Shown here: one piece after another, positions 1 through 49,715 of the stretch
Layout of the letters: every line of letters begins with the position of its first letter
How positions within the stretch are numbered: position 1 is the first letter of the stretch
Sequence record: MZ501085
DNA: 49,715 nucleotides
Strand: one strand, 5' to 3'
Source: Escherichia phage JohannLBurckhardt
The notes under the pieces: model-generated
Told to the model about the DNA's origin: nothing
The model's input: the letters and a program-made list of their open reading frames with translations, nothing else
The model's database searches: none
Translations under genes and position numbers: made by a program

Positions 1-531
1 ATGAGCAGAGAAGAAAAACAAAAGCCCTTCACGGCTTACAACTTCAAGAAGCTATATAACAAGCAATATGGCGACATTGCCACTCTAGGCAAGCAACACC
101 GATACACGCCGGAGCAGGTTTTTAATCTTGCGGTCAAATACTTTGAGTGGGCGGAGTCCAACGCACTAAAGGCGGCTGAATCTTCATCGTTCCAGGGTCG
201 CACTTACCAGGACGAGGTAAACAAGCCGCGCGTTTTCACGTTCAACGGTCTGCGCCTGTTTTGCGGCTGGTCGCGCTGCGCTATGGAGAAGTGGAAGAAA
301 GAGCCTGGCTTCTCTGAGGTCATGGAGTTTATCGAATCCGTGATCTATGAGCAGAAATTCCAGCTTGCGGCTAACGGCGTGATTAACGCTGCATTCATCG
401 CCAAAGACTTGGGAGTTGACCAGCCGACGCAAATCAACGTTAGCGCAAACTCCGAGTCAAGCGCTGCAATCGCAGAGGTTGGGGCTGATGAAGTGCGCGA
501 GGCGGTTCGTGATATCCTGGCGGAGATCTGA
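1..531 (+). CDS. putative terminase small subunit
   Basis: 176-aa ORF ending 2 nt before the large-terminase ATG; size and position typical of TerS; its SD lies at the 3' end of the window (permuted record). Confidence 0.55.
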   Translation: MSREEKQKPFTAYNFKKLYNKQYGDIATLGKQHRYTPEQVFNLAVKYFEWAESNALKAAESSSFQGRTYQDEVNKPRVFTFNGLRLFCGWSRCAMEKWKKEPGFSEVMEFIESVIYEQKFQLAANGVINAAFIAKDLGVDQPTQINVSANSESSAAIAEVGADEVREAVRDILAEI

Positions 532-533
532 TT

Positions 534-2105
534 ATGCTGATATGGGAAGATTTAACAGTGGCGCAGAAACGCGCCATTAAAGAAATGAGTGAATACTCTT
601 TTGAGAAGATGATCCGAATCTGGTTCCAGTTGCTACAGGGTCAGAAATTCCTGGGTAACTGGCATTTCAGTTATTTGTGTCATGAGGTGGAGAAAATCAT
701 TTCCGGCGAGTCGCAGAACGTGATCTTTAATATCACTCCAGGCTCAGGCAAAACTGAGGTTTTCTCGATCCATATGTCGCCATATGCGTCACTGAAAAGC
801 AGGAAGGTGCGAAACCTTAACTTGTCATTCTCTGATGGACTTGTCCAGCAGAACAGCAACCGGATAAAAGAAATTATAGGCTCCCCAGAGTGGCAGGAGT
901 TATGGCCTGGAAAGCTGGCAAAAGCAAGCGCGAAAGATCTGATTGTTCAGGACGGTAACGGCAAGGTTAAATTGCAGGTCAACTCTCGCTCCATAGGCGG
1001 ACAGGTAACTGGTTTGCGTGGCGGCTATATGGATGATGGGTTTACCGGAATGTTGGTGCTTGACGATCCAGATAAACCTGACGACATGTTTTCAAAGGTG
1101 CGGCGCGAAGCGATTCACAACCGCTTAAAAAATACCGTCCGATCTCGTCGAATGAAGGACACAACGCCTATTGTGATGGTTCAGCAGCGGCTACACGTCA
1201 ACGATTCGACATGGTTTATGACTAGCGGCGGCATGGGTGGCATTGAGTTTAAAGTTGTAAGCATTCCGGCACTGGTCACGAAAGAGTATGGCGATTCACT
1301 CCCTGATTGGTTAAAGCCAGAGTTTGAGCGTGACGTGCTGAATAGCGAGCCAGTTTACATTGACGGCGTGGCGCACTACTCTTTCTGGCCTGCAAAGGAG
1401 AGTGCAAAGGACTTGCTCGCGCTACGCGAAGCTGATCCATATACTTTTGCGTCTCAGTACCAGCAGCAGCCAATAGCTCTGGGTGGCAACGTATTCAAGG
1501 TGGATTGGTTCCAGTTTTACGGCGACGGCGAGAAATGCACGCTACCGAAACCGGATCGCTTTGAATATACGTTTATCACTGGCGATACGGCGCAGAAAGC
1601 CGGAGAGCTTAACGACTACTCTGTTTTCTGTTATTGGGGAATGTTCAAGAATCGCGTTTACTTCATTGACGGCATCCGTGGAAAGTGGGAGGCTCCAGAT
1701 CTTGAAACCAATTTTAAGGCGTTTGTCAATCAGTGCTGGAAGCGTAATAAAGAGTGCGGAAGCTTGCGACGGATCCACATAGAGGACAAAGCGAGCGGTA
1801 CGGGGCTTATTCAGGGTGCGCAAAAGAGCTTGCCTATTGATATAAATCCCGTTCAGCGCAGCACGGACAAAGTTACCCGCGCAATGGATGCCGCGCCAGT
1901 TATGCGAGCCGGACGCGTTGCGCTGCCAGAGAGTCACCATATGTTAAACGAGATTCTCGCAGAGGTAGCGGCTTTCACTTTCGACGACTCGCACCCGAAC
2001 GACGATATCGTAGATAACATCGTTGATGCGGTTAACGTTGAAATGAACCTTGCAGACGATCCAGTGGCGCGAATGAAAAAGCTTGCTGGGCTACGGAAGA
2101 AATAG
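534..2105 (+). CDS. terminase large subunit
   Basis: 523 aa; N-terminal Walker A-like NITPGSGKT; follows TerS-like gene; acidic C-terminal nuclease-like half. Confidence 0.85.
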   Translation: MLIWEDLTVAQKRAIKEMSEYSFEKMIRIWFQLLQGQKFLGNWHFSYLCHEVEKIISGESQNVIFNITPGSGKTEVFSIHMSPYASLKSRKVRNLNLSFSDGLVQQNSNRIKEIIGSPEWQELWPGKLAKASAKDLIVQDGNGKVKLQVNSRSIGGQVTGLRGGYMDDGFTGMLVLDDPDKPDDMFSKVRREAIHNRLKNTVRSRRMKDTTPIVMVQQRLHVNDSTWFMTSGGMGGIEFKVVSIPALVTKEYGDSLPDWLKPEFERDVLNSEPVYIDGVAHYSFWPAKESAKDLLALREADPYTFASQYQQQPIALGGNVFKVDWFQFYGDGEKCTLPKPDRFEYTFITGDTAQKAGELNDYSVFCYWGMFKNRVYFIDGIRGKWEAPDLETNFKAFVNQCWKRNKECGSLRRIHIEDKASGTGLIQGAQKSLPIDINPVQRSTDKVTRAMDAAPVMRAGRVALPESHHMLNEILAEVAAFTFDDSHPNDDIVDNIVDAVNVEMNLADDPVARMKKLAGLRKK

Positions 2106-2132
2106 CACGAATTGCTAAAAGCGTGTACAATA

Positions 2133-2160
2133 AAGGCTGGACTTTTCCAGCCTTTATTAT
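2133..2160 (+). terminator. stem-loop with weak T tract after terL
   Basis: AAGGCTGGA-cttt-TCCAGCCTT followed by TATTATT. Confidence 0.45.
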
Positions 2161-2176
2161 TATGGGAGATCAGATA

Positions 2177-3451
2177 ATGACCGAGAAAACAAAACTCGTT
2201 AAGGCTGACGGCTACAACGAGATCTTTAAGGGAGAGCAGCGAGTAGAGACGCCATTTTATATGCAGGGCGGCGTTGCAAAACAAAGTCTTGCAACATTCT
2301 ACGAGCGTGACGGCATGGCGAAGCGAATCATCGACGTTATCCCGGAGGACATGGTTACGCCAGGCTTTAACGTTGACGGTGTGAAAGACGAGGCAGCATT
2401 CCGCTCTTTGTGGGATGAAAAGAAGCTAAACGCTAAAATCATTGACGCGCTTTGCTGGTCGCGCTTGTTTGGCGGCTCCGCCATTGTCGCAGTTATCAAC
2501 GATGGGCGCATGTTGAAATCTCCAGTTAAAGAAGGAGCGCCACTTGAAGATATTCGCGTTTATGACCGATTCCAGATCCGAGTTGAGAAGCGAGAAACAA
2601 ACGCGCGTAGCGTGCGCTACGGCGAGCCTGTTTTGTACACCATCATGCCAGGCGGCGAGATTCCAGAGTATCAGGTGCATTACACGCGAATCTGCATCAT
2701 TGACGGAGAGCGCTTGCCTAACGAGCAGCGCCGGAAAAATGATGGTTGGGGTGCGTCAGTCCTCAACAAGAAGCTGATCGAAGCAATCCACGATTACAAC
2801 TATTGTGAGGAGTTAGCAACTCAGCTTTTGCGACGCAAGCAGCAAGCAGTTTGGAAAGCTAAAGGACTCGCGGATTTGTGCGACGATGAAGAAGGTGTGT
2901 CGGCGGCGCGGCTGCGATTGGCTCAAGTTGACGACGAGGGCGGCGTTGGTCGGGCAATCGGCATTGACGCAACGGACGAGGAATATGAGGTGCTTAACTC
3001 TGATATTTCCGGCGTAGACGCTTTCCTTGAGAAGAAAATGGATCGCATCGTTTCGCTTACTGGCATCCATGAAATCATCTTGAAGAACAAAAACACCGGA
3101 GGCGTTAGCGCAAGCCAAAACACCGCGCTTGATACATATCACAAGCTAATTGAGCGCAAGCGCAAAGAGGACTACAAGCCGATCCTGGAGTTCCTCTTGC
3201 CATTCATGATCGCAGAGCAAGAATGGTCTATTTCGTTTGATCCGCTTTCGGTTCCAAGCAGCAAAGACCAGGCCGAGATCTTGAATAAAAACATTGACTC
3301 GATCAGTAAGGCGATTGAAGGTCAGTTTATGGATGTTGAGGAAGGACGCGACACATTGCGCTCTATTGCTCCGTCTCTTAAACTGAAAGACGGAAACAAA
3401 ATCAAGCTACCGGAGCCGGAATCTGAGCCGGAGCCAGGAACGGAGGTATAA
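2177..3451 (+). CDS. portal protein
   Basis: 424 aa directly after terL; ATG 2177 chosen (GGAG 9 nt upstream); the GTG 2123 start of the track ORF would contain the hairpin 2133-2160. Confidence 0.75.
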   Translation: MTEKTKLVKADGYNEIFKGEQRVETPFYMQGGVAKQSLATFYERDGMAKRIIDVIPEDMVTPGFNVDGVKDEAAFRSLWDEKKLNAKIIDALCWSRLFGGSAIVAVINDGRMLKSPVKEGAPLEDIRVYDRFQIRVEKRETNARSVRYGEPVLYTIMPGGEIPEYQVHYTRICIIDGERLPNEQRRKNDGWGASVLNKKLIEAIHDYNYCEELATQLLRRKQQAVWKAKGLADLCDDEEGVSAARLRLAQVDDEGGVGRAIGIDATDEEYEVLNSDISGVDAFLEKKMDRIVSLTGIHEIILKNKNTGGVSASQNTALDTYHKLIERKRKEDYKPILEFLLPFMIAEQEWSISFDPLSVPSSKDQAEILNKNIDSISKAIEGQFMDVEEGRDTLRSIAPSLKLKDGNKIKLPEPESEPEPGTEV

Positions 3452-3454
3452 TCC

Positions 3455-4204
3455 ATGAAGGTAAAAGGAATCGTTAAACAGTGGCGATTCCCAGAAGCCA
3501 GCGAGCGGCAATTAAGCCGCTCCATTAAAGAGGCTGTAAGGGATCTTGTTGTGTTTATGCGCAGTAAAACAAAGGCGATGAAGTTTGACGCTACAGATCA
3601 GGAGATCAGCAGCGCAGAGGACGAAGTAAAGGAGTTCGCAAAAGATCTTGCGCTCTCCCTGATTGGTCTACTTCCCGCGCTCGCGTCGGCTGTTTACAAG
3701 TTCAACTCAAAACAGTGGGTTAATGTTGCGAAGTCAACCGGAGGGGCTAACAATCCAGTTATCATCCTGCTAATCGCAGTCGGAGCCAATCAGGGCGAGG
3801 ATTGGTATAAAACGCTTTACGGCGAGTGGTACAACATGAGCGCTGCCTCGTTTGACAAGCTTTTCACCAACATAATTAACGACTGGTCTGCTAACATACG
3901 CCAGGCCAATTTTACCGGAAAGAAAGCGGAGCAGGTGAACGAGATCGCGGAGCGTCGTTTCATGGTCTACTCGTCTTGGGCTGGCAACCGCGCAACCGGA
4001 ATCATTGGATCGTGGAATAGCCGACTCATGCGCCAGAGGTTGCTAGATGCTGGGGTGAATTCTTATTACTGGCATGGTATGCTAGACGAGCGCGAGCGAC
4101 TCAAGCACTTACAATGGGAGGGAAAGGAGATCTGGATTGACGAGATTCACCCGTTCCCTGGTGAGGAGTACGGTTGCAGATGTTGGGCGATTCCAAAATG
4201 GTAG
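3455..4204 (+). CDS. head morphogenesis protein (Mu F / SPP1 gp7-like)
   Basis: C-terminal IHP..GCRCW resembles the conserved H-x-C-R-C end of Mu F-family minor head proteins; follows portal. Confidence 0.65.
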   Translation: MKVKGIVKQWRFPEASERQLSRSIKEAVRDLVVFMRSKTKAMKFDATDQEISSAEDEVKEFAKDLALSLIGLLPALASAVYKFNSKQWVNVAKSTGGANNPVIILLIAVGANQGEDWYKTLYGEWYNMSAASFDKLFTNIINDWSANIRQANFTGKKAEQVNEIAERRFMVYSSWAGNRATGIIGSWNSRLMRQRLLDAGVNSYYWHGMLDERERLKHLQWEGKEIWIDEIHPFPGEEYGCRCWAIPKW

Positions 4205-4215
4205 AGGAGAATTGA

Positions 4216-5331
4216 ATGAAAAAGGTACAGCGTTTTGATAGCGTTCAGGTGAAAGCAAAGATTGACGAGCACGGTTTTCTTGTAGACCGTCCGATTGTTG
4301 CTCGTATCGGCTTGCAGGTTTACAAAACACCGTTTGGGGAGCGCCGAGAGTTTCGCCCCGCCTCGGAGGTTTTTAAGGCTGACTCACTGGCTACGTTTTC
4401 AGGTAAGCCGATCACAATCGGGCACGTAACAGTTACGCCGGAGAATGCAAAAGAGGTTGTAGTTGGTGCGTGTGCTGGCGCTGGCGTGCCAAACGGGATC
4501 GGCGTTGAGGTTCCGTTGAGCATTTACGACAAGCGAGCCATTCAGAGCGCGAAGGAAAAACAGACGGCGGAGTTATCGGTTGGTTACACCTCCGTTGATA
4601 TTGATAAACCAGGTTGGGGTAATAATGCCACTGGTGAGTATTTCTTTGATGAAGATATGCCTGAGGGCTGGAAAGCTGACTCGGATGATTGGGTGCGATT
4701 CGATGCGGTTCAAACGAATATCAGCGTGAATCATATCGCTATGGTGTTCAAAGGCCGCGCAGGTATCGCAAAATTAAATCTTGATAGCGAGCAGGAATTC
4801 CCGTATCATGACGAGGAATTTTCAAACAAAGAGGATGAAGTTATGACCGTAAAAATCAAACTGGACGGCGCGGTAGAGTTTGACGTGCCAAAAGAGGTAG
4901 CAGCTCACATCAACGCGATCACCGCAAAAGCAGATGCAGCAACCGCAAAAGCTGACGGCCTGGAAGCGGAGCGTGATGCACTTCAAGCGAAAGTAGACGG
5001 CATTCCGGCACAAATCGAGGCTGCGGTTGCTAAGGCAAAAGCTGACGCAGAGGCGCACGCCGAACTGGTTGCGGTTGCTGGTGAGGCTGGCGTTAAGTGC
5101 GACGGCCTGGACGCAAAAGCGATCAAAGTTGCCTACGTCAAAGAGGTTACTGGCGCTGACATCGCAGAGAAAACCGACGCTTATATTGATGCGGCGTTTG
5201 ATCTGGCGAAAAACTCTGATAAAATGGCAGCACAGCGCAAAGCCATTAAAGGCGATGCAGAGAAGCAAGAGAAGCAAGACGGCGAAGATAAACCGCTGAA
5301 TCCTGCGGCTCGTTTGGCTAAAGTACAGTAA
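4216..5331 (+). CDS. putative scaffolding / prohead-associated protein
   Basis: 371 aa, acidic, Ala/Lys-rich coiled-coil-like C-terminal half; between head-morphogenesis and capsid genes. Confidence 0.45.
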   Translation: MKKVQRFDSVQVKAKIDEHGFLVDRPIVARIGLQVYKTPFGERREFRPASEVFKADSLATFSGKPITIGHVTVTPENAKEVVVGACAGAGVPNGIGVEVPLSIYDKRAIQSAKEKQTAELSVGYTSVDIDKPGWGNNATGEYFFDEDMPEGWKADSDDWVRFDAVQTNISVNHIAMVFKGRAGIAKLNLDSEQEFPYHDEEFSNKEDEVMTVKIKLDGAVEFDVPKEVAAHINAITAKADAATAKADGLEAERDALQAKVDGIPAQIEAAVAKAKADAEAHAELVAVAGEAGVKCDGLDAKAIKVAYVKEVTGADIAEKTDAYIDAAFDLAKNSDKMAAQRKAIKGDAEKQEKQDGEDKPLNPAARLAKVQ

Positions 5332-5343
5332 GGAGAAATAAAC

Positions 5344-5823
5344 ATGGCAATTCCAGCAACTTATCAAGCTACAATGGCACGCGCCCTGCCTGGCCAGGTA
5401 TCCGACACCTCAGCTTATAACATCGACGGCGCTTGCGTTCTTGACGGCAGCGCGAATGTGTTCGTTGGCGTAGCGGTTCAGAATGGCGGCGTTGATTCTA
5501 TGGGTAACAAGCTGATCAAGCCTATGGCATCCGGCGGCGCAGCTTACGGCGTGGCGATTCGTTCCCACTTCCAGACAACTTCCGCTGATGGTCGAATGGT
5601 TTACGTGCCTGGCGGCGGGATCAACGTAATGAACGAGGGTCGCGTTTGGATGCTGGCTGTAGATGGTCAGACTAAACAGCCATACGGCACTGCGATCAAG
5701 GTTGACGAATCTACTGGTAAAGTAGATACCACTTCCGGCACTGTAGAGCCGAACTGGATCGCCACTGGCGACTTCACTGAGTTTGACGGCCTCAAGCTGA
5801 TCGAGGTACAGGTTAAACCGTAA
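5344..5823 (+). CDS. putative head accessory/decoration protein, paralog 1
   Basis: 159 aa, strong RBS AAGGAGAAA; shares GRVWxxxxDG and W(I/V)xTGD(F/Y) segments with the next ORF. Confidence 0.4.
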   Translation: MAIPATYQATMARALPGQVSDTSAYNIDGACVLDGSANVFVGVAVQNGGVDSMGNKLIKPMASGGAAYGVAIRSHFQTTSADGRMVYVPGGGINVMNEGRVWMLAVDGQTKQPYGTAIKVDESTGKVDTTSGTVEPNWIATGDFTEFDGLKLIEVQVKP

Positions 5824-5830
5824 TAAACAG

Positions 5831-5854
5831 GGCGCTCATTGAGCGCCTTTTTTT
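5831..5854 (+). terminator. rho-independent terminator
   Basis: GGCGCTC-att-GAGCGCC followed by 7 T. Confidence 0.8.
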
Positions 5855-5867
5855 ATGGAGGTGTTAA

Positions 5868-6329
5868 ATGATTGATTACGGCGTCATTTCTGGATGCGCA
5901 AATCCTGGGTATCTCGTTGATTCTACGATAAGCGTGATAAACGGCGGCGGCGTTGTATATGGCGATGCTGTTTTCCCTGGGTTTGCCGTGTCTCACTACG
6001 GGATTATTGACGGCTGTCACACATACGGTCAATTTGATGGTGATCGAGCCGCTTGCGGGATTGTGATCGCAGGTAATGAAATTTGCGTTGAGGATGGAAT
6101 ACCTAACGGGGAAGCTTTGAGCGTTTTAGTTAAGGGCAGGGTTTGGGCTGTAATGCTTTCAGATGAAGGAGCGCCGAGAGAGGGCGATAGCGTCATGATC
6201 TCAGATGGTGGCGTGATAACTTCACTCGCTGAGCGGTTCATTCAAGCCCCTAGAGGCTGGGTATTTACAGGGGACTACGAGAAATTTTCTCATGATCTAT
6301 CACTAGTTGGCGTGTGGATTACCCAATAA
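5868..6329 (+). CDS. putative head accessory/decoration protein, paralog 2
   Basis: 153 aa; RBS GGAGGTG; paralogous to 5344..5823. Confidence 0.4.
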   Translation: MIDYGVISGCANPGYLVDSTISVINGGGVVYGDAVFPGFAVSHYGIIDGCHTYGQFDGDRAACGIVIAGNEICVEDGIPNGEALSVLVKGRVWAVMLSDEGAPREGDSVMISDGGVITSLAERFIQAPRGWVFTGDYEKFSHDLSLVGVWITQ

Positions 6330-6341
6330 CATAAAAACCTA

Positions 6342-6369
6342 TTGCACGTTTAACAAAAAGTGCTATCAT
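6342..6369 (+). promoter_or_regulatory. sigma70-like promoter with extended -10, containing a degenerate copy of the palindrome
   Basis: TTGCAC - 16 nt - TGcTATCAT; palindrome variant TAACA-aaaag-TGCTA at 6351-6365; upstream of capsid gene. Confidence 0.45.
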
Positions 6370-6410
6370 TGAGGCTGTTAATCGCTAACAGCCTTTAAGG
6401 AGAAAGAAAC

Positions 6411-7373
6411 ATGACTAAAAAGTATGACGAATTTGACGCTAGCGTAGTTACCGCTCACCTGCAAATGCAGGGCGTTAAGGCTGACGCTTCCGACATGGGT
6501 ATCTGGACTGCGCAGGAGCTTCACAAGATCCGCTCCTCTGCATACGAAAAAGAATACCCTGTAGGCTCCGCACTGCGTGTGTTCCCTGTCACCAACGAAC
6601 TGAGCGACACGGATAAGACTTTCGAATACCAGACTTTCGATAAAGTTGGCTACGCGAAAATCATCGCAGACTACACCGACGACCTGCCAACCGTTGACGC
6701 GCTGATGTCTACTGAGTTTGGTAAAGTGTTCCGCCTGGGTAACGCGTTCCTGATCTCCATTGACGAAATCAAAGCGGGTCAACGTACTGGTAAGAGCCTG
6801 AGCGCTCGCAAGGCAAACGCCGCGCAGAATGCTCACGATCAGCTTGTTAACTTCCTGGTGTTCAAGGGTTCCAAGCCGCACAAAATTCTGAGCGTGTTTG
6901 ATCACCCTAACCTCACCAAGATTGTTGCGGCTAAACAGTGGTACGACTCAAGCACTAAGACGAAAGAGCCAGAGCAAGCTTTCGACGATCTGACTGCGGC
7001 AATCGAAGCGCTGGAAACTCAGACCAACGGGCAGCACCGCGCCACCCACATTCTGATCCCGCCAAGCGTGCGCAAAGTCCTGACGGTTCGCATGGAAAAC
7101 ACCACTGAGAGCTACCTGGAATACTTCCAGAAGCAAAACGGCGGCATCACCATTGAAGCAATCGCAGAACTTGAAGATATCGACGGCTCCGGCGGCAAGG
7201 GCGTACTGGTATACGAAAAAGATCCAATGAATATGTCCATTGAGATCCCTGAGGCATTCAATATGCTGCCAGCGCAGCCTAAAGACCTGCATTTCAAAGT
7301 GCCTTGCACCTCCAAATGCACTGGCCTGACAATCTATCGCCCGTTAACTCTTGTGTTAATCACTGGCGTGTAA
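6411..7373 (+). CDS. major capsid protein
   Basis: 320 aa; strong RBS AGGAGAAAG; preceded by promoter and 5' hairpin, followed by terminator; position after scaffold. Confidence 0.7.
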   Translation: MTKKYDEFDASVVTAHLQMQGVKADASDMGIWTAQELHKIRSSAYEKEYPVGSALRVFPVTNELSDTDKTFEYQTFDKVGYAKIIADYTDDLPTVDALMSTEFGKVFRLGNAFLISIDEIKAGQRTGKSLSARKANAAQNAHDQLVNFLVFKGSKPHKILSVFDHPNLTKIVAAKQWYDSSTKTKEPEQAFDDLTAAIEALETQTNGQHRATHILIPPSVRKVLTVRMENTTESYLEYFQKQNGGITIEAIAELEDIDGSGGKGVLVYEKDPMNMSIEIPEAFNMLPAQPKDLHFKVPCTSKCTGLTIYRPLTLVLITGV

Positions 7374-7379
7374 TATCAT

Positions 7380-7408
7380 GGGAGCCTCTTTGGAGGTTCC
7401 CTTTTTTT
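7380..7408 (+). terminator. rho-independent terminator
   Basis: GGGAGCCTC-ttt-GAGGTTCCC (one mismatch) followed by 7 T. Confidence 0.7.
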
Positions 7409-7425
7409 ATTCAGGAGATAAAGTA

Positions 7426-7698
7426 ATGGCTAAAGAAAAAAATGTAACACTGGTAAACTCTGGCGTTTGCTCAATTTTCATCAAAGGTGATCGCTATGTT
7501 CCAGGTGATGAAATTGAAGTCCTTGAGTCGGATCTGGAAACTTCCGGCATTGAAATGTTGATCGCTCGCGGCGATCTGAAAGTTAAGAACGACGAAGAAA
7601 AGACCGAAGAAGTAAGGGAGCGCGTTACCAAGCGCAAGAAAACAAGCCCAACCGAGGGCAAGACGAAAAACGAGCTTGAGGACGGCGGCGAGTTTTAA
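7426..7698 (+). CDS. hypothetical small acidic/lysine-rich protein
   Basis: 90 aa from ATG 7426 (RBS CAGGAG); bracketed by two terminators. Confidence 0.5.
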   Translation: MAKEKNVTLVNSGVCSIFIKGDRYVPGDEIEVLESDLETSGIEMLIARGDLKVKNDEEKTEEVRERVTKRKKTSPTEGKTKNELEDGGEF

Positions 7699-7704
7699 TA
7701 ACAA

Positions 7705-7729
7705 GGGAGCCTATGCTCCCTTTTCTTTT
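7705..7729 (+). terminator. rho-independent terminator
   Basis: GGGAGC-ctat-GCTCCC followed by TTTTCTTTT. Confidence 0.75.
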
Positions 7730-7740
7730 AGGGGGAAATC

Positions 7741-8139
7741 ATGAATCAAGATGTTATTGACCAGATCGTAAAAATTGCGCCTCCTTTCGCTGGTGTTGAT
7801 CCGGCTTTACTCCAGGCGTGGATTGAGCTAGCAGAGGAGTTTGTTTGTAAGAAGCGTTTCAAGGACTCATACACCAAAGCGGTTGCGCTCTACACTTTGC
7901 ACCTCATGACGCTTGACGGAGCCATGAAGCAAGAAGGGGAAAGCGTAGAATCTTACTCTCAGCGCGTCGCGTCATTCTCCCTGACTGGTGAGTTTTCGCA
8001 GACGTTTGATCGCGTCTCCTCAGATTCCTCAGGCAAGGAGATCCGACAAACTCCGTGGGGGAAAATGTATGAGGCTTTAAACCGCAAGAGAGGCGGAGGG
8101 TTTGGGCTTGTAACTGGATTGCGTCGGAGGTCTTGCTGA
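7741..8139 (+). CDS. putative head-tail adaptor/connector protein
   Basis: 132 aa; function by position between capsid and tail genes only. Confidence 0.35.
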
Positions 8140-8510
8140 TGAATTACGCTAACATTGCACGAATGGCTAAATCTGGAATCGCGTTTTTCAGTGATCGCAA
8201 TGGGGTGTTTAAGCTTATCACTAGCGGAGGCGGCGTTGAGATTATCGGCGGTGTTGAGGTTGAAAAGCCTGAGCAATCAACCACCATCAAAGGGCTTATT
8301 CGAGCGCCGAAGATTCGAGAGGTTGACGGCGAAACAATCCGCGTAACGGATAAGCTCGGAGTTTTTGACGCAGACATTGAGATCAAAAATGGGAACCAGA
8401 TCGAGGTTGACGGCGAGCGGTATGTTGTCGTTGAGGCAAGACCAATCAGACCGACAGGGATCACGGTTGCTTATCGTCCGATACTGCGGAGGGTTGCGGT
8501 TCATGGCTAA
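8139..8510 (+). CDS. putative head closure / neck protein
   Basis: ATG 8139 overlaps upstream stop (TGATG), GGAGG 8 nt upstream; function by position. Confidence 0.35.
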   Translation: MNYANIARMAKSGIAFFSDRNGVFKLITSGGGVEIIGGVEVEKPEQSTTIKGLIRAPKIREVDGETIRVTDKLGVFDADIEIKNGNQIEVDGERYVVVEARPIRPTGITVAYRPILRRVAVHG

Positions 8511-8943
8511 CTACTCAATCCGAGAATTTCAGGGAAATATTGATAAGTGGATTAACTCAGTAGAGAGTGGGTTGACTGATTGCATTGAGATTTTCGGCGG
8601 AAAGGTTCAGGAGGCGCTCGTTAAGGGATCGCCAGTTGATACGGGAAGATTCCGAGGGAACTGGCAGGTAACAGCAAACGAGCCTCCGCTCTACGCGCTC
8701 AACCAGTACGACAAGGACGGAAACAAAACAATCGCATACGGAGAGCGAGCAATTCGCGCCATAATGCGTGGCGGCGGGGCGGTTCGTGCAATCTACTTTT
8801 CAAACATGCTTATCTACGCCAACGCGCTAGAGTACGGGCATTCAAAACAGGCTCCCGCTGGCGTTGTTGGCATCGTTGCAATTCGCTTGCGCTCATTCAT
8901 GGCGGAGGCGATCAGAGAGTCGAGGGCTAAAAATGGATTATGA
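8503..8943 (+). CDS. putative neck/tail component
   Basis: 146 aa from ATG 8503 overlapping the upstream stop; the longer track ORF from 8365 would overlap the previous gene out of frame. Confidence 0.4.
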   Translation: MANYSIREFQGNIDKWINSVESGLTDCIEIFGGKVQEALVKGSPVDTGRFRGNWQVTANEPPLYALNQYDKDGNKTIAYGERAIRAIMRGGGAVRAIYFSNMLIYANALEYGHSKQAPAGVVGIVAIRLRSFMAEAIRESRAKNGL

Positions 8944-9334
8944 TCTTATGCTGGCGGCACGCAAGGCATTCGCCGCCGAATACGAAAACAGATACGCAAT
9001 CGCTTATGAAAACGTTGAGTTTACGCCTCCTGGCGATGGCTCTATGTGGTTGGCGTTCCATTATATTGAGTCGGAGCCGTTGAGGTTGTCGCTTGATCGC
9101 AAATGCGTGTCGTATATGGGAATGGTGCAAATAAATGTCACGTTTGCACCTGGCACCGGAACGGATAAGCCGCGCAAGCTGGCAAAAGAGATTGCCGATT
9201 TTTTCAAAGATGGTAAAATGCTGGACGTGGGCTACATCTACGAGGGCGCTAGCGTCCGGTCAGTCCAAAAATCAGAAACAGGCTGGATTGTTCCGATCCG
9301 CTTTGTTGTAAGAGTTGATATAAAAGGAGAATAA
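8933..9334 (+). CDS. putative tail completion protein
   Basis: 133 aa from ATG 8933 (overlap with upstream gene); function by position before major tail gene. Confidence 0.35.
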   Translation: MDYDLMLAARKAFAAEYENRYAIAYENVEFTPPGDGSMWLAFHYIESEPLRLSLDRKCVSYMGMVQINVTFAPGTGTDKPRKLAKEIADFFKDGKMLDVGYIYEGASVRSVQKSETGWIVPIRFVVRVDIKGE

Positions 9335-9335
9335 C

Positions 9336-9995
9336 ATGCATCTTCCAAACGGTTCACAGATTTTTATCGAAGCGTCTCGCGGCTCCGAGCTTTCCGCTAG
9401 CGCAATCACAAATGCAGCAAAGCCAGCTTTCACTATGTCTGACACTGGCGATCTAGAAAAGGGCGATTATGTTATTGTAACAGAGTCCTCTTGGGGCAAA
9501 CTGCTAGATCGCGTTCTGCGTGTTAGCGCATTAACCAGTAACGAAAGCGTCACGCTTGAAGGTATCGACACCACCGACACTAACGTTTTCCCTAGCGGCG
9601 CAACCGCAAAGATCGCAAAAATTTCCGCGTGGTCTGAAATCCCTTGCGTTCAGGATCTTGCGCAGGACGGCGGCGAGCAGCAATATTATACATACCAGTG
9701 CTTGTCCGACGACCAGGAGCAGCAGCTACCAACCTACAAAAGCGCCGTCTCCCTGACGTACACCTTTGCGCACGAGTACGATAACGCAATCTATCCTCTG
9801 CTGCGTAAAGCAGATGAAAGCGGCGAAGTCACCGCAATGCGTATGTACGTACCGAAAGCGAAGGAAATGCGTTGCTGGGCTGGCGTGCTGTCATTCAACG
9901 AGATCCCGCAAACTGCGGTTAACGAAATGGAAACTGTTTCCCTTTCTTGCTCGCTGAAAGGCCGATACACATTCCTTCCTGCATCACAGGATTAA
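9336..9995 (+). CDS. major tail protein
   Basis: 219 aa; RBS AAGGAG; immediately upstream of chaperone/tape-measure genes; followed by strong terminator. Confidence 0.6.
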   Translation: MHLPNGSQIFIEASRGSELSASAITNAAKPAFTMSDTGDLEKGDYVIVTESSWGKLLDRVLRVSALTSNESVTLEGIDTTDTNVFPSGATAKIAKISAWSEIPCVQDLAQDGGEQQYYTYQCLSDDQEQQLPTYKSAVSLTYTFAHEYDNAIYPLLRKADESGEVTAMRMYVPKAKEMRCWAGVLSFNEIPQTAVNEMETVSLSCSLKGRYTFLPASQD

Positions 9996-10001
9996 TCACA
10001 A

Positions 10002-10022
10002 GGGGCGTTGCGCCCCTTTTTT
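10002..10022 (+). terminator. rho-independent terminator
   Basis: GGGGCG-ttg-CGCCCC followed by 6 T. Confidence 0.8.
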
Positions 10023-10070
10023 ATTTGATGTAATATTACCTCAACATTTAACCACTAAGGAGAAACACCA

Positions 10071-10385
10071 ATGGCTAAAATGAAATTGACTCTTGCCCCG
10101 CTTCCAGATTTCAAACTTCCAGTTAAATTTGTATTGCCGGATGGTAACGAGCAAAAAATTGTGTTTACCGTTAAGCATAAAAAGGCAAGCGAGATTCAAG
10201 AGCTTTACCAGAAAGAGGGTATTAAAGATCCTGAATTCATCATGAATGTTGCCGTAGGTTGGGATCTGGAAGAAGAATTCAACGAAGAAAACGCGCAACT
10301 GTTAGTTGATTACTATCCTGGCGCGGCGCTGGCTCTCATGGGATCTTATTTAAGCGCACTTGCGGGGCAGCGCGTAAAAAACTGA
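10071..10385 (+). CDS. tail assembly chaperone (gpG-like)
   Basis: 104 aa, acidic; located between major tail and tape measure genes; ends at slippery site. Confidence 0.7.
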   Translation: MAKMKLTLAPLPDFKLPVKFVLPDGNEQKIVFTVKHKKASEIQELYQKEGIKDPEFIMNVAVGWDLEEEFNEENAQLLVDYYPGAALALMGSYLSALAGQRVKN

Positions 10386-10699
10386 AACGGGCGGTCTATC
10401 TGTACTACCAGAAGCCGCCCACAGATGCAGAGCTTGAGGCGGTAGGTTTAACCCGCGCAGACTATGAGGGAGAGGAGCCGCCAGAGGTTATCTTTGATGA
10501 GGAAATGATGCAGTCATGGGATGTATTCTGCGCAATGCAGACTCAATGGCGATCTGCTGGTGGCGGCGCTTATGGCCTTGATTACAATGTTTTGCCTATG
10601 TTGTTCAAAATCTATAAAATAGACGATGAAGAAATGGCATTGAACGACTTGCGGATCATGGAAAGTAAAGCGCTCGAAATGATGCACGCAGGAAAATAA
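10071..10699 (+). CDS. tail assembly chaperone G-T fusion (via -1 frameshift at 10376-10382)
   Basis: Downstream ORF (track 10505..10699) is in the -1 frame relative to G and open back to the slippery site; classic G/GT arrangement upstream of tape measure. Confidence 0.6.
10376..10382 (+). other. -1 programmed ribosomal frameshift slippery heptamer A_AAA_AAC
   Basis: X_XXY_YYZ heptamer 1 nt before the G stop codon; the -1 frame is open from 10382 to 10699. Confidence 0.65.
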
Positions 10700-10701
10700 A
10701 C

Positions 10702-10726
10702 GAGCGCCTTTTGGCGCTCTTTTCTT
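10702..10726 (+). terminator. terminator-like hairpin
   Basis: AGCGCC-tttt-GGCGCT followed by CTTTTCTT. Confidence 0.6.
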
Positions 10727-10741
10727 ATCTGGAGGTACTTA

Positions 10742-13645
10742 ATGGCGGAACAATACGCAGGCTTGACGTTAGGCGTTGACGTTCAGCAGGTAAACAACGC
10801 AGTTAAATCCCTGAGGGATTTTAAGACCGCTTCCGAGGGTGCGGCTGATGGTCTTGAGTCTTTCGTCAATGAGGAGCAGATTGCCCGACAGAGAGCCAAA
10901 GATTTGGCCTCCGAGCTTGCAAAGCAGAGAAAGGAATTTCAGAGCGTACAGGCCGCAATAGATCCGACTGCGGCAAAAATGGAGCGACTAAAGGTTGCGG
11001 CGGCTGACCTTGATAAGCTTTGGAAAAAGGGAGTGGTTCCAGACGAGACATTTTTCCAGCTTGGAGAAATGCTTGAGGCTCAGACAAACAAGCTTGCAGC
11101 AAACAGAAAAGCGTTAACGGCTGAGGGCATGGCGGCAATCGAGGAGTCAAAGCAGAAAGCTAAAGCGGCGGCTGAGGCTCAGAAATTCATTGCGGCTCTT
11201 GAGGCGCAAGCTGCTGCTGCTGGCAAGACGCAATCCGAACTGATGGAAATGAAAGCGGCTCAACTTGGTGTAAGTGCTCAGGCCGCGCCATTCATTGCAC
11301 AGCTTAAAGCGCAAGAAAAACAGATGAAGTTAACCGGAATTAGCGCAGGGCAATATAACCAGGCCATGCGAATGCTTCCGGCTCAGATCACTGATGTTGT
11401 AACGTCTCTGGCTTCCGGTATGCCTATTTGGTTGGTTGCAATCCAGCAGGGTGGACAGATTAAAGATTCTTTCGGCGGCGTTGGTAATACGTTTAAAGCG
11501 TTGTTGTCTTTTCTGAATCCGGTAAACGTTGGCCTTGCAGCCTTAGTCGTTTCAATGGGTGCTCTTGTTAAGGCTGGTTATGATGCGTATAAATCACAAC
11601 GTGACTTGCAAGAGGCATTGGTTCTGACTGGTGGATATGCTGGCACAAGCGGCGCACAGTTTGATAAGCTGGCGCAGGACATTAATAACAGCACTGATGC
11701 GACGATAGGAAATATCCGATCCATCGCAACAGAGCTTGCAAAGTCCGGCAAGTTCACGATTGATCAGATTAAAGCAATCACGAAAACCACCGCTCAGTGG
11801 TCAACTGTAACTGGTGAATCAAGCGACAAGATAACCGATTACTTTAATAAGATTGCTGGAGATCCGGTTAAAGGTCTTGCAGAGCTAAACGAGCAATTCA
11901 ACTTTTTAAGCGAAGGGCAGTTAACTTATATTGCAGATCTTGAGAAAACGAAAGGCAAGACAGAAGCAGTAACGACGGCAACAAAGTTATTTGCTGATGT
12001 TATGGATCAGAGATTAGCTGAACTGGCGGACTCCGCAACGCCATTAGAAAAGATGTGGACTGACATTAAAAAATGGGCGTCAGATGCGTGGGGTTGGGTT
12101 GGTGATCATACTCTGGCGGCGCTTAACCTGATCATTGACGTTGTAGCTGGAACGGTTGAGCAGGTTCGTTATTTGCTTAATCAGGGTGATATTCTCATTG
12201 GTGAGTTTATTGTATCTGCAACAAAGGCTATGCAAAAAATACCTGGTCTTAATGGCGTTGGTGACTCAGTAATTGCACAGCAACAGAATATCATCAATAA
12301 CGCTAAGGAGAACAACAAGGAGCTATTAAAATCAATTGCCGAACGTAACGAGCGAGTCAAAAAAGGCGAGCAGGGTTACATTGACATGATGAAAAATCGT
12401 GCAGCGGTTGAGCAGCAATATGCGACAAAAACAAAAGAGAATATCAGGAAGGAAGCCGAGGAGTTAGCTAAGCGCGATAAAAAGCAAAAGGCTGAAAAAG
12501 CTAAGGTATCGGCTGGCGATAAGCTGGAAGAACAATATCAGCGTGATATCCTTGCGCTAGAAACTCAATTAAGAGTTTTGAAAGAGCACAAGACGATCAC
12601 AGATACCATAAGCCAGCAACGTAAATCTTTATGGGCTGAACAAGCTAAAATTCAGATTTTGCAAGAAGCCTCAACAAAACGGCAACTTACTGATGAAGAA
12701 AAAAGCATTTTAGCCAACAAAGATAAGATCCTGGCGATGGCTGAACAAAAAGCTATTTTGGGCGATCAGATTGTTGCGCAAACGCGCCTTAATCAGTTGC
12801 AAGATAGCTCAATCAAGTTTATCCAGCAGCAGAAAGCAGCAACAGAAGCACTAGCAAAAACAAGAGGGTTAAGCGAGCGTGAAGCAGCAAGAGCGGCGGA
12901 ACGTGCAAAGGTTGAGGCTGATTATCTTGCCAAAGGAGGCAAGGAAGGAGATCCGCAACTCACCGCAATGATGGATGCCTTAGACAATCGCTATAAAGAG
13001 GAAGATGATAAACGTGCTGATTGGTTAGCTGGCGCTAAAAATGCCTTTGCGGAGTACGGAGAGGAAGCAATGAACATGTATGATAATATCGGCAACATTG
13101 CGAGCCAAGCTCTAAACGGACTATCGCAACAAATGGCTGATTTTTTGACTACTGGACAAGCCAACTTCAAAGACTTTGCAAAATCGATCATTAGCCTGAT
13201 TGTTCAGATGATCACAAAGATGGTTATCTTCAATAGCATTTCCGGCATGATGGGCGGCTCAACCTGGACAATGGGATCGCTGATGAATGGATTCTCTGGC
13301 GGCGGGTACACTGGCGACGGCGGCAAGTATGATCCGGCTGGCATTGTTCACAAAGGCGAGTTTGTTTTCACTAAGGAAGCAACGCAGCGAATCGGGGCGC
13401 GAAACCTTTACCGCCTGATGCGTGGATATGCCAACGGCGGCAGTGTTGGCGGCTCAGGTTACAGCAGGGCGTCAACTGGTGGCGCTGGACTTGCTTACTC
13501 GTTCGGTGATATCAACGTTGATATCAACAACGGGAGCGATCCAAAAGGTCTTGAAACTGGTGTTAGAATGCTGGTTACTGATATGCTCAAGCGTGAAATG
13601 GGTCAAGGCGGCAGCATTTATAATTTCGTTATGGAAAGGAGGTAA
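10742..13645 (+). CDS. tape measure protein
   Basis: 967 aa, long coiled-coil/Ala-Gln-Lys-rich, hydrophobic and Gly-rich C-terminal segments; downstream of chaperone pair. Confidence 0.85.
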   Translation: MAEQYAGLTLGVDVQQVNNAVKSLRDFKTASEGAADGLESFVNEEQIARQRAKDLASELAKQRKEFQSVQAAIDPTAAKMERLKVAAADLDKLWKKGVVPDETFFQLGEMLEAQTNKLAANRKALTAEGMAAIEESKQKAKAAAEAQKFIAALEAQAAAAGKTQSELMEMKAAQLGVSAQAAPFIAQLKAQEKQMKLTGISAGQYNQAMRMLPAQITDVVTSLASGMPIWLVAIQQGGQIKDSFGGVGNTFKALLSFLNPVNVGLAALVVSMGALVKAGYDAYKSQRDLQEALVLTGGYAGTSGAQFDKLAQDINNSTDATIGNIRSIATELAKSGKFTIDQIKAITKTTAQWSTVTGESSDKITDYFNKIAGDPVKGLAELNEQFNFLSEGQLTYIADLEKTKGKTEAVTTATKLFADVMDQRLAELADSATPLEKMWTDIKKWASDAWGWVGDHTLAALNLIIDVVAGTVEQVRYLLNQGDILIGEFIVSATKAMQKIPGLNGVGDSVIAQQQNIINNAKENNKELLKSIAERNERVKKGEQGYIDMMKNRAAVEQQYATKTKENIRKEAEELAKRDKKQKAEKAKVSAGDKLEEQYQRDILALETQLRVLKEHKTITDTISQQRKSLWAEQAKIQILQEASTKRQLTDEEKSILANKDKILAMAEQKAILGDQIVAQTRLNQLQDSSIKFIQQQKAATEALAKTRGLSEREAARAAERAKVEADYLAKGGKEGDPQLTAMMDALDNRYKEEDDKRADWLAGAKNAFAEYGEEAMNMYDNIGNIASQALNGLSQQMADFLTTGQANFKDFAKSIISLIVQMITKMVIFNSISGMMGGSTWTMGSLMNGFSGGGYTGDGGKYDPAGIVHKGEFVFTKEATQRIGARNLYRLMRGYANGGSVGGSGYSRASTGGAGLAYSFGDINVDINNGSDPKGLETGVRMLVTDMLKREMGQGGSIYNFVMERR

Positions 13646-13647
13646 TT

Positions 13648-14001
13648 TTGGCTAACCTGGAAATGTTTAAATGGTGTACCCAAACGCAGGGAGGCGGCGG
13701 GAGCATGACGACTGAGGACACCGTGAGAGAGGTTGTTTTTGGGAATGGCTACACGCAAGTTGCGTCGTCTGGTTTAAACACGACGAAGCGCAGCTTTAGT
13801 GTTATCTACGCTGGTGCTGATTACATGGATGTGATCAGCTTCATGCAAAGGCATCTTGTTAAACCTTTCGCGTGGATTGCGCCGGATGGAAAGGCTGGAT
13901 TGTTCAGGGTTAAAACTGGAACCATCGCAGCCAAGCCAATCTCCCCAACCGTTCAGGAGGTAGCGGCGACTTTCGTCGAGCAGTTTACCAGCATGGAATA
14001 A
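13648..14001 (+). CDS. minor tail protein (lambda gpM-like)
   Basis: 117 aa, TTG start after AAGGAGG; motif VVFGNGYTQVASSGLN resembles lambda M (VRFGDGYSQRAPAGLN). Confidence 0.75.
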   Translation: MANLEMFKWCTQTQGGGGSMTTEDTVREVVFGNGYTQVASSGLNTTKRSFSVIYAGADYMDVISFMQRHLVKPFAWIAPDGKAGLFRVKTGTIAAKPISPTVQEVAATFVEQFTSME

Positions 14002-14004
14002 TCA

Positions 14005-14028
14005 AAGCCGCCTTTGTGCGGCTTTTTT
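14005..14028 (+). terminator. rho-independent terminator
   Basis: AAGCCGC-ctttgt-GCGGCTT followed by 6 T. Confidence 0.8.
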
Positions 14029-14043
14029 ATTGGTGCTACAATA

Positions 14044-14052
14044 CGCAATTAT
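14044..14052 (+). promoter_or_regulatory. extended -10 element TGcTACAAT
   Basis: TGn + TACAAT immediately after terminator, about 19 nt upstream of the gpL-like gene. Confidence 0.4.
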
Positions 14053-14070
14053 CACAAAGGAGGTCTATCA

Positions 14071-14823
14071 ATGGCTACAGGCAAAGAAGAATTTGAGAAC
14101 TGCTTACAGAGCCTTTACCCTGGCGAGATCATGACGCTTGTAGAGGTTGACGGCTCTAAGTTCGGCGCTGGCGTTTACAGATTCCACAATGAGAATGTGC
14201 AATACACGCCGGAGGAGATTATGAGGGCGGTTGAGAGCGGCACGCTACCGCCTAAGGAAATTATTTTCCAGGGCGAGGCATACGGTGCGCGGCCTTTCGG
14301 GATCACTGGTATCAGCTTTACAAGTGACGGCAAGGCCGGAAAGCCGGAGTTAACCCTGTCAAACATTGACAGCCAGGTATCCGCACTTATCCGATCATTT
14401 AATGGGATGATGCAAGCAAAGGTCACAATATGGGTCACGTCAAAAGAAATGATTCAGAGTGACGGCAGCGTAAAAGACGGCGCTTATCGCAAGCTTGTCT
14501 ACTACGTCGAGCGGCCTAGCTACTGCAACAAGAGCATAGCACGCTTTGAGCTTACATCGCCGTATGATATGGATGGTATAATGATCCCTCCGCGAATCAC
14601 TCAGAGCGTTTGCTATTGGGCGCAGCGTGGATGGTATAGAAGCGGAAAGGGTTGCGGCTATAACGGATCGCGAATGTTCGACAAGGACAATAACCCCGTA
14701 ACAGATCCGAGCCGCGACCAGTGCGCCGGAACAGTAACGGCGTGCAAACTGCGTTTTGGTGCGGATCAAGAGTTGGATTTTGGCGGCTGCGCCGTCGCAT
14801 CACTTTTAAGGAGCTACCAATGA
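14071..14823 (+). CDS. minor tail protein (lambda gpL-like)
   Basis: 250 aa from ATG 14071 (RBS AAGGAGG); C-terminal Cys cluster and CKLRFG..NFGG-like end resembling lambda L. Confidence 0.75.
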   Translation: MATGKEEFENCLQSLYPGEIMTLVEVDGSKFGAGVYRFHNENVQYTPEEIMRAVESGTLPPKEIIFQGEAYGARPFGITGISFTSDGKAGKPELTLSNIDSQVSALIRSFNGMMQAKVTIWVTSKEMIQSDGSVKDGAYRKLVYYVERPSYCNKSIARFELTSPYDMDGIMIPPRITQSVCYWAQRGWYRSGKGCGYNGSRMFDKDNNPVTDPSRDQCAGTVTACKLRFGADQELDFGGCAVASLLRSYQ

Positions 14824-15536
14824 TTAGCGCAAAAATTAAACTGGAAATAATGCGCCACGCGCAAGACGTATACCCCGCTGAGTGTTGCGGGGTTGTAACC
14901 CAAAAGTCACGCGTCCAGCGATATCACCGAATCAATAACGTGCATGATGATCCAGAAAATCATTTCTTGATGGATGCAGACGAGTACGCAGAGATTGAGG
15001 GAGGGGATCATGAAATTATCGCAATCGTTCACAGTCACACCGGAGACGGCGCAACAACGCTACCGAGCGCACACGATACTTGCATGTGCGATGAAATGGG
15101 CGTGACGTGGGTTATCGTTTCATTGCCAGAAGGTGATATGCGCATGGTGGAGCCTGCAACACGTCCTCTGATTGGTCGCCCGTGGTCGCTCGGTTCGTAT
15201 GATTGCTGGGGCTTGATTATGGCGTGGCACAAGGAGCAAGGCGTGATCTTGAATGACTTCCGCAAGCCTTACGAGTGGTGGAAGCCGGAGCATGGCGAAA
15301 ATCTCTACCAGGAGAACTACCTGAAAGAGGGTTTCATTCCAACAGGAAAGGAGCCGGAGCATGGCGACGTGATCATAATGCAGCTTCAAGCGCCAGTATG
15401 GAACCATGCCGGAATCTACTTAGGAAACAATCAAATCCTGCATCATGCTTTCGGCAAGCTGTCAAGAACTGATATCTATTCTGGATGGTATCAGGAGCAC
15501 ACGGTAATGATTTGCAGACATAAGGAGCTAAAGTAA
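14820..15536 (+). CDS. tail assembly protein (lambda gpK-like; MPN/JAMM plus NlpC/P60-like)
   Basis: 238 aa from ATG 14820 (ATGA overlap); HSH-x-G metal-binding-like motif (IVHSHTGDG) and Cys/His C-terminal half as in gpK. Confidence 0.7.
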   Translation: MISAKIKLEIMRHAQDVYPAECCGVVTQKSRVQRYHRINNVHDDPENHFLMDADEYAEIEGGDHEIIAIVHSHTGDGATTLPSAHDTCMCDEMGVTWVIVSLPEGDMRMVEPATRPLIGRPWSLGSYDCWGLIMAWHKEQGVILNDFRKPYEWWKPEHGENLYQENYLKEGFIPTGKEPEHGDVIIMQLQAPVWNHAGIYLGNNQILHHAFGKLSRTDIYSGWYQEHTVMICRHKELK

Positions 15537-16135
15537 TGCAGACACTAAAGAGAATTAAGCTTTCTGGCTCGCTGGGGCGGCGTTTCGGCGTTTTTCATGA
15601 GTTAGCCGTTGAATCATACCCCGAAGCGATTCGTGCGCTCTCCGTTGCGCTGGAGGGCTTTAAAGACTATATGCAAAGTGAAGTTGGATCGCGTATGCAC
15701 TACGCTGTTTTTGTTGACGGAAAAAATGTAGGGCAGTATGACGAAAAGGCGTGGAAGTGCGGCAAGGAAATCAGAATCATCCCGATCCCGTCCGGCTCAA
15801 AATCTGGTGGATTGTTCCAGGTTGTTTTAGGAGCAGCAATTATGGCTACGGCGTTCTTTACTGGCGGTGCATCGCTTGCCGCAATGGGCGCTCTCGCTTC
15901 CTCAGCGTTCATGATGGGCGGCGCGATGGTTTTGGGCGGTGTTATGCAGATGATATCACCACAGCGCGGCGGAATTCAGATGGAAGTAAAGAGCACGGAA
16001 AATAAGCCGTCCTACGCGTTCGGCGGTGCTGTAAACACAACAGCAGCAGGTTATCCGCTACCGCTGCCATATGGCTATCGAACGGTTGGCGGCGCTATCT
16101 GGAGTTCAGGCAGCTACGCAGAGGACAAAGTATAA
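15536..16135 (+). CDS. tail assembly protein (lambda gpI-like)
   Basis: 199 aa; Gly/Ala-rich hydrophobic C-terminal region; position between K-like and J-like genes. Confidence 0.65.
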   Translation: MQTLKRIKLSGSLGRRFGVFHELAVESYPEAIRALSVALEGFKDYMQSEVGSRMHYAVFVDGKNVGQYDEKAWKCGKEIRIIPIPSGSKSGGLFQVVLGAAIMATAFFTGGASLAAMGALASSAFMMGGAMVLGGVMQMISPQRGGIQMEVKSTENKPSYAFGGAVNTTAAGYPLPLPYGYRTVGGAIWSSGSYAEDKV

Positions 16136-16140
16136 ATCAA

Positions 16141-16162
16141 GCCCCGCATTGCGGGGTTTTTT
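16141..16162 (+). terminator. rho-independent terminator
   Basis: CCCCGC-att-GCGGGG followed by 6 T. Confidence 0.85.
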
Positions 16163-16177
16163 ATTGGTTGCTATAAT
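16149..16177 (+). promoter_or_regulatory. sigma70-like promoter with extended -10 (TGcTATAAT) overlapping the terminator
   Basis: TTGCGG - 17 nt - TATAAT preceded by TG; leader contains a degenerate palindrome copy AGCAC-aaat-TGTTA at about 16190-16204. Confidence 0.5.
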
Positions 16178-16222
16178 GCAACCTCAAAACAGCACAAATT
16201 GTTAAAACTGGAGGCCAAAACT

Positions 16223-19200
16223 ATGATAAGCGGCAATAAGGGCGGCTCCTCTAAGCCGTATACGCCAAAGGAGATGGAGGACAACCTGATCTCCATCAAC
16301 AAAATCAAGATCCTCCTGGCGGTTTCAGACGGCGAGGTAGACGGCGAGTTTTCGTTAAAAAATCTCTATCTTGACGATGTGCCAGTGCAAAACGCAGACG
16401 GCTCGATTAACTATAGCGGTGTTAGTGCTGAGTTCCGGCCAGGCACTCAAACGCAGGACTACATTAAGGGGTTTTCCGACACGTCAAGCGAGATCACGAT
16501 TCAGCGAGATCTCGCGCAGAATAACCCTTACAGCATTGCGGTAACAAACAAATCACTATCTGCTATCAGAATCAAAATCCTGATGCCTCAGGGCTACAAG
16601 CAGGAGGATAACGGCGATCTGGTTGGTGTATCAGTGCAATACGCGGTTGATATGGCTGTAGACGGTGGCTCATTCCAGCGAGTTCTGACTGATACGATCA
16701 CTGGCAAGACAACAAGCGGCTACGACCGCAGCCAGCGAATCGACCTACCAGCATTCAACGAGCAGGTGATTTTGCGCGTTAGCCGAATCACGCCGGACTC
16801 TAACACAAGCCGAGTTGTTGACGCGATCAGATTGCAGAGCTATGCGGAGGTTGTTGATGCAAAATTCCGTTACCCTCTGACTGGTCTTGTTTACGTTGAG
16901 TTTGATAGCGAGCTTTTCCCGACTCAGCTACCGAACATTTCTATCAAGAAGAAATGGAAGCTGATCAAGGTTCCTGTTAACTACGATCCAGATTCGCGCA
17001 CCTATAGCGGATCATGGAATGGTTTATTCAAGACGGCGTGGAGCAATAACCCTGCTTGGGTTCTGTATGATCTGATCACCAATCAGCGCTACGGACTCGA
17101 CCAAAGGGAGCTTGGGATTGAGATCGACAAGTGGAGCATCTACGAGGCGGCGCAGTATTGCGATCAGATGGTTCCCGATGGTAAGGGCGGTTTAGAGCCT
17201 CGCTATCTTTGTGATGTGGTTATCCAGAGCCAGATTGAGGCGTTTAACCTTATCCGCGATATTTGCTCAATCTTTCGTGGTATGAGCTTTTGGAACGGCG
17301 AGAGCCTTTCCATTGTGGTGGATAAGCCGCGCGATCCGTCTTACATTTTCAGCAATGACAACGTGGTAAACGGCGATTTTCAGTACACATTTGCGAGCGA
17401 AAAAAGCATGTACACGCAGTGCAACGTGACTTTCGACGACGAGCAAAACATGTACAGCCAGGATATTGAGGGCGTTTTCGATACTGAGGCCGCTTTGCGT
17501 TTTGGTCACAATCCGACAAGCATCACCGCAATCGGATGCACACGACGCAGCGAGGCGAACCGCCGAGGGCGCTGGATTCTCAAGACCAACCTGCGCAGCA
17601 CTACGGTAAACTTTGCAACTGGTCTTGAGGGCATGATCCCGACAATCGGAGACGTGATCGCAATCGCGGACAACTTCTGGGCTAGCAACTTGACGCTTAA
17701 TCTTTCGGGGCGCGTCATGGAGGTTTCAGGGCTGCAAGTTTTCCTCCCGTTCCGAGTTGATGCGCGGCATGGTGATTTTATCCTGATCAACAAGCCGGAC
17801 GGAAAGCCAGTTAAGCGCACTATTTCACGAGTTAGCGCAGACGGGAAAACTATTGAGTTAAACGTTGGCTTTGGTTTCGACGTTAAGCCGGACACGGTTT
17901 TTGCAATCGACAGGACTGATCTTGCGTTGCAGCAGTACGTTGTTACCGGAATCACCAGGGGTGACGATACGGAGCAATTCACGTACTCAATAACGGCGGT
18001 CGAATACGATCCAAACAAGTACGACGAAATTGATTACGGAGTGAACATTGACGACAGGCCAACAAGCATTGTAAACCCTGGTGTGATGAAAGCGCCTGAA
18101 AATGTCCAGGTGTCCTCTTACTCTCGCATTGTTCAGGGGCAGAGCGTAGAAACGATGGTTGTTAGCTGGGACAAGGTAGAATATGCAAGCTTGTACGAGG
18201 TGCAATGGAGAAAGGACAATAGCAACTGGCTAAACGTTCCTCAGACTGCAAACAAAGAGGTTAGCGTTGAGGGTATTTACTCAGGCAACTACTTTGTAAG
18301 GGTGCGATCTGTTTCTGCATCCGGCAGCACTTCCCCGTGGTCTGAGATTGTATCGGCGGCGCTGACAGGTAAGGTGGGGGAGCCAAGCGCACCAATAAAC
18401 CTAACTGCCTCCGACGATGAAATTTTCGGGATTAGGATCAAATGGGGTATGCCAGAAGGATCAGGTGACACTGCATACGTAGAGCTACAGCAAGCGCCGG
18501 ACGTAGACGGAAGGGCTAGCGAAGAAAACGCAACACTGCTAACTCTCGTTCCGTATCCTCAAATGGAGTATTGGCACGCAACGTTACCACCTGGATATAT
18601 CAACTGGTATCGAGTTCGAAGTGTTGACAGGATCGGAAACGTTTCTGCATGGACTGACTTTGCGCGCGGTATGTCGTCAACTAACGTTGATGATATTTTA
18701 GGCGACATTCTTGATGATATTTTAAACTCTGCTGGGTTTGATGAGTTCAAAGAGAATGCCGTAGATACTGCAAACAAGGTTAAAGACCAGGCGCAAAGCG
18801 TGATCCAGAATGCGCTAGCTATTGATACCAATCTGCGCTGGAACCGAGTAGAAAACGGGAAGCGTAAAGCTGAGCACGGACAGGCGCTTGAGCTTATCGC
18901 AAACGAGACTGAGGCGAGAATCCAGGCGGTTGACATTCTCCGTACTGAGTTTGACGAGGGAATATCCTCAGGAATCACAGAGGTTAAATCCCTTATCTCT
19001 AATGAGTCGGAGACGCGAGCGCAGCAGGTGCAGCAGCTTGAATCTACGTTCACAACCGAGATCGGAAAGACAAACGCAAACGTGAGTAGCGCACAGCAAG
19101 CGATTGCAAACGAGACTGAGGCAAGGACTCAAGCGGTTAGCTCTCTCGATGCCAAATTCTCAGGGCAGATTGACGGCGTGAATCAAGAAATCGCGTCAAA

Positions 19201-19759
19201 TATCAGCCAGGTTAACCAGGCGATTGCTAACGAGGCTTCCGCGCGATCCTCAGCAGATACGGCGTTATCTACTCGGATCGGAAACACTGAGTCAGCAGTA
19301 ACGCAGAAACTTGACTCATGGATTGATAACGGTCAAGTGGGTGCTCAGTACGCGCTCAAGCTTGGGATTAAGAGCGGCGGCCTTGAGTACACCTCTGGTG
19401 TCTCATTGTCTCTTGTGCAAACTGGATCCGGCGTTCAATCTCAATTCCTGGTAGATGCGGCCAGGTTTGGGGTAATGACTCAACAGGGGGGCAGCTACAC
19501 ATTGCCGTTTGTAGTTGATAATGGAACGGTTATCATGAATACGGCGCTAATTAAAAACGGCTCTATAACCAACGCAATGATTGGTAACGTGATTCAGTCA
19601 AACGATTATGTTGCTGGTTATTCCGGTTGGAGGCTGGACAAAAACGGAAACCTTGAGATTAACGGCAGAGCCGGAAATGGCAGACTGACCATTAACAACA
19701 ACATTATCGCGGTTTACGATGGTAATGGCGTCTTGAGGGTTCGAATGGGATTGTTCTAA
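16223..19759 (+). CDS. host specificity / central tail fibre protein (lambda gpJ-like)
   Basis: 1178 aa from ATG 16223 (RBS CTGGAGG); largest tail gene after M/L/K/I-like genes; C-terminal tandem NETEAR-type repeats. Confidence 0.85.
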   Translation: MISGNKGGSSKPYTPKEMEDNLISINKIKILLAVSDGEVDGEFSLKNLYLDDVPVQNADGSINYSGVSAEFRPGTQTQDYIKGFSDTSSEITIQRDLAQNNPYSIAVTNKSLSAIRIKILMPQGYKQEDNGDLVGVSVQYAVDMAVDGGSFQRVLTDTITGKTTSGYDRSQRIDLPAFNEQVILRVSRITPDSNTSRVVDAIRLQSYAEVVDAKFRYPLTGLVYVEFDSELFPTQLPNISIKKKWKLIKVPVNYDPDSRTYSGSWNGLFKTAWSNNPAWVLYDLITNQRYGLDQRELGIEIDKWSIYEAAQYCDQMVPDGKGGLEPRYLCDVVIQSQIEAFNLIRDICSIFRGMSFWNGESLSIVVDKPRDPSYIFSNDNVVNGDFQYTFASEKSMYTQCNVTFDDEQNMYSQDIEGVFDTEAALRFGHNPTSITAIGCTRRSEANRRGRWILKTNLRSTTVNFATGLEGMIPTIGDVIAIADNFWASNLTLNLSGRVMEVSGLQVFLPFRVDARHGDFILINKPDGKPVKRTISRVSADGKTIELNVGFGFDVKPDTVFAIDRTDLALQQYVVTGITRGDDTEQFTYSITAVEYDPNKYDEIDYGVNIDDRPTSIVNPGVMKAPENVQVSSYSRIVQGQSVETMVVSWDKVEYASLYEVQWRKDNSNWLNVPQTANKEVSVEGIYSGNYFVRVRSVSASGSTSPWSEIVSAALTGKVGEPSAPINLTASDDEIFGIRIKWGMPEGSGDTAYVELQQAPDVDGRASEENATLLTLVPYPQMEYWHATLPPGYINWYRVRSVDRIGNVSAWTDFARGMSSTNVDDILGDILDDILNSAGFDEFKENAVDTANKVKDQAQSVIQNALAIDTNLRWNRVENGKRKAEHGQALELIANETEARIQAVDILRTEFDEGISSGITEVKSLISNESETRAQQVQQLESTFTTEIGKTNANVSSAQQAIANETEARTQAVSSLDAKFSGQIDGVNQEIASNISQVNQAIANEASARSSADTALSTRIGNTESAVTQKLDSWIDNGQVGAQYALKLGIKSGGLEYTSGVSLSLVQTGSGVQSQFLVDAARFGVMTQQGGSYTLPFVVDNGTVIMNTALIKNGSITNAMIGNVIQSNDYVAGYSGWRLDKNGNLEINGRAGNGRLTINNNIIAVYDGNGVLRVRMGLF

Positions 19760-19766
19760 TAGAAAA

Positions 19767-19793
19767 GGGAGCCTTTCGGCTCCCTCTTTTTTT
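19767..19793 (+). terminator. rho-independent terminator
   Basis: AGGGAGCC-tttc-GGCTCCCT followed by 8 T. Confidence 0.85.
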
Positions 19794-20124
19794 ACATCAA
19801 TTTGTTGTGGTCTACAGGGGTTCTGTTTGTTTGCTTAGTGATCATATCGAGCTTGTATTCATCGCCGCGATTCCACTCGAAGCGAAGGGTATACGTGTTA
19901 GCGTCACCGTAACACATTACGTGCTTGAATTTGCGCAAGTGCTTGTCAAAGATCACGTTTGTGCTCTCCTCAATCTTCACCGTTCGATCCGAGCAGTTTA
20001 CAACGGCGACGGTTGAGCCAGTAAGAGACATTCTGGAAGCGTCAACCGGATAGCCGATATTAACGTTCAAAGCCATAGCGTTTAAAGGTGCTACAAGAGC
20101 CATAGCGAGCATGATTTTTTTCAT
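19792..20124 (-). CDS. secreted/periplasmic protein with signal peptide; candidate superinfection-exclusion (Cor/Llp-like) protein
   Basis: 110 aa from ATG 20124 (RBS GAGGA); N-terminus MKKIMLAMALVAPLNAMA is a signal peptide; sits directly downstream of gene J on the opposite strand with its own promoter motif. Confidence 0.45.
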   Translation of the reverse strand: MKKIMLAMALVAPLNAMALNVNIGYPVDASRMSLTGSTVAVVNCSDRTVKIEESTNVIFDKHLRKFKHVMCYGDANTYTLRFEWNRGDEYKLDMITKQTNRTPVDHNKLM

Positions 20125-20155
20125 TGGTATTTCCTCGATTCGTTGATTTGAATTG

Positions 20156-20199
20156 ATTATAGACACCAATCAGGACGGATGTTTAGCAATTCGTGCTAT
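20156..20199 (-). promoter_or_regulatory. palindrome-type promoter element (site m)
   Basis: On - strand: TAGCA-cgaat-TGCTA, 22 nt, TATAAT; TAA stop of upstream gene abuts motif; leader has CAACGAA. Confidence 0.55.
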
Positions 20200-20849
20200 T
20201 AGTTCCATCCGAGGAATTTAGCCATTGGGATCTTAAAGTTTCCGCGCCCGTTAAAGATATCGTTAAAACCTCGCTGATTTCGCTTTATCCACGTTGTCTG
20301 CAATTCCGAGCCAGTCCAGCGCATTAGGTTTCCAGAATATCCGCTAACCACTCCGTCGTCGCTGATTTCACCCACGCACGACTCCCACAGAAAGAATGGG
20401 TTGTAACCAGGGTAAACGCTCGCAATGTTACCCTCAAGAGGCCAGTTTCCGGCAACCTCAAGGAATCCAGTAACGCGAGGCATTGAAGCAGCGCCAACGG
20501 CAGACCAGATCAATTGACCCGAACCGTCGAAAACGTCAAGCACTCCAGATGGAAAGTTTGCGTTTCTCGTTGTCCTGATAACGCGTATTGAGTTGGGGAG
20601 AAATAAGTTATCTCCAGGGAATCCCCAAGCGCCGTTAAAAAGGAATTGCACCCAATGCAAGTATCCATCCTGCTTCCAGTAGTTTTGGTTTAGCGATGCC
20701 AGCGAGCTAACATTTCCAAACGGGGTGTTTAGATTGTAATCGCCAGTGTTTAAGTATGTTGGGGTGTACGACGAATGATAGATCGTGTGTTTCTGATCTG
20801 AATTAATCATCATCGCGCCAGAGTTATTGTATACCTCAAAACCAGGCAT
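20199..20849 (-). CDS. hypothetical protein (Asn/Gly/Tyr-rich), paralog of 20859..21158
   Basis: 216 aa; RBS GGAGGT; contains two copies of the SG(L/V)xxxDG(A/S)G(N/Q)LI module found at the N-terminus of the neighbouring ORF. Confidence 0.6.
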   Translation of the reverse strand: MPGFEVYNNSGAMMINSDQKHTIYHSSYTPTYLNTGDYNLNTPFGNVSSLASLNQNYWKQDGYLHWVQFLFNGAWGFPGDNLFLPNSIRVIRTTRNANFPSGVLDVFDGSGQLIWSAVGAASMPRVTGFLEVAGNWPLEGNIASVYPGYNPFFLWESCVGEISDDGVVSGYSGNLMRWTGSELQTTWIKRNQRGFNDIFNGRGNFKIPMAKFLGWN

Positions 20850-20858
20850 ATTACCTCC

Positions 20859-21158
20859 CTAATTAAATTTATAAACTTCAATATCCATAACAACATCGCT
20901 AAACGGGTTGCTGGTTGGTAGATATATCACATCAACCGCACCGTCCCGCGTAACGCACGCGTAAGAGCTTCCTATGTAGGCGTTAGACCACTTTATAGCG
21001 GCAAACGAGTTGTAGCCGTTTATACCCCCAACGGCAAACGAAACGATCGCGGTTGTTCGAGGGAATACTATTTGCTGGCGATGCACAAAACGAGTGCTGA
21101 AGTCGCCCAGGTCAACAATCAGATTCCCCGCCCCATCCCACGCTTGAAGACCAGACAT
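20859..21158 (-). CDS. hypothetical protein
   Basis: 99 aa; RBS GAGGTGG; first gene of - strand operon transcribed from the AT-rich region. Confidence 0.6.
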   Translation of the reverse strand: MSGLQAWDGAGNLIVDLGDFSTRFVHRQQIVFPRTTAIVSFAVGGINGYNSFAAIKWSNAYIGSSYACVTRDGAVDVIYLPTSNPFSDVVMDIEVYKFN

Positions 21159-21194
21159 AATGCCACCTCACTAGTTTGCTTGTTAAGTGCATTT

Positions 21195-21223
21195 AATATA
21201 CAGGCGTGGCGTAATCATTTCAA
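21195..21223 (-). promoter_or_regulatory. sigma70-like promoter for - strand cluster
   Basis: On - strand TTGAAA - 17 nt - TATATT about 37 nt upstream of ATG 21158. Confidence 0.45.
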
Positions 21224-21343
21224 TAACAAGTGAGAATCCTTGCCGTTATTGTTTTTCTTGTTTCTCGGTGTTCTCTATTGCACCCACCGCAGAATCGCAC
21301 AACGTTTCAGAACAGAAAAAACAAATAAATCATCTATAATATA

Positions 21344-21384
21344 TAATAAAATCAATAGTTTAGTTTATATGTATTTGTATATTG
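21344..21384 (+). repeat. AT-rich conserved block, copy 1 (direct repeat with 40699..40737)
   Basis: TAATAAAATCAATAGTTTA identical 19-mer plus similar flanks in both AT-rich intergenic regions. Confidence 0.7.
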
Positions 21385-21606
21385 TTATTTATTGTTTCCA
21401 CTGTTTCAGTGTTAATTGATGCACTGGCTTGCTTTCGTCTGGATATCTCTATTAGCCATTTGATGTGTGTATTTATATAAACCCCACCGCAAATCCGCGA
21501 ACAATGAAACAAAAAATAACGACGTTTAAAATCATGCACTTAATCGCTGATTTTGTTATCTTGGTTGAAAGATGCGTTTCGAGAACAGAAAAAACAATTG
21601 ATGGTA

Positions 21607-21634
21607 TTGACTAAACGCCACAAATGGCTACAAT
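21607..21634 (+). promoter_or_regulatory. sigma70-like promoter for recombination module
   Basis: TTGACT - 16 nt - TACAAT, about 30 nt upstream of ATG 21665. Confidence 0.55.
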
Positions 21635-21664
21635 GCACGTATACCAACACACAGGAGCGAAAGA

Positions 21665-22723
21665 ATGAGTGAGTTTAAAGTTTTCACTAGCGCAGAAATG
21701 CCAAACAGTGAGTATCACGATCCGAATAGCTGGACGGCTGAGTACACAAGCGGATCGAATCTGGCTGAGGTTTTCCAGTCCTCACCAGCATCCTGGAAAT
21801 TCAAAGAGCGAGACGACAACGCAAAGCCGCTAATTTTCGGCACTCAGTCGCATACAAACTTTGAGAGCAAGGCACTGTTTGAGGCTCAATATCGCAGAGC
21901 GCCAGCGCCGGAGGAGTTCAAGGATCTTATTACCAGTCAAACGGCTCTCGCTGCGAAACTGAAATCTTTCGGCCTGAAAGGTACAAGCGGGAAGCAGTAT
22001 CCAGATCTGATTAAGATGATGGTTGATTGTGGTGAGGATTTGCAGGTTCAATGGCTGATTGAAATGATCGCAGAATCAGAAGCGCGTGCTGCTGGAGTCG
22101 AGCTTGTAAACGCAAAAGATTATGACGCTTGTGTAGCCATGCGCCAGGTTCTTGAGTCGATACCGGAGCATAACGCGTGCATGAACAGCCCAACCGCGCA
22201 GCGCGAGCTTTCGATTTTTGGCGTTATCAACGGCGTCAAGGTAAAAGTCAGACTGGATCACATTGACGAATGCGAAAACGTAGAGTTTACGCTAATCACT
22301 GGATATGACGACAAAGGACAACCAATTTGCGAAGACGTTGTTTATCCTGAGGCTATTGTGATCACGGACTACAAAACCACAATGAGTGCCAACCCCCTCG
22401 AATTTGAGCGCCTGGCATTCAATCACGGCTACTATTTAAAAATGGCCTTGCAGCATGATTTATTCCGCAAGGCTTACCCGAACGAAACGCGCCCCATAGT
22501 GGTTCGACTGCTGGCGCAGGAGAAGAAAAAGCCTTACTTGCCGCTGGCGTACCGCATGAACAGCGAGCAACTCAAGATCGGGCGCATTCAGTACATGAGC
22601 GTGATCAATCAGTTTGCAATGTGCCAGGCGCATAACATCTGGCCTTCATACGCAAACGGAGCGCCGGAGGTTTCACTGACCACTCCTGATTGGGTGAGAC
22701 GCCAGTACAAAGAATTTCTGTAA
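21665..22723 (+). CDS. PD-(D/E)XK recombination exonuclease (RecB/Cas4/YqaJ-like)
   Basis: 352 aa; D..(ITDYK) nuclease motif order; first gene of module that also has Erf and SSB. Confidence 0.6.
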   Translation: MSEFKVFTSAEMPNSEYHDPNSWTAEYTSGSNLAEVFQSSPASWKFKERDDNAKPLIFGTQSHTNFESKALFEAQYRRAPAPEEFKDLITSQTALAAKLKSFGLKGTSGKQYPDLIKMMVDCGEDLQVQWLIEMIAESEARAAGVELVNAKDYDACVAMRQVLESIPEHNACMNSPTAQRELSIFGVINGVKVKVRLDHIDECENVEFTLITGYDDKGQPICEDVVYPEAIVITDYKTTMSANPLEFERLAFNHGYYLKMALQHDLFRKAYPNETRPIVVRLLAQEKKKPYLPLAYRMNSEQLKIGRIQYMSVINQFAMCQAHNIWPSYANGAPEVSLTTPDWVRRQYKEFL

Positions 22724-22724
22724 A

Positions 22725-22739
22725 CAGCACAAATAGCTA
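22725..22739 (+). promoter_or_regulatory. degenerate palindrome copy CAGCA-caaat-AGCTA
   Basis: Directly after the exonuclease TAA stop, 25 nt before next ATG; no -10 at the canonical spacing. Confidence 0.3.
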
Positions 22740-22764
22740 AACAAGTGAAAATGGAGGTGTTATA

Positions 22765-23094
22765 ATGCCTCCATCAAGTCAACAAAGAGAGGATATCAAA
22801 ATGGAAAACATCACCAATGAAGAAATGATTAGCGCGGTATGTGAAGCTCATATGCGTATGTTTGTACACCGCGTCACTTTCGCAATGAAGGACTTTGTTA
22901 AGCCTCTTAATCCGGCAGACGGCGAAGAAGAAATGAAATACATCCGTGATGTGATGGAGGCGGTTGACAACGTTGTGGCGACTGCGCTGATGGTCAAAGA
23001 GGATCCAGAAGCAATCAAGATGATGAAGGAATCCACCGACAAGCTGATCAATCAGCTTATCGAGATCCATAACGGCGGCGAAGTTAAGCACTAA
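22765..23094 (+). CDS. hypothetical protein
   Basis: 109 aa; RBS GGAGG 7 nt upstream (alternative start 22801). Confidence 0.5.
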   Translation: MPPSSQQREDIKMENITNEEMISAVCEAHMRMFVHRVTFAMKDFVKPLNPADGEEEMKYIRDVMEAVDNVVATALMVKEDPEAIKMMKESTDKLINQLIEIHNGGEVKH

Positions 23095-23134
23095 TTAATA
23101 ACAGGCGGCGAGAGCCGCCTTTAAGGAGAAAGAA

Positions 23135-23788
23135 ATGAAGTTATCCGAGAAATTTGACGAGATTTTGCCAGCACTGCACAAAGCGCGAAGCCAGTTTGTT
23201 AAGGTAAAGAAAGATCGCCAAAACACACACCTAAAAAACAAATACGCCACCCTTGATAGCGTTCTTGACGCAATCACGCCAGCGCTTACTGATAATTCTC
23301 TAATGGTCATGCAGGACATGATCGAGAACGAGTTGGGAGGGAAAATTAAGGTTGAAACAACCGTCATGCATGTTTCCGGTCAGTGGGTGAAATTCTACGT
23401 GGAAATACCAATCGTTAAGAACGATCCGCAAGGCGTAGGATCCGCGTTCACATACGCACGACGCTACGCGCTCGCAGCCGCTTTCGGTTTGAGCCAGGCA
23501 GACGACGACGCGCAAATCGCTGTTAAATCTGCGCAGGATTGGAAGCGCGATATTGAAAAATGCTATAACGTTGACGACCTGCAAAAAGTCCTTAAAGCCG
23601 CATGGCAATCATGCGACGCAGCAAGCAAGCAGATCGTAAAAGAACATTATGAGCGACGCAAAGCAGAGATTGAGATCGGAAGCGCTCGCGGGTTTAGCGC
23701 CGCCACTCCAAAGCAAAACCTTGCCCCAAAGGTTGACGAGCCGCAAAATCAAGCTGTAGAATCTCAGCCAATCACCAGTTTTGAATGA
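23135..23788 (+). CDS. Erf-like single-strand annealing protein
   Basis: 217 aa; [18 protein letters not shown] segment typical of Erf family; strong RBS AAGGAGAAAG. Confidence 0.7.
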
Positions 23789-23830
23789 TAACTCGGGGCG
23801 CTAGCCGCCCCAATTTTACAGGAGAAAGCA

Positions 23831-24253
23831 ATGCACATTATCACCGGAGAAATTCGAAAAGAGCCTCGAATCAAGCAGACTCAAAACGGCACTCTATACG
23901 TTGTTGAGTTATCAGAGCGCTATAAAGATCGAGAAGGTAACGCTCAATACACGAACTACACGTTTTTCTTTAATGCTCGCGCCGGATCTGAGGGAATGAA
24001 AAACTGGTATGATGAAGCGTTCCAGGTTGGCAAGGTAATCTCTGTTTCTTGCGAAACGCTAAAGGCTGAATTGCGAGAGTATGAGGGCAAGACGTATGTC
24101 ACCATGCAAGCGGCAGACTTCCCGAAACTGCTGTTTAGCCAGCGCGGAGGCGCAGCGCCACAACAGCAAAGCAAACCGCGACAGCAAGCGCAGAGCCAAC
24201 CACGGCAGAGCCAAGAGCCGCCGATTGACTTTGACGACGATATCCCATTCTAA
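23831..24253 (+). CDS. ssb: single-stranded DNA-binding protein
   Basis: 140 aa; Gln/Pro-rich linker and acidic C-terminal tail DFDDDIPF characteristic of SSB. Confidence 0.85.
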   Translation: MHIITGEIRKEPRIKQTQNGTLYVVELSERYKDREGNAQYTNYTFFFNARAGSEGMKNWYDEAFQVGKVISVSCETLKAELREYEGKTYVTMQAADFPKLLFSQRGGAAPQQQSKPRQQAQSQPRQSQEPPIDFDDDIPF

Positions 24254-24283
24254 AAAGAAACCCCGCGATTGCGGGGTTTTTTG
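24252..24283. terminator. bidirectional rho-independent terminator
   Basis: A tract, CCCCGC-gatt-GCGGGG, T tract; shared by ssb (+) and the tail fibre gene (-). Confidence 0.85.
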
Positions 24284-26767
24284 TTACTTCTCAATAAGTT
24301 TTGAAATCATAGCTTTCAACTCCTCAACCTCAGCTTTAAGGTTGTCAATCTCCTCCTGCTGTTTTTCCACGATTCCTCCGATGTAGCGAGTCGCAAGCGC
24401 CGTGTCAATCATGATAACGTTGTTATCAAGCCCAAGAGTATCATCCTTGTAATCAATGATAACTGGCTTGTCTCCTTCCTTGCCATCATTATTGTCAATA
24501 ACCGGAGCGCCTGGAATGATTCGCACATATTCAGGATCGATCTCGTACAGGTCTTGCGCAATAACTCCACGACGCACGCGATTGTACTTATCAGATTTGT
24601 ACACAAACGTTGACGGCTTGAACTGCATGATGTTGTCAAATGACGCCTTACCATCATCATATTCAATATCCTTTTTCAAATCCCTGTCAGACGTTGCCAC
24701 GCGCTGAAACTCAAAGTTACCACCCCAAACGCTGTTAGTATCCCAGCATGTTATTTGGCCTGAAACGTGGAACTCAAATCCACGATGCCATGATTCATCA
24801 CCTTGCATATGGATAGCTGCGCGAGGCCATGAACTAGTGCCGCCAGATATTGCTCCAAGAGAGTAGCGCAAACGGTATCCACCAGAGCTGTAACTGCCCC
24901 CAGCAACAACCGGAGAATAGCCAGCATCATTTCCACCTACTGAGTCGGCGTAGAATGGCGCACCCATGTACTCACCATCCACAGACCAGGCGCCTTGTAT
25001 GCACTGACCTTTGAATCCGCGTTGGGCTGTGATGTGACCACCATAAGAGTTGTTGAAATCAAAATACTTCCAATCCGTACCACTATTGTTAACACCAAGT
25101 CTAACCGTTGAGATATCCGTTCCAGATCCGCGAATTGCTCCAAACTGCCAGTAACCGTTATACCAGTTACCTTGCAGGAGGTTAATCCACGAACCCGCGT
25201 TACCATCTCCAGGCACGTTTTGCAGCATAATGTTTTTATTGCCGCCGTCAGTTGTTATAACCCCAACAGCCTTACCTTGCGCAGCCCAAACATCACCGTT
25301 AGATCTCAGCAGACCAGCGCGAGCAGTGCCAGCAACGAGAATCTCCTGAAGTCCAGACATAGAACCATCTTCATTTATCTGAACATAGTTGTTTTTGCCA
25401 TTTCCAGACGTGTGGATTGTTGTCTTGCAGATCCCGCCCTGAACCTCACTATAAATCCTTGATTGACTAACGCGCGCACCGGAGGAATTTAGGTTGTCAC
25501 TAATTAATATCCCGCCGTTTGCGCCGTTCAATTGCTTACTAGTGATTTGAGCGAATGTTACAGCCTGACGTTCCCCAAGACCGAAGTTATCACGAGCGCC
25601 AGCAACATCCGTTGCACCAGTTCCACCTGATGAAATAGGGATTGGAACAGTTTGCCCGTCTTTAGTCTGCCACACGAAAAGACCGTCATTACCCAAAACC
25701 AAGCGGTGCGACAAATCAGGCGATGAAAGCAAGCTATTGCCATATGCGCTGTCTATCCACCCCAAACCCAAGTTATTAACAGCAGAGCGGCGATCAGCTA
25801 CGTCTGAAAGGTTAGCGTCCTTTCGCATTAGGTTAGTAGCGTCAAGCTGATCAGCCAAATCCGCTGCGCGTTCTGCATCGCTTTTTGCGCTTGCTGCTGA
25901 CTGCGCTGCTGCGTCTTTGCTTGCGTTCGCTTCATTTCTTGCGTTAGTTGAGATAGCCGCCGCCGCCTGAGACTCATTTTTTGATGCGTCAGAAGCCGCT
26001 GCGCTTGCCGCCGCGTTTATCTCGCTTTGTTTCGACGCGCTCTCACTTGCCGCCGCCGCGCTAGCTGATGCGCTTGCGCTCTTGCTATGCTCGAATGCAT
26101 TTCGCTCAGATTGCAGGGTGTTTGCTTCGCTTGCTGCTGCCGCATTCTTTGACGCCAGAGCCGCCTGATCGTGCGCTGCTGCTGAGTTTGCGCTGTTTTC
26201 TGCCGCCTCTCTGTAAGCGTTGGCGTTACTCTCGCTAACGTGAGCCGCTTGTGCGCTTTGACCTGCTGCGCTCTCGCTTGCTGCTGCTGCGCCAGCCGAT
26301 GCGCTTGCGCTCTGGCTATGCGCGAATGCGTTTTTTTCGGACTGCAAAGCATTTGCAGCGCTACCCGCTGCCGCTGCTGCGTTATCTTTCACTCCAGCGT
26401 CGATTGCCTCTAGCTTTTCCCAATCGAAATCTTTCAGGAATTCAATGAATCCCTCGATCATGCTTTCCTTGCCCTGGTAATAGCGCAGGGTTTCAGCTAC
26501 ATCCTGAGCCAAACCGTCAACAGTGATTGAGTCATGCAGCAGGATCACATAGTCGACCTGAGGAACGACAGCGCCGCCAGTTGAGGTGGCACGCAGTGAG
26601 GTATCATTTATGATCTCGCTAATTGTTGCATACGCAACCGGATTGGTTGCAAACACAATGGTTGCGCCTGGTCGAATAAGCGTCAACGCCGTTTTCCAGT
26701 TTGTGCCGTATCCGGTGATATATCCGTCAGCGTCCATTGACGCTTGACCCTTGCGGTAAATAGCCAT
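24284..26767 (-). CDS. L-shaped tail fibre protein with C-terminal intramolecular chaperone (peptidase S74-like) domain
   Basis: 827 aa; Ala/Ser-rich coiled region with internal duplication; C-terminal ...TSDRDLKKDIEYDDGKASFDNIMQFKP... resembles the autoproteolytic chaperone domain of T5 pb1 / endosialidase fibres. Confidence 0.8.
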   Translation of the reverse strand: MAIYRKGQASMDADGYITGYGTNWKTALTLIRPGATIVFATNPVAYATISEIINDTSLRATSTGGAVVPQVDYVILLHDSITVDGLAQDVAETLRYYQGKESMIEGFIEFLKDFDWEKLEAIDAGVKDNAAAAAGSAANALQSEKNAFAHSQSASASAGAAAASESAAGQSAQAAHVSESNANAYREAAENSANSAAAHDQAALASKNAAAASEANTLQSERNAFEHSKSASASASAAAASESASKQSEINAAASAAASDASKNESQAAAAISTNARNEANASKDAAAQSAASAKSDAERAADLADQLDATNLMRKDANLSDVADRRSAVNNLGLGWIDSAYGNSLLSSPDLSHRLVLGNDGLFVWQTKDGQTVPIPISSGGTGATDVAGARDNFGLGERQAVTFAQITSKQLNGANGGILISDNLNSSGARVSQSRIYSEVQGGICKTTIHTSGNGKNNYVQINEDGSMSGLQEILVAGTARAGLLRSNGDVWAAQGKAVGVITTDGGNKNIMLQNVPGDGNAGSWINLLQGNWYNGYWQFGAIRGSGTDISTVRLGVNNSGTDWKYFDFNNSYGGHITAQRGFKGQCIQGAWSVDGEYMGAPFYADSVGGNDAGYSPVVAGGSYSSGGYRLRYSLGAISGGTSSWPRAAIHMQGDESWHRGFEFHVSGQITCWDTNSVWGGNFEFQRVATSDRDLKKDIEYDDGKASFDNIMQFKPSTFVYKSDKYNRVRRGVIAQDLYEIDPEYVRIIPGAPVIDNNDGKEGDKPVIIDYKDDTLGLDNNVIMIDTALATRYIGGIVEKQQEEIDNLKAEVEELKAMISKLIEK

Positions 26768-26784
26768 ATGTAAACTCTCCTAAA

Positions 26785-26799
26785 TAGCACGTTTTGTTA
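26785..26799 (-). promoter_or_regulatory. palindrome copy directly upstream of tail fibre RBS
   Basis: + strand TAGCA-cgttt-TGTTA; 18 nt upstream of fibre ATG, so not a canonical motif-promoter. Confidence 0.3.
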
Positions 26800-26833
26800 A
26801 TGACAAGTCGGATTATAGCATTGCGCAAGGCAT

Positions 26834-26856
26834 AAAAAAACCCCGCCGAAGCGGGG
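26834..26856 (-). terminator. rho-independent terminator (reads on - strand)
   Basis: CCCCGC-cgaa-GCGGGG with A tract on + strand (T tract on - strand) just downstream of primase gene. Confidence 0.8.
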
Positions 26857-26871
26857 CAAGAAAGCAATGGT

Positions 26872-27828
26872 TTACCGTGTCGGGAGTAAGGTTTCCGGCT
26901 TGTAAAGCTTTCGCTCTATCCCTTGCCGGAAATTATCGTTAATAGGAAGCATCACGTCAAGCCCTCTCTCCTCTGCGGCAATTATCACGTCCTGATCGGT
27001 TGACTTACACACCACGCGCATTTTTCGATCTCCTTTATATCGGTGCGCAACAATCTCAACGTTATAACTTGAGAAGCAAGCCCACACCTCTTGACCCGTA
27101 GACAGGTGAATGTGTTGCGCGTCCACCCAATCAACACACAGATAGATCGTGTTGTCAGTTTTACCAGTCACCGCAACGGAGCCTCGCGTATAGTCCTTTG
27201 CATAAAAAACACTCTCCCCTAACTCGTCAATCATGAGGATGTTACACATTTCATCATCAAGACCATCGTCATGCACCAGGTAGCACGGAATAGCATGAAT
27301 AAGCGAATCTCCGCCATTCTCCAGCGTTTTCACGCCTACGGAGTACATTTCATCATCTGGTGGCGCGATACCCTCAAAAACGCTTAGATGGGTTTTAATC
27401 ACGCCTTTCGTTCTCTCCATTACTGCAACGCAGTTTTCATGAGGGGCTTGGGATCCGAAAGAGTAACCTGACGCGCGGGAGGCTCGCTTGTTCGCCTTAA
27501 CTATATACTCCTGAGGAACCTTTCCGAGAAAGCGCCCTAAAATGTTGATGCACTCGCTATATGGTTCGCCAGTGAGCTTCATTAGCCAGCCAATGCCGCT
27601 ATCGCTCCCGCAACCGTTGCACACTGCGCCGCCGTCGCCGTCAGTGCTAAGTTTGTCAGTCCAACGGAATCGGTCTTTACCTCCGCAATGGGGGCAGGGC
27701 TGGTGTTTTTTGTTGAAAACGTCATTGCTCAATCCGCAAAGGCTTTGCAACGCATCGCGCCACATCCCTTTCATGTACGGCAAAACGTCCTCTTTCTGAA
27801 ACATCATGTTTGGGTGTACTTCTTGCAT
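26872..27828 (-). CDS. DNA primase-like protein (zinc-ribbon N-terminus)
   Basis: 318 aa from ATG 27828 (RBS GGAG); CPHCGG...CNGCG zinc-binding motif; adjacent to helicase. Confidence 0.55.
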   Translation of the reverse strand: MQEVHPNMMFQKEDVLPYMKGMWRDALQSLCGLSNDVFNKKHQPCPHCGGKDRFRWTDKLSTDGDGGAVCNGCGSDSGIGWLMKLTGEPYSECINILGRFLGKVPQEYIVKANKRASRASGYSFGSQAPHENCVAVMERTKGVIKTHLSVFEGIAPPDDEMYSVGVKTLENGGDSLIHAIPCYLVHDDGLDDEMCNILMIDELGESVFYAKDYTRGSVAVTGKTDNTIYLCVDWVDAQHIHLSTGQEVWACFSSYNVEIVAHRYKGDRKMRVVCKSTDQDVIIAAEERGLDVMLPINDNFRQGIERKLYKPETLLPTR

Positions 27829-27841
27829 GATTCGCTCCAAT

Positions 27842-27880
27842 AAAAAAATCGCGTAGCCGGATGATACCAGATACGCGATC
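27842..27880 (-). terminator. terminator hairpin overlapping a degenerate motif-promoter
   Basis: On - strand ATCGCGTA...TACGCGAT stem with TATCAT in loop, then 7 T; preceded by CAGCA-caaat-AGCTA. Confidence 0.55.
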
Positions 27881-27886
27881 TTTGAT

Positions 27887-28327
27887 TTAGCTATTTGTGC
27901 TGTTTATGAAGTCCGACTCTTTCACCACGCGAAGCATTTCGTATCGGTCGCATTTCGTCGTTAACGCCTTGCCGTTTGAGTCGAATCGCAAATCTGGACG
28001 GCAGAATGAAGAACGATAGCCCTTGCAGCCGTTTCGCTTATAGTCGGCGTGAACCTTTTCGGCTCCAGAAACGGAAATCATTCCGCGCTTGCGCCACTGC
28101 TGTATAACCTGGTGAGTAACCTTTAAGCGCCTTGTCATTTCTGCCTGAGATCCGTAATATTCGCAAACGGCATCCAGGCGAGCACGCAATCCGGCTTTGA
28201 CTTCATCCTTTAGAACGTAGTAGCCTGTTTTGCGCTTGCGCTTTTTCTTGTCTTTACCGCGCTTTACACCGTTGTTGCCATTGATTGTGCGCTTGTCAAT
28301 TTCGCCAGTTGATGCAGCAATTTTCAT
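27887..28327 (-). CDS. HTH DNA-binding protein (Cro/YdaS-like), putative transcriptional regulator
   Basis: 146 aa from ATG 28327 (RBS GGAGGT); basic N-terminus, GSQAEMTRRLKVTHQVIQQWRKRG HTH-like segment. Confidence 0.5.
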   Translation of the reverse strand: MKIAASTGEIDKRTINGNNGVKRGKDKKKRKRKTGYYVLKDEVKAGLRARLDAVCEYYGSQAEMTRRLKVTHQVIQQWRKRGMISVSGAEKVHADYKRNGCKGYRSSFCRPDLRFDSNGKALTTKCDRYEMLRVVKESDFINSTNS

Positions 28328-28340
28328 ATTAAACCTCCGA

Positions 28341-28383
28341 TAGCACTTTTTGCTAAAAACACTCAAAACGTATGCGCTATTAT
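28341..28383 (+). promoter_or_regulatory. palindrome-type promoter element (site c)
   Basis: TAGCA-ctttt-TGCTA, 22 nt, TATTAT; 33 nt upstream of helicase ATG; divergent from HTH gene. Confidence 0.6.
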
Positions 28384-28415
28384 ACATTCAATCGGTTAAC
28401 GAATAAAGGTTAAAA

Positions 28416-30416
28416 ATGGCAATTCCAAACATTGACAAACAACTTTCCGCTTTGGGTGAGGCGGTAATTAAGGCGATTCAAGATCGCTTTACGTTTGGCG
28501 GAATCACCCCATACCCTTACCAGTGCGTTGCGTACACTGAGATCGCAAAACGCATGAAAAATTACGAGCATCCTTTCTTTGTGAAAGCGTCCGTATCTGC
28601 TGGCAAAACAATGATTTTTGCAATGGTAGCGGCTCAGTGTCAGAGAATGGGGCTTAAAATGATGGTTCTTGCTCGCCAGGGTGAGATCGTGGATCAGGAT
28701 TCAGAGGAGATCAGTAATTTCGGCGTGCCTAACTCCGTTTACTGCGCGGCGCTGAAACTAAAGGGCGTACACTTCCCCATCGTTGTTGGATCTGAGGGAA
28801 CCGTTTCAAACGGATTGTTTAAAGCGCTGGGCGACTACGTGCCGCACGTTATCGGGATTGACGAATGTCACCAGGTGGATTGGGAGGATTTAGCGGAGGC
28901 AATCGAAAACGAGGAGCCGTGGGAGCAAATGACCACGAAAAAAGGCGAGATTGTCCTGAATGGTGACGGCTCCCGCGCTCTCAACAATGACGGCGAAGCA
29001 ATGGAGGGAACCGGGCGCACGCAATACACGCTTATCATTCGAGAAATGCAGCGCAGATGTAAAGAGGCATACGGGCACGAGTTGCGCATTTTTGGAATGA
29101 CAGGATCTGAGTTTCGCGGCGTTGTTCCAATCCTGGTTGAAGATAAGCGCCAGCGCGGTTTCTGGCGCGAGCAGGTTACGAATATTGATACAAACTACCT
29201 GATCAAGTTCGGCTCCGTTGTTCCTACAAACTTTGGCGGTGTTGATGGGTTGGGTTATGACCTTTCAGAGTTCACGGCATATAGCGAGGACGGCGTAGCA
29301 GACTTTGACCAGAAAACCCTGCGCAAGATGGAGGAGAAGATCCATAAAGATGCAACCATGACGCAAAAAATCATGGCACGCGTGCATGAGATCTGCAAAG
29401 ACCGCAACGGCGTGCTGGTAACTTGCGCGGGTGAGCGTCACTGTAAAGAGGCCGCTGCCGCACTTCCGCCAGGAGCAACATACAGGATCATCACTGGCAA
29501 GACCGGAGAGAAACAACGTAAGGAATGGTTAAAAGAGGCGTTTGAGGGGAAAGTAAAATACATTTTCCAGGTTCAGGCTTTGACAACTGGCGTAAACGTC
29601 CCATATTGGGATACATCTGTAATTCTGCGCAAAATCGGATCGCTTACTCTGCTGATCCAGCTTTTGGGGCGCGGTATGCGACTTTTAAAGAAATGGCACG
29701 TCGAGCAAGGATTCAAGAAAGACGATCACCTTGTTCTCGACTTTGCCGGATGTATGGACGAGTTGGGGCAACTTTACTTTGATCCTATTCTTGAACAGGC
29801 GCAATATCAGCGCCGTGGCGATAACGGAAAGGATCCCAAATTCTGCCCTGACTGCGGCACTGAAAACTCATTCTATGCACGCCGTTGCGTTCACGTTGAC
29901 GAAAACGGGAATCGCTGCGAGTATTTTTGGAAGTATCGAGAGTGCGAGGATCAGGTAGACCCGCGCACTAAAAAGGTTGTCGTCAAAGGCTGCGGCACTA
30001 AAAACGACATAGCCGCGAGGGTTTGCCGCTACTGCGATGTGTCGCTCATTGACCCAAACGAAAAACTATCCGGCAAGCACTACACAAAGAATGATTGGTG
30101 CGATGTGAAATCTTTCCGTGTCGATATGACCAAAAACCAGCGCGGGATCGTGTTCTGTTATGAGCTTGAGGCTCACGGCGAAACGTTCAAAGCTTATGAG
30201 CGATTCTTCCCTGAGTCTGACAACCAGATCTGCAAGACGCTATGGAGGCAAACGGCGCTCAAGCATATTGCAGATCGCAGGATTGCAGGTGTTACTGCGA
30301 GCTATCGCAACGCTCGCAAGATTATGCAAAACGCGCATCACATTATGGCTCCGAAACGCGTTACACATCGCAAAAACGCGAAAGGAGAGGACATTATTTA
30401 TCATCGGGAGTTTTGA
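28416..30416 (+). CDS. SF2 DNA helicase (DEAD/DEAH-like) with C-terminal zinc ribbons
   Basis: 666 aa; Walker A SAGKT, DECH box, C-terminal CPDCG...C..C motifs. Confidence 0.75.
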   Translation: MAIPNIDKQLSALGEAVIKAIQDRFTFGGITPYPYQCVAYTEIAKRMKNYEHPFFVKASVSAGKTMIFAMVAAQCQRMGLKMMVLARQGEIVDQDSEEISNFGVPNSVYCAALKLKGVHFPIVVGSEGTVSNGLFKALGDYVPHVIGIDECHQVDWEDLAEAIENEEPWEQMTTKKGEIVLNGDGSRALNNDGEAMEGTGRTQYTLIIREMQRRCKEAYGHELRIFGMTGSEFRGVVPILVEDKRQRGFWREQVTNIDTNYLIKFGSVVPTNFGGVDGLGYDLSEFTAYSEDGVADFDQKTLRKMEEKIHKDATMTQKIMARVHEICKDRNGVLVTCAGERHCKEAAAALPPGATYRIITGKTGEKQRKEWLKEAFEGKVKYIFQVQALTTGVNVPYWDTSVILRKIGSLTLLIQLLGRGMRLLKKWHVEQGFKKDDHLVLDFAGCMDELGQLYFDPILEQAQYQRRGDNGKDPKFCPDCGTENSFYARRCVHVDENGNRCEYFWKYRECEDQVDPRTKKVVVKGCGTKNDIAARVCRYCDVSLIDPNEKLSGKHYTKNDWCDVKSFRVDMTKNQRGIVFCYELEAHGETFKAYERFFPESDNQICKTLWRQTALKHIADRRIAGVTASYRNARKIMQNAHHIMAPKRVTHRKNAKGEDIIYHREF

Positions 30417-30418
30417 AT

Positions 30419-30835
30419 ATGGTTACTGACAAAGGCGATTATCTGGAATATTACGAGCGGGATCCGAGCGATACGCGCAAGGAAGATTCTCACCAGGTTG
30501 ATTGTGTGGCGTGGTTGCGCCACCATCACCAACACTTACTTTTTTGGCACACTGTAAACGAGGGTAGCAAGACGATCACCGCCGCGCTGCGTGACGAACA
30601 GGCCGGATTGCTAAAGGGCGTATCCGACTTTGTTATCCTGATTGGTTCAGGTAAATATCCGTTTGCAGCCATAGAGCTAAAGCAAGCCAACAAATCAGGA
30701 AAGCGTAAGGCTTCACCAGTCAGCGACAACCAGAAAGCTTTCTTGAGTAGGGTTAGACACTTGGGAGGTTTCGCAGCCGTTTGCTATGGCGTGAAGCAAT
30801 TCAAGCTTGCAATTGCAGATCTCTTGCAGGAATAG
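30419..30835 (+). CDS. VRR-NUC domain nuclease
   Basis: 138 aa from ATG 30419; D-x(n)-E-x-K arrangement (GVSDFVIL...AIELKQ). Confidence 0.55.
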   Translation: MVTDKGDYLEYYERDPSDTRKEDSHQVDCVAWLRHHHQHLLFWHTVNEGSKTITAALRDEQAGLLKGVSDFVILIGSGKYPFAAIELKQANKSGKRKASPVSDNQKAFLSRVRHLGGFAAVCYGVKQFKLAIADLLQE

Positions 30836-30875
30836 CACTTTTTGCTAAAACACGCTCCTGCTGGTTTTGTATTAT
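30833..30875 (+). promoter_or_regulatory. palindrome-type promoter element (site d)
   Basis: TAG stop of VRR-NUC gene is first triplet of TAGCA-ctttt-TGCTA; 22 nt; TATTAT. Confidence 0.6.
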
Positions 30876-30925
30876 TGCATCAAGAAACGCAGCTAAATTC
30901 TACATGATGAAATAAGGATCGAAAA

Positions 30926-31672
30926 ATGGCTAAAGACATTCTTGATAACTCAACAATCGACGGTATCGAGCAGGTTGATGAAATGGACTTTCACGAATTG
31001 CAGCACGGCAAGTATTCAGACATAGCCCTGCGCTCAGGCGGTCATTACCAGGCCGTGAAACCTTGCCAGTATTACAAGGTTACAGGCAACCGTTACGCCG
31101 GAAGCAACACTCCAGATGTTGTCCGTGACCTTTGGGCTACTCCGCGCGATGTTGTCGCGTATATGGAAAGCCGCTACGGTAAATATGATCTTGACGCTGC
31201 GGCTAGCGAGGACAATAAAGTCTGTGAAAAATTCTACAGCAAAGAAACAAACTGCTTAAAGCGTTGGTGGGGTAGCAAGAAGCACGTATGGCTGAATCCT
31301 CCATATTCGAATCCAGATCCGTTTGTGCTAAAGGCCATTGAGCAAATGGAGCACGACAATCAGATCGACATATTGCTTCCAGCCGACAACTCAACGGCAT
31401 GGTTTAGCGACGCACAAAAGCACGCTGCTGAAATTATCTGGATCACTGGCGAGACCTGGAAAGATGAAGATGGGCGCGAGTATTCACGAACCGGACGATT
31501 AGCGTTTATTTCCGGTCTGACAGGTGAACCAGTTAGCGGTAACAACAAGGGCAGCGTAATTTTTGTTATGCGCAAACTGAAAGAGGGTGAGCAGCAACAA
31601 ACGCACTACGTGAAAATTAGCGAAATCTGCCCGTCCGTAAAAAACAAGCGAGCAAAAGCAAGGAGTTTTTAA
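30926..31672 (+). CDS. dam: DNA N6-adenine methyltransferase (Dam-like)
   Basis: 248 aa; catalytic NPPY motif (LNPPYS). Confidence 0.8.
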   Translation: MAKDILDNSTIDGIEQVDEMDFHELQHGKYSDIALRSGGHYQAVKPCQYYKVTGNRYAGSNTPDVVRDLWATPRDVVAYMESRYGKYDLDAAASEDNKVCEKFYSKETNCLKRWWGSKKHVWLNPPYSNPDPFVLKAIEQMEHDNQIDILLPADNSTAWFSDAQKHAAEIIWITGETWKDEDGREYSRTGRLAFISGLTGEPVSGNNKGSVIFVMRKLKEGEQQQTHYVKISEICPSVKNKRAKARSF

Positions 31673-31785
31673 TGAAAGATGATGTTGCAGCACTTGGAAT
31701 TTTGTGCGCCTTTATGATTGGCGGCGGCTTTTGTTCTTATGCGCTCCTGGCGCTCATTATCAAAATCGGAGAGTTGATCCAATGA
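31672..31785 (+). CDS. small hydrophobic peptide (37 aa)
   Basis: ATG overlaps dam TAA (TAATG), AAGGAG 7 nt upstream; MKDDVAALGILCAFMIGGGFCSYALLALIIKIGELIQ; stop overlaps next ATG. Confidence 0.4.
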   Translation: MKDDVAALGILCAFMIGGGFCSYALLALIIKIGELIQ

Positions 31786-32030
31786 CAGAGAGAAATGTTG
31801 CACTTAACGAAACAGGAATGTTTTTGCTGTATCGCGCTATGGTATGCCAGGCGCTTGATCTGAATCCGCACATTAAGGAAGTGATAGGAGTTGACCCGTG
31901 GGAATATTCAAGCGCCCTTGATATGAGCTTTGAAGAAACAGCGCGGCTACCTCTTGAAAAGTGGCATATCAAGATTGCTGATGATCTTGATGAAATGTGG
32001 CAAGACCTTAAAAAACGAACGGCTCACTAA
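31782..32030 (+). CDS. hypothetical protein
   Basis: 82 aa from ATG 31782 (RBS GGAGAG). Confidence 0.5.
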   Translation: MTERNVALNETGMFLLYRAMVCQALDLNPHIKEVIGVDPWEYSSALDMSFEETARLPLEKWHIKIADDLDEMWQDLKKRTAH

Positions 32031-32031
32031 A

Positions 32032-32074
32032 TAGCACGAATTGCTAAAACTGCCCGGCGAAAGTCGGGCATAAT
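32032..32074 (+). promoter_or_regulatory. palindrome-type promoter element (site e)
   Basis: TAGCA-cgaat-TGCTA, 22 nt, CATAAT; hairpin TGCCCG/CGGGCA; leader CCAACGAAAAC. Confidence 0.6.
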
Positions 32075-32106
32075 TATTTCCAACGAAAACCACTTAGGAA
32101 AACGAA

Positions 32107-32298
32107 ATGAAAATCTACAGCAAACGCTCTTTCAAAATCGCGCAGGAATTAGCACGCGAGGCGGTAGCCGGAGGCAGCAAAGAGGGCTACGGTTTCGATT
32201 GGGATATAGCAATGATTTACTTGCAGGTGGCGACAGGTCACGCTCCAATCGAGAAAATCGAGCAGGTTGACAAGGTTATTGAGGAGGGATTGATTTAA
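32107..32298 (+). CDS. hypothetical protein
   Basis: 63 aa; RBS; follows site e. Confidence 0.5.
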   Translation: MKIYSKRSFKIAQELAREAVAGGSKEGYGFDWDIAMIYLQVATGHAPIEKIEQVDKVIEEGLI

Positions 32299-32546
32299 TG
32301 AAGGTTGAGCAAGGCCGCGAGGCCGTTTGGAATCACGCCAAAGAAACCGGAATGGCAGACGATATAGCACGAATTGCTAAAATCTTTGATCTGGCTGATG
32401 TTAGTATTATCAGCAACGGGAAAATGACTTACTTACACGAGAGGCCACGCAAAATGCACCGCGTGCCAGCAATCCCGACAAAAATTGACTTCAAAGAAGC
32501 AATGGCAAAAATCAGAGAGCCGAAAAAGTATTATAAAGGAGAATAG
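32298..32546 (+). CDS. hypothetical protein (contains an internal palindrome copy)
   Basis: 82 aa; ATG overlaps upstream TAA; motif site f lies in-frame inside this ORF. Confidence 0.45.
   Translation: MKVEQGREAVWNHAKETGMADDIARIAKIFDLADVSIISNGKMTYLHERPRKMHRVPAIPTKIDFKEAMAKIREPKKYYKGE
32365..32407 (+). promoter_or_regulatory. intragenic palindrome-type element (site f)
   Basis: TAGCA-cgaat-TGCTA, 22 nt, TAGTAT (TATTAT at 25 nt). Confidence 0.4.
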
Positions 32547-32551
32547 TTATC

Positions 32552-32623
32552 ATGTGGCGCTTGCTTGTTCTTCCAATGCCCGTTATCATTGCCGCCGTTG
32601 TTATGTACGCACTTGTTATGTGA
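32552..32623 (+). CDS. possible 23-aa hydrophobic peptide
   Basis: ATG 10 nt after AAGGAG; MWRLLVLPMPVIIAAVVMYALVM; speculative. Confidence 0.25.
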   Translation: MWRLLVLPMPVIIAAVVMYALVM

Positions 32624-32640
32624 TTTAAGAGGAAAAATTA

Positions 32641-33759
32641 ATGATTCAGAAAATGACAGATCAGCAGTTTAAAGACGCGCGAGCGGAGGGCAAAACCTAC
32701 AAGCAGATCGCGGACGAGTTCGGCTTGAATGTTCGCACCGTTGAGCGCCGCGCGGCACGCCTTGCTCGCCAGGGTGAGACTGACACGAAAGGCGCACCAG
32801 GTTTTGCGGTTGTTCGTGAGTCAGTCCTGACCCGCGCAAACGGCGAAGAAGTGATGCGCTGGACTATCACCAACAAAGATAAAGAGCAGTTGGAGGCGCT
32901 CATGCAAGCCGCGATGGACGCATTCGCTGAGGAAGTGCCGCGCCTGGAGCCTCAGCAGGAAAGCCGAAAGGACTACAGCGAAAGCCTGGCGCTATACCCT
33001 ATTTTTGACATGCACATTGGCGCAATGGCTCACAAGCATGAATGTGGTGAGAATTGGGATACAGCAACAGCCGAGAAAGTCATGAATGACTTCTTTGATT
33101 ATGCGGTTGAGTGTGCGCCAAATAGCGAGAAAGCCGTGCTCCTGATTGGTGGAGACATGCTTCACAGTGACGGCCTTGAGGCTGTAACACCTGCCAGCGG
33201 TCACGTTCTGGATCAGGATAGCCGATACGCCAAACTTGTTTATGTCGCAATCCGAGCAACTCGCCGCGCTATCTCATTGATGTTGACCAAGCACAAAGAG
33301 GTTGAAATTCAGGTGATCGAGGGCAATCATGACCAATCAGGCATGATCTGGCTACGCGCAGCAATGGCGGCGGCATACGAGGACGAGCCGCGCGTGATGG
33401 TTGATGTTTCTCCTCGCGTAGTGCATCACACGCAGTATGGTAAAACATTCCTCGCTTATCATCACGGTCACACCGTGCGCAAGCCGGAAACGTTATTGAT
33501 GATGTGCGCGGCAGATTGGCGCGAGGATTTTGGCAAATCAAAATCAATGTATGCTCATGTAGGCCATTGGCATCACCAGACCGTAACAGAAACCAGCCTG
33601 GGGATTGTTGAAGTTCATAGCACAATGGCGGCCAAAGATGCGTATGCGGCACGCGGCGGCTGGCGCTCTCGTCGTCGCGCTGCGGTTATCATCTACGATA
33701 AAGAGCACGGAGAGATCGGGCGCTTTATGTTCTACCCTGAAATGATGGAGTCAAAATAA
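32641..33759 (+). CDS. calcineurin-like metallophosphoesterase with N-terminal HTH domain
   Basis: 372 aa; DMH...GGDMLHSD...GNHDQ phosphoesterase motifs; N-terminal KTYKQIADEFGLNVRTVERR HTH-like. Confidence 0.65.
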   Translation: MIQKMTDQQFKDARAEGKTYKQIADEFGLNVRTVERRAARLARQGETDTKGAPGFAVVRESVLTRANGEEVMRWTITNKDKEQLEALMQAAMDAFAEEVPRLEPQQESRKDYSESLALYPIFDMHIGAMAHKHECGENWDTATAEKVMNDFFDYAVECAPNSEKAVLLIGGDMLHSDGLEAVTPASGHVLDQDSRYAKLVYVAIRATRRAISLMLTKHKEVEIQVIEGNHDQSGMIWLRAAMAAAYEDEPRVMVDVSPRVVHHTQYGKTFLAYHHGHTVRKPETLLMMCAADWREDFGKSKSMYAHVGHWHHQTVTETSLGIVEVHSTMAAKDAYAARGGWRSRRRAAVIIYDKEHGEIGRFMFYPEMMESK

Positions 33760-33929
33760 TGAAAGTTAAATGCGTTGAGAATTCATCTAAAACACTGCCT
33801 TACTACGAGGGCTTTGTGTACGAGGCCGATCAATTACCTGGCGGGATGTACAAGATTAAAGATGAATCAGGGCAGCATGTTATTGCGCCGCTAAAAGGGT
33901 ATTATCTGGAGTTTTTACAGATTGATTAA
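33759..33929 (+). CDS. small protein (56 aa), MK.IR-family-like N-terminus
   Basis: ATG overlaps upstream TAA (TAATG), GGAG 8 nt upstream; not in ORF track (<60 aa). Confidence 0.45.
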   Translation: MKVKCVENSSKTLPYYEGFVYEADQLPGGMYKIKDESGQHVIAPLKGYYLEFLQID

Positions 33930-33952
33930 CATTTAATTTCATGAGCTTACAA

Positions 33953-33981
33953 AGGGCTGGCGTTTGCTAGCCCTTTTTTTA
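33953..33981 (+). terminator. rho-independent terminator
   Basis: AGGGCT...AGCCCT hairpin followed by 7 T. Confidence 0.8.
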
Positions 33982-34056
33982 TTGTTTCGCTTTTGCTCAT
34001 TGCTGGTTAACATACACTCACTTAATTATTGACATTTTGCACGAGGAGGTTAGATC

Positions 34057-34272
34057 ATGAGAGAATTTTTAAACGCAGCAACCACCAGCACCGGAGGAGC
34101 ATCACTGACGGGCGCGGCGACGGGGCAAATGACCATTGCGGTTGCTGGTCTTATCCTAATGGCGGCCTTTGGCTTTTGGGGCGCGTATCTGCGCTGGAGG
34201 GATAGCAAGGCGCTGCGAGAGGCTTTGGATCGTGAAGATATCAAAGAGGCAATTCGAATCAGGGGGAAATAA
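34057..34272 (+). CDS. holin (pinholin-like)
   Basis: 71 aa; Gly/Ala-rich first hydrophobic segment plus second TMD, charged C-terminus; immediately upstream of SAR endolysin. Confidence 0.6.
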
Positions 34273-34274
34273 TC

Positions 34275-34769
34275 ATGAGTTTACAGAGAAGCGCGGCATA
34301 CGCTTTATTTGGCGCTGCGCTCTCGCTAACTTCTCCACTCCTGGAGGAGATCGAGGGCATTCGCTACAAGCCTTATAAAGATATTGCCGGAATCTGGACA
34401 GTATGCGCGGGTATTACCGGATCTGACGTTGTTCTTGGTAAGACGTACACGCAGAGAGAATGTGACGCACTTCTTGCCAAGCATATCGGTATTGCAAAGG
34501 CAGAAGTCGATAAGCGCGTTAAGGTTGAGATACCGGACACTATGCGTGCGGCGATGTATAGCTTCACTTACAACGCTGGTACTGGAGCGTTTCGAAAGTC
34601 AACCATGCTCAAGAAGATCAACAATGGTGATCTTTATGGGGCGTGCGACGAGCTTTGGAAATGGACGTATTACTACAATCCAAAAACGGGCAAGCGCGAG
34701 AAGTCCAGAGGGTTAAAAAACCGTCGCGCGGTTGAGTATAAATATTGCACTAAGGATCTGAAAAAATGA
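34275..34769 (+). CDS. SAR endolysin (GH24 lysozyme)
   Basis: 164 aa; catalytic triad spacing E-x8-D-x5-T ([16 protein letters not shown]); N-terminal weakly hydrophobic Gly/Ala/Ser-rich signal-anchor-release segment. Confidence 0.85.
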
Positions 34770-35161
34770 AACGATTAGCTTTAGCGGTACTGGTTGCCGC
34801 CTCTCTTTCTGGTTGTTCGGCGTCAAGCGCCCTGAGTGGTTTAGTCGGCAGCAAGCCGGAAATTACAGCACAGGCAGGAGCCGAAAACGTAAAGCAAACA
34901 GTAGGCGTAACGGCAAAGAATGACGAGAGCAGCAAGCAGGAAAACACGATCAAGGATTCGCAGGTTGGCAAGGTTGACTCCTCCAACAAAAAGAAGGTGA
35001 GCACTTCAAGCATCCAGGCTGAGACAATCACAGCCGACAAGATCGAGATCAGAAACAGCGAGAGCGATTTGTATGTGATATTCTTTGCGCTGGCTTGCTT
35101 ATTTGTTGCTGGCTTTGCCGCTGGCGTTTTTTGGAAGGGCAGAAAAAACAAAGGGGCATAA
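34766..35161 (+). CDS. unimolecular spanin (u-spanin)
   Basis: 131 aa; lipoprotein signal with lipobox LSGC at N-terminus and C-terminal TMD ([22 protein letters not shown]). Confidence 0.75.
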
Positions 35162-35173
35162 TGCCCCTTTTTT
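35141..35173. terminator. bidirectional rho-independent terminator
   Basis: A tract, GGGGC-ataat-GCCCC, T tract; between convergent spanin and - strand genes. Confidence 0.85.
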
Positions 35174-35293
35174 CATTCCAGTAGTCTGACGTTGACCAAT
35201 ACAACTCCGTCCCCGTCGTGCAGGTTGTGCTCCTTTGCCGGATTAGCTCGCATATCGCTGTACAGGATCAGGAGAAGCGCCGCAATCATTTCG

Positions 35294-35686
35294 TCATGCG
35301 ATACCGAATTTACGGCGCAGTGCTTCATAATCGCATCTATTAGGCTTTGTGTTGAATAATTCATCGTCGCTTAACTCGTCAAGGTGAAACAGATCGTAAA
35401 TATATTTATTGCTCTCACCCTCCAGGCTATACAGTTCAAATCCAAACGGCCTCTTGTGCGAGCCGTAGCACGTCACTACGCCTTTATCTATCCCAAGATA
35501 ACCCAATGTAGCCATGCGTGGGATAAACTCAAGAGAAACGCTTGAGGCGAATTTCCGAGGCGTCATATTTGCGGCTCTTGCGAGCCGCTCACATTCTTTG
35601 TGCTGAAAAACAAATCTGGCTAAGTGCTGGCGATTAAACCAATCGTAGCTTTCGCAAAACTTATACAGATCCAGCAGAAACATCAT
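35294..35686 (-). CDS. hypothetical protein
   Basis: 130 aa; ATG 3 nt after stop of upstream P-loop gene. Confidence 0.5.
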   Translation of the reverse strand: MMFLLDLYKFCESYDWFNRQHLARFVFQHKECERLARAANMTPRKFASSVSLEFIPRMATLGYLGIDKGVVTCYGSHKRPFGFELYSLEGESNKYIYDLFHLDELSDDELFNTKPNRCDYEALRRKFGIA

Positions 35687-35689
35687 TTA

Positions 35690-37267
35690 TCACCCCATTA
35701 AAGCAGGATTCACAAACACGCGCCCATTCGTGAGGCATACGTAATTAAGATCTTCAAGGATTGGAAGCAAGTGATCCTCAATTCGCTTCATCACACCAGC
35801 CTGACCCAGGAACGGACGAACCTTGCGCACGGATTCGTAAATCGCCCGTGCAGTGATAGCGCCCTTATTGGCTTTTCCGAGCCTTGTTATCGTGTCGATA
35901 ATCTTGATCAACTCCGCATCCTGACCAGCATGACCGGAAGCATTTGCAGCGCTGATGTAGGTCTTGCTCAACTCCTGGAACATCAAGAGCGCCTCCTGCA
36001 TCGTCTCAACGTCAATCTCTCGTGACTTTGTGGCGGTTCCGTTAACATCCTGCCAGTTTCGGATCGTGTGAATAACGGATGCCAGGCGAATGACTTGTTT
36101 ATCCATTTTACCCAATGCGCCGCGTAGCATGGTGTGAGAATATTCTCCTCCGTCTGCAAGCTTTGGCTCCATTTCCTGGCGTGCAATGTTGAGCACCCGC
36201 ATAGCGGAGCGGCTAACCTTCAATGAAACGGATTGCTCCGTCATGATATTGTGGATCAGCTTGTAATAGTCCGCTTTAAGACCTGCATCAACTGGCGTGT
36301 AGGTTGTGTCTCCTTTGTCGTCAACAAACTTACGGCGGCCTAAGAATGATTCCTCTCGCACAAGCAAGAAACGTTCAGAAACACCGATACCACGAGCACC
36401 AGCCTCCATAATGCCGCTGATTGTTTCGTCCTGCGCAATCACAGCCATGCAACCTAGAGCCGTAAAGCTCATGTTGTTTTCTGCATTTGCACGGGCGATG
36501 GAAACGTGACCGCTATCCCAAGCCTTTAGCACCAATTCGCTGTTAGTCTTGCGCTCGCTATTGGCGTATGTCAGTCCGAGCAGTGAGTTGATACTTGTTG
36601 CCTCGTCCGAGATAACAGCAAAGTTACCCTGGCGAAAGTTGATTTTAGCCAAACCCTCTGGAGTGGTATCTGAAACAGGAAACACAACGTCGCACAGTTT
36701 AGCCAGCTTTTCCTCGTACTCCTCTTTCTCCTCGTAAAGCGCAGCGTACTCAGTGCCGGAGCGCTCGCTCTTTAATTCCTTTGCGATCCCGTTGAGTTTC
36801 GCCTGAATCTTTTTGCGCTCTTTCTTGCGTTGCTCGTTGATTCGCTCAACCTCTGCAACAATCGGAGCAATCGCCATTGAGTTGATCGCAGATTTACCAG
36901 TAGACGGCGGCTGGCTTGTAACAACGTATAGCGCCGTTGGCTGATCGGTTCCGTGGTATTCAACGGAGAATCTCCCGAGCATCGCGGCAGACACGCAGCC
37001 TACAAAGTGCATATAGGCAGATGAAACAGGGAATTGCACAGACTCCGCCAGGCTGCGAGACAACTTGCCTACAACGTCGCAATCGTTGCCGAGGGAAATA
37101 ACAGGGTATTTGTCGTTTCCGCTGTTAATGTCCTTCACGTCACCCCAAAAACCAGACGAGCGAGAGTATCCGTTTGCCTGGATTGCAACCTTAACGGCGC
37201 TCAAGCCTTGAGCCTCAGCCGTTGAAATGATTTGTTGTGGTGTCAGCGTGGATTGTTCAAAAAACAT
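35690..37267 (-). CDS. P-loop NTPase (putative replication/helicase-type protein)
   Basis: 525 aa; Walker A SQPPSTGKSA and Walker B-like VISDEAT; RBS AAGGAG; downstream of motif site n. Confidence 0.5.
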   Translation of the reverse strand: MFFEQSTLTPQQIISTAEAQGLSAVKVAIQANGYSRSSGFWGDVKDINSGNDKYPVISLGNDCDVVGKLSRSLAESVQFPVSSAYMHFVGCVSAAMLGRFSVEYHGTDQPTALYVVTSQPPSTGKSAINSMAIAPIVAEVERINEQRKKERKKIQAKLNGIAKELKSERSGTEYAALYEEKEEYEEKLAKLCDVVFPVSDTTPEGLAKINFRQGNFAVISDEATSINSLLGLTYANSERKTNSELVLKAWDSGHVSIARANAENNMSFTALGCMAVIAQDETISGIMEAGARGIGVSERFLLVREESFLGRRKFVDDKGDTTYTPVDAGLKADYYKLIHNIMTEQSVSLKVSRSAMRVLNIARQEMEPKLADGGEYSHTMLRGALGKMDKQVIRLASVIHTIRNWQDVNGTATKSREIDVETMQEALLMFQELSKTYISAANASGHAGQDAELIKIIDTITRLGKANKGAITARAIYESVRKVRPFLGQAGVMKRIEDHLLPILEDLNYVCLTNGRVFVNPALMG

Positions 37268-37295
37268 CTTAAAGTCTCCTTGTTGGTTGACCCGT

Positions 37296-37338
37296 ATTAT
37301 AGGTCAACCATCTTACAGCCTTTTAGCAATTCGTGCTA
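37296..37338 (-). promoter_or_regulatory. palindrome-type promoter element (site n)
   Basis: On - strand TAGCA-cgaat-TGCTA, 22 nt, TATAAT inside GGTTGACC/GGTCAACC inverted repeat; TAG is stop of upstream gene. Confidence 0.6.
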
Positions 37339-37581
37339 TTTTAAACGTTCAACTTTTGCTAATAATCTTCCGTCAACTATTGAGTGACACTCAAGCGTTT
37401 CAGGATCAAAATCAAGCGACTTATGGAAGGTGTGACCAATCAGCCACTTGTCGCCACGGTCACGTATAAGATAAACCTCCTCACCCTCAACCAGGCTTGA
37501 TGTTGTTCCGTACACGACGCGGAACCTGTTTTTGCGCATCGCGGCTGGTACGTGCTTTTGGTAGTCAACGCCTGTGATCAT
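37336..37581 (-). CDS. hypothetical protein
   Basis: 81 aa; ATGA overlap with upstream gene. Confidence 0.5.
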   Translation of the reverse strand: MITGVDYQKHVPAAMRKNRFRVVYGTTSSLVEGEEVYLIRDRGDKWLIGHTFHKSLDFDPETLECHSIVDGRLLAKVERLK

Positions 37582-37943
37582 GAATATTTAGCCTCAAAAA
37601 GATAAGAACCACCAGCAGAGAAACCAACCTCCTCCCGATACAGAGTGAAGCGGTCGCCGTCCTCGTCAAACACATAGCCAGCAACGCCGCCCAATACGCG
37701 CCCTTGTTCGATCTGGTAGCGCTTGCCAGCCTTGAACGTTTTCTTGTGCTTCATGCTATGGTCTACCCAGGTGCATTTTATTGTTTTGGTCTTGATCTCA
37801 CGGAAATCATTAAAATTTGCGTTCTCCCACTTTGCGCCTTTGGTTAACTCCTTAACCTGGAAGGAACCAGTTTCAAAGAATTGAACCTCGTCAACAATAC
37901 GACCTTTCATTAACTTGTTGTCAGAGTTGCGGATAACTTTCAT
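37578..37943 (-). CDS. hypothetical protein (MK.IR / AGK.Y small-protein family)
   Basis: 121 aa; RBS AAGGAG; contains FKAGKRYQIEQG segment shared with several + strand small proteins. Confidence 0.55.
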   Translation of the reverse strand: MKVIRNSDNKLMKGRIVDEVQFFETGSFQVKELTKGAKWENANFNDFREIKTKTIKCTWVDHSMKHKKTFKAGKRYQIEQGRVLGGVAGYVFDEDGDRFTLYREEVGFSAGGSYLFEAKYS

Positions 37944-37972
37944 GATTTGCTCCTTTCGTTTGATGTGGTTGC

Positions 37973-38015
37973 ATAATAGCGGATCTTATCGACCCGCTTT
38001 TAACAAAAAGTGCTA
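37973..38015 (-). promoter_or_regulatory. palindrome-type promoter element (site o)
   Basis: On - strand TAGCA-ctttt-TGTTA, 22 nt, TATTAT in AGCGG/CCGCT hairpin; leader CAAACGAAAGGAG. Confidence 0.6.
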
Positions 38016-38726
38016 TTTTGAGTTAGCCAGCCATACAGCAATAGCCAGGCCGCGAGGAGTGAGCGAGCGAATCAGTTTTGTTCGCGCTGATTTACCGCCT
38101 AATTTCTTCCAGCCTGGATTGTCATTCCCAACCGGATACACTGGCAAAGCCTCAGGCATCACAAAGCCGTTACCAGTCCAAAGGCAAGTTTGCTTATTGT
38201 AAGCGTCACTCGCTGGGATGATATCAGGAAAGGCAGGGTGAGCTTCATCCTTGATATGGATGTAGCCGCCATAGTCGCACGGATGGAATTTATGATCCGG
38301 CTTGCGCCATAGCGTTGACAGCTTGCCTACAGGGTTTTCGATCATGTACGGCACGCCGAAATGATCAGCAATGTCAGCCGCAATCTTGCAGGTGTTTGCC
38401 GCCTCAACCTGGAATTTCGGATTCAACTCAGCTTTGCGCTTCCAGTGGCGAGAGCCGGAGTTAGCCAGGTCTGTGCATGGCGGGAATGCCATAATGAAAT
38501 CAGGCTTGCCGTAAAATTCCATTTGCGCACGGTGGCGGAAATCGCTGTCAATCCATGCGTTAACATATTCGATGTTCGGATGCGTTACGCGCACTGATTG
38601 GTACGATCCGTGATCACCTTTATCGGCATTAAAGCAAATCACTTTGTAACCAGCTTTCGCCCACGGCAGAGCCGCATAGCCGGAGCCGTCGAACATTGAG
38701 AAAACCAGACCTTTGATGTTGTTCAT
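38013..38726 (-). CDS. putative DNA (cytosine-5)-methyltransferase
   Basis: 237 aa; motif order FSMFDGSG (motif I-like), PPCTD (PC motif IV-like), ENP (motif VI-like) with C5-MTase-like spacing; short for the family. Confidence 0.5.
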   Translation of the reverse strand: MNNIKGLVFSMFDGSGYAALPWAKAGYKVICFNADKGDHGSYQSVRVTHPNIEYVNAWIDSDFRHRAQMEFYGKPDFIMAFPPCTDLANSGSRHWKRKAELNPKFQVEAANTCKIAADIADHFGVPYMIENPVGKLSTLWRKPDHKFHPCDYGGYIHIKDEAHPAFPDIIPASDAYNKQTCLWTGNGFVMPEALPVYPVGNDNPGWKKLGGKSARTKLIRSLTPRGLAIAVWLANSK

Positions 38727-38736
38727 TTTTTAACCC

Positions 38737-39021
38737 TCAGAATGGGAAGCAACGCTTGCAAGCCGGATCGAATTCACAGCCGCAGTCATTTACAATCATG
38801 GTTGGATCGGCAAACATCGCTCCGCTTTCCATATCCATATCCATATCGCCAAGCGCATCATCCAGCGTGCGCAGTTTATAAGCAACCTCAAGCGCTGCCT
38901 CTTTATTCAGTCCAGCAGCCTCCGCTTCATGTAGGCGGGCAAAGAAACCATCTTGTACCACAATTTTCTCCTCTAAACTGGCGGCGCAATTGCCGCCTTT
39001 AAACCAATCAGGACTTATCAA
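38737..39021 (-). CDS. hypothetical protein (acidic, Cys-containing C-terminus)
   Basis: 94 aa; coupled to upstream gene. Confidence 0.5.
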   Translation of the reverse strand: MISPDWFKGGNCAASLEEKIVVQDGFFARLHEAEAAGLNKEAALEVAYKLRTLDDALGDMDMDMESGAMFADPTMIVNDCGCEFDPACKRCFPF

Positions 39022-39245
39022 GCTTTCCAGGTTTCGATATACATCGAATTTTCATCCAGGAAGTTAATCACGTCTTGCTTGCTGTACTGGCGCAGGGTGC
39101 AGCGCGGTGATGTTCCAACGGTGTAGCAGCCTTTACCCTCGGTGATGGTCACTTGCTTGATTTTCTCGCCTGGGATGTCGCACTTGATGATCACGCGATG
39201 GTGGCTATCAAGGGTTTTCATGATGTTTTCGGTTTTGAGTTTCAT
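39018..39245 (-). CDS. hypothetical protein
   Basis: 75 aa; RBS GAGGA; first gene after motif site p. Confidence 0.5.
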   Translation of the reverse strand: MKLKTENIMKTLDSHHRVIIKCDIPGEKIKQVTITEGKGCYTVGTSPRCTLRQYSKQDVINFLDENSMYIETWKA

Positions 39246-39276
39246 TCGTTTATCCTCGTTCGTTGTTGATGGCGCT

Positions 39277-39319
39277 ACTATAACGGGACGAAGCGCCGGA
39301 GTTTTAACAAAAAGTGCTG
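39277..39319 (-). promoter_or_regulatory. palindrome-type promoter element (site p)
   Basis: On - strand CAGCA-ctttt-TGTTA, 22 nt, TATAGT inside GGCGC/GCGCC inverted repeat; TGA stop of upstream gene abuts motif. Confidence 0.55.
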
Positions 39320-39586
39320 TCAGTTGTAGATAACACTTTTAATCTTCTTGATCTCGTCAACTAGCTCTTGTTCGTCGTGAATCATGGAGGGCGAGCACTC
39401 CCAACAAGCGGAGGGAAGTTTCTTGTTCTTGCCCTTAATCAGAAAGCCGCCCATTAACTCCCAATTGCAGATAAGGCGATCATCACGCATATCGTACAGG
39501 TTGAACAGGTTGCGACGCTCGCCACTAACGTAAATCTTCACCCCATTGTTGCGGCAGAATACGCGCAATTCTTTCGTCGCTCGCAT
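39320..39586 (-). CDS. hypothetical protein
   Basis: 88 aa; coupled. Confidence 0.5.
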   Translation of the reverse strand: MRATKELRVFCRNNGVKIYVSGERRNLFNLYDMRDDRLICNWELMGGFLIKGKNKKLPSACWECSPSMIHDEQELVDEIKKIKSVIYN

Positions 39587-39780
39587 TATTCACTCTCCAG
39601 TACAGTAACAGGTTCCAGGCGCTCCAGTACAACTTTAAAATCCGCAAAGAATGTCGGCCTACGTTCGGTTAGCTCGGTATAGGTGTCAATCGCTAGAGTT
39701 GCGCGATCACCTTCATAGCACACCACACGCTTTCCACCTGCGCGGCTGATTGCCACCACGCGATAGGTATTCTTGATCAT
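39586..39780 (-). CDS. hypothetical protein
   Basis: 64 aa; ATGA overlap. Confidence 0.5.
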   Translation of the reverse strand: MIKNTYRVVAISRAGGKRVVCYEGDRATLAIDTYTELTERRPTFFADFKVVLERLEPVTVLESE

Positions 39781-39980
39781 TAAATAACCTCCATAACAGT
39801 ATGCTCGTCACCAGCCAGTGACCAGAGAGTGTTAGTAAGTTGCTTCACTTTCCAGGTGAGGCCGGAGTGATAGCAGACCATTTCCTCAAGGTCGATTGTG
39901 ATCTCAATGCCTTTCTTGAAGATTCCAGGCGTCAGCTCTGGATTGCGGCGAATAACTTTAGCGTCTATCTGGTCTTGCAT
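39780..39980 (-). CDS. hypothetical protein
   Basis: 66 aa from ATG 39980 (RBS GAGGAA); longer track ORF start would lie inside the promoter element. Confidence 0.5.
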   Translation of the reverse strand: MQDQIDAKVIRRNPELTPGIFKKGIEITIDLEEMVCYHSGLTWKVKQLTNTLWSLAGDEHTVMEVI

Positions 39981-40012
39981 TTTTGATTCCTCAGTTTCGT
40001 TTTGTTGAGGCA

Positions 40013-40055
40013 ATGATACCGCATCGCATCTGACTGGTTTTAACAAAAAGTGCTA
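40013..40055 (-). promoter_or_regulatory. palindrome-type promoter element (site q)
   Basis: On - strand TAGCA-ctttt-TGTTA, 22 nt, TATCAT; leader CAACAAAACGAAACTGAGGAA. Confidence 0.6.
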
Positions 40056-40334
40056 TCACTTCATCATATGCAGATTGTTAGCGATAAACTTGACAACTTC
40101 ACGCAGTTGCTTTTCGTCAAAGATAGTCGCTGGCAATTCTTCTTTCAAATCCTGGTGCAGATAAACGTTTCCGTGCCAGGCGAGTTTGTCATGCTCGATG
40201 CGATAGCTACACATCCACTCACAATCGTTGTCAGCTTCCCAAATGCACAGAGCGGTGTAGTCGCCCAAATCCTCAACGGTTAACTCAATGCCGCGTTTCT
40301 TTGCCATGTTGAAAGTGGTCTTGCTGATGTTCAT
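40056..40334 (-). CDS. hypothetical protein
   Basis: 92 aa from ATG 40334 (RBS GAGGAAAA). Confidence 0.5.
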   Translation of the reverse strand: MNISKTTFNMAKKRGIELTVEDLGDYTALCIWEADNDCEWMCSYRIEHDKLAWHGNVYLHQDLKEELPATIFDEKQLREVVKFIANNLHMMK

Positions 40335-40365
40335 TTCGTTTTCCTCAGTTCGTTTCGTTGAATGC

Positions 40366-40409
40366 ATTATGACAAATCCTATCCGCTCTTTTTTTAGCAA
40401 AAAGTGCTA
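40366..40409 (-). promoter_or_regulatory. palindrome-type promoter element (site r)
   Basis: On - strand TAGCA-ctttt-TGCTA, 23 nt, CATAAT; leader TTCAACGAAACGAACTGAGGAA. Confidence 0.55.
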
Positions 40410-40424
40410 TTTAATCGGTAGTCA

Positions 40425-40525
40425 GTGATTTTGATGATTGCTTGACCACTTTTGCAATGATGTTTTTGATGTCCGTCAACTTTTGTGTGATTGTGATGAT
40501 TGTTGATGTTTTTTGATGTGATTTG
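40425..40525 (+). repeat. degenerate short tandem repeats (TGATG / TTTTGATG units)
   Basis: gattttgatgattg...caatgatgtttttgatg...gattgtgatgattgttgatgttttttgatgtgatttgaatg in AT-rich noncoding region. Confidence 0.5.
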
Positions 40526-40698
40526 AATGTGGGAATCAGCATGGCCTGGCGGTGTCGTTTTTGCGCTCTCGAAAACTCCGCCCTGTTATCTTCTGTTTGC
40601 ACTCGTTTCCTCTTGTTACCGAAAGTACGGTGGCGTAGTTTGTTCGTGTTTTTCGCGTAGCAGAAACAAAAAAAACTTTTAATTACCCTATAAACAAC

Positions 40699-40737
40699 TA
40701 ATAAAATCAATAGTTTATTTATATATATTATATTTGT
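40699..40737 (+). repeat. AT-rich conserved block, copy 2 (direct repeat with 21344..21384)
   Basis: TAATAAAATCAATAGTTTA identical 19-mer plus similar flanks. Confidence 0.7.
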
Positions 40738-40995
40738 TTTCACTACGTTATACTTGTTCCATATGGTATGGGGTGGTTATGGGATTTTATTATTGGTGGT
40801 ATTGGTTAATTTATAGGCATGTTCCGCTCAGGATGTGTGCGATTCATCATTTCGTTGTGGTTGCTTTGGGTGACATATACATATTTATTATGTCCTCCGA
40901 AAAAACTGTAACGGCTGTAACATGCAAAAAACAGAATTTATAATCATAAAAATCAACAACTTGCGATAAATTTTGTTTTTCGGCTCAAAAAAAAC

Positions 40996-41024
40996 TTGTG
41001 GAAACCGATTGTAACATGCATAAT
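40996..41024 (+). promoter_or_regulatory. candidate sigma70-like promoter for right-hand early operon
   Basis: TTGTGG - 17 nt - CATAAT; leader CACGAAACGAAC then GGAGG and ATG 41057. Confidence 0.4.
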
Positions 41025-41056
41025 GCACCACGAAACGAACAAGCGGAGGTAAAACT

Positions 41057-41482
41057 ATGTCAGATCAATCATTTGGCGATCAGTTGCGTGCAGCGGCGAG
41101 AATGTTGGCGAGTGGTGAGCGTGATGAGATTATCATGACCGACTACCAGTTACAGCAAGCGTCCGGCAGGGAGAAAATCAACCCAAGCCATATCCGTACA
41201 ACTATGGCGCGAGAGGTTCGCACCCTGGGAGCTATCAGCGTGAAGCGCATCACGGATCCGATTGGGTACGTTTGCACATTCAACCCTGACCCAAAAAAGC
41301 GAGCGATTGCCAGCGACGAGCTACCAGCAATCAAGGCGCGTGCGACTAACAAAGCACTGAAAGCGATTGCAGACGTGATGCCAAACCTCACAGACCTGGA
41401 GGGCGAGCAGTTGCAGGGTGCTATCATTGCGGTGCAGCGCTACCAGGATTTAATCAAGAAGCAAATCAACGAGGAGGTTTAA
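41057..41482 (+). CDS. hypothetical protein
   Basis: 141 aa; RBS GGAGG; first gene after AT-rich region. Confidence 0.55.
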   Translation: MSDQSFGDQLRAAARMLASGERDEIIMTDYQLQQASGREKINPSHIRTTMAREVRTLGAISVKRITDPIGYVCTFNPDPKKRAIASDELPAIKARATNKALKAIADVMPNLTDLEGEQLQGAIIAVQRYQDLIKKQINEEV

Positions 41483-41484
41483 TT

Positions 41485-41745
41485 ATGTGCAACGAGAAAA
41501 TCGATCAGCTTGTAGACGAAATCATTGAGGCGCACGACCGCGCCGGATTCAACTCTATCTTTATGGTATGCCCTGACGCTTTCGGCATTACAGAAAGCGA
41601 GCTTAAAGAGGCGGTTGAGCAGGTGGAGTCCGTACTCCGAACCGATAACTCTGGTGACGAAATCTTTTCAGCCTTGACTGCTTGCGATGGTGGCGGAGTG
41701 TTTACTCTTTCGCTTGTTAACGCAAACACGATCCTGACCATCTGA
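41485..41745 (+). CDS. hypothetical acidic protein
   Basis: 86 aa; strongly acidic. Confidence 0.5.
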   Translation: MCNEKIDQLVDEIIEAHDRAGFNSIFMVCPDAFGITESELKEAVEQVESVLRTDNSGDEIFSALTACDGGGVFTLSLVNANTILTI

Positions 41746-41753
41746 TTGGTAAA

Positions 41754-41796
41754 TAGCACTTTTTGCTAAAACAGCCCCGCGCGAGTGGGGCATAAT
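41754..41796 (+). promoter_or_regulatory. palindrome-type promoter element (site g)
   Basis: TAGCA-ctttt-TGCTA, 22 nt, CATAAT; leader CTCAACGAAACGAATTGAGGAG. Confidence 0.6.
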
Positions 41797-41829
41797 GCAC
41801 TCAACGAAACGAATTGAGGAGACTGCAAA

Positions 41830-41985
41830 ATGTTTACACTGATTACCTGGGAGCACGAAAACAGCGAGCCAGTATCCGTAACATACGATTGGCTGGCTCA
41901 GTGCTACAATATCGCCAAAAACGGTGGTTTCTACAAAGCGCAGATTGTTAACGAATTTGGGGTTGTTGAGTATGAGTTTCATTAA
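41830..41985 (+). CDS. small protein (51 aa)
   Basis: ATG 7 nt after GAGGAG, first ORF after site g; not in track (<60 aa). Confidence 0.4.
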   Translation: MFTLITWEHENSEPVSVTYDWLAQCYNIAKNGGFYKAQIVNEFGVVEYEFH

Positions 41986-42181
41986 TGCATGTGACGTCAA
42001 GCCTGGCGTTGTGTACCGCTCAAAATACACAGATCGGCTGTGGCGCTGGGATGGTGCAACTATGTGGACGAAAGGCGCGGGAGATGTGATTTGGCATGAA
42101 TCCGGCTGGCCTCACCCAACAATGACGCGCAAGGACATCGCTTATTATCTGGCAGTTGGCGAATTCGAGGAGGTTAAATAA
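41972..42181 (+). CDS. hypothetical protein
   Basis: 69 aa from ATG 41972, overlapping end of previous small ORF. Confidence 0.45.
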   Translation: MSFINACDVKPGVVYRSKYTDRLWRWDGATMWTKGAGDVIWHESGWPHPTMTRKDIAYYLAVGEFEEVK

Positions 42182-42369
42182 TGCTCAAGACGGTTCACCC
42201 TGACACGCACGGCGACGAAATGAGAATCTACGGGCGGCATGACAAGATCCACATTGACGGATGCTTTGACGGCGAGCGAATCGCCTGGCGTGGAATATAC
42301 ACGCATAAGCAAGCGCGTGAGATTGCAGAGAGACTTAACGACCTTGCAGACATTATGGAGGGCAAATAA
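42181..42369 (+). CDS. hypothetical protein
   Basis: 62 aa; TAATG overlap. Confidence 0.5.
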   Translation: MLKTVHPDTHGDEMRIYGRHDKIHIDGCFDGERIAWRGIYTHKQAREIAERLNDLADIMEGK

Positions 42370-42554
42370 TGATCAGATTCAACGTTGACTATCCAGGCTT
42401 TATTGCTGGCAAGACCTATCAAGCGAAATACGCAGCGCACCCATTCTACGGCTACCTTGCAATCAAGGTTGTGGACGAGGACGGCGATGCGCGTTACCTG
42501 GCGATTGAGTTGCTGGAGGACGGATCCATTGTTGAGGTGGATGATGAAGATTAA
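42369..42554 (+). CDS. hypothetical acidic protein (MK.IR / AGK.Y family)
   Basis: 61 aa; FIAGKTYQ motif; acidic C-terminus. Confidence 0.5.
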   Translation: MIRFNVDYPGFIAGKTYQAKYAAHPFYGYLAIKVVDEDGDARYLAIELLEDGSIVEVDDED

Positions 42555-42894
42555 CGCACAAGCACGCAACTACGCGCTAAAGCACGGGATTCACATCTAC
42601 GGACTGACCAACGAGCAGAGCCGCGCCTTGGTTTTCTACGATATCGCCAGCGGAACAAAGCTATGCACTTACAAGAGCTACAGCGATGATAACCCATTGC
42701 AGAAGTCGCTCAACTACAAGATGAAGCCGGAAACCTGGCAAGCGATGCCGGATGATATCCGCACGGCTCAGGGTGTGCAAAAGGCAATCGAGGCTATGGT
42801 TGCAACTGGCACGGCGCGACCGCTGGACGAGGACGAGCTAGCGGAGGCACGCAACAAGATCCTCAGTCGGTCAACTGGAGTTAAGATCATATGA
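42541..42894 (+). CDS. hypothetical protein
   Basis: 117 aa from ATGATG 42541 (RBS GAGGTGG); N-terminal extension in track overlaps previous gene. Confidence 0.5.
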   Translation: MMKINAQARNYALKHGIHIYGLTNEQSRALVFYDIASGTKLCTYKSYSDDNPLQKSLNYKMKPETWQAMPDDIRTAQGVQKAIEAMVATGTARPLDEDELAEARNKILSRSTGVKII

Positions 42895-42955
42895 GCAGTT
42901 GGCACAATGAGCACGTCATGCAATTCTACCGCCAAAGGATAAAGAAAATCCTCAA

Positions 42956-42998
42956 TAGCACGAATTGCTAAAACACCAGATCGGGGTTGCGCTATAGT
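42956..42998 (+). promoter_or_regulatory. palindrome-type promoter element (site h)
   Basis: TAGCA-cgaat-TGCTA, 22 nt, TATAGT inside GGGGT/ACCCC inverted repeat; leader ATCGAAACGAAAC. Confidence 0.6.
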
Positions 42999-43034
42999 AA
43001 CCCCATCGAAACGAAACACGCTGAGGAGCACAAA

Positions 43035-43202
43035 ATGAAATCTCGCAAATACCGCAACATCTTCAACAACCTGACATACTGGCTGGAGGACGGCGCTGTC
43101 ATGGTTAGCAACGGCGAGCAAACAAATAAATCGCTGTTAAGCGCAGAGGAGTTTTTCATTGCGGTAGGCCGTGACGTTCTGGTACTGATTGAGGGGGAAT
43201 AA
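43035..43202 (+). CDS. small protein (55 aa)
   Basis: ATG 43035 after GAGGAGCA; first ORF after site h. Confidence 0.45.
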   Translation: MKSRKYRNIFNNLTYWLEDGAVMVSNGEQTNKSLLSAEEFFIAVGRDVLVLIEGE

Positions 43203-43205
43203 TAC

Positions 43206-43448
43206 ATGCTGTCAATTCGAAACTGGTTTATGCGCTTCATCGGGAAAGAGGTTGAGGCTTTCGGCTACAACATTCCGGCAAACTTCAAGCGTGCCTGCCC
43301 TGGCAATGCCAGCGGGGTTTATTGGGAAATGCCAGACGGCACATACTGGTTCACGATAATTTCTGGAATGCCGATCCAGGTTAGTGAGCGCGACTATGAG
43401 CGCGGGACGTGGTTTAAAGCAATGCTTGAAGTAGGGGAGGAATTTTAA
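43206..43448 (+). CDS. hypothetical protein
   Basis: 80 aa. Confidence 0.5.
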   Translation: MLSIRNWFMRFIGKEVEAFGYNIPANFKRACPGNASGVYWEMPDGTYWFTIISGMPIQVSERDYERGTWFKAMLEVGEEF

Positions 43449-43984
43449 TGATCAAATTTGAGCTTTGGGGTTACACGTACCATCTGCGCGGCACTTACGG
43501 CGTTGCAATCGTTGACCTGGACGGCACGCTTTCTGACGGCACGCACCGATTGCACCTGCTACCAACAAAGGACTTGCACCTCACCGAAAGTTGGAGCGAG
43601 TTTAACAAGGCTGCTGTAAACGATAAGCCGATTCAGAGCACGATTGATGTTGTGCGTAACCTTTGGCGTGCTGGAATGGGCGTCGTTATCCTGACTGGTC
43701 GCAGTGACGAGGTGGAAACCGACACTATCCTTTGGCTCGACCGCCACAAGGTGAAATATGACTGGCTTATCATGCGCCGCGCAGAGGATAACCGCAAAGA
43801 CACCGTTATCAAAGAGGAGGTGTTGCGTGCAATCGGTCTGCATCATATTACGTGCGCCTTTGACGATTCGCCAAACGTGATCAGCCATTTTCGCAGCCTG
43901 GGAATCACAACCTATCAGGTGACGGAATACGACAAGCCGCACTCTCATTTACAGAGTCACGGCGTGGATGAATTAGATGGATAA
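43448..43984 (+). CDS. HAD-superfamily phosphatase (polynucleotide 3'-phosphatase/nucleotidase-like)
   Basis: 178 aa; motif I VDLDGTL (DxDGT), later ILTGR and FDD motifs. Confidence 0.6.
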   Translation: MIKFELWGYTYHLRGTYGVAIVDLDGTLSDGTHRLHLLPTKDLHLTESWSEFNKAAVNDKPIQSTIDVVRNLWRAGMGVVILTGRSDEVETDTILWLDRHKVKYDWLIMRRAEDNRKDTVIKEEVLRAIGLHHITCAFDDSPNVISHFRSLGITTYQVTEYDKPHSHLQSHGVDELDG

Positions 43985-44189
43985 GATCGTAACCTGGATT
44001 TTCGGATCGGTGATTACCGCTCTATCCGTCCTGCTGGTGCTCATAATTGGGGCGGCGGTATACATGGCAGCGAGCGACGATTACACCTGCGAGAAAACAG
44101 GCCGCCAGGTTCTTGTGATGATTCCGGCTGGTAAAGTAATGGTTCCTATCATGCAGGACGAAACTATTTGCAAGAGGGTTGAGAAATGA
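43977..44189 (+). CDS. small membrane protein
   Basis: 70 aa; N-terminal TM helix. Confidence 0.5.
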   Translation: MDKIVTWIFGSVITALSVLLVLIIGAAVYMAASDDYTCEKTGRQVLVMIPAGKVMVPIMQDETICKRVEK

Positions 44190-44401
44190 TTGTGACGCAC
44201 AACGTAGAGCAGAGCGAAAACACCGCGCAGGATATGATTGCCGGAATGACGCCAAAATCTCACAGAATGGTGCGAGTGTGGGGTTTTCAGGGCAATGTAA
44301 GCCAAACGCTCAAGGAAATTTTAGACCTGCCACAAGTTGATACAGCGCTTGTGGGGGTGCATACAAACGAATATGTTTCTTTCCACATTGTGACAAAGTG
44401 A
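44186..44401 (+). CDS. hypothetical protein
   Basis: 71 aa; ATGA overlap. Confidence 0.5.
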   Translation: MIVTHNVEQSENTAQDMIAGMTPKSHRMVRVWGFQGNVSQTLKEILDLPQVDTALVGVHTNEYVSFHIVTK

Positions 44402-44407
44402 GGACTC

Positions 44408-44617
44408 ATGATCTTGAATGTTGCCTTTGCCAATCCGAGAGGGTGCAATATTTACGGCTTCAAGGTTGGCGCAGCGGTTAACGCCAGGCGCGACGACAAA
44501 GGGAGGCTCATAGTAAAGGCTCCCAAAACTGGAGTTGATATGTGGATAAAGGAGAACGGCGTACGGCTATTTATCCGCTCAATGTCGGGGCAAACGCTAG
44601 CGACTTTCACAAAATAG
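44408..44617 (+). CDS. hypothetical protein
   Basis: 69 aa; stop TAG is first triplet of motif site i. Confidence 0.5.
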   Translation: MILNVAFANPRGCNIYGFKVGAAVNARRDDKGRLIVKAPKTGVDMWIKENGVRLFIRSMSGQTLATFTK

Positions 44618-44657
44618 CACGAATTGCTAAAACGCGCTCCGCCAGGGGCGCTACAAT
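44615..44657 (+). promoter_or_regulatory. palindrome-type promoter element (site i)
   Basis: TAGCA-cgaat-TGCTA, 22 nt, TACAAT; leader resembles that of the 21665 promoter (TACAATGCAC..ATACCAAC). Confidence 0.6.
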
Positions 44658-44689
44658 GCACCCATACCAACCAACGAGAGGAAAGCAAG

Positions 44690-44923
44690 ATGCAAGCAAA
44701 GATTAAAACCATTGGCGGATACACCGGAATGAAAAACGTCAAGCTGCCGCTGACACTAAAGGCGGTTTCCAGTGGTTACGGCACGGTTGATGTGAGCATG
44801 GCGGAACTGATTCACCACGGCTATGATTTTGCAGCAGGTCAGGCAGACGAAATCCCGGACTGCGAACCAAACGCTCAAACACTAACTTTCATCATCGGAT
44901 CAGAGGCGGAGATTGTAGAATGA
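44690..44923 (+). CDS. hypothetical protein
   Basis: 77 aa from ATG 44690 (RBS GAGAGGAAA). Confidence 0.5.
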   Translation: MQAKIKTIGGYTGMKNVKLPLTLKAVSSGYGTVDVSMAELIHHGYDFAAGQADEIPDCEPNAQTLTFIIGSEAEIVE

Positions 44924-45150
44924 AATATCAGATTTTTAAGGCAGTAGACAAGCTGGACGGCGATGTATCACTTTTCGCTTTTGATGAGCAAGAAAACTAC
45001 ACAGTCATTTATCACTCTGACTACATGCTTGGAAGGCTGGTTGAGGAGATTAAATCCGGCAAAGGTTGCCACTGGTCAGCGGATTCAATCAGCTACCCGC
45101 GCCGCAATGATATGGTTAATCCGGTTCTGCTTTGCGAGATTGAAGCATGA
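44920..45150 (+). CDS. hypothetical protein (MK..I family-like)
   Basis: 76 aa; ATGA overlap. Confidence 0.5.
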   Translation: MKYQIFKAVDKLDGDVSLFAFDEQENYTVIYHSDYMLGRLVEEIKSGKGCHWSADSISYPRRNDMVNPVLLCEIEA

Positions 45151-45338
45151 AGTGCATACGGTCAACATACGATATATTCAAGGCTGGTGAAAGTTACCAG
45201 CTAATTGAGAAAGGCCAGGCTGGGCGGTTCACGGTGTACGAATACACCGACGCGCAAGGTTGGGTTTACACGTTCGGACTTGACGAGAACGGCGAGAACG
45301 AAACAGACGGCAATTTCATTAAATTTACAAAGGAGTAA
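45147..45338 (+). CDS. hypothetical protein (MK.IR / AGK.Y family)
   Basis: 63 aa; MKCIRSTYDIFKAGESYQLIE. Confidence 0.5.
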   Translation: MKCIRSTYDIFKAGESYQLIEKGQAGRFTVYEYTDAQGWVYTFGLDENGENETDGNFIKFTKE

Positions 45339-45342
45339 CAAG

Positions 45343-45573
45343 ATGATTGAGATTCTATTCGAGGGCAACTCTAAGCCATTCAACGGCGTACAGATCCACA
45401 AAGACGCAACGCACGCGGTAGCGGGTCGCAATTTCGGTACTTACTTTAAGCTCAATGGGGAATGGTATTTTACTGTTTTCACCTGCCACGCGCTTAAAGC
45501 AACGGTTGCGTCTCATGACTTTGATATCCGCGATCACATAAGAGACGACGCAAAAATCACAGCGCTTAAATAG
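45343..45573 (+). CDS. hypothetical protein
   Basis: 76 aa from ATG 45343 (RBS AAGGAG); stop TAG is first triplet of motif site j. Confidence 0.5.
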   Translation: MIEILFEGNSKPFNGVQIHKDATHAVAGRNFGTYFKLNGEWYFTVFTCHALKATVASHDFDIRDHIRDDAKITALK

Positions 45574-45614
45574 CACTTTTTGCTAAAGACTTTCCGCGAG
45601 GCCATTGATATAGT
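45571..45614 (+). promoter_or_regulatory. palindrome-type promoter element (site j)
   Basis: TAGCA-ctttt-TGCTA, 23 nt, TATAGT inside GAGGCCA/TGGCCTC inverted repeat. Confidence 0.6.
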
Positions 45615-45652
45615 GGCCTCATTGAAAGCAACCACGCAAACAGGAGATAAAA

Positions 45653-45811
45653 ATGCGTAACTTTGAGAAAATCCGCACTAACAAAGACCGTCGCGCCGCT
45701 GGTGAGATTGTGGACTCACACCGTCGCCGCAAGAAAACCCAAAAGCGCGGGAGTGCGGAAAAGCGCATGGATTGGGATCAGCTTCAAACTAACTACAAGG
45801 CAGGTCGATAA
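45653..45811 (+). CDS. small basic (Arg/Lys-rich) protein (52 aa)
   Basis: ATG after CAGGAG; stop TAA overlaps the kinase ATG; the longer track ORF 45663..45905 is in another frame and overlaps the kinase gene. Confidence 0.45.
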   Translation: MRNFEKIRTNKDRRAAGEIVDSHRRRKKTQKRGSAEKRMDWDQLQTNYKAGR

Positions 45812-46380
45812 TGAAAAAGGTTATTATCCTCAACGCGCCGCCAGGTGCTGGCAAAGATACGGTTGGCAACCTGATTTGCAAGCACGCGCCGCAATACATT
45901 GTTAAGCGCTCGTTCAAAGAGCCGATGTTTAAGATAGCAAAAGCCATGCTGGGCGATTATCGTTTCAGCCTGTTTATGCAAGCGTATGACGACAGGGAGC
46001 GGAAGGAAAGAGCACAACCATTCCTGAATGGTAAATCTCCGCGCCAGTTTATGATCTGGATTAGCGAGGACGTGATAAAACCTCAGTTTGGGGATCAGTA
46101 TTTTGGCGCAGTAATGGCTGAGGCAGTGCGCGATAGCCATGCCCCGATTGTCATTACTGACGGCGGTTTCCCCGATGAAGTTAAGCCGCTGGTCAGCGCT
46201 GGCATTCAGGTAAATATTTGCCGCCTACATCGAGACGGCTACACGTTCGCCGGAGATAGCCGAGACTATCTCAACCTTGGGGGCTACCATCACCGAATCG
46301 TGACGCGGGATTATATTATGGTGCATGGTGATCCAATGCACACGGTAGACCAGATTTGCGAGGATATACTAAGTGATTAG
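45811..46380 (+). CDS. P-loop kinase (dNMP kinase / polynucleotide kinase-like)
   Basis: 189 aa; N-terminal Walker A LNAPPGAGKDTVG. Confidence 0.55.
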   Translation: MKKVIILNAPPGAGKDTVGNLICKHAPQYIVKRSFKEPMFKIAKAMLGDYRFSLFMQAYDDRERKERAQPFLNGKSPRQFMIWISEDVIKPQFGDQYFGAVMAEAVRDSHAPIVITDGGFPDEVKPLVSAGIQVNICRLHRDGYTFAGDSRDYLNLGGYHHRIVTRDYIMVHGDPMHTVDQICEDILSD

Positions 46381-46476
46381 CACACCGAACGATCCAAAAG
46401 AGCCGTTTGACTTCCACAAGGCCGCCGTTATCGGCCTTACAATCCTAACTGTCATTTACACTGTACGAGGTATTTT

Positions 46477-46674
46477 ATGGCTGTTAACACACTAAAGCGA
46501 ATTGGCGTTATCATGCTAATTATCGGAGGGTCATTACTAACAGAGCCAGGTTTTGCAAACGCGGCTGGAAGTATGGCGCTGTTAATCGGCGGTCTTATTG
46601 GCGGCTACATGGACGGCGTAAAGGCTGGACGGCGTGAGGCGTTCGGCGGCGAAGATAAAAATCCGATCAAATAG
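46477..46674 (+). CDS. small membrane protein
   Basis: 65 aa; Gly-rich hydrophobic segments; stop TAG is first triplet of site k. Confidence 0.5.
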   Translation: MAVNTLKRIGVIMLIIGGSLLTEPGFANAAGSMALLIGGLIGGYMDGVKAGRREAFGGEDKNPIK

Positions 46675-46714
46675 CACGAATTGCTAAAACTTCCGCGAGG
46701 GCATTTGATAAAGT
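46672..46714 (+). promoter_or_regulatory. palindrome-type promoter element (site k)
   Basis: TAGCA-cgaat-TGCTA, 22 nt, TAAAGT in imperfect inverted repeat. Confidence 0.6.
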
Positions 46715-46755
46715 GTCCTCATTGAAGTAAAGCAACCAATCAAGGAGATAACGAA

Positions 46756-47034
46756 ATGGCTACTATCCGCAAACACCTGGTAAACGCATTCGAGAACGTT
46801 GGCGAGAGCTACGGCTGGGATGATGGACTAAAAACACCGTACACGGCACGCCGTCAAGGTTTCAAAACACTGCGCGAGTGGGCGCGTTGCATGGCGGCTA
46901 ACTACATGCCGGAGAACTGGCAACTCATGCCTGACACTCTGCGCGAAATGATCGAAGAAGCACAGGCGGCGGGTGTGCCACTCACTCAGCATGATTTTGA
47001 CGCGTTCGCAGAGGAGGAGATTTCATGCTGGTGA
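46756..47034 (+). CDS. hypothetical protein
   Basis: 92 aa; RBS AAGGAG. Confidence 0.5.
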   Translation: MATIRKHLVNAFENVGESYGWDDGLKTPYTARRQGFKTLREWARCMAANYMPENWQLMPDTLREMIEEAQAAGVPLTQHDFDAFAEEEISCW

Positions 47035-47219
47035 AAATCCGCACTGATTATGAGGACTCGCCGTGGATAGCGGCGGGTAAGATTTACGAGGCGGTATTGG
47101 TCAAAACAGGCCGCTACGCAGGAATGTATAAGTTTATTGGGGAGTTAGGCTCCCCGTGCTACACAAGGCTTGAGCGTTCAATTCACATCGGCGGGAAAGA
47201 TTGGGAGATTGTAGAATGA
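47025..47219 (+). CDS. hypothetical protein (MK.IR / AGK.Y family)
   Basis: 64 aa; IAAGKIYEA motif. Confidence 0.5.
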   Translation: MLVKIRTDYEDSPWIAAGKIYEAVLVKTGRYAGMYKFIGELGSPCYTRLERSIHIGGKDWEIVE

Positions 47220-47653
47220 AATATTATGTACGCCCTACTGTAGATGGTGAAAACTTTACTGCTGGCAAGCTCTACGAGATCCAGCATGTTTTCGGCGGAG
47301 GTCGCGTTGTAGTGCTCAACGATGCAAAAGAGGAAATCATTGTGCGGTGCGATGGTGTTGTGTCGGCTCGCCTGGATTGGCGCGGGAAGTTTGATCGCGT
47401 GAACATCCCAAGCGCTCAAGAGGCGATGGAGCAAGCGCTCAAAACTGCGGAGTGGACAATTAGCAAGATCGGCTCCATGAACATAAGCGACGGCAAAATC
47501 TACGCAAGCGCATCGCCTCGCAACGAGTACGCCGAAGTGCTGGAACAGCTACGCGAAATTCTGCGCGTGCCAGAGGGCGAGAATATCCTGACTCATGCGA
47601 AAGTTGTTCGCGTGCTGGCTGATGGGTTGATCAACCTCCAGAAAACGAAATAG
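47216..47653 (+). CDS. hypothetical protein (MK.IR / AGK.Y family N-terminus)
   Basis: 145 aa from ATG 47216 (ATGA overlap); FTAGKLYEI motif; stop TAG starts site l. Confidence 0.5.
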   Translation: MKYYVRPTVDGENFTAGKLYEIQHVFGGGRVVVLNDAKEEIIVRCDGVVSARLDWRGKFDRVNIPSAQEAMEQALKTAEWTISKIGSMNISDGKIYASASPRNEYAEVLEQLREILRVPEGENILTHAKVVRVLADGLINLQKTK

Positions 47654-47693
47654 CACTTTTTGCTAAAACTCCGATGGGGTAGGCTGGTATAGT
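47651..47693 (+). promoter_or_regulatory. palindrome-type promoter element (site l)
   Basis: TAGCA-ctttt-TGCTA, 22 nt, TATAGT inside GGGGTA/TACCCC inverted repeat; leader ATCGAAACGAAAC. Confidence 0.6.
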
Positions 47694-47725
47694 TACCCCA
47701 TCGAAACGAAACGGAGACACCAAAA

Positions 47726-47938
47726 ATGAAAATTCGCATTACCAACGTACACAACCGCAAAACCCCAGAGGAATTAACCCTCGAGGAGTGCGGATTCAAG
47801 GTTGGCGACGTGGTAGAAATCGACGGTCACTTTAATGATGGGTCTTACTGCGTGATTGCTATCAGAAACACTGATTACATCTTTAAGGGTGATAACGTTA
47901 GCGTAGGCAAAGACGAGTGCGAGGTTGTAGAAGAATGA
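47726..47938 (+). CDS. hypothetical acidic protein (MK.IR family-like)
   Basis: 70 aa; MKIRITNVHN N-terminus. Confidence 0.5.
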   Translation: MKIRITNVHNRKTPEELTLEECGFKVGDVVEIDGHFNDGSYCVIAIRNTDYIFKGDNVSVGKDECEVVEE

Positions 47939-48171
47939 TCACGATTAACCTTTCAGACGAGCAAGCGCGTGAATTGCTGAAAGCTACCGGATGGGGCGAC
48001 ATGATGCCCCGCCACCTTGAGCAAGAGATTTTCCGCCAGCTTGAGAATAAGCTGACACCGCCAGGAACCGAACAGGCTAACCTGGCGGCATGGCGAGCAG
48101 AGGTTGGTTACACTGCAAAGGCTGTCGAGGACTGGAAACGCAAACACGAAACGATGGAGGGATTTGAATGA
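47935..48171 (+). CDS. hypothetical protein
   Basis: 78 aa from ATG 47935 (ATGA overlap). Confidence 0.5.
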   Translation: MITINLSDEQARELLKATGWGDMMPRHLEQEIFRQLENKLTPPGTEQANLAAWRAEVGYTAKAVEDWKRKHETMEGFE

Positions 48172-48512
48172 TTTTTGTACACACTTACAAGATCGGAACC
48201 AACGAGAACAAGAAAGAGCGCCGCGCTCTTTGGGATGCTGAGGAGCAAGCGCTGGCGCAGCAGCGAGTTTTAGGTGGTGTCGTTCAGGCGTTTGAATCTA
48301 TTGAAAACATTGAAACCGAGTACGCAGAGCGAGAGCACATTAAAGAGCTTGTTATTGACGAGGTGGCTTGTTTGATTGATGATCTGACAACCGACGCGCC
48401 AGGCTCTCCACGAAACTATGAGCCAGGTTCGGCGGAGTGGGATAGCTGGAAGGTGAAAACGCTTAATAACCTCCGCAATATCCTTGATGGAAAATTTAAC
48501 GAAATTCGATAG
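48168..48512 (+). CDS. hypothetical protein
   Basis: 114 aa; ATGA overlap. Confidence 0.5.
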   Translation: MIFVHTYKIGTNENKKERRALWDAEEQALAQQRVLGGVVQAFESIENIETEYAEREHIKELVIDEVACLIDDLTTDAPGSPRNYEPGSAEWDSWKVKTLNNLRNILDGKFNEIR

Positions 48513-48568
48513 TGTTTAAAGCGCCTCAGAGCGATTCTAAGAGGCGCAAAAATTGGAGGTATGATTGC

Positions 48569-48697
48569 ATGGATAACTACGAAAAACCGTCTCAGTGGTG
48601 CGCACGCAAGCAGGAGGAAGCGCTTGAGCACGGCGACCATGAATCAGCTTTAGACTATTTCCAGATGTTCCAACTTTGGCAGAGCAGGGGGCTATAA
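48569..48697 (+). CDS. small protein (42 aa)
   Basis: ATG 48569, GGAGG 9 nt upstream; preceded by hairpin GCGCCTC...GAGGCGC. Confidence 0.4.
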   Translation: MDNYEKPSQWCARKQEEALEHGDHESALDYFQMFQLWQSRGL

Positions 48698-48698
48698 A

Positions 48699-48929
48699 AT
48701 GTTCGGATTGAACGAGGCAGAATTCAACATCGTCAAGCGTGCGGCAAAAGATTGCGTAAACGATATCGCTGATCGCATTGAGCAGAAGGATGAAAAATAT
48801 GATCGCATAGCTGCGGGTATTATCTGCAAACACTATCAGCCAGTTAGCACCCTCTTGACCAAAACGCAATTTATTTGGCTAGCCGGATATCTGCGCGGGC
48901 GCTGGGGAAAGAATTTTGACCGCGAATGA
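48699..48929 (+). CDS. hypothetical protein
   Basis: 76 aa. Confidence 0.5.
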   Translation: MFGLNEAEFNIVKRAAKDCVNDIADRIEQKDEKYDRIAAGIICKHYQPVSTLLTKTQFIWLAGYLRGRWGKNFDRE

Positions 48930-49020
48930 TTGACGTCACGGCTCTGATTGGTTAACCTAAGCCCCGTGAACATAAGAACGGCCTTTTAGCCGAACGAGTA
49001 GCGCGGAGCTACACAACAAC

Positions 49021-49066
49021 GGCGCTATGCTGGTGTATAACCGTAAGACGTAGCGCCTTTTTTTTA
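49021..49066 (+). terminator. long-loop hairpin with 9-T tract (terminator or structured RNA 3' end)
   Basis: GGCGCTA...(23-nt loop)...TAGCGCC followed by TTTTTTTTT; preceded by small hairpin GTAGC-gcgga-GCTAC. Confidence 0.5.
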
Positions 49067-49078
49067 CAGGAGAAAGCA

Positions 49079-49246
49079 ATGAAACGATATCCAGAAGAAA
49101 CAGCCAAAGTGACCATCATCGTAGAGCGAAACGGCGTTAAGACTCGCTACAAGAAACGATTCAAGAAAGGCGAGGCGATGTTAGGCCGAATCTCTGACTT
49201 CATGATCAAGATCCAAGAGGATAAGCCAGATGAAGTGGAAGGTTAA
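49079..49246 (+). CDS. small basic protein (55 aa)
   Basis: ATG after ACAGGAGAAAGCA, a 20-nt initiation region identical to that of ssb; not in track. Confidence 0.4.
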   Translation: MKRYPEETAKVTIIVERNGVKTRYKKRFKKGEAMLGRISDFMIKIQEDKPDEVEG

Positions 49247-49415
49247 GCTGACCATCCGGCGAATGGGGCGACAATGCCGCTCCTGCAAGCAAGTTTTTGA
49301 ATGCGAGGTTTCAGCCTCAAACGAGGTAGAGGCGGCGCAGTTTGCAAAAGAGCTTTCTGGCGCAGATCCAGAAACACATAAATTTTCAATCGACTATTTA
49401 AGGAGCTTATCATGA
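49230..49415 (+). CDS. hypothetical protein (Cys-containing, possible zinc-ribbon)
   Basis: 61 aa; CRSCKQVFEC; overlaps previous ORF by about 17 nt. Confidence 0.45.
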   Translation: MKWKVKLTIRRMGRQCRSCKQVFECEVSASNEVEAAQFAKELSGADPETHKFSIDYLRSLS

Positions 49416-49645
49416 TTTTAGGTTTTGTAATTGGATTCATTGCCGCTATCGCTATGGTTTTGGTTGTTGGTGGAATTGCGCAGAAATACGCAATCAAAAA
49501 AGGCTGGTACGCCTCCGCGATCTGGATTGAAAAAGAGAAGTGCTGGAAAGTGCGCGGCCGATTCCTCAGTGTGGCATCAAAGATTCACTCTGGAATCCTT
49601 GAAGAATACCGCTCAGGGCGGAAAACCGTCAAATACGTAGAATAA
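49412..49645 (+). CDS. small membrane protein
   Basis: 77 aa; N-terminal TM helix; RBS AAGGAG; last gene before terS. Confidence 0.5.
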   Translation: MILGFVIGFIAAIAMVLVVGGIAQKYAIKKGWYASAIWIEKEKCWKVRGRFLSVASKIHSGILEEYRSGRKTVKYVE

Positions 49646-49649
49646 CCGA

Positions 49650-49675
49650 AGCCCCGCGTTTGCGGGGTTTTTTTG
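49650..49675 (+). terminator. rho-independent terminator
   Basis: CCCCGC-gttt-GCGGGG followed by 7 T; then TTATAAT and the SD for terS at window end. Confidence 0.85.
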
Positions 49676-49715
49676 TGCCTGTTATAATTGGCCTCCAACA
49701 AGAGGAGGATTAACC

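Follow-up and report, generated by a model that had tools for sequence, protein, structure and literature searches.

Two small beta-barrel proteins of T1-like phages have been described in recent papers, each treated in isolation. Gp54 of phage Bas11 is a non-essential early protein that is sensed and directly bound by CapRelSJ46, the binding taking place through G24, I25 and beta2-beta5 (PMC11578894). Its topology was called 'very rare' (Zhang et al. 2024, PMC11578894), and escape mutations in the region of the promoter-like cassette of gene 54 lowered its expression; Bas11 without gene 54 and with the MCP substitution I115F escaped fully from CapRelSJ46 (PMC11578894). The second protein, DUF7244, was described from the lysis region of Drexlerviridae as a 'standalone SH3' (Eremina et al. 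2026, PMC13164509), with one copy per genome and a proposed lysis role; paralogues are not mentioned there.

The window analysed here, a stretch of 49,715 nucleotides from Escherichia phage JohannLBurckhardt (sequence record MZ501085), holds six sequence-related DUF7244-type copies in the same genome as Gp54 (Table 1). Gp54 is encoded in it with 100% identity, which identifies the window as the T1-like coliphage Bas11. The best overall explanation, to which a probability of about 0.72 is given, is a diverged repertoire of SH3-like proteins that would act as binders.

Table 1. Positions of the family domains, proposed members and neighbouring features in the window
Feature	Position	Strand	Description
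m1	45147..45338	+	family domain; 63 aa, single domain, FKAGESYQL, acidic, pI 4.7; found by motif match
m2	47025..47219	+	family domain; 64 aa, single domain, IAAGKIYEA; identical to bas11_0078
m3 N-terminal domain (m3N)	47216..47401	+	family domain; residues 1-62 of the 145-aa protein 47216-47653, FTAGKLYEI
m3 C-terminal extension	47402..47653	+	residues 63-145, unrelated to the family
m4	42369..42554	+	family domain; 61 aa, single domain, FIAGKTYQA, very acidic, pI 4.2
m5 C-terminal domain (m5C)	37578..37787	-	family domain; residues 53-121, FKAGKRYQI; six-stranded barrel with long beta1-beta2 loop (model)
m5 N-terminal domain	37788..37943	-	residues 1-52, MKVIRN...; beta-rich with one helix (AF2)
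l8	33759..33929	+	family domain; 56 aa, Pfam DUF7244 (SH3 clan), E=1.7e-26, 92.5 bits
l6	47726..47938	+	proposed looser member, not confirmed
l7	44920..45150	+	proposed looser member, not confirmed
Gp54	39780..39980	-	CapRelSJ46 trigger, structures 9AXB and 9ERV; 100% identical; fold relative of the family
Promoter-like cassette	37945..38018	-	directly upstream of m5; from repeat families D1-D4 and pattern search
Further cassette copies	starts 41750, 42952, 44611, 45567, 46668, 47647	+	
Further cassette copies	starts 40410, 40056, 39320, 37339	-	
Intrinsic-terminator-like hairpin	33951..33976	+	between l8 and the holin gene

One domain in six diverged copies

An earlier note had proposed eight open reading frames as a family of small paralogues, marked by a core motif and an M-K-x-[IV]-R N-terminus. 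All eight exist where it placed them, and IsaakIselin/Bas10, which is the nearest genome publicly available, annotates each as a 'hypothetical protein' CDS. The motif was borne out in the five genes named as its carriers (45147-45338, 47025-47219, 47216-47653, 42369-42554 and, on the minus strand, 37578-37943; m1 to m5, respectively). The six-frame translation contains the pattern [FI].AG[KE].Y[EQ] five times, once in each of these core genes and nowhere else, whereas residue shuffles of the 87-protein proteome gave a mean of 0.007 matches and a maximum of one; the loose form AG[KE].Y was seen five times against 0.52 expected from the shuffled proteome. The N-terminus was rejected as a family mark. 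It is exact in two proteins only (45147 and 37578), an MK start is common (21 of 87 proteins), and in 37578-37943 the N-terminus and the motif sit in different domains; the members have in common a beta1 strand that contains a basic residue.

Profile comparisons showed that six open reading frames or parts of them are diverged copies of one domain of about 55-65 residues. When HMMs were built with one family left out, the omitted member ranked first each time among about 430 six-frame ORFs (E 2.4e-6 to 0.054), including m4 at E=2.4e-6 and m1, the top ORF outside the training set, at E=0.0034. Alignments of close homologues only, compared by hhalign over 35-42 columns, gave 78% for m4-m5C, 47% for m3N-m4, 46% for m2-l8 and 40% for m1-m5C. 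A profile search of 1.84 billion representative proteins returned 110 at E<=1e-3, among them many of 56-73 aa and tandem-domain proteins, some with Pfam matches to DUF6501 or DUF7244. Several bridging sequences score on two family HMMs simultaneously. With such sequences added to the alignments, each to one family only, the values were 98% for m2-m3N (E 2.6e-13), 97% for m2-l8, 96% for m3N-l8, 93% for m2-m4, 92% for m3N-m4, 83% for m4-m5C and 65% for m1-m5C, high probabilities that rest on intermediates picked with a mixed profile, which may draw the family profiles together. In this HMM-HMM comparison, suggested in the earlier note, pairs at 65-98% over 36-51 columns connect all six families, above the controls, which peaked at 15.7% among 324 unrelated families and at 2.4% among 30 reversed profiles. 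The weakest member is m1 (65% to m5C and 44% to DUF7244), and l8 reaches 77% with m4.

A small beta-rich domain duplicated and diversified at least five to eight times had been envisaged; this holds for six domains and fails for two of the eight proposed members. Among the looser candidates 33759-33929 was retained, and 47726-47938 and 44920-45150 were rejected for want of significant profile similarity. The former of these two reached at most 3.4% in hhalign to any member; its sub-threshold Pfam matches are to DUF5666 (E 0.007) and FeoA (E 0.017), and it is possibly another SH3-like protein. The latter reached 19% to the DUF7244 (33759) family profile and otherwise less than 2%, with no Pfam match. 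No further member in the window exceeded 5% when a merged profile was compared with all 64 small-protein families. The N-terminal half of m5 was rejected as an internal duplicate of its C-domain (hhalign at most 8%; the superfamily HMM finds a single domain); BLAST aligns its residues 1-39 to 45147, and this N-domain is swapped for other N-domains in some orthologues. The two-domain matches P0138 and P0197 consist of exact internal repeats and are probably assembly artefacts. Searching PDB sequences with the profile of the family gave chance-level matches only (E >=0.03). A relationship to RHS/YD repeats was rejected as local likeness of one hairpin: 45147 scored 15.2 bits (E 0.03) against Pfam RHS_repeat, below its cut-off of 22 bits, and in giant repeat proteins the match is confined to the YxFDxxG hairpin at profile positions 30-51.

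Direct Pfam and PHROG assignment did not unite the core members. 47025 has no PHROG match, and the others each match a different PHROG of unknown function; phrog_13504 (E=7.6e-19) covers residues 87-143 of m3 only, within its C-terminal extension. The l8 protein passed the gathering score of DUF7244 (PF23896; 27 bits) over the full model length, whereas the five core members gave no DUF7244 or DUF6501 match at E<=1, and none of 65 proteins from the 47025 family matched either model. The relation of the core members to DUF7244 appears at the profile-profile level only. The catalogued relatives of the domain were shown to be DUF7244 and DUF6501, and the six unannotated proteins or domains are further examples of a domain type already known.

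The family is an accessory one, and the copy-number variation that the earlier note had proposed to look for among related phages was found among T1-like relatives. In T1-like phages the C-domain of 37578 and DUF7244 occur widely, whereas 42369 and 45147 are sporadic. Distributions are very unequal (825, 72, 66, 18 and 8 phage records); m4 is genus-restricted (8 of 50,697 records), and m1 has homologues of about 55% identity in T4-like Krischvirus phages. Other phages contain relatives, some in tandem arrays, and distant relatives occur among their small accessory genes. The copies were shown to have arisen by duplication, as in the tandem neighbours m2 and m3, where the start of m3 overlaps the stop of m2, and by exchange between phages.

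Fold of the domain and likeness to Gp54

Structure models were made for two of the six domains (m5 and m2) by AF2 with separate family MSAs. Both are confident SH3-like small beta-barrels (pLDDT 85.7 and 97.0, respectively), with 5-6 antiparallel strands and SH3, KOW or Tudor neighbours, and on these models the family domain is an SH3-like small beta-barrel. Among solved structures, 9AXB (Bas11 Gp54) ranked first for the 37578 model and second for the 47025 model. A BFVD search with the m5 model gave matches at a probability of about 1 to many T1-like phage proteins of 63-79 aa. The signature F-x-(A)-G-K-x-Y-E falls at the end of a long RT-loop-like beta1-beta2 loop and the start of beta2, and the hairpin that follows is made up of another conserved element, G-G-x-Y-x-h-x-D-E-x-G.

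Gp54 was rejected as a sequence relative of the family, its hhalign probability being at most 1.2% even with an enlarged Gp54 alignment. The resemblance of its IFKKG to the IFKAG of the family is only suggestive.

The family and its SH3-like fold, taken together, are considered highly probable. The alternative that independent SH3-like barrels converged on FxAGKxY, through a common partner or stabilisation of the same turn, would mean that the copies are not paralogues. It draws on the many lineages that give rise to SH3-like folds, on Gp54, in which the same fold and a look-alike IFKKG element occur without detectable homology, and on the weak signal left when the nine-residue motif was masked (ranks 1-20 of 425, one member unretrieved, all E >0.1). 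However, the hhalign alignments cover 35-51 columns rather than nine, and the members have the GG-x-Y-x-h-x-DExG element and the beta1 pattern in common and in register. Bridging sequences also mix subfamily features (P0321 joins an m2-type HLDGxxWEV C-terminus to an m4/m5-type IIDDEGD hairpin), and the genes m2 and m3 are adjacent. Convergence is regarded as improbable, and descent from one domain is preferred.

Expression and possible function

The suggestion that members often stand behind their own promoter cassette held for 37578-37943 and 47726-47938 only; the other members are the second to fourth genes of short operons headed by such a cassette. The cassette copy at 40056(-) precedes gene 54.

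Under the proposed mechanism, the proteins would be cytoplasmic and mostly acidic (m5, unlike the other members, is basic, pI 9.3) and would be expressed from short operons behind the repeated promoter-like cassette. Each copy may be a single-domain protein-binding module directed at a separate target in the host or its defences, the binding surface being the beta1-beta2 loop and the beta2-beta4 face, as Gp54 uses when bound by CapRelSJ46. The copies, like Gp54, are probably dispensable in the laboratory; they would serve host takeover or counter-defence and be exposed to detection by immune sensors. A protein-binder or counter-defence function is put forward only tentatively. The full escape of Bas11 lacking gene 54 and carrying MCP I115F argues against the paralogues as triggers of CapRelSJ46.

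A wider reading, which we consider doubtful, is a fast-diversifying repertoire of stand-alone SH3-like binders in T1-like and tandem-array phages, in which Gp54 would be an extremely diverged member, each copy would neutralise a different host or immune protein, and CapRelSJ46-like sensors would recognise the shared scaffold. If the repertoire reading is true, the DUF7244 gene beside the lysis cassette would be a counter-defence gene and not a lysis accessory.

The copies might instead be nucleic-acid-binding barrels of the KOW, Sso7d or Tudor kind that target phage or host DNA or RNA or the transcription machinery, which is judged about as improbable as convergence. Slightly less probable still is the role proposed for DUF7244, a lysis accessory in which a stand-alone SH3 modulates endolysin or binds the cell wall. 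The DUF7244 gene is coupled to an upstream exonuclease-like gene, whose stop codon its start overlaps, and a strong terminator-like hairpin (11-bp stem with 6 GC pairs, a loop of 4, then a T run) separates it from the holin gene. Its five paralogues are found in early operons at a distance of 4-14 kb. Neither placement in a lysis unit or fusion to an endolysin nor access to peptidoglycan, as for an SH3b cell-wall-binding lysis accessory, was found; no member has a signal peptide or transmembrane segment in its sequence as read by eye, and therefore none would reach periplasmic peptidoglycan before lysis. The lysis hypothesis for DUF7244 is thereby weakened. A chance or compositional coincidence of motifs among unrelated small ORFs, although the motif was defined post hoc and single-sequence pairwise similarity is weak (best phmmer E 0.0027 in the 87-protein database), is ruled out by the shuffles and by the six-frame scan with its zero matches in the five non-coding frames, and it is further opposed by the first rank of omitted members, the profile-profile probabilities of up to 98% with clean controls and the same fold in both models.

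Comparison with known barrels

Gp54 and DUF7244 can be reframed as parts of an expanded and variable early-gene repertoire, and the defined six-gene set, in an engineerable phage with escape-mutant methods, may be used for probing the binding partners of small barrels. DUF7244 and the other five domains agree in their beta1 pattern, in the (F/Y)xxGxxY element and in the DExG hairpin, and the five align to the DUF7244 family profile over 35-44 columns (23-97% hhalign probability); unlike DUF7244, they lie in early operons and not beside lysis genes. DUF6501 (PF20111), on which no publication was found, is directly matched by no protein of the window, whereas the tandem-domain relatives P0286, P0316, P0338 and P0361, retrieved by the family profile, pass its gathering score, three of them with a DUF7244 match alongside. 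Canonical SH3, KOW and FeoA small barrels have the same general 5-6-stranded barrel; the signature of the family sits on the RT-like beta1-beta2 loop. The SH3-like small-barrel fold is common to Gp54 (9AXB, 9ERV) and the two modelled copies, but Gp54 has neither the conserved Tyr nor the DExG hairpin of the family.

Relatedness of the six domains

The window spans one complete genome of a T1-like phage (Drexlerviridae, Tempevirinae, Henuseptimavirus), namely JohannLBurckhardt (Bas11) or an isolate almost identical to it. In the region tested it shows about 90% nucleotide identity with Escherichia phage IsaakIselin (Bas10). All eight ORFs that the earlier note had grouped as small paralogous proteins are present where it placed them, and their counterparts in Bas10 are annotated hypothetical CDSs. 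The m2 protein is 100% identical to bas11_0078. The proposed core motif, [FI].AG[KE].Y[EQ], has five matches in the six-frame translation, one in each of the core genes (m1 to m5) and none elsewhere, compared with a mean of 0.007 (maximum 1) in 300 residue shuffles of the 87-protein proteome. The relaxed form AG[KE].Y was observed five times against 0.52 expected. The N-terminal pattern M-K-x-[IV]-R, also put forward as a family mark, is exact in two proteins only, and since 21 of the 87 proteins start with MK, this pattern alone carries little weight.

Features of the small-protein family, the cassettes and other small paralogues
Feature	Position	Strand	Remark
m1	45147-45338	+	core member
m2	47025-47219	+	core member
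m3N	47216-47653	+	core member; N-terminal domain, residues 1-62
m4	42369-42554	+	core member
m5C	37578-37943	-	core member; C-terminal domain, residues 53-121
l8	33759-33929	+	looser candidate; Pfam DUF7244
l6	47726-47938	+	looser candidate
l7	44920-45150	+	looser candidate
Gene 54	39780-39980	-	66-aa product (39783-39980) 100% identical to PDB chain 'Gp54 from Escherichia phage Bas11'
Intrinsic-terminator-like hairpin	33951-33976	+	strong; 11-bp stem then T run; between DUF7244 gene and holin gene
Cassette copies	2102, 16189, 28340, 30832, 32031, 32364	+	
Cassette copies	41753, 42955, 44614, 45567, 46671, 47650	+	
Cassette copies	40410, 40056, 39320, 38016, 37339	-	
Second family, 39320	39320-39586	-	
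Second family, 42544	42544-42894	+	
Second family, 40056	40056-40400	-	window-specific
Second family, 46756	46756-47034	+	
Possible third pair, first ORF	43206-43448	+	
Possible third pair, second ORF	45343-45573	+	
Capsid decoration protein	5344-5823	+	
Its downstream neighbour	5868-6329	+	
Region between divergent early operons	39981-41056		about 1 kb

Similarity between single sequences is weak, the best phmmer E value in the 87-protein set being 0.0027 (m1 vs the m5 protein). Orthologues were gathered from 20 viral contigs, an alignment was made for each small early-region protein, and 50 families (1,225 pairs) were compared all-against-all by hhalign. Nine of the 15 pairs among m1, m2, m3N, m4, m5C and l8 fell within the top 19. 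HMMs built from five families each ranked the omitted member first every time among about 430 six-frame ORFs (E 2.4e-6 to 0.054). After masking of the nine motif residues, five omitted members came out at ranks 1, 3, 4, 5 and 20 of 425 ORFs, none with a significant E value, and one was not retrieved, so the single-genome signal is mostly the motif.

Addition of more homologues gave hhalign alignments of 35-42 columns (m4-m5C 78%, m3N-m4 47%, m2-l8 46%, m1-m5C 40%). Finally, every new domain from the search of representative proteins described below was placed in its one best family and the comparison was rerun, which gave 98.0% for m2-m3N (E 2.6e-13, 51 columns), 96.9% for m2-l8, 96.0% for m3N-l8, 93.1% for m2-m4, 92.0% for m3N-m4, 83.4% for m4-m5C, 76.9% for m4-l8, 65.4% for m1-m5C and 43.6% for m1-l8. 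As a caveat, the intermediates behind these values were picked by means of a mixed profile, a choice that tends to draw the family profiles together. The best control values were 15.7% for unrelated window families (324 comparisons) and 2.4% for reversed profiles (n=30). The HMM comparison suggested in the earlier note thus links all six families, and on balance the six domains form one family, of which m1 is the least secure member; convergent motifs on unrelated barrels, which the masked-motif result would also suit, are less well supported. Among the looser candidates l8 joins the family, while l6 and l7 had no detectable relation to the six families in profile comparison; the same was true of the N-terminal half of the m5 protein and of the remaining small window proteins.

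Other small paralogues were also found in the window. A second family, unrelated to the six domains, has three members linked by hhalign (39320 vs 42544, 95%; 39320 vs 40056, 88%); a further protein, 46756, has the stretch PE(T/N)WQxMPDxxR in common with 42544 (phmmer E 0.002). A possible third pair scores 54% over 50 columns. The capsid decoration protein also has a paralogue, encoded by the gene just downstream (phmmer E ~1e-7, 28% identity over 150 aa).

Predicted fold and wider distribution

AlphaFold2, given only each protein's own family alignment, predicted SH3-like barrels in both members modelled, in line with the small beta-rich domain proposed earlier. The m5 model (121 aa, mean pLDDT 85.7) combines a beta-rich N-domain, which contains one helix, with a six-stranded C-domain, whose 14-residue beta1-beta2 loop ends in FKAGK. 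In the m2 model (64 aa, mean pLDDT 97.0) the motif likewise covers the end of this loop and the start of beta2. A BFVD search with the m5 model returned many uncharacterised T1-like phage proteins of 63-79 aa (probability ~1).

The six-family profile was run against 1.84 billion representative proteins, of which 110 matched at E<=1e-3. These include many proteins of 56-73 aa that cover the full profile, and others, encoded by other phages (P0286, P0300, P0305, P0316, P0338, P0343 and P0361; context loci L022 and L023), that carry two to six tandem copies per polypeptide, e.g., MKVKCIDN...LTVGKEYEV...DDxG...RFE repeats, some labelled DUF6501 and DUF7244 in Pfam. Several matched proteins score on two family HMMs simultaneously, and some mix subfamily-specific features. 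The two distant relatives that were located lie amid small accessory genes of other phages, and this is the setting of the tandem-domain genes, which have genes for RNA ligase, dNMP kinase, ArdA or terminase beside them. The top matches, giant repeat proteins of 2,096-6,905 aa (P0276, P0277, P0278 and P0282), were rejected as members; each aligns 10-24 times with positions 30-51 of the profile alone, the YxFDxxG hairpin, which is a YD/RHS-like hairpin likeness.

In tblastn searches of 50,697 phage records, the m5 protein was found in 825 (frequently the C-domain alone), m1 in 72, m2 in 66, m3N in 18 and m4 in 8. About 60 of the m1 records are T4-like Krischvirus phages, 150-165-kb myophages that include ECD7, FL20 and Skers, and the ~55% identity of their homologues indicates that this small gene was exchanged between unrelated phage groups. 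Across 21 related loci, some cut by contig ends, there are one to seven family ORFs per locus, the copy-number variation looked for; m5C and the DUF7244 member are present almost throughout, the m2-m3 pair commonly, and m1 and m4 sporadically. The data show a six-member family of one SH3-like domain that has been duplicated and has diversified, as the earlier note suggested; one duplication left a tandem pair, genes were exchanged across phage groups, and copy number varies.

Promoter-like cassettes and gene order

A cassette repeated in at least 16 copies across the genome consists of (A/G)(T/C)AGCAC-N5-(G/T)(C/T)TAAAA and, about 22 nt on, a -10-like TAtAaT, after which come CAACGAAACGAA and a ribosome-binding site; in most copies the gene starts 72-80 nt past it. 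A palindrome, TAGCA-N5-TGCTA, is centred ~41.5 nt ahead of the expected start site, there is no -35 box at canonical spacing, and many copies have a copy-specific dyad on both sides of the -10. The cassette resembles an activator-dependent (class II-like) promoter, and a simple sigma-70 scan missed it. The copy at 40056(-) lies upstream of gene 54, where escape mutations reduced expression (PMC11578894). The idea that members have their own cassette holds for the m5 gene and l6, which, with gene 54, are the only ones directly behind one; m2 is second, m3 and m1 third, and m4 fourth. The AT-rich region between the divergent early operons (GC 0.44 for 40-42 kb) has no counterpart of Bas10 CDSs and holds the 40056 ORF and two cassettes.

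Possible roles and known relatives

DUF7244 was reported as a stand-alone SH3 domain, assigned independently from AF3 and Foldseek; of 522 Drexlerviridae, 188 carry it, in every case close to the lysis cassette. A lysis-accessory role was proposed, and paralogues were not mentioned (Eremina et al., PMC13164509). This role is less well supported in Bas11, where the start codon of the DUF7244 gene overlaps an upstream exonuclease-like gene's stop codon and the terminator-like hairpin precedes the holin gene, an arrangement that speaks against its expression together with the lysis genes. Nucleic-acid binding is also less well supported. Four of six proteins are acidic (pI 4.2-5.2), two are near neutral and the m5 protein is basic (pI 9.3). 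We infer that the members may be cytoplasmic single-domain binders, expressed early and diversified in their targets, which would serve host takeover or counter-defence.

Gp54, a functionally uncharacterised protein of 66 aa that is not essential, directly binds and activates the defence protein CapRelSJ46; in the complex its barrel is partly unfolded and G24, I25 and beta2-beta5 contact the sensor, and it was suggested that Gp54 may inhibit another defence system (Zhang et al., PMC11578894). Residues A7, G24 and W43 of the window protein agree with the published mutations. Gp54 is clearly the closest solved structure to the predicted m5C barrel; for the m2 model it ranks second, yet is not set apart from generic barrels. 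Gp54 counts here as a fold relative only; its family profile has no similarity to the six families. The domain kind itself is already known as Pfam DUF7244 and DUF6501 of the SH3 clan, so the novelty lies not in a new kind of system; the finding contributes new, unannotated members of this kind and evidence of their expansion.

Follow-up and report, generated by a model that had tools for sequence, protein, structure and literature searches.

The window, which is the whole stretch of 49,715 nucleotides analysed (Escherichia phage JohannLBurckhardt, sequence record MZ501085), is a near-complete Drexlerviridae genome (Henuseptimavirus) and, in a comparison covering 1.8 kb, showed approximately 92% identity to the BASEL phage IsaakIselin. 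The earlier note had placed a 237-aa C5-methyltransferase-like gene in it, in addition to a Dam enzyme. The ORF is present and lies on the minus strand, with its ATG at 38726-38724 and its TAG at 38015-38013, and the plus strand of the same interval contains stops throughout. Since an in-frame TAA is located two codons upstream of the ATG, the ORF cannot extend further 5'; the start annotated for the IsaakIselin gene, which makes that gene 21 codons longer (777 bp), is therefore ruled out here. The GAGGG element in front of the gene overlaps the stop codon of an upstream 94-aa ORF. In phage K42, a C-to-A substitution located 9 bp before the dcm start was reported in retron escape mutants (bioRxiv 10.1101/2023.08.16.553469). 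A promoter and terminator scan of 35300..41500 gave counts not above those of shuffled sequence, and no transcription unit was assigned. The features are collected in Table 1.

Table 1. Features of the dcm and dam loci in the window (positions are those of the window; residues are those of the 237-aa protein)
Feature	Position	Strand	Basis
Probable compact orphan DNA (cytosine-5) methyltransferase gene, 237 aa	38013..38726	-	phage 'Dcm-like' family, PHROG 757
Shine-Dalgarno-like GAGGG, 7 nt upstream of the dcm ATG	38734..38738	-	read from sequence
Motif I, SAM-binding loop, FSMFDGSG, residues 9-16	38679..38702	-	translation
Motif IV, PPCTD, residues 82-86, catalytic nucleophile Cys84	38469..38483	-	conservation, alignment
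Motif VI, ENP, residues 130-132, ENV equivalent, Glu130	38331..38339	-	conservation, alignment
Motif VIII-like strand, KQTCLW, residues 178-183, in place of QxRxR	38178..38195	-	conservation, AF2
Putative minimal target-recognition region, residues 184-219	38070..38177	-	position between motifs VIII and X
Motif X-like element, RSLTPRG, residues 220-226, leads into C-terminal helix	38049..38069	-	conservation
T1-type Dam N6-adenine methyltransferase gene, 248 aa, NPPY	30926..31672	+	Pfam PF05869, E=2.5e-62
VRR-NUC nuclease gene, 138 aa, starts 3 nt after helicase stop codon	30419..30835	+	PF08774, E=4.4e-14

We compared the translated motifs with those of the family and of known enzymes. FSMFDGSG and PPCTD are close to the residues given in the earlier note (about 10 and about 80), whereas ENP had been placed at about 121, about nine residues short of its real position. 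The F12-D-G14-S-G16 signature of motif I is present, and G14, S15, and G16 are invariant among 46 closer relatives. This motif aligns with motif I of M.HaeIII, DNMT3B, and E. coli Dcm, and hhalign placed FSMFDGSG on 'FIDLFAGIGG' of E. coli Dcm. The PC motif containing Cys84 aligns with the PC of the same three enzymes; C84 is invariant across 82 diverse family members and corresponds to C82 of the Dcm of phage KarlJaspers. Among these 82 members, E130 and P132 likewise never vary, and N131 is retained in at least 90%; E130 corresponds to E128 of K42 Dcm and falls on the 'LENV' of E. coli Dcm in the alignment. The invariance of C84, E130, and P132, together with a match to the phage family PHROG 757, indicates that the three motifs are not chance matches.

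In the C-terminal part, the canonical motif VIII (QxRxR) and the canonical motif X (GN(A/S)V) were both absent. The place of motif VIII is taken by a K178-x-T180-C-L-W183 strand, predicted as a beta-strand at 180-185 in the AF2 model; in the 82 diverse members, W183 never varies and K178 and T180 are kept in at least 90%, and K178 aligns with K175 of K42 Dcm. The place of motif X is taken by R220-S-L-T-P-R-G, four residues of which (R220, S221, P224, and G226) show at least 90% conservation in the same set, and the AF2 model has helices at 214-221 and 225-235. Judged by its sequence pattern, RSLTPRG may be the counterpart of GN(A/S)V or of the GRSWSVP of DNMT3. A target-recognition domain of approximately 80 or more residues between motifs VIII and IX was absent, the motif VIII-like strand being separated from the C-terminal motif X-like helix by only about 35 residues. 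This arrangement is family-wide and agrees with the minimal target-recognition domain that the earlier note had considered. The putative recognition region, so named from its place between motifs VIII and X, is mostly loop with conserved F188, P191, G210, G211, and K217; in the AF2 model it consists of coil and two short helices, with a lower pLDDT of 68-83 at 201-220. Because the C-terminal 117 residues had no match among PDB sequences at E<=10, the equivalences of motifs VIII and X are not fixable by sequence.

The PHROG 757 'DNA methyltransferase' match covered residues 4-236 with E=2.5e-85. In the large phage family PHROG 757, almost every member has a length of 200-260 aa, and 237 aa is therefore the norm rather than unusually short, as had been supposed. 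The homologues fall into more than 3000 clusters at 90% identity (2154 clusters at 50% identity for homologues at E<=1e-3), and 1500 phage records carry one. The PHROG match was accompanied by a sub-threshold score for Pfam PF00145 (15.9 bits against a gathering cut-off of 22, E=0.0088, residues 8-94 only). PF00145 matched 12 of the 46 relatives at E<=0.01, the best at 1.3e-6. An NCBIfam scan returned no family, and the profile of 46 family sequences found none of the PDB sequences at E<=0.01. The AF2 model had a pLDDT of 90.3 and a pTM of 0.89, and the predicted fold matches C5-methyltransferases, with DNMT3B as the top Foldseek hit (E=1.2e-6) and DNA methylases ranking above Dnmt2. Fold, motifs, and characterised orthologues thus agree with a C5-type methyltransferase besides Dam.

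The gene is already known: it carries an annotation in its nearest relatives, and earlier work has characterised its family as a 5mC methylase of phages that triggers retron Ec86. The nearest relatives are the DNA methyltransferases of IsaakIselin, Henu7, BubbaBully, and Samwise, with approximately 89-92% nucleotide identity across the locus and the same gene order; the IsaakIselin orthologue (Bas10, bas10_0052) is annotated 'Dcm-like C5 cytosine methyltransferase'. The KarlJaspers Dcm (Bas06, bas06_0055; Drexlerviridae, Hanrivervirus) is 69% identical over its full length (236 vs 237 aa), and gp52 of the Pantoea phage vB_PagS_AAS23 (Sauletekiovirus; 235 aa) is 61% identical with the same synteny. 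The window, IsaakIselin, KarlJaspers, and AAS23 share a Drexlerviridae gene order, with the DUF3987 helicase, small ORFs, and dcm reading leftward and helicase, VRR-NUC, and dam encoded on the opposite strand; in KarlJaspers, dcm likewise follows the DUF3987 helicase in the leftward block and the partner genes are the same. KarlJaspers belongs to a different genus, and the two proteins differ at 31% of residues, including several positions of the putative recognition region (186-205). C82, E128, and K175 of K42/KarlJaspers Dcm correspond to C84, E130, and K178 here, whereas K176 corresponds to Gln179, at a position that is variable across the family.

The Dam and VRR-NUC genes were found where the earlier note had put them. 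The NPPY of Dam lies within 'VWLNPPYSNP', and its orthologues in IsaakIselin and KarlJaspers are annotated 'Dam-like N6-adenine methyltransferase'. The VRR-NUC gene ends 90 nt upstream of dam. An ORF occupies the VRR-NUC slot in IsaakIselin, KarlJaspers, T1, and AAS23, but it is annotated as VRR-NUC in AAS23 only, and in KarlJaspers and T1 as no more than a hypothetical protein. The adjacency reflects a conserved T1-type block of helicase, VRR-NUC, and dam, and nothing ties it functionally to methylation. A restriction-modification pairing of the methylases with VRR-NUC was rejected because the nuclease belongs to this conserved replication block, 7 kb from dcm. No cognate restriction endonuclease was found beside dcm, where the neighbouring ORFs of 75-121 aa have no Pfam family above threshold, and we use 'orphan' to mean the lack of such a cognate restriction enzyme.

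We conclude that the minus-strand ORF very probably encodes a functional orphan SAM-dependent DNA (cytosine-5) methyltransferase of the compact 'phage Dcm' family, with CCWGG as its likely target. The ORF, motifs, fold, family membership, synteny, and site statistics were observed directly, while 5mC formation, the triggering of the retron, and EcoRII resistance come exclusively from the literature on orthologues. The K42 genome is 95.4% identical to KarlJaspers, and its dcm is 711 bp (bioRxiv 10.1101/2023.08.16.553469). The mutations by which K42 escapes retron Ec86 were mapped to dcm; K42 Dcm raises 5mC in msDNA, as determined by LC-MS against a synthetic standard, and K42 Dcm C82A/E128A/K175A/K176A gives no 5mC rise on msDNA (bioRxiv 10.1101/2023.08.16.553469; also cited as Cell Rep 2024;43:114857). 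The DNA of AAS23 was reported to be Dam- and Dcm-methylated with a digest panel that included EcoRII and MboI (PMC8004638), and we counted 142 CCWGG sites in the 50 kb examined. The 155 EcoRII sites of the Webervirus KP36 were all uncut (PMC3620542). The EcoRII resistance of AAS23 and KP36 could partly come from host Dcm. The 237-aa protein presumably acts like these orthologues and shares a CCWGG specificity.

Based on standard C5-methyltransferase chemistry and the conserved residues, the FxGxG loop (F12-G16) would bind SAM. The target cytosine would be flipped out of the helix, Cys84 of the PC motif would attack C6, and Glu130 of ENP would contact N3/N4; the methyl group would then be transferred onto C5, and beta-elimination would free the enzyme. 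The target, most likely the inner C of CCWGG, would be read by the very small region at about 184-219 together with the catalytic loop, in a manner more like the Dnmt3 catalytic domain than like E. coli Dcm. Methylation of CCWGG would make new phage DNA resistant to EcoRII-type nucleases that cut CCWGG, independently of host Dcm, and Dam would protect GATC likewise. The same methylase activity would be a liability in hosts with retron Ec86 (Eco1), where CCTGG methylation in the msDNA stem-loop would set off the abortive defence.

E. coli Dcm/M.EcoRII (PF00145) and the phage protein have in common the enzyme class, the order of motifs I, IV, and VI, and the presumed product, C-5mC-WGG, but E. 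coli Dcm is 472 aa. The two proteins were not significantly similar by BLASTP (E=4.9). In hhalign comparisons with E. coli K-12 Dcm, a shallow family profile aligned at motif IV only, and the deeper profile aligned at motifs I-VI only (residues 7-138, E=0.004, 8.7% probability). The possibility of a truncated E. coli Dcm was dropped, as the C-terminal half with the recognition domain was not alignable by hhalign. With no detectable similarity beyond motifs I-VI, the CCWGG specificity is not transferable by recognition-domain homology. In E. coli K-12, vsr overlaps dcm, whereas the phage dcm has no vsr partner beside it, its flanking ORFs being without a Pfam family. The catalytic domains of DNMT3A/DNMT3B share the very small recognition region, although the identity is only 14-20%, and DNMT3 recognises CpG and acts as a tetramer assisted by DNMT3L. 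The patterns of DNMT3 motif VIII (xxxW-GN) and motif X (RS-W/L-S/T-xP) look similar to those of the phage enzyme.

We determined observed and expected site counts in the window with a maximal-order Markov model. CCWGG (140/133) and GATC (304/299) were not avoided, while GGWCC (0/27), GGSCC (0/14), CCSGG (4/24), GGCC (63/153), and TCCGGA (0/25) were purged, as were CTGCAG and CAGCTG. This is the pattern expected if only the CCWGG and GATC classes are methylation-protected; the non-avoidance of both would also follow from growth in dam+ dcm+ enterobacteria. AAS23, which differs in host and genus, does not show the strong GGWCC/CCSGG purge found in this window. Phage T1 lacks the gene (best tblastn E=2.6), and its CCWGG depletion is mild (O/E 0.83); as a single genome with little palindrome avoidance of any kind, T1 was set aside as an uninformative specificity comparison. 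The 'broad anti-restriction' attributed to the two methylases proved overstated, given that Dam and a CCWGG-type C5 methylase cover only sites overlapping GATC or CCWGG and that, for other palindromes, the genome depends heavily on avoiding the sites. In the BASEL study, most Drexlerviridae were highly sensitive to restriction-modification systems, and their resistance could not be related in any simple way to the methyltransferase genes they carry (PMC8594841).

A ~235-aa enzyme almost without a recognition domain appears to reach 5-bp specificity. There is a small chance that the compact phage 'Dcm' reads DNA by a novel mode, such as a dimer spanning the palindrome, or has a specificity other than the inner C of CCWGG; such a specificity would also explain why retron Ec86 is set off by the phage enzyme and not by host Dcm. 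An active C5 methyltransferase with a specificity unlike that of E. coli Dcm, whether for the other C of CCWGG, for a looser or shorter motif that includes the msDNA CCTGG, or for a Dnmt3-like dimer-read site, is in itself unlikely. The recognition region of about 35 residues, the lack of homology to the E. coli Dcm recognition domain, and a best structural match, DNMT3B, that reads only CpG all speak for it. The K42 study took CCWGG over from E. coli Dcm and did not map sites (bioRxiv 10.1101/2023.08.16.553469), and we found no site-level methylome for the phage Dcm family in the literature. Furthermore, the msDNA CCTGG is poorly methylated in dcm+ MG1655 until the phage enzyme is expressed (bioRxiv 10.1101/2023.08.16.553469), so level, access, or specificity must differ between the phage enzyme and host Dcm. 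However, the msDNA mutations AATGG, ACTGG, and CATGG in CCTGG all abolish retron defence (bioRxiv 10.1101/2023.08.16.553469), and the DNA of AAS23 and KP36 is uncut by EcoRII. A loose CC, CWG, or CCNGG specificity is also at odds with the site statistics, in which CCWGG is spared, yet CCSGG, GGCC, GGWCC, CTGCAG, and CAGCTG are purged.

Two further readings concern the chemistry and the substrate. A transfer of a group other than methyl, such as carboxymethyl from Cx-SAM as in phage CmoX, would yield a modified cytosine other than 5mC, and we regard it as extremely unlikely. CmoX selects Cx-SAM through an Arg that replaces M.HhaI Asn304 in motif X, together with an SPPC motif, and the phage Dcm family has FPPC and a near-invariant Arg220 in the motif X-like RSLTP. 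Enterobacterial hosts generally make Cx-SAM. In the CmoX paper, E. coli CmoA served as the positive control for Cx-SAM synthesis. Against this, the K42 orthologue yields 5mC by LC-MS, the Ser of SPPC is Phe in the phage protein, and the equivalence of R220 with HhaI N304 is drawn from the sequence pattern only. DNMT3 enzymes, which also have an Arg at the motif X position (GRSWSVP), are ordinary SAM methyltransferases. No cmoA or ligase gene flanks dcm; in a scan of the five flanking ORFs, the only matches were to DUF3987 and, below threshold, to DUF5484. It is also very unlikely that the protein acts on RNA as a Dnmt2-like tRNA m5C methyltransferase or is a catalytically dead DNA-binding remnant. 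The fold search scored DNA methylases above Dnmt2, and the family keeps the catalytic Cys and Glu without exception, which would be unexpected for a dead remnant. An orthologue methylates DNA in vivo, and phage DNA carrying orthologues resists EcoRII.

If the gene product is an orphan CCWGG methylase acting beside Dam, the phage DNA is predicted to resist EcoRII-type and MboI/DpnII-type cleavage whatever the methylation state of the host, and the phage is predicted to be blocked by retron Ec86 (Eco1) hosts such as E. coli BL21.

IsaakIselin has an additional 207-bp ORF beside dcm and an additional 279-bp ORF between VRR-NUC and dam. The shorter gaps in the window and the two-piece alignment suggest that both are absent here.

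An earlier note had proposed a C5-methyltransferase-like gene in addition to dam. The observation was accurate and the annotation largely right, but the gene was already known. The dcm-like gene belongs to the usual gene set of Drexlerviridae, its closest relatives already have it annotated, and its family has been characterised by experiment. The ORF exists on the minus strand, whereas stop codons crowd the plus strand there. An in-frame TAA was read two codons 5' of the ATG, indicating that the ORF cannot extend further in that direction. All three motifs named in the note were present, but ENP was not near residue 121. The Dam and VRR-NUC genes proved real. The nuclease gene begins 3 nt past the helicase gene, and 90 nt separate its end from dam.

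Features of the dcm-like and dam loci (window positions, or residues of the 237-aa protein)
Feature	Position	Strand	Remark
VRR-NUC nuclease gene	30419..30835	plus	PF08774, E=4.4e-14
T1-type Dam gene	30926..31672	plus	Pfam PF05869, E=2.5e-62; NPPY present
DUF3987 protein, 525 aa	35690..37267	minus	same strand, downstream of dcm; Pfam E=7e-41
81-aa ORF	37336..37581	minus	no Pfam family above threshold
121-aa ORF	37578..37943	minus	no Pfam family above threshold
dcm-like ORF, 237 aa	38013..38726	minus	ATG 38726-38724, TAG 38015-38013
FSMFDGSG	residues 9-16		read from translation
PPCTD, including Cys84	residues 82-86		read from translation
ENP	residues 130-132		read from translation
Shine-Dalgarno-like GAGGG	7 nt before the dcm-like ATG	minus	overlaps stop of preceding 94-aa ORF
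94-aa ORF	38737..39021	minus	no Pfam family above threshold
75-aa ORF	39018..39245	minus	no Pfam family above threshold

We searched for a methyltransferase-family match to the 237-aa protein. General libraries gave weak matches at best. Pfam PF00145 scored 15.9 bits against a threshold of 22 and covered residues 8-94 only, the NCBIfam scan gave no match, and the top PDB sequence match was M.HaeIII (E=0.06). The phage-specific library matched residues 4-236 to PHROG 757, 'DNA methyltransferase' (E=2.5e-85), an unambiguous assignment. Clustered at 90% identity, the homologues gave over 3000 groups, and an exhaustive profile search returned 2154 clusters at 50% identity (E<=1e-3). They occurred in 1500 of 50,697 phage records, including phages of Escherichia, Klebsiella, Salmonella and Vibrio. 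Nearly all members were 200-260 aa long and matched over the full length; therefore, the short length that had been called unusual is the normal architecture of this family and not peculiar to the gene. Among 82 diverse members, C84, E130, P132, P149, Y176, W183 and P191 were invariant, and F81, P82, T85, N131, D174, K178, T180, R220, S221, P224 and G226 were at least 90% conserved.

Fold comparison ranked DNMT3B highest (13.9, 193 residues aligned), followed by the phage carboxymethyltransferase CmoX (13.0), DNMT3A (12.5), the prophage methylase 3g7u (12.1), M.HhaI (11.2), Shigella Dcm (11.0) and M.HaeIII (10.8). Foldseek agreed (DNMT3B, E=1.2e-6). Motifs I, IV and VI were canonical. A conserved K178-x-T-C-L-W strand would take the place of the motif VIII QxRxR. 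The C-terminal R220-S-L-T-P-R-G, running into the last helix, is closer to the DNMT3 motif X, GRSWSVP, than to GN(A/S)V of bacterial enzymes. The K178 strand and the R220 element are separated by no more than about 35 residues (184-219); these are mostly loop, model confidence drops there, and they would be the sole stand-in for a recognition domain. These equivalences for motifs VIII and X and the recognition region came from sequence patterns, not from residue-level superposition.

CmoX selects carboxy-SAM through an Arg at the motif X position that Arg220 would occupy, which raises the use of carboxy-SAM instead of SAM. We consider this much less likely. DNMT3 enzymes, which likewise have an Arg at the equivalent position, are ordinary methyltransferases; moreover, the SPPC serine is Phe in the window protein, neither cmoA nor a ligase gene was found among the five flanking ORFs scanned, and the orthologous enzyme of phage K42 yielded 5mC. 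The 237-aa protein is most likely an orphan SAM-dependent DNA C5-cytosine methyltransferase. SAM would be bound by the FxGxG loop, Cys84 would attack C6 of the flipped-out cytosine with Glu130 assisting, and the methyl group would be moved to C5. This course of events is proposed from the established chemistry of such enzymes and from the residues invariant in the family.

The protein showed 69% full-length identity to Dcm of KarlJaspers (Bas06), whose 711-bp gene lies in the same position, following the DUF3987 helicase gene and a pair of small ORFs. Phage K42, with a genome 95.4% identical to KarlJaspers, served in a study of retron Ec86 (bioRxiv 10.1101/2023.08.16.553469, cited elsewhere as Wang et al., Cell Rep 2024;43:114857). 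In that preprint, four of four Ec86-escape mutants disrupted the 711-bp dcm, and K42 Dcm expression was toxic only with the retron present. The msDNA of cells expressing K42 Dcm had high 5mC by LC-MS, the C82A/E128A/K175A/K176A variant gave no 5mC increase, and defence was lost when CCTGG in the msDNA stem-loop was altered. By alignment, these four residues correspond to C84, E130, K178 and Q179 of the window protein. Identity to gp52 of Pantoea phage AAS23 was 61%. The 50 kb of AAS23 examined contained 142 CCWGG sites, and its DNA was reported to be Dam- and Dcm-methylated on the basis of digests with a set of enzymes, EcoRII and MboI among them (PMC8004638). In Klebsiella phage KP36, none of 155 EcoRII sites was cut, and the 2013 paper ascribed this resistance to host Dcm, having recognised no gene for a cytosine methyltransferase in KP36 (PMC3620542). 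Since members of its genus, Webervirus, carry family homologues (approximately 49-50% identity), this explanation may need revision.

The target is probably the inner C of CCWGG. Replicated phage DNA would then resist EcoRII-type nucleases, even in dcm- hosts, and Dam would give equivalent protection against GATC-overlapping enzymes. The cost would be detection by retron Ec86 (Eco1), with msDNA methylation serving as the infection signal; phage Dam methylases are also listed among retron triggers (PMC12640716). 'Dcm-like' is a functional label. BLASTP found no significant similarity between E. coli Dcm and the 237-aa protein (E=4.9), and the 82-member profile aligned with Dcm only over motifs I-VI (residues 7-138 vs. 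88-232, E=0.004, 8.7% probability). The K42 study took CCWGG over from E. coli Dcm and did not map the site, and our search of the literature yielded no methylome at site resolution for the PHROG 757 family. In the same study, msDNA was poorly methylated in dcm+ MG1655 lacking the phage enzyme; amount, access or specificity therefore sets the phage enzyme apart from host Dcm.

Two site-specific methylases cover two site classes only, and the proposed broad anti-restriction is not supported. The BASEL study rated most Drexlerviridae as highly sensitive to restriction-modification systems and found no simple link between resistance and the N6-adenine and C5-cytosine methyltransferase genes abundant in Drexlerviridae (PMC8594841). 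The VRR-NUC gene belongs to a conserved helicase, nuclease and dam block, also found in T1, KarlJaspers and AAS23. A restriction-modification pairing of the nuclease with the methylases was considered and rejected, given this block and its distance of 7 kb from dcm; nothing pointed to pairing. The ORFs flanking dcm (75-121 aa) had no Pfam family above threshold, indicating no cognate nuclease and no Vsr-type repair partner beside it, whereas E. coli dcm has the latter. The 94-aa product has an acidic segment, DMDMDME, and its C-terminal motif, CGCEFDPACKRC, might be metal-binding. The DUF3987 gene is called 'putative helicase' in relatives and is conserved alongside the dcm block in IsaakIselin, KarlJaspers, AAS23 and T1.

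At the dcm locus, identity was about 92% to IsaakIselin (BASEL Bas10; Drexlerviridae, Tempevirinae, Henuseptimavirus) and 88-91% to Henu7, BubbaBully, Samwise and a number of Enterobacter phages. The window (49.7 kb vs. 49.9 kb) is essentially a complete genome of the IsaakIselin type. The IsaakIselin orthologues are annotated 'Dcm-like C5 cytosine methyltransferase' and 'Dam-like N6-adenine methyltransferase'. Its dcm, bas10_0052 (9665-10441 of the IsaakIselin locus, L001), has an annotated length of 777 bp (258 aa) and an overlap with the gene before it. In the window, the in-frame TAA holds the protein to 237 aa, and family members are mostly about 230 aa; the extra length probably reflects a miscalled start codon. 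Near each of the two methylase genes, the phages differ by an indel of a small accessory gene. IsaakIselin has bas10_0036 (279 bp; L001 2086-2364) separating VRR-NUC from dam, and bas10_0051 (207 bp; L001 9386-9592) just 3' of dcm. Their counterparts appear to be absent from the window, where the gaps are 90 nt (30835..30926) and 69 nt (37943..38013) and the megablast match falls in two pieces.

Site counts in the whole window (1..49715) were compared with those expected from a maximal-order Markov model. CCWGG (140 observed, 133 expected) and GATC (304, 299) were untouched, and GCGC was also near expectation (429, 433). Avoidance of GC-rich palindromes was very strong and selective: GGWCC (0, 27), GGSCC (0, 14), CCSGG (4, 24), GGCC (63, 153), TCCGGA (0, 25), GCGCGC (2, 29) and GGCGCC (1, 19). 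AGGCCT, GCATGC, CCGCGG, GCCGGC, CTGCAG, CAGCTG and GTGCAC had zero copies, and many further 6-bp palindromes were wholly missing. The pattern fits a phage that evades most type II enzymes by site loss and retains the site classes of its own methylases. CCWGG was spared while CCSGG, GGCC, CTGCAG and CAGCTG were purged, a contrast that speaks against loose recognition of CC, CWG or CCNGG. The counts are supportive of CCWGG and GATC methylation but not decisive, since growth in dam+ dcm+ enterobacteria would also relax selection on both sites. In T1, which has no dcm gene, CCWGG was mildly depleted (O/E 0.83) and there was little palindrome avoidance overall; unlike the window, neither T1 nor AAS23 showed the GC-rich palindrome purge. 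The purge suggests long-standing exposure to numerous type II systems in Klebsiella, Enterobacter and Escherichia hosts.

Follow-up and report, generated by a model that had tools for sequence, protein, structure and literature searches.

Between its divergent early genes, Escherichia phage JohannLBurckhardt (MZ501085) carries a non-coding interval with a run of short TGAT-type repeats, which raises the question whether these repeats serve replication, transcription or the packaging of DNA. The window analysed, 49,715 nt, is the complete genome of this T1-like phage (Drexlerviridae, Henuseptimavirus). T1-like phages are notorious contaminants of laboratories and fermentations, generalized transducers and candidates for phage therapy. 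Their packaging site (pac) has been placed only roughly so far and the published assignments conflict: in the TLS and MSK papers, they rely either on restriction mapping together with a likeness to P22 pac (AGATTT) or on ATATA repeats. No description of a T1-family pac as a phased repeat array was found in the literature examined. We consider it probable that the array of JohannLBurckhardt is the pac recognition element for a small terminase (TerS) of the P22 gp3 family, that packaging starts from it in the rightward direction and that it lies within a divergent early-promoter region. This reading is preferred because the array occurs family-wide at the same junction and because independently reported genome ends of relatives coincide with it.

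Divergent promoters flank a non-coding interval

The interval extends from 40338 to 41056, is non-coding and flanked by divergent promoters, and has a GC content of 35.9% compared with 48.6% for the genome. An earlier note on this DNA had described 40410-41056 as AT-rich, non-coding and regulatory. This description was borne out and every feature it listed was found where it had been placed, but the left limit had to be moved to 40338, since an alignment with PHROG 6147 puts the start codon (ATG) of the leftward gene at 40337. The following elements were assigned to the leftward side:

40056..40337, minus strand: leftward gene, PHROG 6147 (E = 5e-40 when started at 40337)
40335..40374, minus strand: predicted promoter core and leader, with an extended -10 element TGTCATAAT (hexamer 40366-40371), leader ACGAAACGA at 40350-40358, ribosome binding site GAGGAA at 40341-40346 and the start codon at 40337-40335
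40392..40412, minus strand: copy of the T1-family 21-nt intergenic repeat, consensus aaATAGCACnnnTTGnTAAAA, exact over 40392-40410, 20 nt upstream of the leftward -10

The leftward promoter would consist of an extended -10 preceded by the ATAGCAC...TAAAA 21-nt element. The TG-N-CATAAT sequence is invariant in seven relatives. The 21-nt repeat occurs 24 times in the genome, compared with 1.72 copies expected, and nearly all copies are oriented with local transcription. The TLS paper lists this element as DR1-DR18; TLS DR18 is the positional homologue of the copy at 40392..40412.

On the rightward side, the predicted elements are as follows:

40986..41059, plus strand: candidate early promoter and leader, with a UP-like A-tract at 40986-40995, -35 TTGTGG at 40996-41001, a 17-nt spacer and -10 CATAAT at 41019-41024
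41030-41038, plus strand: leader ACGAAACGA, followed by the ribosome binding site GGAGG at 41045-41049 and the ATG at 41057

The -10 and leader of the rightward promoter recur in inverted orientation in the leftward one. The gene at 41057 encodes a DUF7174 protein (PF23796, E = 5.6e-32). TTGTGG-17-CATAAT had already been proposed as its promoter, and we found both the hexamers and, in relatives, a conserved position. The homologue in TLS is the predicted promoter P01 (523..549), and diverged relatives come closer to consensus, with TTGACA in Samwise and N5822. A generic promoter scan, which found 3 sites compared with 3.3 expected by chance, left the rightward promoter unscored because its -35 matches at only three of six positions. 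Hexamers, spacing and conserved position of 40996-41024 are nevertheless those of a sigma-70 promoter, as far as can be judged from sequence. In both directions, the transcription start is predicted from these elements, near 41031 on the plus strand and near 40359 on the minus strand; a search of literature and data for a transcriptome of any T1-like phage returned none.

A phased repeat array that occurs once in the genome

Next to the leftward 21-nt element lies the repeat array:

40425..40530, plus strand: TGAT(G/T)/TTGAT array, defined by motif density and tandem score; proposed pac recognition element, predicted to bind TerS
40525-40539: purine-rich box GAATGTGGGAATCAG at the right edge of the array

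The TGAT(G/T) motifs, all on the plus strand, start at 40426, 40432, 40435, 40458, 40467, 40488, 40494, 40497, 40504, 40514 and 40519. This amounts to 11 copies per 110 nt, where the genome averages 0.45, and it is the genome-wide maximum: all 17 windows with 11 copies overlap the site at 40425-40530. The right half (40490-40529) consists of four tandem, phased 10-mers, ATTGTGATGA, TTGTTGATGT, TTTTTGATGT and GATTTGAATG, and the left part (40425-40472) is a looser cluster. A consensus score of at least 31 for four tandem 10-mers is reached nowhere else in the genome. Tandem Repeats Finder (TRF) reported periods of 9-10 at the array, whose longest two-copy repeat measures 16 nt at a spacing of 62 nt. 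Hence, the run of degenerate short repeats that had been noticed at about 40425-40525 is real, and it is unique: motif density and 10-mer tandem score both peak only at 40410-40530, giving a single site per genome.

The array is kept without indels in seven Henuseptimavirus genomes, two of which diverge directly to its right. Compared with Henu7, it is 70% identical, whereas the flank is 93.5% and TerS 100% identical. This is a point against the pac reading: with identical TerS proteins and 70%-identical arrays, any recognition must depend on motif content, phasing or the shape of the DNA, or else chiefly on the right half, which is conserved. The idea that the conserved positions are the motifs was dropped, since between the two array haplotypes identity is 0.69 at motif positions compared with 0.71 at non-motif positions.

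The array is found across Drexlerviridae and coincides with reported genome ends

TGATT-type arrays, rich in TGATT and GATTG, occupy the equivalent position at the same junction in every Drexlerviridae lineage examined. In related loci, the homologous array is located 7.3-9.8 kb upstream of terS. Locus-wide, the density of TGATT/AATCA/GATTG/CAATC peaks within at most 200 nt of the leftward 21-nt element in 36 of 70 terS-anchored loci (TerS identity among these 36, 45-100%); many of the remaining loci stop short of the junction, and a few peak at the array but have an element pattern that was not matched. We also profiled BLAST coverage of the interval locus by locus, but the multi-copy promoter element dominated the result, which was discarded as uninformative.

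The left-end regions of T1 and TLS resemble the JohannLBurckhardt interval in being the junction between a leftward small-gene block and a rightward early operon, and in the order of their elements: leftward 21-nt element, TGAT-type array, AT-rich block and sigma-70 promoter (P01 in TLS). The T1 group differs in carrying additional TATTCC/GGAATA repeats and another 21-nt element rightward of the array. Beyond the genus, the T1 and TLS arrays cannot be aligned with that of JohannLBurckhardt and are comparable in motif content alone. The core GCAATGATGTTTTTGAT is the same in JohannLBurckhardt and MSK.

Reported genome ends of these relatives map to the array. Position 1 of the T1 record, for which the GenBank annotation was our only basis, is the start of an annotated terminal repeat_region of 2800 bp and falls inside the T1 array. 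Position 1 of TLS was set from restriction mapping of pac, with the final base chosen by resemblance to P22 pac (TLS paper), and this pac assignment likewise falls inside the TLS array; in both phages position 1 is about 45-55 nt into the array. For MSK, PhageTerm placed the forward terminus at 36,862 (MSK paper). Assuming that the published coordinate follows the numbering of the GenBank record, this is 14 nt to the right of a GAATGAAAG box, at the right edge of the MSK array. Position 1 of UDF157lw, set by PhageTerm, is 6 nt to the right of the equivalent purine box, and the GS71 record, which is said to be PhageTerm-validated, begins at the right edge of its array. The ends of T1, TLS, MSK and UDF157lw are thus all situated within the homologous array or at most about 15 nt from its right edge.

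For JohannLBurckhardt, the pac reading draws on the termini of relatives, those of T1 and TLS being starts from restriction mapping. The Sazh record starts about 170 nt to the right of the array; it was not used as a genome end, and the accompanying paper is silent on packaging. Logan contigs that span the region have no end at the array, an observation that says nothing either way on pac. Contigs assembled from the runs SRR28231190 and SRR28231191 match the JohannLBurckhardt sequence identically over 40392-43982.

A model for the initiation of packaging

The proteins and the zone that would be involved are the following:

1..531, plus strand: terS, Pfam GP3_package PF16677 (E = 8.5e-14, 52 bits compared with a cut-off of 29.4)
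534..2105, plus strand: terL, directly after terS
40480..40560, plus strand: predicted zone of the first packaging cut, comprising the right part of the array, the GAATGTGGGAATCAG box and about 20 nt beyond, placed by homology only

On the circular map, terS and terL are about 9.3 kb downstream of the array. In the proposed sequence of events, a TerS oligomer would bind the phased TTGAT/T-tract repeats, and the large terminase would then make the first cut in the array or just to its right, at approximately 40480-40560. Binding of TerS to the array is predicted from the repeats, and the cut position in this phage is transferred from its homologues. Headful packaging would proceed to the right, across the AT-rich block and the 41057 operon. 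In this view, 40338-41056 controls the left end of the packaged genome and combines three adjacent functions, namely the early promoters, the pac array and the AT-rich module. The paralogous AT-rich region at 21.3 kb (region 1) has no such array, as expected for a single pac site.

If a family-wide array with a cut at its right edge is confirmed, it would offer a concrete target for terminase binding. Pseudo-pac sites that drive transduction would become predictable, genome records could be oriented consistently, and the engineering or disabling of T1-like phages would be helped.

An AT-rich block shared with a second region

To the right of the array, a conserved AT-rich block was identified:

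40660..40810, plus strand: AT-rich conserved block, 25.5% GC over 40660-40800, paralogous to 21290-21430; it contains an A-tract (40660-40676), a -10-like TATAAA (40689-40694), a 19-mer (40699-40717), ATATAT and TGTT...GGT motifs
40705..40717, plus strand: candidate IHF site AATCAATAGTTTA, an exact match to the IHF core consensus WATCAANNNNTTR, inside the 19-mer

The block begins approximately 130 nt to the right of the array and also occurs, without an array, at 21.3 kb. The 19-mer TAATAAAATCAATAGTTTA is present exactly at 40699-40717 and 21344-21362. The second copy of a shared block reported for this position is therefore exact, and the similarity is longer than had been noted, as 40665-40729 and 21311-21375 are 79% identical over 66 nt (E = 1.8e-7). 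The A-rich elements mentioned in the same description were found at 40660-40676 and 40925-40936. The block matches about 90 other Drexlerviridae records, and TLS has an equivalent block upstream of recE.

The earlier note had suggested that the two AT-rich regions are paired, as origins or promoters. They are indeed paired as promoter-upstream modules, whereas a pairing as origins with an iteron array is not supported. Each is a paralogous module ahead of a sigma-70-type promoter, as in TLS, and the module of region 1 (21.2-21.7 kb) precedes the recE promoter. The array is present only here and so does not belong to their common features. Most likely, the AT-rich block has a role in DNA bending or promoter architecture rather than one specific to pac; on its own, it might also act as an origin.

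The IHF consensus WATCAANNNNTTR has six matches in the genome compared with 2.75 expected, a number reached in 8 of 100 shuffles. Three of the six are located in the two AT-rich regions (21350, 40705 and 40951). The core is kept in most Tempevirinae homologues of the block but, across the family, in no more than 5 of 40 distinct loci, for which reason we rejected it as a family-wide feature. IHF may bind at 40705-40717, to judge from this match.

Other explanations for the array

Apart from packaging, the array might consist of binding sites for a phage or host protein, or of intrinsically curved DNA, that regulate the leftward early promoter as an operator or enhancer and have no packaging role. 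The array starts 15 nt past the 21-nt element, approximately 55-160 nt upstream of the leftward -10. The phasing of T-tracts on the 10-bp repeat is what one would expect of curved DNA that activates a promoter from upstream, the leftward 21-nt element is always accompanied by an array across the family, and the array sequence varies freely although TerS stays identical. We nevertheless regard this explanation as unlikely, because the other 23 genomic copies of the 21-nt element have no such array and because a role in transcription only would leave unexplained why four or five independently reported ends are in or beside homologous arrays. Transcriptional and packaging roles of the array are mutually compatible.

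A second possibility is that the repeats are iterons of a replication origin that includes the AT-rich block, the other AT-rich region containing the partner origin. The direct repeats are found approximately 130 nt (from array end to block start) from a stretch of 25.5% GC, and a second copy of the AT-rich module is found at 21.3 kb beside recombination and replication genes. Furthermore, T1-like phages have no known replication origin according to the TLS paper. Against this, the repeat units measure 5-10 bp and not 17-22 bp, so that the array lacks the set of at least three direct repeats of about 17-22 bp expected of iterons; the DnaA box TTWTNCACA is absent from both AT-rich regions; and the supposed partner region has no array. 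The TLS authors found no iterons, and they report no O-like initiator for the family. The designation of the repeats as iteron-like, made before, is thus not supported: the unit size is wrong, DnaA boxes are missing, and homologous arrays coincide with genome ends or packaging starts. An origin of this type appears improbable.

Thirdly, pac might be the ATATA block at 40700-40730, with the TGAT array being incidental. Five ATATA repeats were once proposed as the T1 pac, as cited in the MSK paper. No other part of the interval can be aligned as widely as the AT-rich block (about 90 records), which carries an IHF consensus like those of lambda cos and P1 pac. However, the copy of the block at 21.3 kb is not associated with any reported packaging start. 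In MSK and UDF157lw, the PhageTerm terminus is at the edge of the array, 120-200 nt leftward of the AT-rich block, and the ATATA motif is absent from MSK and Rtp according to the MSK authors. Taken together, this makes an ATATA-based pac very improbable.

Finally, it is hardly credible that the ORFs of the interval, 40411..40743 (minus strand) and 40734..40943 (plus strand), are real small genes: although short CDSs appear here in some pipeline annotations (BubbaBully, AS5 and N5822) and a hydrophobic peptide is predicted from the plus-strand ORF, the minus-strand frame is broken by an in-frame stop in five of six relatives and shows a 1-nt indel near its start, its substitutions are distributed 14/13/11 over codon positions 1/2/3 (no third-position bias), a PHROG search with the interval ORFs gave nothing significant (one marginal match, E = 0.009) and neither did Pfam, no gene is called here in IsaakIselin, Henu7, TLS or the Logan gene calls, and frame-shifting indels separate more distant homologues of the AT-rich block. 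Annotations of relatives are either gene-free at this interval or contain mutually conflicting ORFs, and we agree with the previous view that these ORFs are not genes.

Structured non-coding RNA is not a property of the interval. Rfam gave no match over the whole genome at the gathering threshold nor over the region at E <= 1, and no tRNA or tmRNA was detected. Folding of eight segments on both strands yielded z-scores of -1.0 to +1.4 relative to shuffles, that is, no extra stability.

Comparison with known packaging sites and origins

The P22 pac lies inside the terS gene. The candidate pac described here is instead non-coding, comprises repeats over about 110 bp and is located 9.3 kb upstream of terS. 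What the two phages share is the Pfam family of TerS (GP3_package PF16677) and headful packaging from a preferred site, which is known for P22 and likely here. The TLS paper describes P22 pac as one asymmetric sequence of 22 bp. GATTT-containing motifs as in P22 pac recur in the array, and AGATTT was noted by the TLS authors. A point against the pac reading is that the P22 pac core itself has no match in the array; its best matches, with 1-2 mismatches, are found elsewhere and at chance level. The array thus does not fit the pattern of a P22-type pac, a sequence resembling GAAGATTTATCTGAAGTCGTTA inside terS.

P1 pac consists of clusters of the hexamer TGATCA/G that flank the cut, with an IHF site and control by Dam methylation. 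JohannLBurckhardt resembles P1 in its several short TGAT repeats with an IHF-consensus site nearby, and it also encodes a DNA methyltransferase. In contrast to P1, no GATC occurs within 40338-41056 (304 in the genome, 6.1 per kb), which excludes Dam control of the array; the T1 and TLS arrays do contain GATC. Moreover, the terminase proteins are unrelated to those of P1, and the repeats are mostly on one side of the predicted cut.

In SPP1 pac (pacL and pacR boxes) and lambda cosB (R sites and IHF site I1), phased short TerS-binding boxes on bent DNA lie beside the cleavage site, and in lambda a host bending protein assists. The logic proposed here, phased TerS boxes next to the cut, is the same. 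The TerS families are different, lambda makes a precise cos cut, and the SPP1 and lambda sites adjoin the terminase genes, whereas the array of JohannLBurckhardt is remote from terS and terL. Iteron origins, such as lambda ori and those of theta plasmids, have direct repeats near an AT-rich segment. The array is unlike them in unit length, in the absence of DnaA boxes and of a recognised initiator gene, and in the genome ends found at it.

In a more far-reaching interpretation, the T1-family pac would be a distant docking site for a gp3-type TerS, made of phased repeats 9 kb from terS and read by phasing and DNA shape rather than by base sequence. A readout of this kind is suggested by the two array haplotypes, which are 70% identical and serve TerS proteins that are 100% identical. 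Since divergent early promoters enclose the array, the first cut of packaging could be controlled by early transcription. The two AT-rich modules, here and ahead of recE, each about 450 bp long and with an IHF-consensus core, could moreover be the replication origins that have long been sought in T1-like phages, or else enhancers that depend on IHF. We put this combination forward as a tentative and rather doubtful idea. The paired AT-rich modules and the 21-nt repeats bear on questions left open by the TLS authors, namely the organisation of transcription in T1-like phages and the role of the 21-nt repeat.

Further elements upstream of the rightward promoter

Between the AT-rich block and the rightward promoter, additional elements were detected:

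40916..40963, plus strand: distal rightward elements with CTGTAAC/TGTAACATGCA repeats, a third copy of which is at 41010-41023
40917-40944, plus strand: promoter-like GTAACA-16-TATAAT
40951-40963, plus strand: AATCAACAACTTG, second exact match to the IHF consensus in the interval and candidate IHF site

The GTAACA-16-TATAAT sequence was doubtful as a promoter and was rejected, because its TATAAT is not conserved in Henu7 or AS5.

A non-coding control region at the left end

The window is the complete 49,715-bp genome of a T1-like siphophage, and the interval forms the junction between the leftward small-gene block and the rightward operon. It is 88-94% identical to the corresponding DNA of the Escherichia phages BubbaBully, IsaakIselin and Henu7 and of Enterobacter phage AS5, all members of Henuseptimavirus (Drexlerviridae, Tempevirinae). 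The true non-coding span is 40338-41056, and the GC content of the interval is 35.9% versus 48.6% for the genome. All features that the earlier note had described were found where it had placed them. The region 40338-41056 is the left-end control region of the T1 family.

Features of the interval and flanking genes (coordinates, strand, description)
1..531: terS, the gene start being window position 1; Pfam GP3_package, E = 8.5e-14
534..2105: terL, following terS
40056..40337: last gene of the leftward small-gene block; PHROG 6147
40412-40392, minus: leftward 21-nt element, aaATAGCACTTTTTGCTAAAA
20 nt past the 21-nt element, minus: leftward extended -10, TGTCATAAT
Leftward leader, minus: GCATTCAACGAAACGAAC, then GAGGAA, then ATG
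40490-40529, right half of the repeat array: four tandem 10-mers, ATTGTGATGA, TTGTTGATGT, TTTTTGATGT and GATTTGAATG
Directly 5' of TTGTGG, plus: A-tract, CAAAAAAAAC
TTGTGG 40996-41001, 17-nt spacer, CATAAT 41019-41024, plus: predicted rightward promoter
Rightward leader, plus: GCA..ACGAAACGAAC, as in the leftward unit, then GGAGG and ATG
Start 41057: first gene of the rightward operon; DUF7174

The view that the interval is non-coding and regulatory was borne out. The minus-strand ORF 40411..40743 carries an in-frame stop in five of six relatives and a 1-nt indel near its start, and its 38-39 substitutions relative to the other array haplotype are spread over codon positions 1/2/3 as 14/13/11. 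The sole frame open across the array in all seven genomes lacks a start codon and stays open because CATCAAA-type repeats hold no stop codons. A PHROG search with the ORFs of the interval gave nothing significant (one marginal match, E = 0.009). No gene is placed here in the annotations of IsaakIselin, Henu7 and TLS or in the Logan contig gene calls, and the pipelines that do call ORFs contradict one another. Rfam returned no match, even at E ≤ 1, and folding of eight segments on both strands showed stabilities not above those of shuffled sequences (z -1.0 to +1.4).

Anatomy and haplotypes of the repeat array

TGAT(G/T) occurs 11 times within 110 nt on a single strand, compared with a genome mean of 0.45; this is the genome-wide density maximum, and the second-best locus lies far below. 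TRF reports periods of 9-10, and the tandem score of 40490-40529 is matched by no other 40-nt stretch of the genome. In none of the seven Henuseptimavirus genomes does the conserved array carry an indel; two of them, Samwise and Enterobacter phage N5822, diverge directly to its right. Two haplotypes, A (window, BubbaBully, N5822) and B (IsaakIselin, Henu7, AS5, Samwise), are 70% identical to each other (window 40411-40545 versus Henu7); both keep the motif number, the purine box and, in the right half, four copies in phase. They track neither the similarity of the adjoining 511 nt (93.5% between window and Henu7) nor that of TerS (100%), a pattern suggestive of a short segment that is mosaic or hypervariable. 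In the 78-kb 'circular' N5822 record (MW032452) the array region was matched twice, at ~1.7 kb and ~53.4 kb; since the record amounts to ~1.6 genome lengths of Drexlerviridae, it looks like an assembly with a partial duplication.

The array as a putative pac

To place the array among relatives, TerS homologues (44-100% identity) were used as anchors to retrieve 80 loci. Where the junction was covered, the density peak of TGATT/GATTG (or AATCA) lay just past the leftward 21-nt element. By the strict criterion of a peak beside this element, 36 of 70 loci qualified; many of the remainder end short of the junction and a few have the cluster, the element pattern being missed.

Reported genome ends coincide with these arrays. 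Position 1 of the T1 reference record, which annotates 1..2800 as a repeat region, i.e. terminal redundancy, lies inside the T1 array. So does TLS position 1 in the TLS array, a pac assignment for which the submolar pac fragment was mapped with restriction enzymes (TLS paper). For MSK (Braunvirinae), the forward PhageTerm terminus given by its authors, 36,862, is located in the GenBank record 14 nt right of the purine box GAATGAAAG that closes the MSK array. In the record of UDF157lw (Rogunavirinae), which was re-opened at the PhageTerm terminus, the same box lies 6 nt to the left of position 1. The record of GS71 (Tlsvirus), PhageTerm-validated according to its authors, has its first base at the right margin of the array. 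In a genome of ~45 kb, chance alone would place a coordinate 100 nt or less from the array in ~0.4% of cases. The window and MSK arrays share an identical 17-mer, GCAATGATGTTTTTGAT, and are thus homologous, not merely analogous. As a single pac would predict, the other AT-rich region, at 21.3 kb, lacks the array.

Judged by these comparisons, the TGAT array is probably the pac recognition element of this phage, a reading we hold with moderate confidence. By homology, the first packaging cut would fall at ~40480-40560, within the box GAATGTGGGAATCAG or shortly to its right, and packaging would proceed rightward. Although TerS is identical in window and Henu7, identity between their arrays drops to 70%, and motif positions are no more conserved than others; this argues that TerS would read the phasing or the shape of the DNA, or else recognize the right half alone. 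Alternatively, the left half may serve another role, e.g. in the leftward promoter. An older proposal, as cited in another paper, assigns T1 pac to ATATA repeats; it fits poorly, because the AT-rich block exists in two copies and is located 120-200 nt to the right of the PhageTerm termini. The iteron or origin reading of the repeats in the earlier note found no support, the array being best explained as a putative pac. The added value is modest: T1-family pac would be describable as an array of phased repeats with cleavage at the right edge.

A P22-like pac core was not found in the array. P1-type Dam control is excluded for it: GATC is absent from 40338-41056, as also from 21162-21664, versus 304 sites in the genome (6.1 per kb). 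The T1 and TLS arrays, unlike that of the window, contain 2-3 GATC sites.

Paired AT-rich modules and divergent promoters

The 19-mer TAATAAAATCAATAGTTTA occurs exactly at 40699-40717 and 21344-21362, embedded in a 66-nt stretch of 79% identity. Both AT-rich regions contain an A-tract, a -10-like TATAAA/TATAAT, the core AATCAATAG(T/G)TTA, ATATAT and TGTT..TGTT..GGT, followed ~150-200 nt onward by a second AT-rich box, AAAATCA(A/T)NNNCTT, an A-tract and a sigma-70-type promoter. Of the paired origin or promoter functions suggested previously, the pairing is thus real: a shared module, each copy with such a promoter. The copy at 21.3 kb precedes a recE homologue (59% identity to TLS recE over 79 residues), and in TLS this module is likewise present ahead of gp01 and of recE (predicted promoter P51 at recE). 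The AT-rich block has matches in about 90 further Drexlerviridae records. In our reading, the module would form upstream architecture of early promoters. The core of the 19-mer conforms to the IHF consensus WATCAANNNNTTR, which has six matches in the window versus 2.75 expected, three of them in the two AT-rich regions. Most Tempevirinae homologues retain this core, but of 40 distinct loci across the family only 5 have it, so we infer that any IHF involvement would be lineage-limited.

The predicted rightward promoter TTGTGG-17-CATAAT, already noted as a candidate, is supported by conservation: its position is kept in the diverged Samwise and N5822, where the -35 is TTGACA, and it is the counterpart of P01 of TLS, a phage with just three predicted sigma-70-type promoters (TLS paper). 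A promoter-like GTAACA-16-TATAAT (40917-40944) is not conserved in Henu7 and AS5. The leftward and rightward -10/leader units (40350-40371 and 41019-41038) are inverted copies of each other. Both core promoters have the common unit CATAATGCA-N(2-4)-ACGAAACGA, and the leader motif ACGAAACGA recurs before many ribosome-binding sites in related loci.

The 21-nt intergenic repeat

The 21-nt element is a known T1-family intergenic repeat (consensus ATAGCACNNNTTGNTAAAA), with 24 copies in the window versus ~1.7 (1.72) expected, nearly all oriented with local transcription (e.g. 2102, 28340, 30832, 32031, 40392 (minus) and 41753). The TLS paper lists 18 copies and leaves their role an open question; TLS DR18 is the homologue of the copy at 40392-40412. 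A -10-like hexamer follows 20-23 nt downstream of the element, a gap too wide for the element's TTG to be a normal -35. The Logan contigs SRR28231190_17 and SRR28231191_2 match the window at every base of 40392-43982; the former lacks 39323-40036 (714 bp) and the latter 38019-40391 (2373 bp). In each, the junction falls exactly in 21-nt repeat copies of the minus-strand block (37998-40410), which indicates that the repeats delimit gene cassettes subject to loss or gain in the leftward early block. A second leftward element, of which the window has none, lies immediately right of the array in T1-group phages (T1, locus L007, 103-121; loci L040, L045 and L053). If the 21-nt elements are promoters, leftward transcription in T1-group phages would cross the putative pac.

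Follow-up and report, generated by a model that had tools for sequence, protein, structure and literature searches.

Predicted promoter cassettes with nested stem-loops in a T1-like Escherichia phage

The repeat and its cassette

The window analysed here, the whole stretch of 49,715 bp, is the complete genome of Escherichia phage JohannLBurckhardt, a T1-like siphovirus (Drexlerviridae, Tempevirinae, Henuseptimavirus). Escherichia phage IsaakIselin is colinear with it from terS on, with 90-95% identity, and Henu7, Klebsiella phage Samwise, Enterobacter phage AS5 and BubbaBully are also close to it. T1-like phages are widespread in laboratory and therapy use; to our knowledge their transcription has hardly been studied.

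A search of the window for ATAGCACNNNTTGNTAAAA, allowing up to three mismatches, gave 24 matches of which 22 are convincing. Twenty of these 22 repeat copies are co-oriented with the downstream gene. The repeat usually begins at the stop codon of a co-directional upstream gene: the TAG within its ATAGCAC motif is the stop of terL, hyp35, hyp72, hyp75, hyp79 and hyp82. It corresponds to the published 21-nt direct repeat aaATAGCACnnnTTGnTAAAA of phages TLS, T1, Rtp and Rogue1, whose role was left open, with a stoperator, an enhancer site or an UP element being suggested (PMC11447400). The two have in common the consensus, the orientation with transcription, the distance of ~76 nt to start codons and the spacer types AAA, TTT and GAA. 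The earlier study treats the repeat alone: the fixed -10, the +1 and the nested hairpin are not part of its description, and two hairpins adjacent to repeats are given simply as terminators T57 and T62. The central trinucleotide of the repeat comes in the discrete types GAA, TTT and AAA, about half of the copies having G/T-A-A and about half T-T-T. The repeat (e.g. 42955-42973) also holds an imperfect palindrome, TAGCA-N5-TGCTA, centred near -43, which is broken in the common TTGTTA variant.

The -10-like hexamers singled out in the first-pass annotation are part of a cassette of ~76 nt, found in 22 copies and opening with ATAGCACnnnTTGnTAAAA. The sites at 42955 and 47650 have a common layout that consists of ATAGCAC-nnn-TTGCTAAAAC, 18 variable nt, TATAGT, one further nucleotide, ACCCCATCGAAACGAAAC, a Shine-Dalgarno sequence and ATG. 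In the first of them (42955-43037, plus strand) the repeat lies at 42955-42973, TATAGT at 42993-42998, the predicted +1 A at 43005 and the ATG at 43035. The corresponding positions in the second (47650-47728, plus strand) are 47650-47668, 47688-47693, 47700 (again predicted) and 47726.

Counted from the A of ATAGCAC (offset 0), the repeat extends over offsets 0-18 (19 nt), or -50 to -32 relative to the predicted start. Eighteen variable nt separate it from an extended -10, after which comes a discriminator of 6 nt. The logo of 242 unique modules, collected by an IMG/VR scan and from the genomes of five relatives, has G at offset 36 (-14) in 86%, C at offset 49 in 81% and A at offset 50 in 83% (-1 and +1). 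The -10 hexamer, at offsets 38-43, has T at its first position in 72% and at its third in 83%, while the frequency of its A2 and T6 is preset, both being required by the module filter. An A-rich leader of 25 nt (CAaCGAAACGAA) then leads to the Shine-Dalgarno sequence and the ATG, the start codon lying at offset 75-76 in most of the 242 modules. The leader segment CAaCGAAACGAA (offsets 50-62, e.g. 43005-43017) is conserved across cassettes and phages, A-rich and nearly U-free, and it may be an initial-transcribed or translation-enhancing sequence.

The hexamers are best explained as the -10 elements of a fixed-length promoter cassette that is typical of T1-like phages. The A at offset 50 would be the +1 and the G at offset 36 the -14 G of the extended -10, the promoter activity of the cassette being predicted from its sequence. 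A -35 hexamer at 16-18 nt from the -10 is absent from the cassettes, though the -10 and TG motifs are present. The TTGnTA motif at -40 to -35 lies 22 nt ahead of the -10 and is thus not a standard -35. TTGCTA was rejected as a normal -35 on account of its constant 22-nt spacing to the -10 and the lack of a -10 at 17 nt downstream. Because of this non-standard spacing, a scan for consensus sigma-70 promoters missed every cassette. The freely variable stretches of the cassette are the spacer and the discriminator only, and the best explanation of their content is that both are used to encode a GC-rich stem-loop of 5-10 bp.

Stem-loops in two registers

Over the 36 nt that follow the repeat, the minimum free energy (MFE) averages -10.3 kcal/mol at the 22 sites, against -5.3 in dinucleotide shuffles (standard deviation of the mean 0.44). 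A value of -10 kcal/mol or lower is reached at 13 of the 22 sites, where 1.4 are expected and the maximum in any of 500 shuffles is six; among random 36-mers of the window the proportion is 6.7%. In 157 related modules it amounts to 72%, against 5% in shuffles and 0% in downstream control segments of the same loci. The six inverted repeats first reported at motif sites are all present, their coordinates being off by 1-5 nt. They had been described as lying in or beside the hexamer. The association holds, but the loose placement does not: hairpin centres cluster in two discrete registers, at offsets 29.5 (class A) and 37.5 (class B), with loops of 4-16 nt. In class A both arms are in the spacer, the last pair often takes the first base of the -10, and the hairpin ends 11-12 nt ahead of +1. 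Class B has its 5' arm at -24 to -16 and its 3' arm at -9 to -1. Its loop includes the TG motif together with the first half of the -10, and its 3' arm consists of the last three -10 bases and the discriminator, ending most commonly at offset 49 (-1).

Both sites of common layout carry class B hairpins on the plus strand. The one at 42979-43007 has the core GGGGTT (42983-42988) / AACCCC (42999-43004), and that at 47672-47703 pairs CGATGGGGTA (47672-47681) with TACCCCATCG (47694-47703) over 10 bp, with an MFE of -19.4. Three more class B hairpins belong to plus-strand cassettes. Cassette 45570-45655 (repeat 45570-45588; TATAGT 45609-45614) has GAGGCCA at 45598-45604 and TGGCCTC at 45614-45620, and its relatives have AAGGCCA/TGGCCTT. 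Within 46690-46727, cassette 46671-46758 (repeat 46671-46689; TAAAGT 46709-46714) encodes GAGGGCA/TGTCCTC with one G.U pair, a stem whose family variants are GAGGACA/TGTCCTC, GAGTGCA/TGCACTC and AAGGGCA/TGCCCTT. Cassette 22724-22803 starts with the repeat variant ACAGCACAAATAGCTAAAC (22724-22742) and has TATAAT at 22761-22766 and ATGGAGG/CCTCCAT inside 22746-22781, where relatives have CGGGGTG/CACCCCG and GATGCGTG/CACGCATC. On the minus strand, class B hairpins are found at 37284-37310 (GGTTGACC/GGTCAACC) in cassette 37259-37339 (repeat 37321-37339; TATAAT 37296-37301) and at 39271-39297 (GGCGCT/AGCGCC) in cassette 39243-39320 (repeat 39302-39320; TATAGT 39277-39282). A weakened one at 40007-40030 lies in cassette 39978-40056 (minus strand; repeat 40038-40056), where a single G-to-T difference from the relatives (GAGGCGATG to GATGCGATG) changes the fold from -13.7 to -7.1 kcal/mol.

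Class A is represented on the plus strand by the hairpins at 44634-44651, GCGCTCC gcca GGGGCGC with one U.G pair (cassette 44614-44698; repeat 44614-44632; TACAAT 44652-44657), at 41774-41791, GCCCCGC gcga GTGGGGC with a GNRA loop (cassette 41753-41832; repeat 41753-41771; CATAAT 41791-41796), and at 32051-32070, TGCCCGGC gaaa GTCGGGCA, which includes TGCCCG/CGGGCA (cassette 32031-32109; repeat 32031-32049; CATAAT 32069-32074). On the minus strand GCGGGTC gataa GATCCGC, with one G.U pair, occupies 37979-37997 (cassette 37940-38016; repeat 37998-38016; TATTAT 37973-37978). The plus-strand cassette 32364-32460 (repeat 32364-32382; TAGTAT 32402-32407) has GCTGAT/ATCAGC inside 32391-32419, a hairpin that is absent from the more distant L045 and L022. 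This cassette, hairpin included, sits within the annotated hyp41 frame (32298-32543), and one frame runs through its repeat without a stop (I-A-R-I-A-K). There are two readings: hyp41 is over-annotated, or the cassette is an internal promoter that serves the phosphoesterase gene at 32641.

Eight sites have no stable hairpin or only a weak one: 6366 (-), 16189 (+), 20199 (-), 26784 (+), 28340 (+), 30832 (+), 40410 (-) and the weakened 40056 (-). The repeat copy 6348-6366 is antisense within the head-gene block and has no stable hairpin; it is kept in Henu7, IsaakIselin and AS5, without an obvious downstream gene. The atypical copy 16189-16207 lies 15 nt ahead of the ATG of the J-like tail gene, too close to accommodate a -10 or a hairpin. 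Cassette 20116-20199, whose IsaakIselin counterpart is GCCCCgcaaatGGGGC, has only a weak repeat of 5 bp, and the hairpin of cassette 30832-30928 is degenerate, relatives having CCCGCttcgGCGGG-TTTTGTATTAT or GGCGCaaaggaatGCGCC at the same place. The copy 26784-26802, antisense at the junction of primase and lateral tail fibre, has no hairpin in the usual place. It overlaps the ribosome-binding region of the tail-fibre gene on the other strand, adjoins a minus-strand terminator (26834-26860, CCCCGCttcgGCGGGG and a T-run), and its conservation extends to distant relatives. Possible roles are that of an antisense promoter and that of a protein-binding site independent of orientation.

The proposal that conserved structure with varying sequence reflects selection for a hairpin gains support from comparison with related genomes, where compensatory changes are found. 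Sites were taken as orthologous where the genes on both sides are conserved, and their stems persist with different sequences. The window has GGTTGACC/GGTCAACC at site 37339 and relatives TGTTGCCG/CGGCAACA; GGGGTT/AACCCC at 42955 corresponds to GGGTGTG/CACACCC, GCGCTCC/GGGGCGC at 44614 to ACGGGGT/ACCCCGT in AS5, and GCGGGTC/GATCCGC at 38016 to GCCGGAT/ATCCGGC and GCCAGG/CCTGGC. The loops vary freely at these sites while the stems stay.

Covariation was quantified in two in-register alignments. The percentages of cells paired are 79% in the ungapped alignment of class B (54 modules), against 36-46% with the partner slid, and 89% in class A (40 modules), against 27-42%, figures that are inflated since the alignments were picked by predicted fold register. 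The covariation score of class B is 0.50, against 0.21 in shuffles, none of 500 of which reaches it, a significance that is optimistic because the sites are phylogenetically related; class A scores 0.51 against 0.20, and slid controls of the two alignments 0.05-0.19. Up to six pair types occur per position in class B. The unselected MFE statistics and the orthologue comparisons are independent of the choice of register. Compensatory double changes together with many pair types per position argue for continued selection for pairing. The hairpins are nevertheless dispensable at some sites, being weakened at 40056 and lost at 30832 and 20199, where relatives keep stems, and good folds are less frequent among the cassettes of the TLS and Rtp fragments.

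The RNA that carries the stem-loop

The hairpin had been proposed to act either in RNA or in DNA around the promoter. Of these options the first is favoured by an asymmetry of mismatches, by GNRA loops and by dependence on an upstream gene, and the second is disfavoured. When the stems were re-derived with an algorithm that scores all mismatches alike, isolated in-stem mismatches on the sense strand comprised 26 G.T and 2 A.C. Clustering to 80 stem families leaves 20 and 2 (p ~1e-4, optimistic given the phylogenetic relation of the sites), and the asymmetry tracks the direction of transcription on both genome strands. Among the 42 four-nucleotide loops of class A, 28 are GNRA and three UNCG. 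Since a function in duplex or cruciform DNA predicts equal numbers of G.T and A.C, mismatches and loop types favour a stem-loop selected in sense-strand RNA. The whole window matched no Rfam family at the gathering threshold.

A hairpin is present in 156 of 196 modules (80%) with an upstream ORF and in 13 of 38 without, an upstream ORF having at least 40 codons and ending at the repeat, so that some modules in the second group simply come after a short ORF or a wider gap. The hairpin is missing, in the window and in all relatives, from three promoters at the head of transcription units. The first, the helicase promoter (cassette 28340-28418, plus strand), is divergent from the regulator gene and has no co-directional upstream gene. 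The second (cassette 40330-40410, minus strand) is the first of the leftward early operon and adjoins a non-coding region of ~650 bp. The third, near 41000, is repeat-free (TTGTGG-17-CATAAT). As the hairpin ends at or before -1 of the predicted start, it is absent from the transcript of its own cassette and must consequently form in RNA that comes from upstream. It would form only in transcripts arriving from the upstream gene, ~20 nt past the stop codon, a distance that presumably places its start just beyond the footprint of the terminating ribosome.

The ~650-bp non-coding region (40411-41056), partly very AT-rich, separates the divergent early operons. It has many short repeats of the TGATG/TTGATG kind at 40420-40530 and an AT-rich block at 40670-40760. 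IsaakIselin annotates two small genes in the counterpart of this region, which are absent from the window. The region is a candidate replication origin or control region.

Possible roles and related systems

Stem-loops that soon follow a stop codon, with a GC-rich stem and a GNRA or UUCG loop, resemble intrinsic terminators, and a minority of the copies are full ones. Cassette 2102-2164 (plus strand; repeat 2102-2120), between terL and portal, has a terminator-like hairpin of 13 bp (2129-2158) followed by a T-rich run containing TATTAT. In cassette 27820-27903 (minus strand; repeat 27885-27903; -10 TATCAT), which comes after the regulator gene, ATCGCGTA/TACGCGAT (27846-27881) and then TTTTTTT form a canonical intrinsic terminator wrapped round the -10. 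Full terminators are also found in relatives of 30832 (CCCGCttcgGCGGG-TTTTGTATTAT) and in TLS, whose T57 and T62 directly follow DR10 and DR12. In all these cassettes the -10 lies inside or before the T-run. By contrast, ~90% of the hairpins have no U-tract and are followed by the -10 hexamer or by the A-rich leader. Of the 8 nt that come next to the stem, at least five are T in 13% of class A and at least four in 7% of class B, with a class B mean of 1.0, and only one cassette hairpin passes a terminator scan of 30000-49715. Ordinary intrinsic terminators are therefore rejected as the general explanation, 2102 and 27903 being exceptions. Most hairpins are not canonical terminators and efficient intrinsic termination is not expected of them, which favours a graded role on upstream transcripts.

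A comparable arrangement is known from the PeSL (promoter-early stem-loop) cassettes of the T4-like phages RB49, phi1, PST and nt-1 (Arbiol et al. 2010, PMC2839356; Comeau et al. 2014, PMC4122927). These have the order stop codon, AT-rich region, promoter, Shine-Dalgarno and ATG; one of their stem-loops reduced the expression of a reporter as a strong terminator would, and gene shuffling is mediated by the cassettes (PMC2839356, PMC4122927). The cassettes of the window are likewise repeated intergenic units that span the upstream stop codon, promoter, Shine-Dalgarno and ATG. Their stem-loop, too, varies in sequence, includes G-T pairs and lies mostly between -35 and -10 or over the -10, and they are dense in regions of small early genes whose function is unknown; their coincidence with borders of gene replacements is partial. 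They differ from PeSL in their host phage, of an unrelated siphovirus family with genomes of ~50 kb, in having the 19-nt repeat and an extended -10 instead of a -35 hexamer, and in their fixed length, with only two registers and no poly-G/poly-C stems. Promoter activity is here predicted, and terminator or attenuator activity proposed.

The literature searched, to which the 2004 T1 genome paper did not belong, contains no description of the hairpin part of the T1-family repeat. The combination of promoter and stem-loop, known in T4-like phages, has thus apparently not yet been reported for the T1 family. REP elements of E. coli operons are, like the hairpins of the window, stable intercistronic stem-loops without U-tract that can stop 3' exonucleases. 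Their sequence is conserved and they are not embedded in promoters, whereas the hairpins described here vary freely in sequence and take their position from promoter elements.

We consider it probable that the hairpins are PeSL analogues with a graded action on upstream transcripts, as attenuator, as 3'-end cap against exonucleases, or as both. The hairpin would attenuate read-through or cap the 3' end of the upstream message, and each small early gene would then depend mainly on its own promoter. The literature searched yielded no transcript-end data for any T1-like phage.

The hairpin might instead serve the downstream gene in read-through RNA, where it sits directly 5' of a leader common with the primary transcript. 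It could block RNase E scanning in the 5'-to-3' direction or, once the RNA has been processed within the A/U-rich repeat, decay that depends on the 5' end; it could also keep the upstream coding sequence from pairing with the ribosome-binding site. Such a role likewise predicts that an upstream gene is required and agrees with the missing U-tract of most hairpins. The class B stem, moreover, ends exactly at -1, which gives read-through and primary RNAs the same single-stranded leader. This coincidence with +1 is not general, as class A ends 11-12 nt before it; some hairpins are complete terminators, and a motif of the RNase E type was not identified. A service to the downstream gene seems unlikely, though it is the main alternative.

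It is rather improbable that repeat, hairpin and promoter form one insulation device in which the upstream RNA is terminated at -1, where the next transcript starts, or trimmed there to a 3' end capped by the hairpin, without a U-tract. A host or phage factor on the 19-nt repeat, for instance a Cro-like regulator, would possibly help. If true, the early regions would be a string of monocistronic units under common control, with a promoter-coupled termination mechanism independent of U-tracts.

The minus-strand gene 27887-28327 (146 aa) is annotated in relatives as a transcriptional regulator or as lambda-repressor-like; its matches to Cro/YdaS HTH domains are weak, below the Pfam cut-offs. It is divergent from the helicase cassette and ends inside the repeat copy of the 27903 cassette. 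Its product is a candidate for binding the 19-nt repeat.

The hairpins could also have no current function, being inherited remnants of terminators or of recombination hot spots spread by duplication and recombination of the cassettes, as in PeSL shuffling. The same cassette types precede unrelated genes in different phages, some stems are decaying, and the left borders of genome-specific segments are often inside cassettes. In a per-genome comparison cassettes, which make up ~6% of the early region, contain ~10 of the 29 left borders of non-aligned segments, such as those at 30856, 40057, 41811, 44696 and 47726; right borders rarely lie in them. Gene shuffling mediated by cassettes is only partly supported. 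That the stems are mere remnants is nonetheless very unlikely: they are kept while loops vary freely, and orthologous sites have compensatory double changes, with many pair types per position.

Directly after the 44614 cassette lies a small gene (44696-44918) that has no counterpart in IsaakIselin, where the next conserved gene follows at once. It looks like a gene insertion or replacement adjacent to the cassette.

Least of all do we expect the inverted repeat to act in DNA, as a cruciform or non-template-strand hairpin round the -10 that tunes melting or supercoiling sensitivity or is recognised as are the hairpin promoters of phage N4 or the single-strand promoters of conjugative plasmids. 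The repeat is indeed tied to promoter coordinates in two fixed registers, class B yields a GC-rich discriminator, and G.T, the best tolerated mismatch in DNA hairpins too, would also fit a hairpin in the displaced single-stranded sense strand; yet the ratio of G.T to A.C where equality is predicted, the enrichment of GNRA and UNCG loops, the poor extrusion of 5-8 bp stems with loops of 4-16 nt and the absence of the hairpin exactly where no upstream transcript arrives, at promoters otherwise alike, speak against it. The N4-type hairpin promoter has a 5-7-bp stem, a 3-nt loop, a fixed distance from +1 and a phage-encoded RNA polymerase. The loops found here are longer, no RNA polymerase gene is annotated in the relatives, and the strand asymmetry points to RNA; a cruciform or an N4-like promoter is thus disfavoured.

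In this model, which is concrete enough for testing, a T1-family repeat whose role was left open forms the upstream portion of a predicted extended -10 promoter cassette with fixed geometry. The cassette encloses an RNA hairpin on which purifying and compensatory selection is clear. For annotation and engineering it matters that standard promoter and terminator predictors miss nearly all elements of the cassette. Cassettes of the PeSL type would have arisen independently in a second, unrelated phage family, which suggests a general way of fitting a promoter and a terminator-like function into the ~75 nt that separate small genes.
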